Shown: piece by piece, positions 1-64,000 of the stretch | How the letters are laid out: each line of letters opens with the position of its first letter | How positions within the stretch are numbered: the first letter of the stretch is position 1 | Origin: Bispira polyomma | Lineage: Eukaryota | Reading direction: 5' to 3' | Assembly: GCA_965649765.1 (NCBI GenBank) | Contig: OZ287756.1 | Coordinates: forward strand, 41,850,001-41,914,000 | DNA length: 64,000 bases | The notes under the pieces: generated by a model | Database searches by the model: none | Seen by the model: only the letters and a program-made list of their open reading frames with translations | Told to the model about the DNA's origin: nothing | Position numbers and translations under genes: made by a program

Positions 1-116
1 GATAACTATAATGCAGTATCAGAGTAACTTACGACCAGGCAAAGAGTAAGAACGAGGACCAAAGAGTTGCCAAAATGTATACCAAGTTGCAAGGAGTTAT
101 ACAAAGATTACACCAG

Positions 117-468
117 GGGCCGTATTTACAAAGATTCTTATTGTTAGCATTAGTTATTCTTAAAAATATTTTACAATTTTTCTTAGATTAGGAAATTTTT
201 AAGAAAAATTATAAGAATAACACTTTAAAATTTGTTTTATTCCAATTCTTCGACTTTTTTAATGAAAAAAAAAAATTAAATAAGGCTAAAATCTAAGAAT
301 AGAACAAAAATGGCCAACTTTGTGGGTAGTAATTCTGCACAAAAATTCAAGATTAAGAAAGCAACAAATGTTGAAAAAAAATATTCCTAGAATTTTTCTG
401 AGAAAATTCGTGGATTAAAAAAAGAATAAGAGTAATTCTAAGAATAAGAATCTTTGTAAATACGGCCC
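117..468. mobile_element. MITE, tentatively PIF/Harbinger-like
   Basis: 26-bp perfect TIR GGGCCGTATTTACAAAGATTCTTATT, CAG at both flanks, AT-rich non-coding interior. Superfamily call is tentative. Confidence 0.75.
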
Positions 469-1395
469 AGGAGTAACCAAGAATGAATCTTAGTCTAGTA
501 GTTAGTTATGTGAAGCTCTTACAGACTTCTCAAGAGTTAACATCACTTTTTAGCTCTTGTTATCTCTGGTTTAAGTCTGGACAAGCATATTGCTAGCCTA
601 TGGATTTAATTGGGAGAACTCATGAGAAGCTCGTGACAGCTCAGTAATAAATCTACATGTCCATTGATTGGCTTTTGTCAAATTATGCATGACTCTTGAC
701 AGGTATTTGATAAATTCTCCATAACTCAGCTTGGTTCTCAGACTGCAAAGACCTGCAGTAGTTGTCCTGATTTATTAGGTTTTATAAGGACTTGTCCAAT
801 AGCTATATCCAGCTTCCTCAGTTGATCCAGAGTTATCATGACTCCTCAACTTAGGCAAAAATTTTGAACATAGCAATAATAATATTTCTTATAGTAATAC
901 TACCTTTTTGCCAGTGAAAAATAAAGTAATACTTTAAAGCTGAAAAATCTGTCCATAGAGATGTCTGTTTAATCTAAGAAGGTAACAACTATTAACCTGT
1001 TTTGAGGGTAACATTCAGTTTTGTCAAATAGAGACAAGGGCATTTTATTCTGCCAATTATCATTATTGTATTGTCAGGAGTAGAACCAGGCACCACCTGG
1101 TAACTAGATCAACTCCATAACCACTAGGACATAGGATACAATACAGCTATGGTTAAATTACAAAGGACATGTAAACCTAAAAGAATTAATAAAAACATTG
1201 TACTTTAATGCTTTAAAAAATACCACATGTAATAAAATATACCTATTGTAAACAAGAGGAAGTGACCTTCCGGTCACAAATCTCGAAGACATGTATCGAC
1301 ATGTGTCAAGGTGTGTACCTTAAAGTAAACTAATATTATCTGTCTATCTGTCATTGTATAAGTTACAACAACAAAAATAATCTGTCTACTTGTCA

Positions 1396-1549
1396 CAGTC
1401 CAATGGTAGTGTGAAAAGTTATAAGTTAATAAGTAAGTTTATTATAAGACAGTAAAAGATTGCATTTGAGGTTTTTATTTACATGTTAGCTTATGTACAG
1501 GTTGACAATCAAAGTCAGTTAAAATTTCAGGATGGAATTTTAAGCCCCA
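1396..1549 (-). repeat. E1 split direct repeat B2 (154 bp)
   Basis: Copy of B1 at the element 3' end, ending in GGACTG. Confidence 0.95.
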
Positions 1550-2162
1550 TCACGGCTACCATAAAATACAGCCGGGTCAAAAATAAAAACCCATAACAAA
1601 GCTAATAATAAGCTAAGAGACAATCACAAATATAAAGAATAGTGTAAACCCCTCAGTCACACCAGACTTTGGATTAGAACCAATAAAATAACCTCAAAAG
1701 AGGAAAATACATTTAAATACATTGATTACTATAAACATGACTATCATTAACATCACCTTCAACTAGTTCATTGTGTGAATAATGTACTGTAATATACAAC
1801 AAAGTTACTTTTGGTGACTAAGATACTAAGAACAATTTCAGGGGATAAACTTTCCTGTTTACTGTAAATTCTGACATGTATTTGTGATACATGGATACTA
1901 ATTGACGCTAGGTGATCGTGTACAAAAAAGGTGCCCTTGTGGGGACCACACGTGTACCCAAGTTATCGTCATTGTGTCTAAATTGGTACGTTGTGTTACT
2001 TATTCAACAAGTGGTATTAACTAGCTCAGTAAGCGTCCCTTGGATCGTTAACTTGAGTCATATGAAGCTGACCACTCTAATGTCGCGTATGTTATAACCC
2101 CATATGAGTCAATGTTCAACTATGCTTATAAATTGAAAATAAGTCCATGCAAGAGAGAACAT

Positions 2163-2335
2163 GCAACGTAGTAACAGCAGGACCCCGGGCCTTGGACACC
2201 AACCGCCTAGCAGGGTGAAGTCCAACCTCTCAGAGCCCCTTATTCCACTCTGGAACCCCAGTGGTGAACTCAGAGGAGGGAGTAAGAAGGAAGGACCCCA
2301 GACCCACACGGCCCGGAGCCCGGCCGCCACGTTGC
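2163..2335 (-). ncRNA. Putative structured RNA element in the E1 A2-B2 spacer
   Basis: GC-rich island with nested stems GCAACGT/ACGTTGC, GGCTCCGGGCC/GGCCCGGGGTC, CCTCT/AGAGG and GAGTTC/GGGCTC. The core is shared with 62525-62748. Confidence 0.55.
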
Positions 2336-2425
2336 CGTCAAACCTGCCTGGATAACCTTATGCATCAGAGAACCTTAAAATTTCTATAAATCCTTAATAA
2401 CGCTGTGGTAAGGGGAGGTGGTGGG

Positions 2426-2648
2426 TTTCAATTTTCTAAATGTCCTGTTTACAGGTGAAAACACAAATTCAATATGGAGGATAGCTATCCTAGCTTAGGG
2501 GTCACTAATAGCTAATGCTGTGATTGGACAAGGCCCAGATGGACAGAAAGTTGGATAATGCTATTGCATTCGCTAGGGATTAAGGTAGTGTGATAGAAAA
2601 AGGAGGTTGGACTGAACTAGCAGTCCCCTGGGGTGGACTTGCTATGCA
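2426..2648 (-). repeat. E1 split direct repeat A2 (223 bp)
   Basis: Copy of A1. Abuts B1 to form the junction GGACTG|TGCATAG on the element sense strand. Confidence 0.95.
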
Positions 2649-2802
2649 CAGTCCAATGGTGGTGTGAAAAGTTATAAGTTAATAAGTAAGTTTATTATAA
2701 GACAGTAAAAGATTGCATTTGAGGTTTTTATTTACATGTTAGCTTATGTACAGGTTGACAATCAAAGTCAGTTAAAATTTCAGGATGGAATTTTAAGCCC
2801 CA
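2649..2802 (-). repeat. E1 split direct repeat B1 (154 bp)
   Basis: Matches 1396-1549 with one visible substitution. Contains CTAACATGTAAATAAA (poly(A) signal). Confidence 0.95.
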
Positions 2803-2809
2803 AGCCCAA

Positions 2810-3783
2810 CTAAGAAGGAGGGATAGCCGCAGCAAAGGTGAGAGGCACCACTGAAGCAGCTTGGGAGGTCTTCTGTAGGTAGGTCCATACAGCTGAAGAC
2901 CTCCACAGGCCATGGGACATAATATTCTGCAGTGATACGTTTTTATTGAAAGCAAATGTGGCCCCCGACCTCCTAAATGTGTGGAACCCGTGTGAATGGT
3001 ATGGAATGCCTATGTGTTCTAAGACTCTCTGTAATGCGACTCTCACATGTGTCTCTATGACTGGGTAAAATGGTGGTGAGTTAACTGCAAACAGTGGTGC
3101 AGATGGAGGGAGAGGCCTAGACAAGATAAGCTGCTGTATAGCCCTTACTGGACATAAAATTTGGTTTTGAAGTACCGGAATTTGTATAATGTGGGAGTCT
3201 GATCTGTTTTGAAGGTTCTTAGCCCATTTCAAGATGACATGGGCCCCAGGAGGGGCAAAGATAATATCCTGTCTAAGAAAGTGCCTAGATGGGTCAAACG
3301 CTGCCCTAGAGTGAGAAGCCAGATTGGAAAGTCTCAAGAAGCCGAAAAAGGCTAGAAGGAAAATAGCCCTAAAAAGTACTGGATCCTGCAATATCTGACA
3401 AGCTTGGGATATCTGTGTTAACTGATGTATATCAAACAATCCCTTAGGTCTAGGCCTGAAAGTAGAGTTGATGGTAATGCTTCTCGTAAATAAAGAAACA
3501 GAGTTGTGTGTAAAAGGAGCCATACTCCACTGTAATTTGTTAGCCATAAATTTAAGTGATGAGAGGTAATTGGCAATGACAGCCGGTGAAAGGCTATTCT
3601 GTGCTAAGTATTCTAAGAAAGCCAGAACTGATGAAACATTAATGTGTTTAATGCCAGCAACATGTAAGAAAGCTAAAAATGTCTTGAATTGGTTACTGTA
3701 AGCTGTAGTGGTCTTTGGTCGCAGTGCCAAGTCTATTCTGTTGCAGGCTGATTGAACAAGTGTATGAGTGGAACTGGCAGAAC
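2810..3783 (-). CDS. E1 tyrosine recombinase; uninterrupted, no N-terminal ATG, probably a spliced exon
   Basis: Catalytic R (GFLRLSN), HxxR (HTFR), H (HGLW) and Y (VWTY). The frame is open from the TTTCAG acceptor at 3789-3784. Confidence 0.93.
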
Positions 3784-3789
3784 CTGAAA

Positions 3790-6536
3790 TTACACAGATA
3801 AGGCCAGGTCAAAGTACCTTATAGGGACCTCATTCCATTTATAACAATTTTGTAATTTAACAGTTAGCTCTGCAGTAGGAGGTTTATCTGAAAAAAAGTC
3901 TAGAAAGCGCATCTGCAATTACATTATTTTTCCCTGGAATGTGTTGTATGTCAATTGTGATGTCATGTGTGGCTGCAAGCAGCCAGATATTCCTTAAACA
4001 TGAGGCCAGAAAGTCATCCTTAGTTTTTTGTGAATTCACAACCAGTACTACGGCCATGTTGTCACAGTGAAACAAAACCCGTTGATGCGCCCACTTTAAC
4101 GCCCATACACGCAACGCGAGAATGATATTCAGCATCTCTAAGTGAACTATTGTCAACTCTCTGCCAAAAACATTGAAATATGGTGTAGCGTACACCTCAT
4201 CTTTCCACACGCCTCCTAAACCGGTAAGGCAAGCGTCTAAATGTAACTCACTCATGTTTTGAATCATAGGATGGTCAATGAAAGTTACTCCGTTAAATGT
4301 CTGTAAGAACTGCTTGAACCACGCTAAGTCGTTCCGCATGTCTTGAGAAATAGCAAATTTTTTCTTACCCTCATTGTTTCTAAATGCGTGAAGCAGTCTA
4401 TTAATAAAAGTGCGTGCCGGCTTGACGCATTTGTGCACATACAGAAGTTTCCCTAAGAGGGACTGAAACCGACTGCGCGTTATGAAGCGCCTGTTAAACA
4501 CGTCGCACACACATTCAAGAATCTCTTCTATTTTCCCATGCTGGATGCTAATAGTACCAGCAACAGTGTCAATGTTAATACCCAAACAAGTAATGCTAGT
4601 ACTAGGTGGGGTGCGTTTGTTTGCATTCATGGGGAGACCTAAATAGTCTAGCAGTTTGGTCAAAATCTGAAAACCCCTGTGAGCCTCTACTCTATTGGAG
4701 ACGCAAATGTAATCGTCGATGTAGCAGAACATATTGAAACCGTTTTTGCGCATATATGACGCTATTGCGTCAGAGCAGCGTTGAAACGCCGCTGCCATGA
4801 ATCCAGCCAAACGCCACCGCAGGATCTATGTAACTACCCTCTTCAAACTGGATTCCTAATTTTACAGCGTCAACAGGATCTACACGCAAATTACGGAAAG
4901 CGCGAGCTACGTCGATTTTAAACAATACCGGATCATCTGTGACTTTGACCGCACTAGTAATATCATCGATTGTAGGAAATTTCAGAATAAATTTTTTCCC
5001 ATCAAACATATTCTTATCAACATTCTCATTAAGCGAATTGCCTTGTGGGTATGAGAGGTTCAGAATTACCCTACGACTAGTAATGTCCTTGGGACGTGTG
5101 AGAAGTGGTGAACAATGGTAATGTGAGGAGCTAACCTCCTTCACTGGGCCCAACATGGCACCCTTATTACTTTCTTTAACCAGATATTCTCTCACACTAC
5201 TTGTGTGTTGGAGGGCAGAATAATGATTGGTAACAGAGGCATTGTTAAGCATTTCTGGATTGGTGAGAGAAAGAGGAAAGCCGAATCTAATGTACTGACA
5301 CAGCAACTGGTCAGGATAATCTTGGAAAACTTCATCCCATGCATCTGGATTAAGTCCTGACACCAGGGGAACCCTTGCTTGTCTATAATTGGGAAGTGCA
5401 GTGTCTCTGATAACAGAAGCCACTTGCAGCATGTCTTCTACTGTTTCAATTCTCTTAACAGGTTTGTCAGGACCTATGAATGTGAATGCTGTTGAGGAAA
5501 GTGCCAAGAAACCCATGGTTTTCTCGGGGTCATTAAAGTCCTTAATTTCTTTGTACAAATCCTTGTTTGCTCGAACACTATCAACCATTTGAGTGAATTC
5601 ATTGCTCGACGAGTTCATGTATATTTTATCACAAATCAGACTGTTTACAGTCTCACTTGGTTTTTGTGTACTTACATTTGACAGGTCTGCACAATTGTCT
5701 GACTTATGGCAATTGTCAGGTGTTTCGTCTTCACTGTCACTAATAAGTGCACCTACTAACCTGGTCATGTATTCAGTATAATCAAAACCCAACTGCTTGA
5801 AACAGGCATTATCTCTTTCGAAATAATAAAATGTATCAGCAGCTTGCTTGATCACAGCCTGGTGATGAGTTTCCACATTAGTATTACTGGTAGTATTTAA
5901 AGAAACAGCCTGAACCTGGATTATGGTTTGAAAGGTTTGAATAATACAAAGGTTTTGGCTAGGTGGAAATTCAACACGAGCATATACACACTTGGCAGCA
6001 GTCACGTCATAAAACATGTGGAAATAACCTGAGAATTTTCCATCCCTATCCCTAATGTAAACAATTGGAGCCAAATTTTTAATTTCCCCACAAAAAGTTT
6101 TCCAATTGGTAACTGATACCTGACACGTGTGTGCCTCTTTGTTCCAAGCTGGTGAATTAGCATAGTGACTGCTCCCATTTGAAATGCAGGCCTCAGTGCT
6201 CCTGTCCCATCTATGGTGACCCGACTGGGTCCTGCTCTGAAATTGAATACATTCATTTACATTCTTGGTTTCATACTGGTAGTTGTCGCCAGCATCTACT
6301 GAAACTGCAAAATTATTAAAGACATCATTATCAACAAAGTTCACCTTTATATCAGTGTTGAATACATTATTGACAAACCTTGTACTATCTGACATTATCA
6401 TCTGCTGATAATCATTACTATTGGAACTTTGCACAATTGTATTAATTTCAGACATGCCTCTGTCGCAATAACCTAATTCACTGTTTTTGTCCTTTATATT
6501 AAACTCTTTTACAAATTTACTGTTACCGTTCATCAT
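3790..6536 (-). pseudogene. E1 reverse transcriptase/RNase H ORF with two frameshifts
   Basis: Motifs HCSPLLTRPK, FKIDVARAFR, YIDD, LDACLTG, CDN and ADALSR. Frameshifts at ~4793 (FGWIHGS/AAFQ) and at the A7 run 3891-3897. Repairing the latter extends the ORF to ...RYFDLALSV* at 3790. Confidence 0.92.
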
Positions 6537-6590
6537 TGAATTACCCTTATCACTACCTAATGTTCGTCCAACTGGTTGTGAATCGTGGCC

Positions 6591-7822
6591 CTAGATGTTA
6601 CCTTGTTGTTTGTCTGGCTGTTTACTTACATTCGCTTTAAAGCATTTGAACTCTGGGTGCGACGCGTCCTTTCCTAATGTCTTATTACAATACCAACATA
6701 CATGACGATAATTGCCATGATCCGCCTTGTGAGTACACTTGCCATTATTAAACAGCTTACAGATGGATTTACTATCTGAAGAAGCCCCGTTAGCCAAGTT
6801 ACTGCATTGTTGCCTACCATAGCCATCTGGGAGGCACTGATGCGATTCAGTGCCCACTGAGTGTTGTCCTGCCAGGACAGCCTGCCTTCCTCGATCTCAT
6901 GCATACTGACAGCCCAGGCTGTCCTGACAGCAGGCCACGGAAGTGTGGCTGCATCCCGTAGTGCGTGTACCACTTGGTTCACCATAGCTTTCATTGTTGC
7001 CAGATCACTTACTTGTAGCGAGTTGGCCAGCTGGCCAGCCGCCCACTGCGGCAACGTGAGGTCGTCAAAGACTGGCCTTCGACGAGTCGATCCCCCACCC
7101 CAACCTTCGTTAGACCATCTGAGTTGGGGATCAGCTAAAGTAATATCTGTGGAGTTATAACGACCAGACTTCTGCCTGATTGAGTGCTTACCCTGGACTA
7201 GACCCCTCTGGGCCAAGGCTTCGTAGTCAGCCAGCTGCCTGGTAACGGCCGCCTGCACGTTTGGAAAAGATCTTAATGCATCGAGACTGGGGACAATGCC
7301 ATCTGTGTTGTAACCCTGACCTGTTGGTGGTTGCATCATAGGTTGAGCCAGCGGCTGCGCGACCCCATTGTACCTGGGAGGGGGAAGAGGTAACGAATAA
7401 CCCTCGTGTCTCTGTTGGACCACCGTACCATCCCTCATGGTGTGTAATGGAGAATTAGCGGGTCTAACTGTCTGTTTGTCCTCTACAAGTTGCAATCGCC
7501 GGGTTATGTTAGCGTTGGAGGTCTCCAGACCACGCAGAATGGAAAGAACCTCGGACATGCTTTGTGACTCGACTTGTGACTGGGGTACGGCCTGAGATGA
7601 GAGCCCGGCTTGGCTAGATGATCCATTTGAACTGGTCAGTAACTGAGAATCAATAAGAGGACACGCAGTGTCGGCAATGACTGTTCTATGTATTTCTGAT
7701 TGATCGTGAGTATTAGTAGTAGTTACCTGACCAGTACCCCTTTTCTTGGCTGTACTAGTTGAAGTTGTCTTTGTGGTCCGTTTCTTGCAGCTTAACACAG
7801 GAGTTGCTTTTGTTTTCCCCAT
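6591..7822 (-). CDS. E1 gag-like ORF1 with C-terminal Cys/His zinc finger (one frameshift near 6800)
   Basis: ATG at 7822, a coiled-coil segment and FDDLTLPQWAAGQL. The finger CKLFNNGKCTHKADHGNYRHVCWYC..H....C is in the shifted frame (6591-6857). Confidence 0.85.
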
Positions 7823-7916
7823 TTCACACAACAATCACTAGTTCCAGTACCACGTCAGTTAATAAAAAGAAGTAAAATATAAATAAAACCAATTCAGTGT
7901 AAATACGTGGTTAAAA

Positions 7917-8139
7917 TTTCAATTTTCTAAATGTCCTGTTTACAGGTGAAAACACAAATTCAATATGGAGGATAGCTATCCTAGCTTAGGGGTCACTAAT
8001 AGCTAATGCTGTGATTGGACAAGGCCCAGATGGACAGAAAGTTGGATAATGCTATTGCATTCGCTAGGGATTAAGGTAGTGTGATAGAAAAAGGAGGTTG
8101 GACTGAACTAGCAGTCCCCTGGGGTGGACTTGCTATGCA
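7917..8139 (-). repeat. E1 split direct repeat A1 (223 bp)
   Basis: Identical by eye to 2426-2648. Confidence 0.95.
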
Positions 8140-10880
8140 AACTAAAAGTAAAAAAAAAAATAACTGTCTATCTGTCGACATGTCAACCTATAAGGTACAA
8201 ACAAAATATTTATTTTATTTTGATTTTGGTTGGAAGCTTGTTGCTAGTGTATAGTCATGGGATACAATATTTTTGTTACATTATTTCGCAGATTTCTGGA
8301 GCTGCAAGTTTTACAAAAGTAACAGAAACAGAAATGTCAACCTTTAACAACAAAGTAAATATTTTTACAAAGAATAAATACTTTTGCATCTTCTGTCAAA
8401 ATGTGAAGCCATTATTTAGATTAATAACTGTGAAATAACATAATAATAATAATAATTACAGTATTTAATGTACCAATATCTATCTAAAGATAATCACTGA
8501 CACTACAAATTATTACCCCAAACCTATTTTATATCATTAGGTAGCTCACAGAAGTTGCTTTGTTTACCTACAACTCCATCTTGATTGTTGAGGGTCAATA
8601 TGTCTGTTGTATGGAGCGATTTCATTGGTTACTGTATGAGCGATTCTGATTGGCTGATCACACACACGTGACAATTCATAACAATAAAAATTGTGTAATT
8701 AGGAAGCCCATGGATATATTTGGAAAGCAAATCGAAGGGAATAATGGATGAAGGGTAAATTTTTAGAAATATTGTTGTATTTGTATGACAAAATAAAGAG
8801 TTTATCTTATTTTCTTGTGTCCGAAATCTGCAGAAAAGGGTTGCTTTTTAACGTCGAAATTAGAAATTAATTAATTATGAAGCCATATTTTCTAAACTAT
8901 GCACACATCACCTGATATTCTGAGCAGTTGAAAGACAGAATATATATATATCTATATATTAGGGAGTATCTATCAGTATGCAGTATCATTTCTCGACATA
9001 CGTTTTTGTTTGAGAAGTAAATTTAAGCGATTAATATAAGACAAAAGGTAAATTTTACAAATGCTATATGTATTTGTATGACAAAATAAAGAGTTTATCT
9101 TACTTACTTGTGTTCCAAAATGTCCAGAAAAGGGCTTGCCTTTTTAAATAATAATAATCCGTGGGTATAGTCACTAATAATAAAGCAATTCACTATTTTT
9201 TTTAAATACTATTTTCTCAACATATTACCTACACAGATAGATTCACATGTTTTTGATAGCCCTCACTGCAATAAATAAAGAGCATCGCTTTGAAATAGAA
9301 ATACTGTTTCCTCTTCGTATTTTTAGATATATTTGCTTTTCAAACGAAAACGTATACATCCCCTTCATTTTATATAATATGCATGGGGTATATATATATA
9401 TATAGATTAATTGAATTTAAATTTACGTGCTATATATATATATATATACTATATATTTTGTAAATGCTTTCAAATCTGTTTACTGCTCTTGCAATACTCG
9501 CTACATACACAGAATTGTTTAGAAGTAAAAAATATTGTTTCCTCGACATATTTAACCCCAAGTACACACAATATCTTATATTTTTTATTGAACGTGTATA
9601 TGGCCATTTTAAAGACAGAGTAATTTATTCTATATAGGTCTATATTTTAATCGACCAATCAGAAACTCGCCCCATCTGTGACAATATTTGTACTTTAAAG
9701 CAATGATGTGTATATATACTTGGGGTGCCATGACTGTTTCAAATAATCTATACATATATGTATACTTTGACATTCATAAACACCTTATATCTTCATTTTA
9801 TTTTCATAATATTTCCTACCTTATATTGCCTTGAAGATGGATATCCAAATATATTGCAGTTTGAATATGTGAGTGAAGTATATCTGTGTATATAACCACA
9901 ATAATAATAAAGCATTTTGCCATACACAGCATTGCTTTGAAGTCGTCAAATGGTCATTCAAGTATCTATATACTCTTAGATGATTACACAAATGGCAAAA
10001 GAAGAGGCAAGTTTCTGATTGGTGGATTAAAAAATTGTTTAGTACTACAAATATGGCGGTTTTGAAAGCTATCGAAGTTTTGCAAAAAACTAAAGAAATA
10101 TTATTGGATTAAAGCAACTATACGTGCATATAAGGTGATATTTTTCAAACTTTCATATAATATTAATATTTTTATTGAATAAGGACAATTTGGTTTCTAT
10201 TCGCCACTTCTTACCCATCGTATTGAAAAATTGTATCTATCTTCTGTTTACAAAAAAAAAAAACTGTAGTGTGGCACCGTCTAGCAGTCGAAACCATTGT
10301 TAAAAGGTGTGTGTTCTCGCAATTTAGAAGAAAAATAGAAGAAATAGATATATCCCGTCAGCATGGGTGTATATATATTGTAAAAAAATCCCCAACCATA
10401 ATCTTTGTTACATATATAAATGCATTTTAAAACCTACGACCAGGATTTGCTCCACGAAAAAAGGCATAAAAAAATATACGGTAATTGCGAGATCAAAGGT
10501 TAAATCTTATTTTACAAACAAAATAAAAAATTAATAGATATATTAATGCTTCTGACTCGTTTTTAGTACCAACCACATGTAACTGCCAAAAAATGACTGA
10601 AAATAATGGATGGAACTGGTAGAAAGTGCTGTTTACAGAAAAAAACATGTATCTTCTACATGATATACTACAATAATATTTTGAATTCTTATTACAAATA
10701 GTATATAGTTTTATATACTAAATAAAGCAATAACAATGATAAATATCAGAAAATTTTGAAGTGGACATATATGCATTGACAGAATATATGTGGGTATGTG
10801 AGGTAAACAATTTAGTCGGAGTTACTACATTTATCTGACAGTTGTATATTGGGAGATGTGGTTGAAAACATCAAACTTAC

Positions 10881-10982
10881 CCATGCAAACAGAGATACAT
10901 TGGTTGTATTTGCCCTTGAAGCTGAGTTGGGGCTTACAGCACTGGTCACAAGGCTCCTCAGTAACAGGGTCCGTAACTGGAA
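10881..10982 (-). CDS. Probable host-gene exon (Cys-rich), left-arm copy
   Basis: Mirror of 50250-50351: TTTTAG acceptor, G|GTAAGT donor, peptide PVTDPVTEEPCDQCCKPQLSFKGKYNQCISVCM. Confidence 0.6.
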
Positions 10983-11093
10983 CTAAAAGTGAGATTTAAT
11001 TACTGTTTCTATTTGCAAGATCATTATTTTGTAACATTCAGATTTTAAGGCTTAACATTCTTATTTTTGGTCTGATTATTATTATTCTTTTAC

Positions 11094-11123
11094 CATTTTG
11101 TGTAACAAGACAAGTATCTGAAG
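11094..11123 (-). CDS. Candidate 30-bp host micro-exon, left-arm copy
   Basis: Mirror of 50109-50138. Confidence 0.4.
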
Positions 11124-11375
11124 CTGTAAAGTGATGATTAATAACCCAGAGAACAAAGTATAAATGAACTCTTTTTAATTTCCGCCATCTGTTTATATGT
11201 CAAAAATCACTCGCCAGAGTGCACACGCATGACATAATGATAATAGTAATAACAATATACCACATTTATATGGTGCCCTATCAACCAAAGAATACATGTA
11301 TAAATAAGATAGCAATAGTTAATGATTCATTATGAAATTAGCTACCCAAAAAACAAGCTAAGTATAGAACACAGA

Positions 11376-11601
11376 GTCTCTTAGCTTATTATTAGCTTTG
11401 TTATGGGTTTTTATTTTTGACCCGGCTGTATTTTATGGTAGCCGTGATGGGGCTTAAAATTCCATCCTGAAATTTTAACTGACTTTGATTGTCAATCTGT
11501 ACATAAGCTAACATGTAAATAAAAACCTCAAACGCAATCTTTTACTGTCTTATAATAAACTTACTTATTAACTTATAACTTTTCACACCACCATTGGACT
11601 G
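11376..11601 (+). mobile_element. 226-bp 3'-terminal fragment of the E1 family
   Basis: Near-identical reverse complement of 1396-1621, ending exactly at GGACTG. Confidence 0.92.
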
Positions 11602-11668
11602 ATGAGATCTAGCAAACAATAGTTTCCTTCTAGAGAATTTAAATTTTGGAATTTCAGTCTACACCTAC

Positions 11669-11719
11669 GGTCTAATTTATTGTGGTGTCTGAATGTGTCC
11701 CATTCACCAACACTTTGAA
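11669..11719 (-). CDS. Candidate 51-bp host exon, left-arm copy
   Basis: Mirror of 49513-49563. Confidence 0.3.
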
Positions 11720-11837
11720 CTGGAGACAAAATACTGTTATTAATGGCATAATAATTTATATTCACTAAATTTAAATTTATTGAACTCAATTCGTAACTAG
11801 TCACTATATGTTATCATGTCTGATAGATGTTTCTATC

Positions 11838-12163
11838 TCTGTGGCCTAATAGCTAGTGTGTCGGACTTTGAATCTCAAGGTATCTTAAGCCTGGGGATTG
11901 TACCCTTGAATAAGGTGTTTTACACAAAGTTGTCCCTCTCTATCCAGGTGTATAAATGGGTACCTGGCTGCTAATGGTTGTTAGTCTTTGTGCGCCATAT
12001 GTGGCAGGACAGCTAGTATGCTTCCTGAGGGAGCTGAGACTAAACAATTGGTTGACAAGTGAAAGAACCCAGGCTGGGGGTGTAAACTGTTAAGTCGGAT
12101 GAGACCTCAATAGATGTGATATCTGACTATAAACCAGGTATTTACATTTATTTATATTTACTT
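11838..12163 (+). mobile_element. tRNA-derived SINE with CORE-like domain (B box deleted in this copy)
   Basis: A-box-like TGGCCTAATAG, CORE-like CCTTGAATAAGG...CCAGGTGTATAAATGGGTACC and a (TTTA)-rich tail. Boundaries are approximate. Confidence 0.65.
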
Positions 12164-12547
12164 TGCCTAGTTATTTGAAAATTTGAATACAATGTAAATT
12201 GACCCTCAACTTTTATTAAAAGAGCACACATTTTATATGAAACGTCATTTAGCAACTTTTAGGGGCTCTAAAAGATCACTATAGTTCATGTACTGGATAA
12301 GTATATATCAAACCACAGAGTGAGGAGACTTTCGAATGTAAGTAGGGTCAGTATTGAAAATGATCTCTCTCTTCTCTCCTGTCCACAATAGTATCCCAAT
12401 TAGTATTCTGGCCAATATATCAGCATGATTGTTGGTCAGCTCTTCTCTGTAAGCATGGTATGACTTCAACTTTATGATGCATCAAAAGGGAGATTATAGT
12501 ATTATTATACATACCAGATATACATCTTACCTTCTAAACTAGATTAT

Positions 12548-12762
12548 CAAGTCCAAGGTCACAGGGGCAAGGTCAAAGGTAAAACCAAGGTCAGACGTGA
12601 CGTTCCACAACTTGACCACCTAAGGAACATCCCAACTAAGTTTGAACTTCTTCCACCATACGAGACCTGGCCCAGACAAGGTTAGCAGATGCAGTGTGCC
12701 CGACCGCCCGTTCCGCCTGCCCAACCAGACAACAAGGGTGAAAACAACACCCGGGTAAAAAA
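12548..12762 (+). mobile_element. Fragment of a Helentron/HINE-like interspersed repeat (mirror at ~48443-48660)
   Basis: Repeated CAAGGTCA, degenerate (CCGC/CCGA) microsatellite, GGGTG...CACCC hairpin and A tail. Family assignment is from architecture only. Confidence 0.45.
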
Positions 12763-13401
12763 AGGGTAAAAAGGATATTCATGCAGACAAATATGTACAT
12801 GATTCAACAAAAAGATCACAAAACTTACTTTAATCCAAATTAAGGATAGGTATACTACCTTTTTATATAAAAGCTGGCTATTATTTTAGAAAAGTCTGAT
12901 TAAAAGTTTGCTTACTTTATTTAGATAAGGAAAATGAGGAAGTATATCGCTTTTTATATTGTACAACTCATCACAAAGAAAGACAATAATTTATGAAGAG
13001 ATTTGGTAATAGCATAAGAATTTCTATGTCTTTATTTCATGATAAAATGTTTATCATATTCATGACTCCTGAGTCAATGTATCTTGCAAGATATGTAAAA
13101 AATTATTGGAGTAAAAGGAATAAGATAACTAAATGAAATAAACTATTATAAGATAAAAAATAATAACATGACTAGTTAGTTTTTATTGTTATCAATTACT
13201 TATGTTGACAAATTGATATTTTTACCAAGTATTTTATTCTTATTAACAGTTAATCAGTTTGCTGTTATTGTTAGTTAGTTAGTGTCTTGGTAAATATTAA
13301 CTTTTAATTTTTTTAATGTGACATATAAGTTCATATAGCTGGGTAGTTTTTAGTTTTTTTATATTAATTAAAATGTACCATGCTGGCTTAAAATAACAGA
13401 A

Positions 13402-13653
13402 TTTGAATTTGAATATTTAACGTCCACTCTAGTACCTTTTAGTAGGTTATATTGGGACGGGTAGTTGGAAACGCTGGAGGAAACACTGCATACAGTCGGT
13501 CAAGGTTCTGCAGGGAAACCAGCGGCCCACAGTAAGGAACTACCACCTTTCCCACATAGGCATCGACAGGATTCGAACTCATGCCGCCCAGAGGTGAGAG
13601 ACCAGTGATTGTGAAGCGCAATGCTTGCTAACCACTAGGCCACCGCGGCCCCT
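13402..13653 (-). mobile_element. tRNA-derived SINE (Meta/MESC-like body)
   Basis: A box TGGCCTAGTGG, B box GAGTTCGAATCC, (TTCAAA)n tail and 14-bp TSD TTAAA[A/G]TAACAGAA. Confidence 0.9.
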
Positions 13654-15252
13654 TTAAAGTAACAGAAAATAGGCTACTTTATAATATATATTGAATAATG
13701 GGATGTATTTTTTTGTAGATTTTATCTCTATATATGCCGATTTTGATTTCGCCAAATTGGACAGAATATTCGATTTTGGTGCAGGGCCACCATGCACTCT
13801 AAGGTGAAACATACATAAGCATTATGCTCTAACCTGCCATTAGCTCATTATAATTAAAGAAGTGAATTGTGATCATGTAGGTAGTTGTTTACATAATATA
13901 TATACCTATACATATGCATTTATGCAGTAATAGTTAACAACCAAGGTTGGCCCCTTTGCCGACTAGCTCAAGTGTGGCCATAACTTACTATTCCGAATAG
14001 TACAGCACCTTAACCTGTTACAATAACTGGTCTTGGCAGGGGCATTGGTTTACCTTAATACATTATACTAGGAATGTGAGGCCTACGCAAAGACAAACTT
14101 AGACTTGACCTGTGCCTTGATCATTAGAAAATAATGTAGTGACACTTTAATGGCAATGCATACTGCTTGGGTTTTATTACTATATACACCAGAACTGAGG
14201 ACTGAAACTTCAGTTTAAAATTTGGTATCAATGCTGATGTACAAATTAGTTCCCAGCCCTCGGTATTTATCCTCAGACAGGTTAATGGTTGGGACCCTTT
14301 GAAAGTAACCAAGCCTTTCTATAAAATGAGTTTCAGCTTTAAAATTTTACTTTTATTTTTCACTGGTAAAAAGTAGTATTAGTATTAGTCATATTCATAT
14401 TGTTATTAATATTATTTAACACTATGCCACTGTGGCCTAGTGTGACTGACCTTGGACTGCAGTTGATCTGGGTTCAATCTCAGACTAGGACTCCCCGGTA
14501 CAGTGTAATATATACTCATTAGGCATCTCAGGTGCAACAAATAATGCTGCTATTAATATTGCTTTGATTAGTAATTATCTATGTCATACATTACTATGGT
14601 GTCTGAATGTATTCCCAGCCGTCTTGAGTGAATAACACAGGTCCTCAGTGACTGAGTGTTTAGCAAGTTTGGAATCTACAGTACCCAGCTCAGTGGCAAG
14701 TCCAGAAAGGTAAGTAAAGGTATCCTCAAGATATAAGACAATTTGAGAGATAAAAAAAAAATTTATTCACATGTTAGTAAAAATATTACATTTACTAGTT
14801 TTTTAGAGTGACTACTTTTATATACAGTCTGTGGTCATCGTAAACTAACTAAGGTGAGCAGATTAAGTTTCTACTTCAATACGTTAAAGTTAAGGTCACC
14901 ATTTGAGCAATCTTAACTAAGGTGACCTTAAGTTAAGGTGAGTTACAGTTTCTAGATTTTACATGCAATTTAAGTTAAGGTTACTAACTTTACTAAGGTA
15001 ACCCTTATTAAAGTTAAGCTTACGTAAAACATATACATGCAATAAAAGAGTATAATTACAGAACGTATAATTGCAGCAAAACAAGATTAATTACAGATGA
15101 AAGATAAGATCAGAATGATCTGTTATTCTGATATAAACTGCATTATATATTTACCATACTGATTATTTGTGTAAATATACCTTTTTAACCAAATGTGATA
15201 TTTACTGTTAGTGTATAAAACCACCAAACACCAAGGCAAAATAGGGGTAGTC

Positions 15253-16235
15253 TCAAGGTTTGTGCAAAAGGGCTTTAAAAGCTAAGGCCACTTGCTGTCC
15301 CGCAGCTTGGTCTTGTACCATGTATGAACGAACTGCATCCGACGTCCAGGTGCCGTGTTCTTTGATATGCTCCAACTCAACATTAGAATTGTAAGCCAAA
15401 GACGCACCTGAATGCCGGAAAGAATGAAACGTTAGGCCTGAACTACCAAGGCCCACCAGATGGAGGACTATTCCCAGATGATGCCTGATCTTGCTATCAG
15501 TGAAGGGAGCCCAGGCTTGACCCACTTTAACTTGAAATAAGGCTGCATTGGGACCCCCAGGGGAAAGCCTTAAAACATTTCTCAGGGCAGTCACAGGGCA
15601 CAAAGCAGTGGAGCCGAGGGAGGGAATCTTTGTAAGTCTCACTAAGTTTCTAGACTGAATGGTCTTTGACCATTTGATTAACAAGTGAATGCCCGGAGGC
15701 TTGAAAAATATATCACCTTTACATAAATGTCTCGATGAGTCAAACATTGAGGCAACATGGGGTGCCAGATTGGACATGCGAAGAAAAGAAAAATAAGCTG
15801 TCAAGTACACAGCTTTATAGATTTGCCCCATGTTAGTACTATCACAAGCCAATACAAGCTGAAGTAACATATGCGAATCCAAAACAGGTTTAATCTGAGC
15901 CACAAAGGGCCTATTATTGAGGGAGGCCTTGTTATACAGTTTAATGCGAGGTTCATCAAACATGGCAATCGACAGGCCATACATACTGAAACAGGCTTTA
16001 ACAGCTGACACATGATTAATTACCATAGAGGCAGATGTTTGATTTTTTGTCAAAAATTCAAGAAAAGACAAGAAAACCGGAACTGTTACCTTGAAGGTGG
16101 GACAACGCAGGAAACACAGGTAGGCCAAGAAGGATTTAAACATGGCCAGGTAATTTTTTGTAGTGTTAGGCCTGAACGCTGTCTGCAGCCTAGCCAAGGC
16201 ATCAGAAACCAGTACACCTGCAGCTTGAGGAATTT
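15253..16235 (-). CDS. E2 tyrosine recombinase, left copy
   Basis: FSFLRMSN, HSFR, HGTW, VRSY. Open from the TTTCAG acceptor ending at 16236. Confidence 0.92.
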
Positions 16236-16247
16236 CTGAAAGTACAG

Positions 16248-17745
16248 CTACAATGAGAAATCTACATATAAGTATTCTTCATTTACCGCTAGCCATATTG
16301 GATTGGGTATGTAACTTTTAAGCTGAGCATGGTTGGCTTTTGTGTCCTGCCATCTAGACAGCAGGTCAGCCACATTGTTTTTGACACCCAGTACATAAAC
16401 AACTTTAAGCTCAATATCATGAATAGCAGATAACATTAAGATGTTTCTTGCACAGGCCCCGAGAAAAAAGTCTTTTGTTCTTGCAGAATTGAATACACTA
16501 ACTACAGCTTGATTGTCACAGTATATCAAAACTTTTTTACCCGCCCATTGCTGGGCCCATATTCTCATTGCCACTAGAATGTTTAGCATTTCTAGCTGCA
16601 CAATTCCCAGAGATAGAAAACCTATGGGAATAGTGCAGGCATACACCAAATTTCCCCAATGACCTCCCAGGCCTGTCAGACAGGCGTCTAGACTGATTGT
16701 TTCCTGTACAGGTCTATGCGAGAAAAATGAGACCCCATTATAAAAGGGGAGAAAATTTTGAAACCATTTAAGGTCTTTTTTAAACTCATCAGTTATTTTG
16801 ATACTTCTACTGTTTTTGTTGTCCCTTAACAATTGCAACATTCTGTTTAGGAAGCATCTAGCCACTCTGACACATTTTGCTACATACAGCAGACTGCCTA
16901 AGAGAGACTGTAATTGTCTTTTGGTACATGTTTCTTTCTCACCCCAAGTCATGCAATTATTCAGAACTTGCTGCATTTTTTCTTTAGGTATTGATATAGT
17001 GAATGTCTCAGTATTTATGTCTACCCCTAGACATGTGACCTGAGTGCTAGGGGGAATGAGTTTTTTACTACTGATTGTTAAACCTAGCTCCTGCAGGAGG
17101 TCATAGAGGGTATGATAGGATTTTTTAGCTGTAGTGGTTAGTCCAAAGCCTATGAAATCATCAATGTAATTGATAACTGGGAAACCTAGCTCTTGCATCA
17201 TGTATCTGACTGAGTCACTTAGCTTTTGAAAAATAGTGCTACCATGCTTGTACCCAAAAGGTAGGCAAGTGTCTAGAAAATACTGATTCTCCCAGAAAAG
17301 ACCCAACATGTGGATATCCCCGGGTCCATTTTCACATGCCGAAAAGCTCTACTAATGTCTATCTTATAAAGCTTAGAGCCTCGTCCCAATTTGACAACCT
17401 CATTTGTTATTAAATCAACAGAAGGATAAGTAAGTATAAAAGAAGTACCCAAATATATTTCCGCACTCACATTTGAATTGACAGCATGTTGACTCGGCCA
17501 GCTCAGGTCAATGATGACCCTGCGATTATCTGAGTTGGGTTTCTCCCTGGTCATGAAAGGGGATGAGTGGAAGTTACTTACTGGTTTTTTATCAAAAGGA
17601 CCCATAATTGCTTTAAAATTCTGTTCTTCCTTTAAATAATGAGTGACATGCTTAGAGAATTCTGTGGCAGACTTGTGATTTTCACCCGTGGCTACCAGAT
17701 TTGATTGATCTTTTACATCAAGAGGGAAACCACAGCGAATTAAAC
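16248..17745 (-). pseudogene. E2 RT/RNase H (truncated, frameshifted)
   Basis: FHSSPFMTREKP, YKIDISRAF, YIDD, LDACLTG, CDN, ADLLSR. Confidence 0.9.
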
Positions 17746-18259
17746 TCGCCTGACCTTGTAATGAATGCTGGTAATAATGGCATATTAATTGATATTTAAT
17801 AAATTTAGATTTACTGAAATCAACTTGTTTTCAATGAACTATGATGGATGTTGCTATCAACTTGCCTCATTATTTAAAAAATGTTAATACAATTAAATTG
17901 AACCTTAACTTTTGATAAATGAGCACCTATTTTGTATACAATTTCATCTGGTAGCTTGTAGGGACACTGAACGATCACTACAGATCATCAAGGAACAAGT
18001 GGAATATGGCAAGCAGAGGAGTAGAATAAAAACACAAGTTTAGAAAAAACACATTTTGTTTATTTAGAACACACACAACATATACATCAATACATTTATG
18101 TATAAACAGCCTTAACCTCAGAATAAGGTCACCCTAAATTGTATTACATGTTTTCTCTCTGTACTGTAAGAGCAATTGTTTATCTAAAATGTTTTCCCTA
18201 CTTAACGGTATCTAACCTAATTGATACTTATTGCCTGTTAAGGTAACCAAGATGTTGTT

Positions 18260-18683
18260 AAGCATGCTTCTACTAGAAAACAAACTAAAAAAAAGGCACT
18301 TCTACTAGTGTCTCGGACCCCTATCCGTAAACCTGCAAGGTCTTCTTGCAGATACAGCAGTTGCACGACTGGATCTGATAGCTTAAGACTTATGTTTATA
18401 AAGTGTGAACATCATGACCCAATAGGGGTCTGATAGTTCTGTTCCCAACCCCACCTCTCTTATTATTACACTACCTTAACTATTTAGGTATCCTCTTCTT
18501 TCTTCTGTCACTTCTACTGTAGTGGCCAATTAAGGGGCCTCCCTCTACCAAAGGGAAGAAGCATGCTTCTACTAGAAAACAAACTAAAAAAAGGCACTTC
18601 TACTAGTGTCTCGGACCCCCTAGCCGTAAACCTGCAAGGTCTTCTTGCAGATACAGCAGTTGCACAACTGGATCAGATAGCTT
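18260..18683 (+). repeat. 125-bp direct repeat pair (18260-18384 and 18559-18683) flanking the E5 A sequence
   Basis: AAGCATGCTTCTACTAG...GATAGCTT occurs twice with few differences. Confidence 0.9.
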
Positions 18684-19630
18684 CCAACCAGGCTGGTTTC
18701 AATGACGTTATGGCTATGTTACAGACGCTGGAAATGGTCAACTTCCAGATTAATAAGCATCTGGACAGGGTAGAGTCGTGGGGTTGTTATAGTTCCACCC
18801 CTCTCATATCTCCATTGGCATCCAGGAATGGAACTATCTTAAATCAGGCAGATGAGCAAGTTTGCTCTGCCGGCACCCACCAGGGATCACGTTCGTGACC
18901 CCGTATATCCACACAGGGCGCACCATATACCAAGAGTTACACATCACAACTATCAGAGGAATGGGATTATTCCTAAAGTGGACATCCTAAGGTCTCTCCC
19001 AGAAGTGACGTCAACCACTCTCTTGACAGGTATGACACCCAACTACGGACTGAACTTAGACAAGGTAAGCCAAAAGTCGGGACGGTACAACACCACTGAT
19101 ATGCAGATCCCCAACTTAGATGGCCAAACGAGGGCTGTGGTGGGGTAGCAGGTAAGAAAAGGCCTACACTTGACGACCTGACATTGCTCCAATGGGCAGC
19201 GTGTCAACTTTTTAATGTGTCCTAAGTTCAGAATGAAACCCTTTTAAGGCAAATGCTTGACCAAGTCATTAACTCGGTCAAGGACGCTTTATCTCTCCAA
19301 TAGCCAGCAGTTAGGGCTTCATGGGCGGCTAATATGCAGGAGGTGGAGAAGGGGCGACTTCACTGGAGGGGGCCACTCAATGGGTTCTAACTCAGATGAG
19401 CGTCTCGAAACTTACAGTCCTAAACAGCCAGCATACTCACTCAGGTACAGCTACACAGAAAGGCAATTTGGTATGCAAGTATTATAACATCGGCAAATGC
19501 CACCAAGAGGGAGATCACGGGCAATACCGACATATTTGCTCTCACTGTCACAGAGTACTTTACACAGATGCTTCCCATACAAAGTGCTACAAAGTGCGAC
19601 AAGAGCAACACACCCAAATGTAACCAGACC
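18406..19630 (+). mobile_element. Ngaro-type 5' relic E5: A repeat plus degenerate gag
   Basis: 18406-18545 is homologous to the A2 of E3 (63200-63342). Gag fragments (GIIPKVDILRSLP, KSGRYNTTD, CKYYNIGKC..H....H.C..C) align with E1 gag. Confidence 0.85.
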
Positions 19631-22301
19631 CAAGTAAATAAAAGTTAGGGGTGCGGTCAAAAAATAACAGAACAAACAATTTCAGTTATACAATGGCTAG
19701 AAGACAATTAGAAAGGTATAACGTTTTTCCAAGAAACCCACTCCAGTAAAGAAAAAGAAGTTGACTGGAAAAAAAATTATAACGTAAGGTTTAGCCATTG
19801 CACCAGCAATGCTAGAGGTGTATGTACCGTGATCCTTAACAACTACAATGCTAAAGTTATTGACCAAATTACTGACGATAGTGGCAGATTTTTATTACTT
19901 CATGTCTCAATTAATGACACTGAGATAGTACTTGTTAATTTTTTTGCCCCAACAAAAACAATTTACAAGAACAGAAACAATTCTTAACCTTATAAGAAAT
20001 AACTTACTGCAGTATATGGGTAAAAAGATAATTATAGGAGGAGACTTTAATACCTACATGGATCCAAAAATAGATAAAAAAGGTGGTGCTCCTGAAACAA
20101 CCTCAGAATATTCTGATCTGTTGAACAATATCTTGAATGAGTTTAACCTATGCAACATATACTGTGTACAATATCCTGATACTTACAGGTATACTTGGCG
20201 AAATAAAGGCAAAGGCGGCTGGGTTCATTCACGTTTGGACATGTTTTTCATATCATAGGAATTACAATTTTAAAACATGAAATCTTTTATATATCCAAGC
20301 ATAAAATATGATCACAGTCTGATACACGGAAATTTTAGTGAATCCTCAGATTGTGTCAGAGGTAGAGGTTTTTATAAATTTAATGTCAGTCTATTACTAG
20401 ACAGAATGTACATTGAGAGAATTAATGCTGAACTGAAAGAGCTTACTGACGAAGGTGTTACATTTACTGATAAAGGGTTATTCTGGGATTGTGTTAAATG
20501 TAGAATATGTGGTGTCACAATATCTTATTCTTCTTTTAAGGCAAAAGAGAAAAGAAAAACTGAAAATATTTTATTGAATAAACTACATAATATAGAGACT
20601 AAATTATGTGAGAGCCCTTCACCTGATTTACTAGATCTTCAATCTGAAATAAAATCATCATTGAATGATATCTATGAGGTACGATCTAAAGGTCTCATTG
20701 CAAGGTCTAGAGTTCATTTCCTTGAAACAAACGAGAAAGATTCCAAGTATTTCTTAAACCGTGAAAACAAAATTATAACTCTAAATGTATCAAATGTTTA
20801 AACATGAGAAACAGGCTAATCACTGATGAAAAAAAGATTCTGGAGGAGGAAAATTTTTTTTATACTGCTTTCTTATTCAAAGATTCCACAACTCTCGGAT
20901 CAAATATTTTGTGATAAAGATTTAACAATAGAAGAGTGTGGTGAAGCACTGCAAAATTTGTCCAACAATGAATCCTCTGGCTGTGATGGTCTTCCCATAG
21001 AGTTTTACAAATGTTTTTGGAGTGAAATAAAAATAAATTGTCTTTAACAACTTTAAATGGTCATTGGAAAACAATCAGTTATTGATTGATCAAAAAATAG
21101 GCTTCATTAACCTTGTACCAAAGAAAGATAAAGAGCAATGTGATCTGAAAAACTGGAGACCTATTAGTGTACTAAACACAGATTATGAGATCTTGACCAA
21201 AATTTATGCTTCACGTTTACAAAAGATTTTGCCGAAACTTATTAGTTTTGACCAGGTCGGCTATAAAAAAGGGATTTTCATTGGTAAAAATATACGTACT
21301 ATAAGCGACTTAATTGATTACTGTAATACTTTTGATCTCTCTGGGCTGCTAGTCCTGGTAGACTTTGAAAAAGCATTTGACTCGATTAGTTGATCGTTTT
21401 TTAAACTGTCTTAAGAGCTACAATTTTGGCAATAAATTTATATCTCTAGTAAAAACCATATACACAGATATAGAAAGTTGCATAACAAACAACGGTAAAG
21501 CCTTATCATTTTTCAAAATTTATCGTGAGATAAGGCAAGGTTGTTGCCTAAGCGCATTACTATTTCTTATTGTTGTCGAAATATTAGCAATCAATTTGAG
21601 AACCGATAATAATATACATTGTATAGGAGTTGACAAAATAGAGTATAAAATAAACCAACTAGCCGATAATACGACTCTCTTTCTTCGAGACCAAGAATCC
21701 CTACATCTTGTATTTCACAAATTAGAATTTTTGGTTATTGTTTAGGCCTAAAACTCATTAAAACTATAACTGAAATCATCTCTATCGGTGGAAAAACAGT
21801 AGATGACAAGACTTTAAGAAAAAAACTGAGGGCCGGTGTAATGCCATAAAATCACCCCCTGCCATATTTTTGCTCCCCTCTTTGATCTTTAGGGGGGGGG
21901 GGGTGAGTATTTGGCAAACAAATTCTGCACCCCCCAACAATAGGAGGATTAAGGGGGGGAAAATATGGCAGCCAACTTGCCAAATATTGACCCCCCCTTG
22001 CCAGAAACAGACCCCCTTTGTGATCTTATCAAGATTAATCCAATTACACTGATTACTATTGACTTGCTCTTGCATTCAATTACAATCAGTGTGATAATTA
22101 ATGATATACATCTATTGAATCAAGTTATTTGGGGGGGCATTGGTATTTGGGTGATATACAGGCAATAGAAATAGACAATAAAACTTACACAATTTTATTG
22201 AAGATAAATATAATTGAATAAGTAGAAAAATGTATAAATCTAAACAAATAGGAGAAAGGTTTTATACAACCCACTATATACATTTCCATATAAAATATTG
22301 T

Positions 22302-23012
22302 CTATATGTGCCACCTAACAAGAGGTTTTCTCTGTCTTTTCCTTGTCCCACTGAAGGGGGTCATTTCTCCAGATTCCAGGCATGAGATGAGGTGTTGTCT
22401 CATATCAGACTGATTTAGTCTGAAATCTTCTGGGTTCAACCCATGGCAGACTGCTGTCACAAACGCAATAGTAAACAGCCCACAATCCACTAAGCCTTTT
22501 TGTTGTGTCACATCAGTGGTGATATAGTCCTTTATATGCCCATATAGAGTGATGTCTGCTTTCCTGGTGGATAATCTGGACACTCGTAACACTAGTTTCT
22601 ATCTGTTTACAATGTTGTATGTCCTTTATCAACAATACAGACTGCAACCCATGAACTTCTGGGAACTGTTTCATTAACGAGATGGAAGCGGCATCCATAC
22701 ATCTGTCATTTAATTCTTGACCACTAACAATAACTTCACGATCAGAGGCTTTTAAATGAAGCTTGGGGAGCCAGTTGTCATCCACAAAGCTAGTGTGTCT
22801 TTTTAGTTGAGGTAACTCAGCTGTATCCTCATCACATTTCCTTTTTACTGGAGGACTCTGAGATGATTTCTCATCAGCACTGTGACATTTCTTAAACCTC
22901 ATAGCATTATACAATTTGGCTAAGAGTTTGTTTGTCTTTAGATTTTTCAGTTTGTAAACGCCTTTTCCAACTTCTTCTGCTATTTCATATGGTCCAGTGA
23001 AATGGCTAACCA
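22302..23012 (-). pseudogene. Ginger GPY/F motif plus Ulp1 (C48)-like protease remnant
   Basis: FTGPYEIAEEVGKGVYKL; LNDRCMDAA; QIIH; QQKGLVDCGLFTIAF. Frameshifted, with no DDE core. Confidence 0.8.
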
Positions 23013-23029
23013 TTTTACCCAAATAAAAC

Positions 23030-23765
23030 AAATAACACTTCATACAACTCTTTTATAAACTAACAACACAAGTCATGTCCTTTTATTATTATAAAAACCA
23101 CTTCATACAACTATTTCATTAACTAACACATGCCATTTTATTATTATAAAAAAAAAACACTTCATACAATTCTTTCATCAACTAACAACACATGAAATAT
23201 AATGAACTTAGCTTTTACAGCACCTCTTTATATACACTTAAGGTTGTTTTTAAGGGAAGCCATGTGTGTAAATTTACTATTTAAAAGTAAGAAGCCACCA
23301 TCAAGATAATTTCAAAGGGTATTTCCTGAAGTTACCATAAAAATATATATATCACACTATGAGAAGCCACATCTATTGAAGTAATCAAGTAAGCTTAATG
23401 CTGGTGACTATATTATGTGAAGTCACTTACAATCAAGTAATCAAGTGATCAAAGTACGGATGAGAAGCCACTTTCAATCATCAAGTAATCCAGTTAATCA
23501 AACAATCAATTAATCCAAGTACTGATGACTTGCACTATGAGAAGCCGCATTCAGGTATTAAGTGGTCAATTCATCAAGTCAGCTTTGTGTTAGTGTATAC
23601 CACAATGAGAAGCTACATTCAATCATCTAGTAATCCAGTTAAACAAACAATCAAGTAATCAAAGTAGTGATGACTTGTACTATGAGAAGCCACATTTAGG
23701 TAATAACTGATCAATTCAGTTTGTGGTGTATACCACAATGAGAAGTCAATTATCTAGTAATCTAG
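23030..23765. repeat. Degenerate tandem arrays inside Ginger (mirror ~36975-37715)
   Basis: About 3 units of ~60 bp carrying CACTTCATACAA (23035-23195). ATGAGAAG[C/T] recurs at ~23359, 23460, 23537, 23605, 23682 and 23738, with a 145-bp higher-order period. Confidence 0.75.
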
Positions 23766-25976
23766 TTAACTTCAAAGATTTATGTATGTGTATTCTACAT
23801 GTAAATAGATAGATGAATTACTTAATTATAAGAACATTGTGTTTTACTTATAATACAGATATGTAAAAGCTTCCCATGTTTAAAATGGTAAAATTCACAA
23901 TTAATATCTATATTCTATATCTTCAATCATTTAAAAATGTGGATTTTCTATGTAAATATATGTTCTTGTATTGGTAATGTAACCAAAGAAATTTATATTT
24001 GTATGTACAAAAATGGGAAAGATAAAAATCACTACTCACTACCTAAATAAATTTTGCCATCATATACAAATGAAAACCTATGTACCACAGTGTTACCTGA
24101 TCTCTAATTGTTTGTCTTGTGCCCATATGGCCATTATGATTTGGGGGGGGGGGTAAAAATTTGGCAAGGGGGGTGAAAATATGGCACCCTCCTTGCCAAA
24201 TCCACACCCCCCAAGAAAAAAAAGGGGAGTAAAAATCTGGCGCTACACCAGTCCCTTCAAAACCTTAGGAGTTTGGATTTCTTCTAATAAGACTGAGATG
24301 TATGAACTAAACTTAAAACCTAAACTTAGAAGTGTCCAAAACATTATAAAGATCTGGTCAGCCCAGTCTCTAAGTTTAAAAGGTAAAGTTTCAATAATTA
24401 AAAGTCTAATTTTGAGTCAGATTAATATTATCTGTAGTATGGTATATGTACCACAATCGTTTAATAAAGAAATCAACAAATTTCTTTTCAGTGTCCTCTG
24501 GGGACAGATAGTAGACCAAAGGTAAAAATAAAAAGTGTTGTAAATGATACACAATACGGGGGTCTAAAAATAACCGATTTTAACAACACAATAACTGCAA
24601 TAAAGGCTGTTTGGATCAAATGTCTCCTTGATACTACAAATAAAAATGGTTTAAATAAATGGCGATATCTTACTTTGAAGATGTTTGGTGTAAAAAGTCC
24701 TGATATATTTGTCCATAAAGTAGATTTTTAAAATTCCTAACAGTTTCTGCCCTTAAATGATTTCTATAAACTAGTTGCCCTTTGTTGGTACCAGTTCTAT
24801 TCTGTAAAACCCCAAACCTATTCAGAAATTTTACAAGAAAAGCAACAATACAATCGGTTTATCTTGGTCGGTAATAAACCGTTGGATATAGAATGCAATA
24901 TGTTGCAACGCCATGGAATTATGAATATCAGTGACTTGGTGGAAAATAATGACATTATTCCAAGGAAAGAAGTAGTTCAAAAATTCAGTTGCCAGGTCTC
25001 CACTTTACTTTACAACTCCTTAATAAGTGCAATTCCAAAAATAATCAAACCTCAAAAACTTACCCTCCGTGATGTCCCACACATACAGAAGAACAAAATA
25101 AACTGTATTAGAAGTTCTATTAGGTATACTTTGTTCTAAAGAAACAGTAATGAGTGCAATCAACTTTGTCGTCCTATATGCCAAATGGTACATATACATT
25201 CATATAACACACAATCTCTCGCTCTCATTTCTGTAATTTTTGAGAAAAAAAATCAATGACGAAATTTTAAGAATAAAACTCACTGAACATAATAAAACAG
25301 CTATTATTGAAACCTGGAACAGAATATATTTTTTTTTGTTAGACAGAATTTAATGAAATATATTTGTGGATGTAATTCCTAATGTAATGTATGTTTTTGA
25401 TTAGTAATTTATGCCACTTTATTCATTGTGTACTGTAATTGAAATACTATGAAAACAATGAAATGTTAAAAACAAAAATTTTTTTATAAAGTGTGGGTGT
25501 ATTAGCAGTTCTTTGAATGATAGTTTGTGTCTTTGTAGTAGTTCAGTTTTCAACCAGCAGAGAATTATTATATCTACAAAAGAAGAAGGAGGACTGAGAA
25601 AAAAATATCTCTCACATTTTTTAAATTATTTAACGGTGTATATGGAATGAAGTTCTGAGAAAAACTGGATAAAATTCTGTGACAATAATATGTGATACCA
25701 TAGAGGTACGTTTTATATTCATATAAATAAAGTAAATACACTTTAATACTTCATATGGTTAATAATAGAGAATTTGTTTACAGATGCCACAATATACACA
25801 TAGGCAATGCTGTGACAGGCATTAAGTTTGCTGTCTCACACTTAATGAGAATAATTTTTTAAGTAGTCCACTAAAAATGCCTAGAATCCACCTGATGGGC
25901 CTTGTCCACACAATGTCAAGAGTTGTGAAGATTTTTATAGATATGCTGAACTAGATTTATGCTCTAGCTATGAACT

Positions 25977-28900
25977 TATATATATATATATATATAGTTT
26001 ATTTGTACTCAAAGTACATTTTTTTATAATATACAAACATGATAGGAACAAACAATACAGAAAAAACAATACATAATATGTACATAATAAAGAATACTGC
26101 ATGTTATATTATACTGTACATACATATTTTAATATCTCATTTATTTCCTGATGGGTTAAAAAAGTATTTCCATCCTCCCTCAGACTTAATAGGTCCTGTA
26201 TAATATTTATATGAACAGCATCATCAACACTAAGCTTTTCATTTTCACAACATAGGTTTTCATTATAATTAGAATAATCACTCTGCATGCCATACTTGTG
26301 TTTAATAAATACATAACTTTGCAAACATTAGAACAACTACCACTTTTTGCTAAATTGGAACATAAATTAATCAAACTATTCTCACTACACATTGCATCAC
26401 TGAAAAATTTAACAAACCTTTTATGTAACTGCATTTCTTCAGTTCTGCCATTTAAAATATAAGGTAAAAGCCTACAGTGTGTGTTATAGGGTGTATTTTA
26501 TAACCTACATTTAACTTATACATTTACACCATGTTACATAAAATCTGCTTACATCATTACCAGAGAAGTCCCACAAACAACAGCCATACAATGGCATACA
26601 GTATGCTTTTAACAATTTGTATTTTATCTCAGTATTAGACATGTGAAAATAAGACATTATTATATTTACATTTGCTACAAATTCATTTATATTTTTCTGT
26701 ATTATTCCCAATAAGATTTCCCAGATGGCTTGCATTTGGTGTCACAATATATTTTATGAGTGTTAAACATTATATATTCATTGTTGTCATTATTTCTTGA
26801 AGAACCAAAGCTCACAAGCTTAGTTTTGCTAGGGTTGAACTTTACATGATAATCCTTACCAAAAACATGTACAATTTGTAACAGTAACTTAGTTGATGTT
26901 AAGATTAGAGCTAAAATTGTCACATCATCTGCATATGCCAATGCTCCAAATAATGTATTGCCTATCCAACAGCCATAACCTGACCATATTAACATTTGAA
27001 GGAGCTCATCAAAGTAAACTGTAAATAATATAGGTGACCACAGCCATCCTTGTTTCACACCATTTTTAACACCGAATTCAGATGAATACCAGTTTTCCCA
27101 CTTGACTCGTAAGTTTTGTTGAGTGTATAACATAATTAAAAATCTAGGTGTCACAGGACATACCCTTCTCTTAATGAGGACATTTAAAAAGTTAAACATA
27201 TTGTACACAATCGAATGCTTGTGTTGCATCAAGTAGAAGGCAATACACATTACTATTATTGTTACCATAATACTGCACAATTTCTTTCAGAACAAAAGTA
27301 CACTAGAATGTTTACTTTTAAAACCAAATTGTAAATCACATGTGTTTAGAGCATTACTGTTTTGAGAAAGTATTACATTATCAAACAGTTTACCCAATAT
27401 ACTACTCAAGGTTATCGCTCTAAAGTTGTTAGATTCATTACAAGATTTACGTTTGTTTCTAATTATTGGAGTTATAGTACCAAGGGTCATATCACCTGGT
27501 ATAGCACCATGACATAACATACATGAGAACAATATTGAAATATATAAAAATGACAAGTGGGGAGCATTTATTATGTTACAAGAAAATGTATCCCATCACC
27601 TTTGTTATTCTTCAATTTAGCAACACTATCAATTACATCATTTACAGTAATTAAATGCTTATTATAATACTTGCCTTCAATACAATTCCTAACAATTTTA
27701 TTATCAATACTGTTACATAATGTTTTCATCTCTTCATCTTTATAAGGTACAGAAGTATATAAGGTCTTATATTTATCTCTAAATAAATCACAAATATTCT
27801 GTTTTGCAGTTACATTATCAACATTCAGAATATTATTACTTAATTTCTTTTTCACTTCAGTCCAGAATTTTCTGGAGTTGTTACACGATATTGTATCAGA
27901 CATTGCCTTTGCACATATACCATTCTGATTGTTCTTAGCAAACCGAATAGAATAATGATATTGAGCTTGAGTCCTCCGTCTTATGTCAGCAATGATACCA
28001 TTATGTGGAGAACCATTACTTCTCCACATATTATGCAAGAAGATGGCTGATTGCTTTTTTGAACATACAAATTCATTCCAAATAGGAATATTACCTTTCT
28101 TATTAACTGTATTGGTGGTAGGAATACACATATCAGCAGCATCTACATGAGCATTTATAATGGATTCATAAAAATTATTAAAATGCTCTTAATGTATATC
28201 ACAGAAGTAGTCATTACATTTCAATGCATCCCATGGGATATTAATTTTAGTTAAAGTAAGATCAATCAAAGACTGATAATTAGTAATGTCAACATCAGTG
28301 GCCTTTTCCCAACAAATGGATTTATTGTTCGCATTTACATTTACAGTTGTATATTTCACTTTAGTACAAATTACACTTAAACATACCACAGAGTGATCAG
28401 ACAAATTATCACCGTCATGAAGAACATCATATGTCATAATGCCATCATACAATTTACGAGAAACAAAAAAGTGATCAATTATTGACACACCCTCATTACT
28501 TGTGCTCTTATAAGTGAAATCTATTTTGCTTAAGCTGCATTTATTGCGACATTTAAACGATTCATTGGACACAAATTCTCTAATAACTTTTGTAGCTCTA
28601 TGGTTCGATTGGTTTAGATCAGCATTAAAATCACCACCTAGGATAATATAATTTACTGATGCAGTTTTGCAAATAGAGGACACCATTAATAATATAATAT
28701 TAACTTCTTCAACATAACTGTCCATATTGGAGTTACATGTAATGTACACATTAATTAAAAGTATAGCAGTGTTCTTGAAAATAGCATTTACAGCACAGAT
28801 ACGAGAAGAGTTGACATAAACTTGCAGGGGGGCCGCAGTGGCCTAGTGGTTAGCAAGCATTATGCTTCACTGGTCTCTCACCTCTGGGCAGCGAGAGTTT

Positions 28901-30600
28901 GAATCCCATCGATGCCTATGTGGGAAAGGTGGTAGTTCCTTACTGTGAGCAGCTGGTTTGAGTGCAGAACCTTGATCAACTGTATACAGTGTTTCCTCCA
29001 GTGTTTCCAACTACCCGTCCCAATATAACCTAAACAGGTAGTAGAGTGGATGTTAAATATCCAAATTCAAAAAAAAAAGACATAAATTGGCACTTTGGCT
29101 ATTAGACTACACTTCCACAATATAGAACATCCTTCATACGGACGTCCCAGTAAGAGTTCATTGGGATTCATCCCAGATATTGTATGAGACTTTACATTGT
29201 ACAGATTGTTTTCAAAGAAACTGACTTGTCTACTATGCGACCAGTGTTCCTGTATAAAACAAAATCATTTCTATCACACAGGATTTGTTTTTATTTTACT
29301 TATCAATACCATGTCCACGACTATTATAAGAACATATAGAGGGAGCTGAAGCCATATTTAAAGGGTTCAGGAAATATACAATTAAAGTGTAACATTAATA
29401 TAGTCTACTTATAGTAGAATGGTTGTACTTTCAAATCTTCTGGCCAAAGCTCGCCGTCAAACAACGGCTGATACTGCGAAACTGGCACTGTTAGTTTATA
29501 GGACTCGAATTTGGCATTCATGTTTGAAACACACTCAAGAGACCTCACTGTCACACCACGGTCAACAATTTATGTTTTAAGATCCTCTAGTTGTGTACTT
29601 ATGTCCACACGGAAGATAAACAAATGTCTATCTGGTTCTGGAGCTCCTCTAACTCAAGTGTCTGCTTGTGTAGCACTACCAGCAACTAACCATTTCTTCT
29701 TCATTTGTTGTCTTCGCTTCTGTTTTAGCATGTATGAAGCCAACCTAAATTGCTCATCACTGTCTTTCCCATCAGACATCAGACTCCCACCCGACACCTT
29801 GTTATACTGGCCTTGAACACTCAATGGTTGTATACTCCACCTATTACCAGCATCATTAGACCTGTTGTGGTTGTCTCTCTTTTATGTTTCACTGTGTTTG
29901 GTTCTCCCCTCTGCTGTATTTTTTGATGTCTGACTGGTCTTTGAGTCTAACTTTCTCTGTTCTAGTGAGTTACCACTCACAACGTTAGCATAACTACTAC
30001 GATTTTCTATCTCCTCACGCATCACCATACTCTCACCTGTATTTCTATCTAATTGCTCTTGCATTTTACTTATCCTGGTCTCAAATTAGTTTAGCCTATC
30101 ACACAGCGTTATATTATTTAACTCCTCCAGGTGTGACCTAAGGATAATTTCCAAGGCCAGAGTACCAACAGAAATTTGAGGAAGTCTGTTTGCAATATCC
30201 AACTTCATGACGGCATTATTAATGTCAGTAGCATGCACTTGCTTCTCTGTTCAGATGTTGCTACCTCTTCTGCTCTTCTTAGCTCCAATAACCCTTGTCC
30301 CACAAAAGGACCAAAGCATGTCTTTTCCTTATAATATTTGTGTCTCTGTGAAGTGTCCCATCACTGCTTGTTTAATGTTATCACTAGATGCACTCTGCAT
30401 AGATAATAAAATGTAGCCCAAGATTGGCTGCATTAGAACTTTGTCTGTACTATATACGCCAGAGTCTAGGCTAGGGTTGTTATCCTCAATAGGAATTTTT
30501 TTCTCAGTGTTTGTTCTGTATCTTGCTGATCAATTGACACTCTGTTCTCTACACATGGACCCAGTCTAAATTCTCTCTGTGCAGCCATGGCTTTGGTGAT
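25977..30600 (-). mobile_element. Degenerate near full-length APE-type LINE, RTE group (Proto2/RTE-X-like), with ORF1 and ORF2
   Basis: ILGGDFNAD, IDHF, SDHS; NFRAITLSS, LQFGFK, GVKQG..SPILF, LAYADD, FNPSKT, YCMPLYG..LW; AATAAA plus (TA)n tail. Clade is tentative. Confidence 0.85.
28827..29078 (+). mobile_element. tRNA-derived SINE nested in the LINE endonuclease region
   Basis: Same family as 13402-13653. TSD GACATAAACTTGCA/GACATAAATTGGCA and an A tail. Confidence 0.9.
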
Positions 30601-30617
30601 GACTTTTTCTGCAGCTT
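30123..30617 (-). other. 495-bp unique central spacer, corresponding to the 5' end/ORF1 start of the left LINE copy
   Basis: On the - strand it reads ...LMQPILGYILLSMQSASSDNIKQAVMGHFTETQIL*GKDMLW...RSHLEELNNITLCDRL and runs on into the 29882-30064 ORF. It is not duplicated. Confidence 0.85.
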
Positions 30618-33600
30618 GTTAAATAATATAACGCTGTGTGATAGGCTAAACTAATTTGAGACCAGGATAAGTAAAATGCAAGAGCAAGTAGATAAAAATA
30701 CAGGTGAGAGTATGGTGATGCGTGAGGAGATAGAAAATCGTAGTAGTTATGCTAACGTTGTGAGTGGTAACTCACTAGAACAGAGAAAGTTAGACTCAAA
30801 GACCAGTCAGACATCAAAAAATACAGTAGAGGGGAGAACCAAACACAGTGAAACATAAAAGAGAGACAACCACAACAGGTCTAATGATGCTGGTAATAGG
30901 TGGAGTATACAACCATTGAGTGTTCAAGGCCAGTATAACAAGGTGTCGGGTGGGAGTCTGATGTCTGATGGGAAAGACAGTGATGAGCAATTTAGGTTGG
31001 CTTCATACATGCTAAAACAGAAGCGAAGACAACAAATGAAGAAGAAATGGTTAGTTGCTGGTAGTGCTACACAAGCAGACACTTGAGTTAGAGGAGCTCC
31101 AGAACCAGATAGACATTTGTTTATCTTCCGTGTGGACATAAGTACACAACTAGAGGATCTTAAAACATAAATTGTTGACCGTGGTGTGACAGTGAGGTCT
31201 CTTGAGTGTGTTTCAAACATGAATGCCAAATTCGAGTCCTATAAACTAACAGTGCCAGTTTCGCAGTATCAGCCGTTGTTTGACGGTGAGCTTTGGCCAG
31301 AAGATTTGAAAGTACAACCATTCTACTATAAGTAGACTATATTAATGTTACACTTTAATTGTATATTTCCTGAACCCTTTAAATATGGCTTCAGCTCCCT
31401 CTATATGTTCTTATAATAGTCGTGGACATGGTATTGATAAGTAAAATAAAAACAAATCCTGTGTGATAGAAATGATTTTGTTTTATACAGGAACACTGGT
31501 CGCATAGTAGACAAGTCAGTTTCTTTGAAAACAATCTGTACAATGTAAAGTCTCATACAATATCTGGGATGAATCCCAATGAACTCTTACTGGGACGTCC
31601 GTATGAAGGATGTTCTATATTGTGGAAGTGTAGTCTAATAGCCAAAGTGCCAATTTATGTCTTTTTTTTTTTGAATTTGGATATTTAACATCCACTCTAC
31701 TACCTGTTTAGGTTATATTGGGACGGGTAGTTGGAAACACTGGAGGAAACACTGTATACAGTTGATCAAGGTTCTGCACTCAAACCAGCTGCTCACAGTA
31801 AGGAACTACCACCTTTCCCACATAGGCATCGATGGGATTCAAACTCTCGCTGCCCAGAGGTGAGAGACCAGTGAAGCATAATGCTTGCTAACCACTAGGC
31901 TACTGCGGCCCCCCTCCAAGTTTATGTCAACTCTTCTCGTATCTGTGCTGTAAATGCTATTTTCAAGAACACTGCTATACTTTTAATTAATGTGTACATT
32001 ACATGTAACTCCAATATGGACAGTTATGTTGAAGAAGTTAATATTATATTATTAATGGTGTCCTCTATTTGCAAAACTGCATCAGTAAATTATATTATCC
32101 TAGGTGGTGATTTTAATGCTGATCTAAACCAATCGAACCATAGAGCTACAAAAGTTATTAGAGAATTTGTGTCCAATGAATCGTTTAAATGTCGCAATAA
32201 ATGCAGCTTAAGCAAAATAGATTTCACTTATAAGAGCACAAGTAATGAGGGTGTGTCAATAATTGATCACTTTTTTGTTTCTCGTAAATTGTATGATGAC
32301 ATTATGACATATGATGTTCTTCATGACGGTGACAATTTGTCTGATCACTCTGTGGTATGTTTAAGTGTAATTTGTACTAAAGTGAAATATACAACTGTAA
32401 ATGTAAATGCGAACAATAAATCCATTTGTTGGGAAAAGGCCACTGATGTTGACATTACTAATTATCAGTCTTTGATTGATCTTACTTTAACTAAAATTAA
32501 TATCCCATGGGATGCATTGAAATGTAATGACTACTTCTGTGATATACATTAAGAGCATTTTAATAATTTTTATGAATCCATTATAAATGCTCATGTAGAT
32601 GCTGCTGATATGTGTATTCCTACCACCAATACAGTTAATAAGAAAGGTAATATTCCTATTTGGAATGAATTTGTATGTTCAAAAAAGCAATCAGCCATCT
32701 TCTTGCATAATATGTGGAGAAGTAATGGTTCTCCACATAATGGTATCATTGCTGACATAAGACGGAGGACTCAAGCTCAATATCATTATTCTATTCGGTT
32801 TGCTAAGAACAATCAGAATGGTATATGTGCAAAGGCAATGTCTGATACAATATCGTGTAACAACTCCAGAAAATTCTGGACTGAAGTGAAAAAGAAATTA
32901 AGTAATAATATTCTGAATGTTGATAATGTAACTGCAAAACAGAATATTTGTGATTTATTTAGAGATAAATATAAGACCTTATATACTTCTGTACCTTATA
33001 AAGATGAAGAGATGAAAACATTATGTAACAGTATTGATAATAAAATTGTTAGGAATTGTATTGAAGGCAAGTATTATAATAAGCATTTAATTACTGTAAA
33101 TGATGTAATTGATAGTGTTGCTAAATTGAAGAATAACAAAGGTGATGGGATACATTTTCTTGTAACATAATAAATGCTCCCCACTTGTCATTTTTATATA
33201 TTTCAATATTGTTCTCATGTATGTTATGTCATGGTGCTATACCAGGTGATATGACCCTTGGTACTATAACTCCAATAATTAGAAACAAACGTAAATCTTG
33301 TAATGAATCTAACAACTTTAGAGCGATAACCTTGAGTAGTATATTGGGTAAACTGTTTGATAATGTAATACTTTCTCCAAACAGTAATGCTCTAAACACA
33401 TGTGATTTACAATTTGGTTTTAAAAGTAAACATTTTAGTGTACTTTTGTTCTGAAAGAAATTGTGCAGTATTATGGTAACAATAATAGTAATGTGTATTG
33501 CCTTCTACTTGATGCAACACAAGCATTCGATCGTGTACAATATGTTTAACTTTTTAAATGTCCTCATTAAGAGAAGGGTATGTCCTGTGACACCTAGATT

Positions 33601-34764
33601 TTTAATTATGTTATACACTCAACAAAACTTACGAGTCAAGTGGGAAAACTGGTATTCATCTGAATTCGGTGTTAAAAATGGTGTGAAACAAGGATGGCTG
33701 TGGTCACCTATATTATTTACAGTTTACTTTGATGAGCTCCTTCAAATGTTAATATGGTCAGGTTATGGCTGTTGGATAGGCAATACATTATTTGGAGCAT
33801 TGGCATATGCAGATGATGTGACAATTTTAGCTCTAATCTTAACATCAACTAAGTTACTGTTACAAATTGTACATGTTTTTGGTAAGGATTATCATGTAAA
33901 GTTCAACCCTAGCAAAACTAAGCTTGTGAGCTTTGGTTCTTCAAGAAATAATGACAACAATGAATATATAATGTTTAACACTCATAAAATATATTGTGAC
34001 ACCAAATGCAAGCCATCTGGGAAATCTTATTGGGAATAATACAGAAAAATATAAATGAATTTGTAGCAAATGTAAATATAATAATGTCTTATTTTCACAT
34101 GTCTAATACTGAGATAAAATACAAATTGTTAAAAGCATACTGTATGCCATTGTATGGCTGTTGTTTGTGGGACTTCTCTGGTAATGATGTAAGCAGATTT
34201 TATGTAACATGGTGTAAATGTATAAGTTAAATGTAGGTTATAAAATACACCCTATAACACACACTGTAGGCTTTTACCTTATATTTTAAATGGCAGAACT
34301 GAAGAAATGCAGTTACATAAAAGGTTTGTTAAATTTTTCAGTGATGCAATGTGTAGTGAGAATAGTTTGATTAATTTATGTTCCAATTTAGCAAAAAGTG
34401 GTAGTTGTTCTAATGTTTGCAAAGTTATGTATTTATTAAACACAAGTATGGCATGCAGAGTGATTATTCTAATTATAATGAAAACCTATGTTGTGAAAAT
34501 GAAAAGCTTAGTGTTGATGATGCTGTTCATATAAATATTATACAGGACCTATTAAGTCTGAGGGAGGATGGAAATACTTTTTTAACCCATCAGGAAATAA
34601 ATGAGATATTAAAATATGTATGTACAGTATAATATAACATGCAGTATTCTTTATTATGTACATATTATGTATTGTTTTTTCTGTATTGTTTGTTCCTATC
34701 ATGTTTGTATATTATAAAAAAATGTACTTTGAGTACAAATAAACTATATATATATATATATATA
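30618..34764 (+). mobile_element. Mirror copy of the RTE-group LINE, lacking the first ~0.5 kb
   Basis: Begins at the inversion junction. Confidence 0.85.
31662..31914 (-). mobile_element. tRNA-derived SINE (mirror of 28827-29078)
   Basis: Reverse complement. Confidence 0.9.
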
Positions 34765-35260
34765 AGTTCATAGCTAGAGCATAAATCTAGTTCAGCATAT
34801 CTATAAAAATCTTCACAACTCTTGACATTGTGTGGACAAGGCCCATCAGGTGGATTCTAGGCATTTTTAGTGGACTACTTAAAAAATTATTCTCATTAAG
34901 TGTGAGACAGCAAACTTAATGCCTGTCACAGCATTGCCTATGTGTATATTGTGGCATCTGTAAACAAATTCTCTATTATTAACCATATGAAGTATTAAAG
35001 TGTATTTACTTTATTTATATGAATATAAAACGTACCTCTATGGTATCACATATTATTGTCACAGAATTTTATCCAGTTTTTCTCAGAACTTCATTCCATA
35101 TACACCGTTAAATAATTTAAAAAATGTGAGAGATATTTTTTTCTCAGTCCTCCTTCTTCTTTTGTAGATATAATAATTCTCTGCTGGTTGAAAACTGAAC
35201 TACTACAAAGACACAAACTATCATTCAAAGAACTGCTAATACACCCACACTTTATAAAAA

Positions 35261-38200
35261 AATTTTTGTTTTTAACATTTCATTGTTTTCATAGTATTTC
35301 AATTACAGTACACAATGAATAAAGTGGCATAAATTACTAATCAAAAACATACATTACATTAGGAATTACATCCACAAATATATTTCATTAAATTCTGTCT
35401 AACAAAAAAAAATATATTCTGTTCCAGGTTTCAATAATAGCTGTTTTATTATGTTCAGTGAGTTTTATTCTTAAAATTTCGTCATTGATTTTTTTTCTCA
35501 AAAATTACAGAAATGAGAGCGAGAGATTGTGTGTTATATGAATGTATATGTACCATTTGGCATATAGGACGACAAAGTTGATTGCACTCATTACTGTTTC
35601 TTTAGAACAAAGTATACCTAATAGAACTTCTAATACAGTTTATTTTGTTCTTCTGTATGTGTGGGACATCACGGAGGGTAAGTTTTTGAGGTTTGATTAT
35701 TTTTGGAATTGCACTTATTAAGGAGTTGTAAAGTAAAGTGGAGACCTGGCAACTGAATTTTTGAACTACTTCTTTCCTTGGAATAATGTCATTATTTTCC
35801 ACCAAGTCACTGATATTCATAATTCCATGGCGTTGCAACATATTGCATTCTATATCCAACGGTTTATTACCGACCAAGATAAACCGATTGTATTGTTGCT
35901 TTTCTTGTAAAATTTCTGAATAGGTTTGGGGTTTTACAGAATAGAACTGGTACCAACAAAGGGCAACTAGTTTATAGAAATCATTTAAGGACAGAAACTG
36001 TTAGGAATTTTAAAAATCTACTTTATGGAGAAATATATCAGGACTTTTTACACCAAACATCTTCAAAGTAAGATATCGCCATTTATTTAAACCATTTTTA
36101 TTTGTAGTATCAAGGAGACATTTGATCCAAACAGCCTTTATTGCAGTTATTGTGTTGTTAAAATCGGTTATTTTTAGACCCCCGTATTGTGTATCATTTA
36201 CAACACTTTTTATTTTTACCTTTGGTCTACTATCTGTCCCCAGAGGACACTGAAAAGAAATTTGTTGATTTCTTTATTAAACGATTGTGGTACATATACC
36301 ATACTACAGATAATATTAATCTGACTCAAAATTAGACTTTTAATTATTGAAACTTTACCTTTTAAACTTAGAGACTGGGCTGACCAGATCTTTATAATGT
36401 TTTGGACACTTCCAAGTTTAGGTTTTAAGTTTAGTTCATACATCTCAGTCTTATTAGAAGAAATCCAAACTCCTAAGGTTTTGAAAGGACTGGTGTAGCG
36501 CCAGATTTTTACTCCCCTTTTTTTTCTTGGGGGGTGTGGATTTGGCAAGGAGGGTGCCATATTTTCACCCCCCTTGCCAAATTTTTATCCCCCCCCCCAA
36601 ATCATAATGGCTATATGGGCACAAGACAAACAATTAGAGATCAGGTAACACTGTGGTACATAGGTTTTCATTTGTATATGATGGCAAAATTTATTTAGGT
36701 AGTGAGTAGTGATTTTTATCTTTCCCATTTTTGTACATACAAATATAAATTTCTTTGGTTACATTACCAATACAAGAACATATATTTACATAGAAAATCC
36801 ACATTTTTAAATGATTGAAGATATAGAATATAGATATTAATTGTGAATTTTACCATTTTAAACATGGGAAGCTTTTACATATCTGTATTATAAGTAAAAC
36901 ACAATGTTCTTATAATTAAGTAATTCATCTATCTATTTACATGTAGAATACACATACATAAATCTTTGAAGTTAACTAGATTACTAGATAATTGACTTCT
37001 CATTGTGGTATACACCACAAACTGAATTGATCAGTTATTACCTAAATGTGGCTTCTCATAGTACAAGTCATCACTACTTTGATTACTTGATTGTTTGTTT
37101 AACTGGATTACTAGATGATTGAATGTAGCTTCTCATTGTGGTATACACTAACACAAAGCTGACTTGATGAATTGACCACTTAATACCTGAATGCGGCTTC
37201 TCATAGTGCAAGTCATCAGTACTTGGATTAATTGATTGTTTGATTAACTGGATTACTTGATGATTGAAAGTGGCTTCTCATCAGTACTTTGATCACTTGA
37301 TTACTTGATTGTAAGTGACTTTACATAATATAGTCACCAGCATTAAGCTTACTTGATTACTTCAATAGATGTGGCTTCTCATAGTGTGATATATATATTT
37401 TTATGGTAACTTCAGGAAATACCCTTTGAAATTATCTTGATGGTGGCTTCTTACTTTTAAATAGTAAAATTACACACATGGCTTCCCTTAAAAACTGAAC
37501 AACCTTAAGTGTATATAAAGAGGTGCTGTAAAAGCTAAGTTCATTATATTTCATGTGTTGTTAGTTGATGAAAGAGTTGTATGAAGTGTTTTTTTTTATA
37601 ATAATAAAATGGCATGTGTTAGTTAATGAAATAGTTGTATGAAGTGGTTTTTATAATAATAAAAGGACATGACTTGTGTTGTTAGTTTATAAAAGAGTTG
37701 TATGAAGTGTTGTTTGTTTTATTTGGGTAAAATAGTTAGCCATTTCACTGGACCATATGAAATAGCAGAAGAAGTTGGAAAAGGCGTTTACAAACTGAAA
37801 AATCTAAAGACAAACAAACTCTTAGCCAAATTGTATAATGCTATGAGGTTTAAGAAATGTCACAGTGCTGATGAGAAATCATCTCAGAGTCCTCCAGTAA
37901 AAAGGAAATGTGATGAGGATACAGCTGAGTTACCTCAACTAAAAAGACACACTAGCTTTGTGGATGACAACTGGCTCCCCAAGCTTCATTTAAAAGCCTC
38001 TGATCGTGAAGTTATTGTTAGTGGTCAAGAATTAAATGACAGATGTATGGATGCCGCTTCCATCTCGTTAATGAAACAGTTCCCAGAAGTTCATGGGTTG
38101 CAGTCTGTATTGTTGATAAAGGACATACAACATTGTAAACAGATAGAAACTAGTGTTACGAGTGTCCAGATTATCCACCAGGAAAGCAGACATCACTCTA

Positions 38201-41095
38201 TATGGGCATATAGAGGACTATATCACCACTGATGTGACACAACAAAAAGGCTTAGTGGATTGTGGGCTGTTTACTATTGCGTTTGTGACAGCAGTCTGCC
38301 ATGGGTTGAACCCAGAAGATTTCAGACTAAATCAGTCTGATATGAGACAACACCTCATCTCATGCCTGGAATCTGGAGAAATGACCCCCTTCAGTGGGAC
38401 AAGGAAAAGACAGAGAAAACCTCTTGTTAGGTGGCACATATAGACAATATTTTATATGGAAATGTATATAGTGGGTTGTATAAAACCTTTCTCCTATTTG
38501 TTTAGATTTATACATTTTTCTACTTATTCAATTATATTTATCTTCAATAAAATTGTGTAAGTTTTATTGTCTATTTCTATTGCCTGTATATCACCCAAAT
38601 ACCAATGCCCCCCCAAATAACTTGATTCAATAGATGTATATCATTAATTATCACACTGATTGTAATTGAATGCAAGAGCAAGTCAATAGTAATCAGTGTA
38701 ATTGGATTAATCTTGATAAGATCACAAAGGGGGTCTGTTTCTGGCAAGGGGGGTCAATATTTGGCAAGTTGGCTGCCATATTTTCCCCCCCTTAATCCTC
38801 CTATTGTTGGGGGGTGCAGAATTTGTTTGCCAAATACTCACCCCCCCCCCCCCCTAAAGATCAAAGAGGGGAGTAAAAATATGGCAGGGGGTGATTTTAT
38901 GGCATTACACCGGCCCTCAGTTTTTTTCTTAAAGTCTTGTCATCTACTGTTTTTCCACCGATAGAGATGATTTCAGTTATAGTTTTAATGAGTTTTAGGC
39001 CTAAACAATAACCAAAAATTCTAATTTGTGAAATACAAGATGTAGGGATTCTTGGTCTCGAAGAAAGAGAGTCGTATTATCGGCTAGTTGGTTTATTTTA
39101 TACTCTATTTTGTCAACTCCTATACAATGTATATTATTATCGGTTCTCAAATTGATTGCTAATATTTCGACAACAATAAGAAATAGTAATGCGCTTAAGC
39201 AACAACCTTGCCTTATCTCACGATAAATTTTGAAAAATGATAAGGCTTTACCGTTGTTTGTTATGCAACTTTCTATATCTGTGTATATGGTTTTTACTAG
39301 AGATATAAATTTATTGCCAAAATTGTAGCTCTTAAGACAGTTTAAAAAACGATCAACTAATCGAGTCAAATGCTTTTTCAAAGTCTACCAGGACTAGCAG
39401 CCCAGAGAGATCAAAAGTATTACAGTAATCAATTAAGTCGCTTATAGTACGTATATTTTTACCAATGAAAATCCCTTTTTTATAGCCGACCTGGTCAAAA
39501 CTAATAAGTTTCGGCAAAACGTGAAGCATAAATTTTGGTCAAGATCTCATAATCTGTGTTTAGTACACTAATAGGTCTCCAGTTTTTCAGATCACATTGC
39601 TCTTTATCTTTCTTTGGTACAAGGTTAATGAAGCCTATTTTTTGATCAATCAATAACTGATTGTTTTCCAATGACCATTTAAAGTTGTTAAAGACAATTT
39701 ATTTTTATTTCACTCCAAAAACATTTGTAAAACTCTATGGGAAGACCATCACAGCCAGAGGATTCATTGTTGGACAAATTTTGCAGTGCTTCACCACACT
39801 CTTCTATTGTTAAATCTTTATCACAAAATATTTGATCCGAGAGTTGTGGAATCTTTGAATAAGAAAGCAGTATAAAAAAAATTTTCCTCCTCCAGAATCT
39901 TTTTTTCATCAGTGATTAGCCTGTTTCTCATGTTTAAACATTTGATACATTTAGAGTTATAATTTTGTTTTCACGGTTTAAGAAATACTTGGAATCTTTC
40001 TCGTTTGTTTCAAGGAAATGAACTCTAGACCTTGCAATGAGACCTTTAGATCGTACCTCATAGATATCATTCAATGATGATTTTATTTCAGATTGAAGAT
40101 CTAGTAAATCAGGTGAAGGGCTCTCACATAATTTAGTCTCTATATTATGTAGTTTATTCAATAAAATATTTTCAGTTTTTCTTTTCTCTTTTGCCTTAAA
40201 AGAAGAATAAGATATTGTGACACCACATATTCTACATTTAACACAATCCCAGAATAACCCTTTATCAGTAAATGTAACACCTTCGTCAGTAAGCTCTTTC
40301 AGTTCAGCATTAATTCTCTCAATGTACATTCTGTCTAGTAATAGACTGACATTAAATTTATAAAAACCTCTACCTCTGACACAATCTGAGGATTCACTAA
40401 AATTTCCGTGTATCAGACTGTGATCATATTTTATGCTTGGATATATAAAAGATTTCATGTTTTAAAATTGTAATTCCTGTGATATGAAAAACATGTCCAA
40501 ACGTGAATGAACCCAGCCGCCTTTGCCTTTATTTCGCCAAGTATACCTGTAAGTATCAGGATGTTGTACACAGTATATGTTGCATAGGTTAAACTCATTC
40601 AAGATATTGTTCAACAGATCAGAATATTCTGAGGTTGTTTCAGGAGCACCACCTTTTTTATCTATTTTTGGATCCATGTAGGTATTAAAGTCTCCTCCTA
40701 TAATTATCTTTTTACCCATATACTGCAGTAAGTTATTTCTTATAAGGTTAAGAATTGTTTCTGTTCTTGTAAATTGTTTTTGTTGGGGCAAAAAAATTAA
40801 CAAGTACTATCTCAGTGTCATTAATTGAGACATGAAGTAATAAAAATCTGCCACTATCGTCAGTAATTTGGTCAATAACTTTAGCATTGTAGTTGTTAAG
40901 GATCACGGTACATACACCTCTAGCATTGCTGGTGCAATGGCTAAACCTTACGTTATAATTTTTTTTCCAGTCAACTTCTTTTTCTTTACTGGAGTGGGTT
41001 TCTTGGAAAAACGTTATACCTTTCTAATTGTCTTCTAGCCATTGTATAACTGAAATTGTTTGTTCTGTTATTTTTTGACCGCACCCCTAACTTTT
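35261..41095 (-). mobile_element. Degenerate L1/Tx1-like LINE (mirror)
   Basis: Mirrored ORFs, with an additional 11-bp deletion near 39517. Confidence 0.9.
36494..38909 (+). mobile_element. Ginger1-like element (mirror)
   Basis: CTGG|TGT ... ACA|CCGG. Confidence 0.85.
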
Positions 41096-41104
41096 ATTTA
41101 CTTG

Positions 41105-42329
41105 GGTCTGGTTACATTTGGGTGTGTTGCTCTTGTCGCACTTTGTAGCACTTTGTATGGGAAGCATCTGTGTAAAGTACTCTGTGACAGTGAGAGCAAA
41201 TATGTCGGTATTGCCCGTGATCTCCCTCTTGGTGGCATTTGCCGATGTTATAATACTTGCATACCAAATTGCCTTTCTGTGTAGCTGTACCTGAGTGAGT
41301 ATGCTGGCTGTTTAGGACTGTAAGTTTCGAGACGCTCATCTGAGTTAGAACCCATTGAGTGGCCCCCTCCAGTGAAGTCGCCCCTTCTCCACCTCCTGCA
41401 TATTAGCCGCCCATGAAGCCCTAACTGCTGGCTATTGGAGAGATAAAGCGTCCTTGACCGAGTTAATGACTTGGTCAAGCATTTGCCTTAAAAGGGTTTC
41501 ATTCTGAACTTAGGACACATTAAAAAGTTGACACGCTGCCCATTGGAGCAATGTCAGGTCGTCAAGTGTAGGCCTTTTCTTACCTGCTACCCCACCACAG
41601 CCCTCGTTTGGCCATCTAAGTTGGGGATCTGCATATCAGTGGTGTTGTACCGTCCCGACTTTTGGCTTACCTTGTCTAAGTTCAGTCCGTAGTTGGGTGT
41701 CATACCTGTCAAGAGAGTGGTTGACGTCACTTCTGGGAGAGACCTTAGGATGTCCACTTTAGGAATAATCCCATTCCTCTGATAGTTGTGATGTGTAACT
41801 CTTGGTATATGGTGCGCCCTGTGTGGATACATGGGGTCACGAACGTGATCCCTGGTGGGTGCCGGCAGAGCAAACTTGCTCATCTGCCTGATTTAAGATA
41901 GTTCCATTCCTGGATGCCAATGGAGATCTAAGAGGGGTGGAACTATAACAACCCCGCGACTCTACCCTGTCCAGATGCTTGTTAATCTGGAAGTTGGCCA
42001 TTTCCAGCGTCTGTAACATAGCCATAACGTCATTGAAACCAGCCTGGTTGGAAGCTATCTGATCCAGTTGTGCAACTGCTGTATCTGCAAGAAGACCTTG
42101 CAGGTTTACGGCTAGGGGGTTCGAGACACTAGTAGAAGTGCCTTTTTTTAGTTTGTTTTCTAGTAGAAGCATGCTTCTTCCCTTTGGTAGAGGGAGGCCC
42201 CTTAATTGGCCACTACAGTAGAAGTGACAGAAGAAAGAGGAGGATACCTAAATAGTTAAGGTAGTGTAATAATAAGAGAGGTGGGGTTGGGAACAGAACT
42301 ATCAGACCCCTATTGGGTCATGATGTTCA
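41105..42329 (-). mobile_element. Ngaro-type 5' relic E5 (mirror)
   Basis: Reverse complement of 18406-19630. Confidence 0.85.
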
Positions 42330-43384
42330 CACTTTATAAACATAAGTCTTAAGCTATCAGATCCAGTCGTGCAACTGCTGTATCTGCAAGAAGACCTTGC
42401 AGGTTTACGGATAGGGGTCCGAGACACTAGTAGAAGTGCCTTTTTTTAGTTTGTTTTCTAGTAGAAGTATGCTTAACAACATCTCGGTTACCTTAACAGG
42501 CAATAAGTATCAATTAGGTTAGATACCGTTAAGTAGGGAAAACATTTTAGATAAACAATTGCTCTTACAGTACAGAGAGAAAACATGTAATACAATTTAG
42601 GGTGACCTTATTCTGAGGTTAAGGCTGTTTATACATAAATGTATTGATGTATATGTTGTGTGTGTTCTAAATAAACAAAATGTGATTTTTCTAAACTTGT
42701 GTTTTTATTCTACTCCTCTGCTTGCCATATTCCACTTGTTCCTTGATGATCTGTAGTGATCGTTCAGTGTCCCTACAAGCTGCCAGATGAAATTGTATAC
42801 AAAATAGGTGCTCATTTATCAAAAGTTAAGGTTCAATTTAATTGTATTAACATTTTTTAAATAATGAGGCAAGTTGATAGCAACATCCATCATAGTTCAT
42901 TGAAAACAAGTTGATTTCAGTAAATTTAAATTTATTAAATATCAATTAATATGCCATTATTACCAGCATTCATTACAAGGTCAGGCTTAGTAAATTTGGC
43001 AGAATTTAAATTTATAGAAACAATTCAGCTTATTATTTGCCCATTTATTTAAATAGAACCTATTCAAACTTAATGATTAATCGGTAGGCCTTAGTTATTC
43101 ACTTAAAGTCAAAGTCAAAATTTAGGGTTTTACGTCCCATTCAACAGCCAGGGTCATATTGTGACAGGCCCACATCATTTGTCACTTGTGGGAGGCGAAC
43201 CCACACAGAGGTGACAGCCTGTCATTGTACCTTGACACAGCGGGTGTCAAGGATCTCAGTACACGGCCTTACCCACTTTTGTTCTTTAGTACCTCCCATG
43301 AACTGTTAACCTCTTCTCTAATTGGCCCCCACAGTTGGGCGCCAAACTCCCCCATTTTTTTTTTCATATTTACATTTGACATTC

Positions 43385-44953
43385 ATTAACGACGACAAAG
43401 TTGCTATCAGAAAACAAAACTCACAGAATAGTCAGATTTTTGTGGCAATTGAAGATTCTGATCCCAACGTAAGTAATAAAGGTCTAGAATTTGACAGGGA
43501 GACTGATAAGTATCTATTGGGCCTCAGTACTTCCAAAAACAACAAACGTAAGCTACAAATAGCAAAAGACAACACCACTCACATGGCTTGGAACTCACAA
43601 ATGAAGGCAAAATTTGGTTATATTCCATTGGGGGATCTAAATCTCGGTTATCCAAAAGCTGTGAGTGTTGTTGAAAGTAATGCTTTGTTAGCAAATACCA
43701 AAATAAGACATACGGGTTTACATAACTTCATGCACTTGAATCTATGTATTCCCTCTCAGCTAAATGTGGAAGCATGGGAGAAACGACTGGAACATTACTG
43801 GGACCAACAATTAGTGAGTTTAATTCGCTGTGGTTTCCCTCTTGATGTAAAAGATCAATCAAATCTGGTAGCCACGGGTGAAAATCACAAGTCTGCCACA
43901 GAATTCTCTAAGCATGTCACTCATTATTTAAAGGAAGAACAGAATTTTAAAGCAATTATGGGTCCTTTTGATAAAAAAACCAGTAAGTAACTTCCACTCA
44001 TCCCCTTTCATGACCAGGGAGAAACCCAACTCAGATAATCGCAGGGTCATCATTGACCTGAGCTGGCCGAGTCAACATGCTGTCAATTCAAATGTGAGTG
44101 CGGAAATATATTTGGGTACTCCTTTTATACTTACTTATCCTTCTGTTGATTTAATAACAAATGAGGTTGTCAAATTGGGACGAGGCTCTAAGCTTTATAA
44201 GATAGACATTAGTAGAGCTTTTCGGCATGTGAAAATGGACCCGGGGATATCCACATGTTGGGTCTTTTCTGGGAGAATCAGTATTTTCTAGACACTTGCC
44301 TACCTTTTGGGTACAAGCATGGTAGCACTATTTTTCAAAAGCTAAGTGACTCAGTCAGATACATGATGCAAGAGCTAGGTTTCCCAGTTATCAATTACAT
44401 TGATGATTTCATAGGCTTTGGACTAACCACTACAGCTAAAAAATCCTATCATACCCTCTATGACCTCCTGCAGGAGCTAGGTTTAACAATCAGTAGTAAA
44501 AAACTCATTCCCCCTAGCACTCAGGTCACATGTCTAGGGGTAGACATAAATACTGAGACATTCACTATATCAATACCTAAAGAAAAAATGCAGCAAGTTC
44601 TGAATAATTGCATGACTTGGGGTGAGAAAGAAACATGTACCAAAAGACAATTACAGTCTCTCTTAGGCAGTCTGCTGTATGTAGCAAAATGTGTCAGAGT
44701 GGCTAGATGCTTCCTAAACAGAATGTTGCAATTGTTAAGGGACAACAAAAACAGTAGAAGTATCAAAATAACTGATGAGTTTAAAAAAGACCTTAAAGTT
44801 GTTCATGTACTGGGTGTCAAAAACAATGTGGCTGACCTGCTGTCTAGATGGCAGGACACAAAAGCCAACCATGCTCAGCTTAAAAGTTACATACCCAATC
44901 CAATATGGCTAGCGGTAAATGAAGAATACTTATATGTAGATTTCTCATTGTAG
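43385..44953 (+). pseudogene. E2 RT/RNase H, right copy (frameshifts; 363-bp in-frame RNase H deletion)
   Basis: 232 aa vs 353 aa in the left copy. The deletion joins two CTTAAA microhomologies (44792-44797). Confidence 0.9.
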
Positions 44954-44965
44954 CTGTACTTTCAG

Positions 44966-45948
44966 AAATTCCTCACGCTGCAGGTGTACTGGTTTCTGAT
45001 GCCTTGGCTAGGCTGCAGACAGCGTTCAGGCCTAACACTACAAAAAATTACCTGGCCATGTTTAAATCCCTCTTGGCCTACCTGTGTTTCCTGCGTTGTC
45101 CCACCTTCAAGGTAACAGTTCCGGTTTTCTTGTCTTTTCTTGAATTTTTGACAAAAAATCAAACATCTGCCTCTATGGTAATTAATCATGTGTCAGCTGT
45201 TAAAGCCTGTTTCAGTATGTATGGCCTGTCGATTGCCATGTTTGATGAACCTCGCATTAAACTGTATAACAAGGCCTCCCTCAATAATAGGCCCTTTGTG
45301 GCTCAGATTAAACCTGTTTTGGATTCGCATATGTTACTTCAGCTTGTATTGGCTTGTGATAGTACTAACATGGGGCAAATCTATAAAGCTGTGTACTTGA
45401 CAGCTTATTTTTCTTTTCTTCGCATGTCCAATCTGGCACCCCATGTTGCCTCAATGTTTGACTCATCGAGACATTTATGTAAAGGTGATATATTTTTCAA
45501 GCCTCCGGGCATTCACTTGTTAATCAAATGGTCAAAGACCATTCAGTCTAGAAACTTAGTGAGACTTACAAAGATTCCCTCCCTCGGCTCCACTGCTTTG
45601 TGCCCTGTGACTGCCCTGAGAAATGTTTTAAGGCTTTCCCCTGGGGGTCCCAATGCAGCCTTATTTCAAGTTAAAGTGGGTCAAGCCTGGGCTCCCTTCA
45701 CTGATAGCAAGATCAGGCATCATCTGGGAATAGTCCTCCATCTGGTGGGCCTTGGTAGTTCAGGCCTAACATTTCATTCTTTCCGGCGTTCAGGTGCGTC
45801 TTTGGCTTACAATTCTAATGTTGAGTTGGAGCATATCAAAGAACACGGCACCTGGACGTCGGATGCAGTTCGTTCATACTTGGTACAAGACCAAGCTGCG
45901 GGACAGCAAGTGGCCTTAGCTTTTAAAGCCCTTTTGCACAAACCTTGA
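44966..45948 (+). CDS. E2 tyrosine recombinase, right copy
   Basis: Catalytic R, HxxR, H and Y are present. TTTCAG acceptor at 44960-44965. Confidence 0.92.
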
Positions 45949-47548
45949 GACTACCCCTATTTTGCCTTGGTGTTTGGTGGTTTTATACACTAACAGTAAA
46001 TATCACATTTGGTTAAAAAGGTATATTTACACAAATAATCAGTATGGTAAATATATAATGCAGTTTATATCAGAATAACAGATCATTCTGATCTTATCTT
46101 TCATCTGTAATTAATCTTGTTTTACTGCAATTATACGTTCTGTAATTATACTCTTTTATTGCATGTATATGTTTTACGTAAGCTTAACTTTAATTAAGGT
46201 TACCTTAGTAAAGTTAGTAACCTTAACTTAAATTGCATGTAAAATCTAGAAACTGTAACTCACCTTAACTTAAGGTCACCTTAGTTAAGATTGCTCAAAT
46301 GGTGACCTTAACTTTAACGTATTGAAGTAGAAACTTAATCTGCTCACCTTAGTTAGTTTACGATGACCACAGACTGTATATAAAAGTAGTCACTCTAAAA
46401 AACTAGTAAATGTAATATTTTTACTAACATGTGAATAAATTTTTTTTTTTATCTCTCAAATTGTCTTATATCTTGAGGGTACCTTTACTTACCTTTCTGG
46501 ACTTGCCACTGAGCTGGGTACTGTAGATTCCAAACTTGCTAAACACTCAGTCACTGAGGACCTGTGTTATTCACTCAAGACGGCTGGGAATACATTCAGA
46601 CACCATAGTAATGTATGACATAGATAATTACTAATCAAAGCAATATTAATAGCAGCATTATTTGTTGCACCTGAGATGCCTAATGAGTATATATTACACT
46701 GTACCGGGGAGTCCTAGTCTGAGATTGAACCCAGATCAACTGCAGTCCAAGGTCAGTCACACTAGGCCACAGTGGCATAGTGTTAAATAATATTAATAAC
46801 AATATGAATATGACTAATACTAATACTACTTTTTACCAGTGAAAAATAAAAGTAAAATTTTAAAGCTGAAACTCATTTTATAGAAAGGCTTGGTTACTTT
46901 CAAAGGGTCCCAACCATTAACCTGTCTGAGGATAAATACCGAGGGCTGGGAACTAATTTGTACATCAGCATTGATACCAAATTTTAAACTGAAGTTTCAG
47001 TCCTCAGTTCTGGTGTATATAGTAATAAAACCCAAGCAGTATGCATTGCCATTAAAGTGTCACTACATTATTTTCTAATGATCAAGGCACAGGTCAAGTC
47101 TAAGTTTGTCTTTGCGTAGGCCTCACATTCCTAGTATAATGTATTAAGGTAAACCAATGCCCCTGCCATGACCAGTTATTGTAACAGGTTAAGGTGCTGT
47201 ACTATTCGGAATAGTAAGTTATGGCCACACTTGAGCTAGTCGGCAAAGGGGCCAACCTTGGTTGTTAACTATTACTGCATAAATGCATATGTATAGGTAT
47301 ATATATTATGTAAACAACTACCTACATGATCACAATTCACTTCTTTAATTATAATGAGCTAATGGCAGGTTAGAGCATAATGCTTATGTATGTTTCACCT
47401 TAGAGTGCATGGTGGCCCTGCACCAAAATCGAATATTCTGTCCAATTTGGCGAAATCAAAATCGGCATATATAGAGATAAAATCTACAAAAAAATACATC
47501 CCATTATTCAATATATATTATAAAGTAGCCTATTTTCTGTTACTTTAA

Positions 47549-47800
47549 AGGGGCCGCGGTGGCCTAGTGGTTAGCAAGCATTGCGCTTCACAATCACTGG
47601 TCTCTCACCTCTGGGCGGCATGAGTTCGAATCCTGTCGATGCCTATGTGGGAAAGGTGGTAGTTCCTTACTGTGGGCCGCTGGTTTCCCTGCAGAAGCTT
47701 GACCGACTGTATGCAGTGTTTCCTCCAGCGTTTCCAACTACCCGTCCCAATATAACCTACTAAAAGGTACTAGAGTGGACGTTAAATATTCAAATTCAAA
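47549..47800 (+). mobile_element. tRNA-derived SINE (mirror of 13402-13653)
   Basis: Same boxes and TSD. Confidence 0.9.
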
Positions 47801-48779
47801 TTCTGTTATTTTAAGCCAGCATGGTACATTTTAATTAATATAAAAAAACTAAAAACTACCCACTTATAAAAAACTTATATGTCACATTAAAAAAATTAAA
47901 AGTTAATATTTACCAAGACACTAACTAACTAACAATAACAGCAAACTGATTAACTGTTAATAAGAATAAAATACTTGGTAAAAATATCAATTTGTCAACA
48001 TAAGTAATTGATAACAATAAAAACTAACTAGTCATGTTATTATTATTTTTTATCTTATAATAGTTTATTTCATTTAGTTATCTTATTCCTTTTACTCCAA
48101 TAATTTTTTACATATCTTGCAAGATACATTGACTCAGGAGTCATGAATATGATAAACATTTTATCATGAAATAAAGACATAGAAATTCTTATGCTATTAC
48201 CAAATCTCTTCATAAATTATTGTCTTTCTTTGTGATTAGTTGTACAATATAAAAAGCGATATACTTCCTCATTTTCCTTATCTAAATAAAGTAAGCAAAC
48301 TTTTAATCAGACTTTTCTAAAATAATAGCCAGCTGTTATATAAAAAGGTAGTATACCTATCCTTAATTTGGATTAAAGTAAGTTTTGTGATCTTTTTGTT
48401 GAATCATGTACATATTTGTCTGCATGAATATCCTTTTTACCCTTTTTTTACCCGGGTGTTGTTTTCACCCTTGTTATCTGGTTGGGCAGGCGGAACGGGC
48501 GGTCGTGCACACTGCATCTGCTAACCTTGTCTGGGCCAGGTCTCGTATGGTGGAAGAAGTTCAAACTTAGTTGGGATGTTCCTTAGGGGGTCAAGTTGTG
48601 GAACGTCACGTCTGACCTTGGTTTTACCTTTGACCTTGCCCCTGTGACCTTGGACTTGATAATCTAGTTTAGAAGGTAAGATGTATATCTGGTATGTATA
48701 ATAATACTATAATCTCCCTTTTGATGCATCATAAAGTTGAAGTCATACCATGCTTACAGAGAAGAGCTGACCAACAATC

Positions 48780-48827
48780 ATGCTGATATATTGGCCAGAA
48801 TACTAATTGGGATACTATTGTGGACAG
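48780..48827 (+). pseudogene. Candidate damaged signal-peptide exon of the host gene
   Basis: ATG CTG ATA (TA) then LARILIGILLWT G|GAGAG. The model needs a frameshift repair and a GT>GA donor change, so it is speculative. Confidence 0.2.
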
Positions 48828-49042
48828 GAGAGAAGAGAGAGATCATTTTCAATACTGACCCTACTTACATTCGAAAGTCTCCTCACTCTGTGGTTTGATA
48901 TATACTTATCCATTACATGAACTATAGTGATCTTTTAGAGCCCCTAAAAGTTGCTAAATGACGTTTCATATAAAATGTGTGCTCTTTTAATAAAAGTTGA
49001 GGGTCAATTTACATTGTATTCAAATTTTCAAATAACTAGGCA

Positions 49043-49394
49043 AAGTAAATATAAATAAATGTAAATACCTGGTTTATAGTCAGATATCACATCTATTGAG
49101 GTCTCATCCGACTTAACAGTTTACACCCCCAGCCTGGGTTCTTTCACTTGTCAACCAATTGTTTAGTCTCAGCTCCCTCAGGAAGCATACTAGCTGTCCT
49201 GCCACATATGGCGCACAAAGACTAACAACCATTAGCAGCCAGGTACCCATTTATACACCTGGATAGAGAGGGACAACTTTGTGTAAAACACCTTATTCAA
49301 GGGTACAATCCCCAGGCCGCAGGCAAGGATTGAACCCTGGCTCTTAAGATACCTTGAGATTCAAAGTCCGACACACTAGCTATTAGGCCACAGA
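49043..49394 (-). mobile_element. tRNA-derived CORE-like SINE (mirror, retains B box GGGTTCAATCC)
   Basis: Has 26 extra bp at ~49317-49342 relative to the left copy. Confidence 0.7.
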
Positions 49395-49512
49395 GATAGA
49401 AACATCTATCAGACATGATAACATATAGTGACTAGTTACGAATTGAGTTCAATAAATTTAAATTTAGTGAATATAAATTATTATGCCATTAATAACAGTA
49501 TTTTGTCTCCAG

Positions 49513-49563
49513 TTCAAAGTGTTGGTGAATGGGACACATTCAGACACCACAATAAATTAGACC
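49513..49563 (+). CDS. Candidate 51-bp phase 1-1 host exon
   Basis: TTTTGTCTCCAG| (V)QSVGEWDTFRHHNKLD C|GTAGGT. Confidence 0.3.
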
Positions 49564-49630
49564 GTAGGTGTAGACTGAAATTCCAAAATTTAAATTCTCT
49601 AGAAGGAAACTATTGTTTGCTAGATCTCAT

Positions 49631-49856
49631 CAGTCCAATGGTGGTGTGAAAAGTTATAAGTTAATAAGTAAGTTTATTATAAGACAGTAAAAGATTGCGT
49701 TTGAGGTTTTTATTTACATGTTAGCTTATGTACAGATTGACAATCAAAGTCAGTTAAAATTTCAGGATGGAATTTTAAGCCCCATCACGGCTACCATAAA
49801 ATACAGCCGGGTCAAAAATAAAAACCCATAACAAAGCTAATAATAAGCTAAGAGAC
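49631..49856 (-). mobile_element. 226-bp 3'-terminal fragment of the E1 family (mirror)
   Basis: Direct match to 1396-1621. Confidence 0.92.
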
Positions 49857-50108
49857 TCTGTGTTCTATACTTAGCTTGTTTTTTGGGTAGCTAATTTCAT
49901 AATGAATCATTAACTATTGCTATCTTATTTATACATGTATTCTTTGGTTGATAGGGCACCATATAAATGTGGTATATTGTTATTACTATTATCATTATGT
50001 CATGCGTGTGCACTCTGGCGAGTGATTTTTGACATATAAACAGATGGCGGAAATTAAAAAGAGTTCATTTATACTTTGTTCTCTGGGTTATTAATCATCA
50101 CTTTACAG

Positions 50109-50138
50109 CTTCAGATACTTGTCTTGTTACACAAAATG
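50109..50138 (+). CDS. Candidate 30-bp phase 1-1 host micro-exon
   Basis: CTTTACAG| SDTCLVTQN G|GTAAAA. Supplies the sixth Cys. Confidence 0.4.
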
Positions 50139-50249
50139 GTAAAAAAATAATAATAATCAGACCAAAAATAAGAATGTTAAGCCTTAAAATCTGAATGTTA
50201 CAAAATAATGATCTTGCAAATAGAAACAGTAATTAAATCTCACTTTTAG

Positions 50250-50351
50250 TTCCAGTTACGGACCCTGTTACTGAGGAGCCTTGTGACCAGTGCTGTAAGC
50301 CCCAACTCAGCTTCAAGGGCAAATACAACCAATGTATCTCTGTTTGCATGG
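50250..50351 (+). CDS. Probable host exon, Cys-rich domain
   Basis: 102 bp, phase 1-1, CACTTTTAG acceptor and G|GTAAGT donor. GC-richer than its flanks; CxxCC-x12-CxxxC. Confidence 0.6.
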
Positions 50352-53300
50352 GTAAGTTTGATGTTTTCAACCACATCTCCCAATATACAACTGTCAGATA
50401 AATGTAGTAACTCCGACTAAATTGTTTACCTCACATACCCACATATATTCTGTCAATGCATATATGTCCACTTCAAAATTTTCTGATATTTATCATTGTT
50501 ATTGCTTTATTTAGTATATAAAACTATATACTATTTGTAATAAGAATTCAAAATATTATTGTAGTATATCATGTAGAAGATACATGTTTTTTTCTGTAAA
50601 CAGCACTTTCTACCAGTTCCATCCATTATTTTCAGTCATTTTTTGGCAGTTACATGTGGTTGGTACTAAAAACGAGTCAGAAGCATTAATATATCTATTA
50701 ATTTTTTATTTTGTTTGTAAAATAAGATTTAACCTTTGATCTCGCAATTACCGTATATTTTTCTATGCCTTTTTTCGTGGAGCAAATCCTGGTCGTAGGT
50801 TTTAAAATGCATTTATATATGTAACAAAGATTATGGTTGGGGATTTTTTTACAATATATATACACCCATGCTGACGGGATATATCTATTTCTTCTATTTT
50901 TCTTCTAAATTGCGAGAACACACACCTTTTAACAATGGTTTCGACTGCTAGACGGTGCCACACTACAGTGTGTTTTTTTTTGTAAACAGAAGATAGATAC
51001 AATTTTTCAATACAATGGGTAAGAAGTGGCGAATAGAAACCAAATTGTCCTTATTCAATAAAAATATTAATATTATATGAAAGTTTGAAAAATATCACCT
51101 TATATGCACGTATAGTTGCTTTAATCCAATAATATTTCTTTAGTTTTTTGCAAAACTTCGATAGCTTTCAAAACCGCCATATTTGTAGTACTAAACAATT
51201 TTTTAATCCGCCAATCAGAAACTCGCCTCTTCTTTTGCCATTTGTGTAATCATCTAAGAGTATATAGATACTTGAATGACCATTTGACGACTTCAAAGCA
51301 ATGCTGTGTATGGCAAAATGCTTTGTTATTATTGTGGTTATATACACAGATATACTTCACTCACATATTCAAACTGCAATATATTTGGATATCCATCTTC
51401 AAGGCAATATAAGGTAGGAAATATTATGAAAATAAAATGAAGATATAAGGTGTTTATGAATGTCAAAGTATACATATATGTATAGATTATTTGAAACAGT
51501 CATGGCACCCCAAGTATATATACACATCATTGCTTTAAAGTACAAATATTGTCACAGATGGGGCGAGTTTCTGATTGGTCGATTAAAATATAGACCTATA
51601 TAGAATAAATTACTCTGTCTTTAAAATGGCCATATACACGTTCAATAAAAAATATAAGATATTGTGTGTACTTGGGGTTAAATATGTCGAGGAAACAATT
51701 TTTTTTACTTCTAAACAATTCTGTGTATGTAGCGAGTATTGCAAGAGCAGTAAACAGATTTGAAAGCATTTACAAAATATATAGTATATATATATATATA
51801 GCACGTAAATTTAAATTCAATTAATCTATATATATATATATACCCCATGCATATTATATAAAATGAAGGGGATGTATACGTTTTTGTTTGAAAAGCAAAT
51901 ATATCTAAAAATACGAAGAGGAAACAGTATTTCTATTTCAAAGCGATGCTCTTTATTTATTGCAGTGAGGGCTATCAAAAACATGTGAATCTATCTGTGT
52001 AGGTAATATGTTGAGAAAATAGTATTTAAAAAAAATAGTGAATTGCTTTATTATTAGTGACTATACCCACGGATTATTATTATTTAAAAAGGCAAGCCCT
52101 TTTCTGGACATTTTGGAACACAAGTAAGTAAGATAAACTCTTTATTTTGTCATACAAATACATATAGCATTTCTAAAATTTACCTTTTGTCTTATATTAA
52201 TCGCTTAAATTTACTTCTCAAACGAAAACGTATGTCGAGAAATGATACTGCATACTGATAGATACTCCCTAATATATAGATATATATATATTCTGTCTTT
52301 CAACTGCTCAGAATATCAGGTGATGTGTGCATAGTTTAGAAAATATGGCTTCATAATTAATTAATTTCTAATTTCGACGTTAAAAAGCAACCCTTTTCTG
52401 CAGATTTCGGACACAAGAAAATAAGATAAACTCTTTATTTTGTCATACAAATACAACAACATTTCTAAAAATTTACCCTTCATCCATTATTCCCTTCGAT
52501 TTGCTTTCCAAATATATCCATGGGCTTCCTAATTACACAATTTTTATTGTTATGAATTGTCACGTGTGTGTGATCAGCCAATCAGAATCGCTCATACAGT
52601 AACCAATGAAATCGCTCCATACAACAGACATATTGACCCTCAACAATCAAGATGGAGTTGTAGGTAAACAAAGCAACTTCTGTGAGCTACCTAATGATAT
52701 AAAATAGGTTTGGGGTAATAATTTGTAGTGTCAGTGATTATCTTTAGATAGATATTGGTACATTAAATACTGTAATTATTATTATTATTATGTTATTTCA
52801 CAGTTATTAATCTAAATAATGGCTTCACATTTTGACAGAAGATGCAAAAGTATTTATTCTTTGTAAAAATATTTACTTTGTTGTTAAAGGTTGACATTTC
52901 TGTTTCTGTTACTTTTGTAAAACTTGCAGCTCCAGAAATCTGCGAAATAATGTAACAAAAATATTGTATCCCATGACTATACACTAGCAACAAGCTTCCA
53001 ACCAAAATCAAAATAAAATAAAAATTTTGTTTGTACCTTATAGGTTGACATGTCGACAGATAGACAGTTATTTTTTTTTTTACTTTTAGTTTGACAAGTA
53101 GACAGATTATTTTTTTTGTTGTAACTTATACAATGACAGATAGACAGATAATATTAGTTTACTTTAAGGTACACACCTTGACAAGTAGATACATGTCTTC
53201 GAGATTTGTGACCGGAAGGTCACTTCCTTTTGTTTACAATAGGTATATTTTATTACATGTGGTATTTTTTAAAGCATTAAAGTACAATGTTTTTATTAAT

Positions 53301-54027
53301 TCTTTTAGGTTTACATGTCCTTTGTAATTTAACCATAGCTGTATTGTATCCTATGTCCTAGTGGTTATGGAGTTGATCTAGTTACCAGGTGGTGCCTGGT
53401 TCTACTCCTGACAATACAATAATAATAATTGGCAGAATAAAATGTCCTTGTCTCTATTTGACAAAACTGAATGTTACCCTCAAAACAGGTTAATAGTTGT
53501 TACCTTCTTAGATTAAACAGACATCTCTATGGACAGATTTTTCAGCTTTAAAGTATTACTTTATTTTTCACTGGCAAAAAGGTAGTATTACTATAAGAAA
53601 TATTATTATTGCTATGTTCAAAATTTTTGCCTAAGTTGAGGAGTCATGATAACTCTGGATCAACTGAGGAAAACATCTAATAGCTGGATATAGCTATTGG
53701 ACAAGTCCTTATAAAACCTAATAAATCAGGACAACTACTGCAGGTCTTTGCAGTCTGAGAACCAAGCTGAGTTATGGAGAATTTATCAAATACCTGTCAA
53801 GAGTCATGCATAATTTGACAAAAGCCAATCAATGGACATGTAGATTTATTACTGAGCTGTCACGAGCTTCTCATGAGTTCTCCCAATTAAATCCATAGGC
53901 TAGCAATATGCTTGTCCAGACTTAAACCAGAGATAACAAGAGCTAAAAAGTGATGTTAACTCTTGAGAAGTCTGTAAGAGCTTCACATAACTAACTACTA
54001 GACTAAGATTCATTCTTGGTTACTCCT

Positions 54028-54378
54028 GGGCCGTATTTACAAAGATTCTTATTCTTAGAATTACTCTTATTCTTTTTTTAATCCACGAATTTTCTCAGAA
54101 AAATTCTAGGAATATTTTTTTTCAACATTTGTTGCTTTCTTAATCTTGAATTTTTGTGCAGAATTACTACCCACAAAGTTGGCCATTTTGTTCTATTCTT
54201 AGATTTTAGCCTTATTTAATTTTTTTTTTTCATTAAAAAAGTCGAAGAATTGGAATAAAACAAATTTTAAAGTGTTATTCTTATAATTTTTCTTAAAAAT
54301 TTCCTAATCTAAGAAAAATTGTAAAATATTTTTAAGAATAACTAATGCTAACAATAAGAATCTTTGTAAATACGGCCC
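54028..54378. mobile_element. MITE, mirror copy of 117-468
   Basis: Same TIRs, in the right arm. Confidence 0.75.
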
Positions 54379-54586
54379 CTGGTGTAATCTTTGTATAACT
54401 CCTTGCAACTTGGTATACATTTTGGCAACTCTTTGGTCCTCGTTCTTACTCTTTGCCTGGTCGTAAGTTACTCTGATACTGCATTATAGTTATCCATTTT
54501 TGGGCCGAGTTTCCAGTCAACCAAAAGTTATAACTCTGTGTTACTCGGGCAACTCCAGCTTTTAACTCATGAAAGCGGGAGTCGTG

Positions 54587-54765
54587 TGTGGCAACCATAA
54601 ATGTAACAAAAACTACAAATGTAACTACAACCACAAATGTAACAATTTCCAACCACATATGTAGCTATAACAACAAATGAAGCAATGTCCGACAACAAAT
54701 GTAGTAATCCCAAAAAACGTTACAACCACAAATGTAACAAAATAAGAGTAGTTTTGGTTGCCACA
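54587..54765. mobile_element. MITE with 11-bp TIR and 6-bp TSD
   Basis: TGTGGCAACCA...TGGTTGCCACA; TSD GTCGTG/GTCATG; internal CAAATGTAAC repeats. Confidence 0.75.
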
Positions 54766-54801
54766 GTCATGCTTTACTGACTCAATGCTGTATTTGTTTA
54801 G

Positions 54802-54947
54802 GTGAGACAACTACTACTACACCTGAAGAGACAACTACTTCTACACCTGCACAGACAACTACTACTACACCTGAAAAGACAACTACTACTACACCTGTAA
54901 TGACAACTACTACTACACCTGTAACGACAACTACTTCACCTTTCTAA
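54802..54947 (+). CDS. Probable terminal host exon, Thr/Pro-rich mucin-like tail (24-bp minisatellite, ~6 units)
   Basis: TTTGTTTAG| phase 1; ETTTTTPEETTTSTPAQTTTTTPEKTTTTTPVMTTTTTPVTTTTSPF*. AATAAA at 55025 and 55063. Confidence 0.65.
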
Positions 54948-55754
54948 ATGTGAGAATGAGACTTGCAGTCTGATAGTTACAAACATGTGAAATATGTAAT
55001 GGAACTTGCGATTGTTAGAGCAAAAATAAAATAACTACATGAAAAACTTCTTCATTGTTTTAAATAAATAGTTATTTTTATTGTTTTTATGACTACACTT
55101 GTACATTAATCGTTCTTTAGAATGAGTGAAGATTAAGATTTTGGCATTGTACCATGAGTAATAGATTATTATAAACTGCTATTCTATCTATATATTACTT
55201 TCCTGAAACCACCAGTTTTTTGCAGCTTTATTATCTAGTATGTAGTCATCCATATATGACTTGCTTTGAATCACTTTTAGCTACTATTATCAATTAGAAT
55301 TGAAATTTAAATGTTAATGACAGATAATGATAAGTAAATACAGATGCAACATATCTCAGACCAATGACACCCCAATCCTTGTGTGCAGTAACAAAAAATA
55401 CCAACGTTAAGCTGTTTAGCTAATGGACTACAGTACAGATATCAACCACAAAAGTCAATATGTTTTGCAAATAACATGCCTCATGAGCGTAATGTCATAC
55501 TTTATTTCAGATTTCGTTTAGATATACCGCACATTGTATAAATATTTCATCATGTTGTATTAAAATATTTTAACGAGCCTTAATTACAATTGTAAAACCA
55601 ATGTATAGTACGAAAAACATAGTTGTTGCTCTTGGACTAAAATATCATCTCCAGCATGACAGTTTATGGCAGAAAACTCAACGGGCCTACCATAAATGTC
55701 ACTCAACAGAAACTGCCCTACTGCGTTTGCACAGTGACATTAATAAATAAATTT

Positions 55755-56395
55755 CAACTGCTGCTTTTGACACAATTGGTCATCAGATTCTAATCGACAG
55801 ACTGTTCTAATCAATGGTACAACATTGGACAAAATTAACTTATTTTTTGGAGTACCACAGAGATCAGTCCTGTCAGAACTGTTGCACCCATGTCAGCCAA
55901 ATCGAATTTTAAGATCAAGCACAGATAACAAACTTCAGGAACATCTATTAAGATCCAGCACATCTACACAATAATTTAAATTAGCCATACTAAGAGAGTA
56001 GAACAAATTACCTGCAAATATTACATCAGCCATACCTTGTCATGATTTCAAAAACCTTCTTACCTTTTCTCTACCTTTGTGGAATCAGTTCACAAGTCAA
56101 AAATACATTTAAACAATAGTTTCTCATATAATGCTTCTAAGCTTTGGAATGATCTGCCTCATGATATTCGCATTGCCTCCTCACTTGCCTGTTTTAGGAA
56201 AAAGCTTAAAACCTACCTATTCAACAAGGATTCTCTACCTCAGTCACCTTACCTTCTTCAGGCTCTCAATGGTCATAACTTATGTACATCCAAAGGCTAT
56301 ATAAAATTGTCAAATGATTTTCTGTCTCATGCCCCTTAGAATCTGACAGCACAGAGATAAGCTATAAAACTTAGATTAAATTAGATCAGATTAAA
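55755..56395 (+). mobile_element. L2/CR1-group LINE fragments, including a 3' end
   Basis: AFDTIGHQILIDRL, FGVPQ.SVL, FSYNASKLWNDLP...FRKKLKTYLF and a (TTAGA)-type tail. Confidence 0.75.
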
Positions 56396-57844
56396 GACAT
56401 ATCTTTTTAATACTGTTTAGAACTTGTGAATTATTCTATTCAATATTTTGTGTTTCTTTCAGTTTATTTTATGACTTTTATCTCGATGTGTGTAACTACT
56501 TTTTAGGCTGCAGTTTTATTTGATACAATCTCTTTTTTACATATGTATCTTGTTAATCATTTCATATAGTATCATTTCCATCTTTTATTGTAATGTTTTT
56601 ATTGATTTAAATGATTTTATTTGTTAAGCTATTTAAGTAACTATAATAAGGCGCTTTATAAATTTAACTAACAATAATAATAACCCAAACTCTATATAGT
56701 CTTTGTTTACATTTCACAACCTTCCATTATGAGGTCACAATGCAAATCTGAAAGTCAGGAATTAGTAGAATTGGTACCTTAAAGAATTGACTTAAAACAC
56801 ATATTTAAAAAGTACTAAAAATTGTTGTTTAGTTGTGTAAAAATGTTGATATTTTATAAATTTCATTAATTTAGGAAAGATATAAGGTAGATAAATGCAT
56901 CAAAACAAATGAAATCTTTTATGTATACATAATACAGGCGAATGAACTGTATCACCCGGCTTATATCAACCACTGAAAATGTAATAATTATGTGACATCA
57001 GATAATTAAAAATAATTATAAATTTACATCTATAGTTATACTTTTCACACAATTTGCATAAGGTACTCATGTAACCCCTTATTCTGACTTCATACTTAAG
57101 TATACAAAGTAAATATCACTTCACTTTGAACCTTAAACACAATTGTTATATTGTACTTACTTTAGGGTGACCTTAACTTATACTCTAAGGTCATTCTTAA
57201 TTAATCTATTGTTTCAAAAATTGGGATAAAACAAATTATAATAACCTTAACTTCATCTTAAGGTTAACTTACTTAATTAATCCATTGTTTTCAAAATTAG
57301 GGTAAAACAAATCACGATATCCTTAACTTCATGTTAAGGTCACCTCCAAGCTAAAGGCTTTTCAGGGGTTAAGAAAACTCAAGTTGAGTTTAACTTAGAA
57401 TTGTTCTTGAAGTAATTGAATTATAAAGTTTGACCTTAAAATTACTTAAACCATTCTTCATGACTGCCACAAAGTAGCATGGCTACTTAGCCTCGAAAAT
57501 GTTATACATTACAGTACCGTCTATTTCAAATTATTTGTTTATCACAGCTACTCCAACCCCAGTGCTGCATCAGTGTATCAGCACCCAATCACCTTCTTAC
57601 ACTTCTTGGCGTTTTTGCGCCCTTTTCATTATAAGCTCACTTATAAGTCAGAAGTCAAGCTACCAACAACAAAAAGACCAACAACAAAAATCTTAGGAAA
57701 TCAGCGGACATATTAGAATTTTTTATAAAATATTCTTAAAAATCAAATTGCTTTTTTAAGTGTTTATTATTCTACAAAGATACTTTTCAAACAGAGGCCG
57801 ATACTGTACATCTTTTGTGCTATTTTGTGTGGATACTTCTTTAA

Positions 57845-59460
57845 AATGGGTAGAGAAAAAAGAAAAGTTTCAGATGTGAAATCTTTCACACAAGACCAGT
57901 CAAAAATAGATGCAAACGTACTGTAGACACAGGGAATAGCTTTCATAACCAAACCATTTTAGACAGTGACGACTGTAGCAGTGTTTCTGGGAGAAGTGAG
58001 CAAGTGAGTAATGATAAATTTTACCGTGATGCATACTCAATTTAGCAAACTATGATGGAAACGTTATTAACAGCAGTTTCTAAACTACAAGAAGATGTGT
58101 TGCATTTAAAATCCGAAAAGACACAGACTGCTTGTGTTTCTACTTATAACGCACCCCAAAGTTCCCACTCCACTAGGGCTTTATGACACCAATAGAGGAA
58201 ACTCCGCCAACCAACTAGTTTGCATGACAAGTATGACCACGAAACAACCCAACGTTTTAAAACAGTCATCACTCATCCGAAATGAGGTGTCTCAACAGCT
58301 AGCATGATTTGAAGCCTGGGCCACAGAGTGGAGTCTCCAAGTTGAAATGACCATCAAACGTAAAATCAAATTTTGCTCATTTCAATAAAATATGGGATAG
58401 CTGGATAATATTAATGGAATAATTATAGTATTAAGGTGTTTTTTTGAGGTTTTTTTATACATTGACAAGTAGTGATAAATGTGGTTACTTTTTATTATAA
58501 ATATACTATGTGATAGTAAACTATATGTTAATTGTAACAGGTCAGTGTAGCTTTTTGATCCTTTTTCCTGTACTTGCCTGCAAAATACTTGTTAAAAAGG
58601 GGAACATATTACAAGATATAAAAATATAAAAAAAAAATATCATATTACAATACATTCAATTTGGCTTTCCCATTTATACTTTATGTTAGAAATAGACTAA
58701 CAGTTCAAAATGTTAAAAACCAATACTCAGCTAGAACTTTTCCAGAAGCTATTGACAAATATTTTGTCACAGAACTCGAACGAGGCACTTTAGTGGCCCA
58801 GCCAGTTCTGACCTTCACCCCGACATACATTGTTCTCCACTTTTGACTGTGCCTAAAAACATTGACAAGCGCCATCTTATACTGAATCTATCTCACCCAG
58901 CAGAGAACTCTCTAAATGACTGCACTGTTAAAACAGCGTACGACACAATAAACTTTACCCTTAAAATTACCCACCATTGACCAAATGACTTCTCAGATTA
59001 TGGACATAAGACCTAAGGCAACCTTAGCAAAATTGGACGTAGCTCACACGTTTTGTAATGTCAGAATAGACCCTTATGACTGTTTAAAACTGGTTTATAT
59101 CTGAAAAAAACCAATGCTTTCTTGATTAAAGTTTTACTATTGGTCTTACTCACAGGACTGCTGCTTTTATGATGACCTCTGACTGTATCACTTTCATAAT
59201 GAAACAAAAAGGTTACACAGTTATGAACTACATTGACAACTTCATACTGATAGAACATAAAAATACCTTAGCTTTTAAAACATTACAGCAAATACTGACA
59301 GACTTAGGTCTTCCTATTAACCACAGTAAAGTAATACCTTCCAGCAAACGAGTTACATGTATGGGCATTGTTATTGATATTGACGAAGAAACCCTCAGTA
59401 TAGACGAAGACAAACTAAATGCGATTCACAGTACTTGTCTTGATTTCATATACTTGGGGA
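57845..59460 (+). mobile_element. Old Ngaro/DIRS relic E4 (gag and RT fragments)
   Basis: NVLKQSSLIRNEVSQQLA*FEA resembles E1 gag. QYIQFGFP, HCSPLLTVPK, LAKLDVA, NYIDNF and VTCMGIVID match the E1/E2 RT. Confidence 0.8.
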
Positions 59461-61074
59461 AAGTTTGGAAACAAAAGTACCAGTACCAGTACAGTGGTTT
59501 GGATCAATACTCATATTTTGTCACAATAGAAAGGATTCTCCTAAGAATTGTTTACAAATATGCTGTTCTGACACTCATTTCAAATTGTGTGATATCACAA
59601 TACCAGATTCGTAATACCACTGTTTTAATCATTTTGCACTGAAATATTGAAGTTTTCAATGCTTTGTGCAAGTACAAATGGTTAAAATTGTTACAAGAGA
59701 ACCATTTTATGGCCGCTGTACAGGGTATATGTGCTGAAATTAGACTTAGTAAATGTAGTATATGTGTTTTGTGTTTTTGTTGATAGCCCTTTTAATATTA
59801 CACATACATCTTACTTTTTAGGACATGTGTGGTAACAGTTTACAACATCCTACAGTAATATATAACACTTAGGTCTCATTTGTACGGATGGCTGTCACGA
59901 ACGTACCACGATCAGTCAGTGACAGCACATTTAAATTTTGTTTCAGATTCATCTACATTAGCAGCAGTTTGGAGCTCTTCATTGATACCGGTGAGCATTA
60001 TATTTGCGCCTTCACAAAAGTGTTCAAAACTTTCAGGGACAAATGCACATTTGTGAGTTTTTTTTTTGTGGAGGGGAGGAACTTATCAATTCCAAAACTT
60101 TTCAAGGTTATATCAAGGTTATATCAATCAGTATACAAATTATAAACATCCTACTTCAACAGTAAAACAAACCTGACATTAAAGTCCACAAATACTCACA
60201 CATAAAGTGTTCAGTTGTGAATATACAGAAGTCCAAACTCCCTTAAGAGTAAACTGTAAAACCTAATCTTTTGATACAATTGATTTGTACATAAAACCCA
60301 AGGGGTATGCATTGCCATTGAACTTGCACAACATTATTTTCTAATAATGTAGTATTAGAAAATAATGTAGTGGTGGGGTTTTTCTACCATTTAATAAAGT
60401 AAATATTTAAAGAATCATTCTGAATTTTAATTTCAATTTATATTCAAGAATGTTGTTTTACTTGGGTTTTTTTTAACAGAAAAACACCTTGCCCAAAGTC
60501 CCTGGTACACCATTATGTTTACATAATGGCAAGAATTGTGTTAAATTTGTGTTACATATAAAAGTTCAAATTTCAAAAATCCAGTACAAAATGAAGCTTT
60601 CTGCATCATAGCCCTCTACTTTTGATTGTTAAGATTTAATTTTTGGTTTATTAAACATGTCATAAATAAAATTTCAAGGTAAATATGACACAACTAAAGC
60701 AATTGTTAGACATTTGGTGTCTGTAAACGTAAAAACTAATACTCCATTAGTAATCTGTATAATATATAACGAATTTGAAAATAACATTCTGTGCATATCA
60801 AGTTTTGCCAAAAAAAAGTCTATATATATACATATATATGTGCGTGTATAACAGTTCCCAATTAATCCCTGTGTTTTTTTTTAAAGCAGGTATTAGAAAC
60901 TGTCTGTCAACTACTCCAAAATATTGATATATTTGGTGTGAATTTTTGCTCTTTCTGTTGATAAACTAGGTGAAGAGTGAAAATTAATTCCAGGAAACAG
61001 GAAAAGTCCTAAAATGGTAATGTTGTGTAAATTCAGTAGAGCTAACATTTTAACTTTTACAGTAAATGTACTAG

Positions 61075-62298
61075 GGGCCTGTCAATCGAAGCCCTCGTTA
61101 GATAAACGTATTCGTTGGGTCTTGGTTAAGGCTAACTTCGCAAAATGTTGTGTAAATGGAATCCTCAGTTAGTTTACTGTTGGTTAACTTTGTTCGTAAA
61201 ACCCCAGAAATTGAATGACAACTCAGACCCTGTCGCTAAGTATTAGTTGAATTATAGGTTTAACAATAAATCAATGAAAACAACAGTTAAAAACTTCCAA
61301 AAGGCAAGGAAATGGTAATTATGCAATAATTTTCGCTTCTATATCCAATATAGCCCTTAAAAATAAATATAAATGGCCAGTTTATTTGACAATGCACTCG
61401 TACATATTTGTCATAATATCTGTGATAGGATTTGTTGGGAGATGTGGATGACTACATTGTGTTTTACGTATATTTCAAAGTTCCAAATATATGATACACA
61501 TAAGTTCTTGTTACACTAGATGGATCAATAACTGTATCTAAGACATATAAAATTTTGGTGTTTGTTAAATGGAGCATAACTTATACATTTATACAAAAAC
61601 CACATCATATGATGGCATACAACCACATCATTCAAACCTTCGCTTGGGATCAACAAACAAAAAACCAATAGCTTCCATTTTCCCACATATTCGTTAGTTG
61701 GTTAGTTCGATTTGCAGGGCCCAGATCTCACAAAACCTAGCACACCTAAGGCCTGTAAATCGAAGCACTTGTTAGAGTATTGATTTTGTTACATCTAGTT
61801 TAAGGCTTAGTCCGCAAAGTGTTGTGTGAATGGAAGCCTTATTTACTTTAGTGTTGGTTGATGTTGTTCATAAAACTCCCGAAATTGAACAACTCAGACC
61901 CTGTTGTTAGCTGTTAGTTAGACCATATATTCACTGAAAATTAATGAAAACTACGGAGGCCTACAAGGGTCATATACGTTTTGAAAAAATCATAAGACGT
62001 AATTACGACTTATTCTATGTCATAATAACAACTTACTTTGTCGTAATTACGACATAGAATAAGTTTTAATTACGACATAGAATAAGTCGTAATTACGACA
62101 TAGAATAAGTAGTAATTACACCATAGAATAAGTCGTAATTACGACATAGTAAGTTGTAATTACGACATAGTAAGTCGTTATTACGACATAGCGTAAGTCG
62201 TAATTACCAGATAATAAGTCGTAATTACGACTTATGAATTTTTTTTTACTTTACTTGTGTGACCCTTATAGGTTTTTGTAGAAAACAATGGTTAAAAG
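61075..62298. repeat. Diverged ~220-bp direct repeat pair (61075-61295 and 61750-62298, the second interrupted by a MITE)
   Basis: Shared GGCCTGT.AATCGAAGC, CGCAAA.TGTTGTGT.AATGGAA, CAACTCAGACCCTGT and AATGAAAACAA. Confidence 0.75.
61952..62280. mobile_element. MITE with 6-bp TSD and an internal palindromic minisatellite
   Basis: TSD GAAAAC; imperfect TIR TACGGAGGCCTACAAGGGTCA; ~10 units of ~21-23 bp built on GTCGTAATTACGAC. Confidence 0.8.
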
Positions 62299-62524
62299 CC
62301 AGAACAATTTTCTACTCACCCTACGTTCCACATAAAACAATGGGGCTTGGATAATGTGCAATATTCGGAGTAATCAGCCCTTTTCAAGCTAAATGTTAAC
62401 ATTTGCAAAGGCAAAATGTTTTTGTAACTTTTTTTTGTAAGTAAATCCAAGCTCTGCCAAGATAATATATTAGCTTGTTTTACATGTCTTATTTTAGTAG
62501 TTTTAGTAGTTTCTTAGTTTTTGC

Positions 62525-62748
62525 GGGTCATTGGTATATACAAACTTATCATCCTGGTCAGCCTCAAATGGGTCGGTACCGGTAACATGTGGAGGGGGCT
62601 CCTCTCCCCTACTCTTCTCCCCTATTCATCTTGTACATGAGCTGCCATGATGGGAGCGCTGGGAGGTAGGACTTACCTCTGCTAGGCGAATTGGTGCCGT
62701 AGCCAAACCCACGTTTGCCGGCTAGGTTTGCCAATGCACCTGTGGCCC
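62525..62748 (+). ncRNA. Putative structured RNA element homologous to the one in the E1 spacer
   Basis: Nested stems GGGTCA/TGGCCC, CATTGG/CCAATG, CAAAC/GTTTG, CCTGGTC/GGCTAGG, TGGGT/ACCCA and CGGTACC/GGTGCCG around the shared core. Confidence 0.55.
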
Positions 62749-62792
62749 TGGCAGTTTTATAATATACACTATACAATTTGCAGTAATACTGT

Positions 62793-64000
62793 CAGTTCCC
62801 AAGTGAGAGTGAAATGACCTTGAAGTAAATTCAATGTGAGAAGTATTATTTGTTTGAAAAAAGTTTTATTCTGTACATATTAGTTCTATATACACATTGA
62901 TAAAAAGAGTAGTTTAAAATTTAACTTGAGTAAAATTTTAAAATAAACCCATAACATGACTAGCATGGAAGGAAACACTGTGAGTGGGACTATCCCAAGA
63001 CACAGAAATGCATAATAATAAATCCCTGTATAAGCCTGGGAATAAAGAGAGTGGCCATACCACCGCAACAGTAGAAATAGATACAATAACTGGAGGTAAT
63101 AAAAGGGGAGCAAGGTGGGAATATTTAAAATTGTCTTAATGTTGACCGCTGAATGACTTAAATCAATATGGTGGAATTCAGCAGGGAGTGCAGAAAGGTA
63201 AAAGAGAGAGGCCCCTTAATTGGCCACTACAATAGGAGTGAGAGAAGAAAGGACAAGATACCTAAATTAGTTAAGGCAGTGTAAAAATAAGAGAGGTTGG
63301 TTGGGAACTGAACTATCAGACCCCTATTGGTTGTGATATGCACAGTTACCAAGTGAGAGTGAAATGATCTTGAAGTATATTCAATGTGAGAGATATTATT
63401 TGGAGAAAGTTTTACTCTGTACATGTTAGTTCTACATACACGTTGATGAAAAGAGAAGTTTAAAATTTAACTTGATTAAAATTTTAAAATAAACCCAAAC
63501 CCAAACTAAAGGGGGAATAATGGAGGCAAAGGTGACTGGGACTACAGCCGCTCGGGATAAAGAGTGCTGAAGATAAGCCCATATGGCTGAGCTGTGCCAG
63601 AGCCCATGGGACATTATGTGCTGTAGTGAGACATTGTTATCGAAAGCGAGGGATGCCCCCAACCTAAGGAAAGTGTGGAAACCATGGTAACTATGGTTCA
63701 CCCCTAAGTACACAGTCTTTAGTGTAGATCTAATATGAGAGTCAATAACTGGTAGGTGAGGTGAGGAGGATGCTACAAAAAGAGGAGCAGAAGGAGATAG
63801 ATCTCTAGAATGGAGGAGCTGCGTAAGTGCAGATACTGGACAAAGTAATTTGTTATTTAAGAACAGGAAGTTGAACCACATGTGTGTTGGTTCTATTCTG
63901 CATGCTTTTTGGCTCATTCAAGGATAAGGTGAGGATAAGGTTATGTCCTGTCTTAAGAGATGTCTAGTGAGATCAAATTTGATTCTAGAGTAAGGGACAA
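62793..64000 (-). mobile_element. Ngaro-type element E3, 3' part (YR relic-B1-A2-spacer-B2); continues past the right edge
   Basis: B1 63343-63497 is a diverged match to B2 62793-62951. A2 lies at ~63200-63342, with junction GTAACTG|TGCATATC. Confidence 0.88.
63505..64000 (-). pseudogene. E3 tyrosine recombinase remnant
   Basis: LCPVSAL, HGFHTFLR (HxxR Arg lost), HGLW, IWAY; frameshifted. Confidence 0.88.

Follow-up and report, generated by a model that had tools for sequence, protein, structure and literature searches.

Architecture and content of the locus

The window (the whole stretch of DNA analysed, 64,000 nucleotides of Bispira polyomma contig OZ287756.1) contains members of a tandem array of an orphan gene, several retrotransposons and the centre of a very large palindrome (Table 1). 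An earlier note on this DNA had reported a giant palindrome of at least 54 kb with some 23 kb of shared inverted sequence, and both observations were borne out, the in-window arm alignment holding 22,911 matches and 85 substitutions, far above chance. The limit that it placed at 54494 was wrong: with the flanks included, the inverted arms extend from window position -64327 to 30122 and from 30618 to 123519, a total of ~188 kb with no N, and the 464 kb surrounding the palindrome likewise hold 0 N bases. In the analysed DNA, 31-mers of the arms occur twice and those of the junctions once, and the inverted copy adjoins a single-copy spacer. With 86 kb aligned at 99.54% identity, the arms fall within the size and identity rule for sex-chromosome palindromes (>8 kb, >99%).

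Table 1 Features of the palindrome (window coordinates; YR, tyrosine recombinase; RT, reverse transcriptase)
Feature	Position	Strand	Details
Left arm	1..30122 in window; reaches upstream to -64327		94.4 kb
Right inverted arm	30618..64000 in window; reaches 123519 (J3)		92.9 kb
Self-BLAST inverted block	1-1395/53092-54494		98.6%
Self-BLAST inverted block	8138-16412/44789-53093		99.2%
Self-BLAST inverted block	16767-17747/43816-44797		99.8%
Self-BLAST inverted block	17748-30122/30618-42986		99.5%
J1	30588..30589		Actual point of strand switching; 2-bp microhomology TG/CA; original loop inferred at 31 nt
J2	30618..30619		470-bp same-direction deletion in right arm; 2-bp microhomology GT
LINE 5' part	30123..30589	-	467 bp; native continuation of left arm; single-copy, absent from right arm
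Right-arm tip remnant	30588..30619	+	32 bp; LINE sequence; overlaps each neighbour by 2 bp
Central broken LINE, right-arm copy	30590..34534	+	Endonuclease 31899-32552 and RT 33455-34039 (PF14529, PF00078)
Central broken LINE, mirror copy	26207-30589	-	
Left-arm-only YR retrotransposon	1394..8137	-	6,744 bp
Right-arm-only YR retrotransposon	100763-106510		5,748 bp; same type as 1394..8137
Older YR retrotransposon, both arms	41112..45948	+	Mirror 15253-19623
Terminal remnant of YR element family	49631..49856	+	226 bp; mirror 11376-11601
Segment absent from right arm	16404..16766		363 bp; site 44797; 6-bp microhomology
Segment absent from left arm	42987..43815		829 bp; site 17748; 5-bp microhomology
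Exon B, copy Y	10881..10982	-	Cys-rich; 102 bp; AG..GT
Exon B, mirror copy Y'	50250..50351	+	Identical to Y
Exon C, copy Y'	54802..54947	+	Thr-rich 24-bp repeats, then stop codon

The array gene has three exons and encodes a Cys/Thr-rich peptide predicted to be secreted. Copies W and Z carry a signal-peptide exon, which copy Y lacks; the place of their promoter and exon 1 is occupied in Y by the 226-bp YR remnant which, being present in both arms, is older than the palindrome. A candidate exon at 49513 was dropped after the signal-peptide exon had been found in W and Z. Comparison of the copies indicates that formation of the palindrome raised the number of complete peptide genes from two to three by adding W', whose exon 1 departs from that of W by one codon, and also added Y', a copy without exon 1. 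Exon B matched 0 Pfam families, and a word-index search of longer proteins, itself weak, yielded no candidate for it; there was no usable Atlas match, from which neither absence nor novelty follows. Its single HMMER match (P0001, E 3.7e-7 over five summed stretches) was to a multiheme cytochrome by way of repeated Cys pairs, and was rejected. Elsewhere in the arms, a scan of 17 chosen window frames and 48 of 65 long flanking-locus frames, which short exons would escape, returned named families that were all transposons, bar three weak matches below the curated cut-off.

The earlier note had all nested elements duplicated. This is not so, since the 6,744-bp element is confined to the left arm and further indels are arm-specific; indeed, each arm carries its own young retrotransposon insertion. 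The split direct repeats of the left-arm element have 100% and 99.4% identity. Its frames are gag-like, RT/RNase H and recombinase, and it lacks a target duplication. Both arm-specific insertions match the Ngaro-type layout of split direct repeats (A1..B1 A2..B2), gag, RT and recombinase frames and no target duplication, and we take them to be elements of that type. The older YR retrotransposon common to both arms is interrupted by an L1-like element (mirror frames 19712-25139).

The centre of the palindrome

The gap of 495 bp between the arms (30123-30617) had been placed correctly; it is not one native spacer, being composed of the 467-bp LINE part and a 32-bp piece. It owes its length to the 470-bp J2 deletion in the right arm. 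In all 11 family copies fetched, the sequence of the 32-bp piece is found a short way downstream and reversed (27-32 bp aligned, 90.6-100% identity). Paralog W and L004 share its 30-bp core without a mismatch; the native link seen in these two gives the 31-nt size of the original loop. The point 30617/30618, at which spanning reads had been proposed as a test, coincides with J2, a same-direction deletion rather than a strand switch, and one that might equally be present on a second allele. The junctions that decide the matter are J1 (30588-30589) and J3 (123519/123520), both of them read from the assembly.

Each new adjacency shows microhomology (2 bp at J1, 2 bp at J2, 1-4 bp at J3), a 2-bp match arising by chance at 13% of simulated junctions. 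Only three other deletions of at least 300 bp are found in the two 86-kb arms, and the probability that one such deletion ends within 50 bp of the apex by chance is ~0.002. A native hairpin at J1 (6-bp stem, 4-nt loop) is not unusual (z -1.0).

Divergence between the arms

Of 86,151 sites aligned between the arms, 395 (0.46%) are different. With the outermost 3 kb excluded, these differences are distributed close to a Poisson expectation (variance/mean 1.1-1.6, P 0.08-0.31). Divergence along the arms is not perfectly uniform: the outermost 3 kb are rich in differences (37, the mean being near 13), and the inner 10 kb show 28 where 43 would be expected (P 0.014, post hoc). Divergence shows no significant trend with distance from the apex (Spearman P 0.11-0.16; Kolmogorov-Smirnov P 0.009). 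An outgroup was available for 263 of the 395 differences, of which 119 are derived in the left arm, 130 in the right, 5 have both states among paralogs and 9 fall otherwise; the changes are AT-biased (144 S>W, 71 W>S). Differences that are near-Poisson and AT-biased, with a mild deficit in the inner 10 kb, offer no evidence of an old palindrome kept young by arm-to-arm conversion.

The first differences appear 70 bp from J2, with substitutions at 30688, 30695 and 30827. Together with the 470-bp deletion 32 bp from J1, they establish that the arms are not two readings of one molecule. A single-molecule fold-back chimera arising during reading or amplification requires identical arms beside the junction and was rejected, because the arms differ there.

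The outer junction and the tandem array

The original direction of the chromosome returns at J3, inside the tandem gene array, and the 68.0-Mb contig goes on from 41.97 Mb, so that ~26 Mb of distal chromosome are kept in place and orientation. J3 falls on a relic of 255-260 bp that matches one other place only, the flank trailing array unit Z, and an array unit boundary is expected there. Beyond J3 the flanking sequence is an older paralog (for the most part 80-98% identity); there is no third near-identical forward copy. Comparison with paralogs W and Z suggests that ~19 kb, comprising the remainder of unit Y and the flank that trails it, was probably lost at J3; this sequence was not found elsewhere in the assembly among 40 of 5,036 candidates scored, a weak search.

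The longest identity run between the paralogous segments V and V', of 331 bp (the next being 121 bp), covers the J3 position (P ~0.001 for the run, ~0.09 for the overlap), as expected if the arm end truly sits inverted beside V'. That the tract begins exactly at J3 was rejected, as it overhangs by 71 bp.

Contigs from sequencing runs

Three sequencing runs (X1-X3) were available from one study of at most two samples of unrecorded kind, possibly including the assembled animal, X1 and X2 being from the same sample. No RNA run was listed among the carriers of the sequence. An exact 58-bp Logan contig (30590-30647) spans J2 in two of the three, X2 and X3. It equals the union of the 28 J2-specific 31-mers and places 28 and 30 bases on its two sides, under the 31-base rule of the tool. 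In X1 the J2 contig is missing and the neighbouring pieces are fused into one 43-bp contig; as the sample is that of X2, short junction paths can evidently drop out. Among the contigs listed, none crosses J1 (30589/30590) in any of the three runs, which is evidence neither way. In X2, the listed contig pieces account for the depth bins at 30572-30580 and 30590-30616.

Per-contig depths for the left-arm-to-spacer path, J2 and shared arm stand at about 1:1:2 (14.9, 13.2 and 24.2 in X2; 68.7, 106.4 and 143.7 in X3), a weak hint rather than a copy number; the J2 value in X3 stands at 1.5 units.

Origin of the palindrome

We consider it probable that the palindrome is real rather than a mis-join. 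The locus displays an interstitial inverted duplicate, an adjacent deletion (~19 kb, as estimated from W and Z) and an intact distal chromosome, the configuration known as INV-DUP-DEL. The account that we favour, with moderate confidence, is an interstitial inverted duplication of ~90 kb with an adjacent deletion, formed by a fold-back over a 31-nt loop whose apex was later trimmed. A nascent or broken strand ending in CA would have paired with TG 31 nt upstream and copied backwards (J1); the inverted copy may then have been rejoined to the forward chromosome at J3, through end joining or a further template switch, with the loss of ~19 kb. Later, the 470-bp deletion of one arm tip (J2) would have widened the centre to 495 bp and stabilised the palindrome. 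We infer the order of J1 before J2 from the instability of a 90-kb palindrome with a 31-nt loop; a single event with two switches would leave the same sequence, and one haplotype cannot tell the two apart. The arms would then have diverged nearly independently, by ~0.23% each; if a rate of 0.5-1e-8 per site and generation is assumed, their age would be some 10^5 generations.

Alternatively, one replication event of the FoSTeS/MMBIR type may have made three template switches, leaving the forward strand to copy the 32-bp piece backwards, skipping 470 bp, copying 93 kb in inverted orientation and returning at J3; no chromosome would then ever have carried a palindrome with a 31-nt loop. Such switching is known to leave short templated pieces flanked on either side by 2-bp microhomology; this path yields the same final sequence, and all three junctions carry microhomology. 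J2 is nevertheless a plain same-direction deletion that resembles the microhomology deletions of 363 and 829 bp at other places in the arms, and later deletions that widen palindrome centres have been described (10.1101/2023.09.19.558550). We hold the three-switch event to be possible, if unlikely.

The end-to-end joining of haplotypes was the right artefact for the earlier note to raise. The arms would here be the two alleles of a heterozygote, one of them reversed, with ~19 kb of true sequence missing. The 0.46% divergence, the arm-specific transposons and indels and the roughly equal depth of both arm types in the runs all have an allelic look, and with J1 and J3 drawn from the assembly, J2 by itself could be a deletion in the second allele. 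We nevertheless judge a mis-join distinctly unlikely. It requires two chimeric joins, both gap-free and both with microhomology, the first placing two haplotypes head to head 33 bp apart and, by chance (P ~0.002), 32 bp from a 470-bp polymorphism. Furthermore, J3 falls on an array-boundary relic and within the V/V' identity tract, and the exon-B matches (7/7) and arm-end matches (3/3) all lie at the palindrome locus, leaving no haplotig elsewhere. The native link (two fetched copies) reads 2.1-2.6 depth units where the allele model requires 3-4, a weak argument in the same direction.

Fold-back or template switching, both named in the earlier note, fit the locus; the classical breakage-fusion-bridge cycle named beside them (breakage within the LINE, fusion of sisters or a fold-back, a dicentric bridge, a second break at -64327 and capture of the distal fragment) agrees with the human model in the fold-back geometry of J1 and the adjacent deletion (PMC3907307), yet is highly improbable because after 93 kb the chromosome takes up its former locus and direction again and the distal ~26 Mb keep their place and orientation, the loss amounting to only ~19 kb. 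For interstitial cases, an explanation other than this cycle is said to be required (10.1101/2023.09.19.558550).

Relation to known palindromes

In the fold-back inverted duplications with a disomic spacer that Hermetz et al. (2014, PMC3907307) describe in humans, an inverted copy adjoins a single-copy centre, as here, with inverted microhomology at the junction (2-8 bp at those sequenced, a range that includes the 2 bp at J1) and a neighbouring deletion. The human cases described there end in a telomere, translocation or ring, have spacers of 1.9-70 kb and arose de novo in patients, whereas the present palindrome is interstitial, resumes the same locus, has a 495-bp spacer that probably derives from a 31-nt loop and has accumulated 0.46% divergence. 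It thus acts like a Hermetz-type fold-back at J1 but is not classed there, its distal chromosome having been retained.

ODIRA-derived INV-DUP-DEL rearrangements (10.1101/2023.09.19.558550) are likewise interstitial, with an intact distal chromosome and an adjacent deletion. In them, a very short original interruption is widened when part of one arm is subsequently deleted, which is said to stabilise the palindrome. The geometry observed here (31 nt, 470 bp) fits such a widened interruption. In contrast to ODIRA as presented there, the locus has no third forward copy and only 2 bp of inverted homology; and whereas the human short-spacer precursor was inferred, here it would be readable from the 32-bp remnant. 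Primate sex-chromosome palindromes (PMC8327919) share arms of >8 kb and >99% identity, a gene family and a centre that is a site of deletion; they differ in that the spacer here is very short and there is no evidence of an old age kept young by conversion.

The palindrome is a large, clean example of a known and well-described class of rearrangement. It is tempting, though doubtful as a whole, to regard it as a fixed 188-kb palindrome in the germline of a wild animal that arose by a 31-nt-loop fold-back followed by a one-sided 470-bp rescue, for which a 495-bp spacer sufficed over ~10^5 generations with almost no conversion, and which added a working copy of an orphan gene for a secreted Cys/Thr-rich peptide. 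Should the palindrome be an artefact, the assembly would contain a gap-free error of 93 kb by which a gene family is inflated, a matter of concern for annotation. If real, the palindrome means that animal genomes can retain an inverted repeat of very large size over a short spacer, retains a trace of the short-loop precursor usually assumed in models of inverted duplication, and reveals one route for copy gain in a young tandem gene array. Haplotypes with an untrimmed apex, if any survive, would offer a direct natural test of models of palindrome stabilisation.

Palindrome structure

Within the analysed assembly (1,035 Mb, 75 contigs), self-BLAST of the window revealed four collinear inverted blocks of 98.6-99.8% identity flanking the central spacer, in agreement with the giant inverted duplication of at least 54 kb proposed in the earlier note; here 22,911 sites match between the arms, with 85 substitutions and several indels separating them. 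Extending the comparison by 100 kb in both directions showed the palindrome to be larger than claimed, running from -64327 to 123519, with no N bases across 464 kb around the locus. Across the full-length arms, 395 of 86,151 aligned sites carry substitutions (0.46%; 272 transitions and 123 transversions), and there are 58 indels.

The palindrome centre is unusually readable. It falls within the 5' portion of a broken LINE, recognised by its endonuclease and RT frames, of which many dispersed copies exist at ~92% identity. All 11 fetched LINE copies keep the order of 30000-30589, followed by one additional base and the reverse complement of 30588-30619; a 30-bp core of this piece is exact and in native order in paralogous array unit W and in locus L004. 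This native order places a strand switch at J1, with 2 bp of microhomology (TG/CA) and 31 nt between both in the native sequence. At J2, the 32-bp piece joins the right arm in the same direction, with GT shared and 470 bp removed. Thus, the 495-bp spacer described earlier holds as a gap between blocks, but its origin is better read from these comparisons as a deletion of one arm beside a fold-back whose loop is tiny. The arms contain three further deletions (363, 829 and 1,149 bp), polarised using open frames and paralog Z; at this rate, one would end no more than 50 bp from the apex with a probability of ~0.002, which points to a link between J2 and the apex.

The locus consists of tandemly arrayed units of 27-50 kb, about 80-98% alike and sharing a single orientation, the inverted arm excepted. 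At J3 the inverted arm adjoins a 255-260-bp piece, whose sole other match is the trailing flank of Z (159585-159839), beyond which units V' and Z follow with the original orientation restored. The junction has 1 bp of microhomology, or as many as 4 bp should the paralog have changed. Relative to W and Z, the remainder of unit Y and the flank trailing it, some 16 + 3 kb, would be missing. A second, older inverted pair, its members ~3 kb apart, consists of the arm end and V'. V and V' carry 132 differences over 3,735 bp, and their longest run of identity (331 bp, the next being 121 bp) spans the position of J3, overhanging it by 71 bp and lending modest support to a real adjacency of arm end and V'.

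Features of the locus in window coordinates; negative values and any above 64000 belong to the adjoining contig sequence
Feature	Position	Mirror or partner	Description
Arms	-64327 to 30122	30618 to 123519	
Spacer	30123-30617		
J1	30588-30589		strand switch
J2	30618-30619		deletion junction
J3	123519/123520		original orientation resumes
Peptide gene family	-77 kb to 157 kb		
In-window exons	10881-10982; 50250-50351; 54802-54947		
Exon B, V	-65.9 kb	V' 125.2 kb	V with stop; V' a paralog in the original orientation, not a mirror copy
Exon B, W	-36.8 kb	W' 90.2 kb	
Exon B, Y	10.9 kb	Y' 50.3 kb	
Exon B, Z	145.2 kb		
Lone exon 1	near -76,740		diverged
Second inverted repeat	120549-123519	126505-129443	created by J3; ~3 kb, 95% alike, 3-kb spacer; 260 bp adjoining spacer identical in both arms and V'
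Young YR retrotransposon	100763-106510 (L025-L026)		right arm only; open frames 364, 359, 344 aa; split direct repeats 161 bp (97.5%), 90 bp (100%); no second copy within 464 kb around locus
Older YR copy	-58069 to -48063	1394-8137, inserted later	95-97%; LINE-interrupted
YR remnant	11376-11601		
MITE-like element	54026-54381; 7-414		~350 bp, AT-rich, inverted ends, many dispersed copies; V' unit starts at about its edge
23-bp tandem array	61984-62243	-8828 to -8590	~9 copies; units partly self-complementary, so array is its own inverted repeat
Broken frames	22302-23052	37693-38443	probably a transposon fragment; weak below-cut-off matches to SH3-like integrase tail and Ulp1-type protease
M60-like peptidase gene	162,029-163,998, minus strand (L032:8029-9998)		just past array; two long frames; PF13402 E 4e-39, PF17291 E 1.5e-17

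Real structure or assembly artefact

Read data for the region comprise three runs from one study. In two of these (X2 and X3) an exact 58-bp contig, 30590-30647, crosses J2; it is the union of 28 31-mers unique to J2 within the fetched DNA and has the maximum possible length for such a contig, its flanks of 28 and 30 letters falling under the 31-letter rule. J2 is thus present in data beyond the assembly, while J1 and J3 come from the assembly sequence. By itself, however, J2, the junction at 30617/30618 singled out by the earlier note, could be allelic. A haplotype mis-join, with the arms two alleles joined end to end, is the one artefact risk remaining; it would require two gap-free joins, both with microhomology, an apex deletion arising by chance, and a landing on an array boundary. 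Within the region, per-contig depth in the runs, which should not be read as copy number, stands at ~1:1:2 across spacer, J2 and shared arm. For the native link, the uninverted order across the centre, depth comes to 2.1-2.6 units; with a diploid locus as the unit this fits its two fetched holders, whereas alleles would call for 3-4. This pattern hints at duplication over alleles. The structural arguments are stronger than the depth hint and, taken together, make it quite likely that the palindrome is real. A single-molecule chimera is excluded by arm differences adjoining the apex.

Divergence since duplication and known counterparts

Each arm has gained its own tyrosine-recombinase (YR) retrotransposon (left 6,744 bp, right 5,748 bp); both have split direct repeats and lack a target duplication. 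The YR family has struck the array at least three times, the remnant included. A paralog outgroup was available for 263 of the 395 arm substitutions: 119 were derived in the left arm and 130 in the right, 5 were shared with paralogs and 9 were of other kinds. Changes from G/C to A/T numbered 144, the reverse 71. The outermost 3 kb hold 37 differences, and counts are near Poisson once these are omitted; the inner 10 kb hold 28 where 43 were expected (P 0.014, post hoc). This distribution reads as a single origin followed by independent drift of the arms, with conversion appearing slight.

The palindrome is a large example of an already known type of rearrangement. J1 acts like the human fold-back junctions covered in PMC3907307, although the structure here is not terminal. 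Its overall layout matches INV-DUP-DEL with secondary palindrome trimming as presented in bioRxiv 10.1101/2023.09.19.558550, where interstitial cases are said to fit BFB poorly. Its dimensions agree with the size rule for palindromes in PMC8327919, which also describes enrichment of spacer deletions, but the palindrome here carries no clear sign of conversion-based upkeep. Long arms combined with short spacers characterise the least stable palindromes according to PMC7999016.

A predicted peptide gene family

Exon B occurs seven times in the assembly, always within this locus and always with AG..GT ends. Three copies (W, W' and Z) are complete: a TATA-like motif precedes a first exon of 76 bp, a 102-bp exon B encoding five cysteines (C-x2-CC-x12-C-x3-C) and a final exon made up of Thr-rich repeats. 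Exon 1 is absent from the other four (Y, Y', V and V'). By inspection, the first exon reads like a signal peptide. A Pfam scan, a protein word-index search and HMMER found no relatives, and we predict an orphan gene whose product would be a secreted peptide carrying five cysteines and ending in a Thr-rich tail. Exon B of Y differs from that of Z by five synonymous and no non-synonymous changes, though Y lacks exon 1; W and Z differ by four and three, respectively, and changes between V or V' and W, Y or Z are mostly non-synonymous. The duplication raised complete predicted gene copies from two to three, with W and W' differing at one codon, in exon 1.
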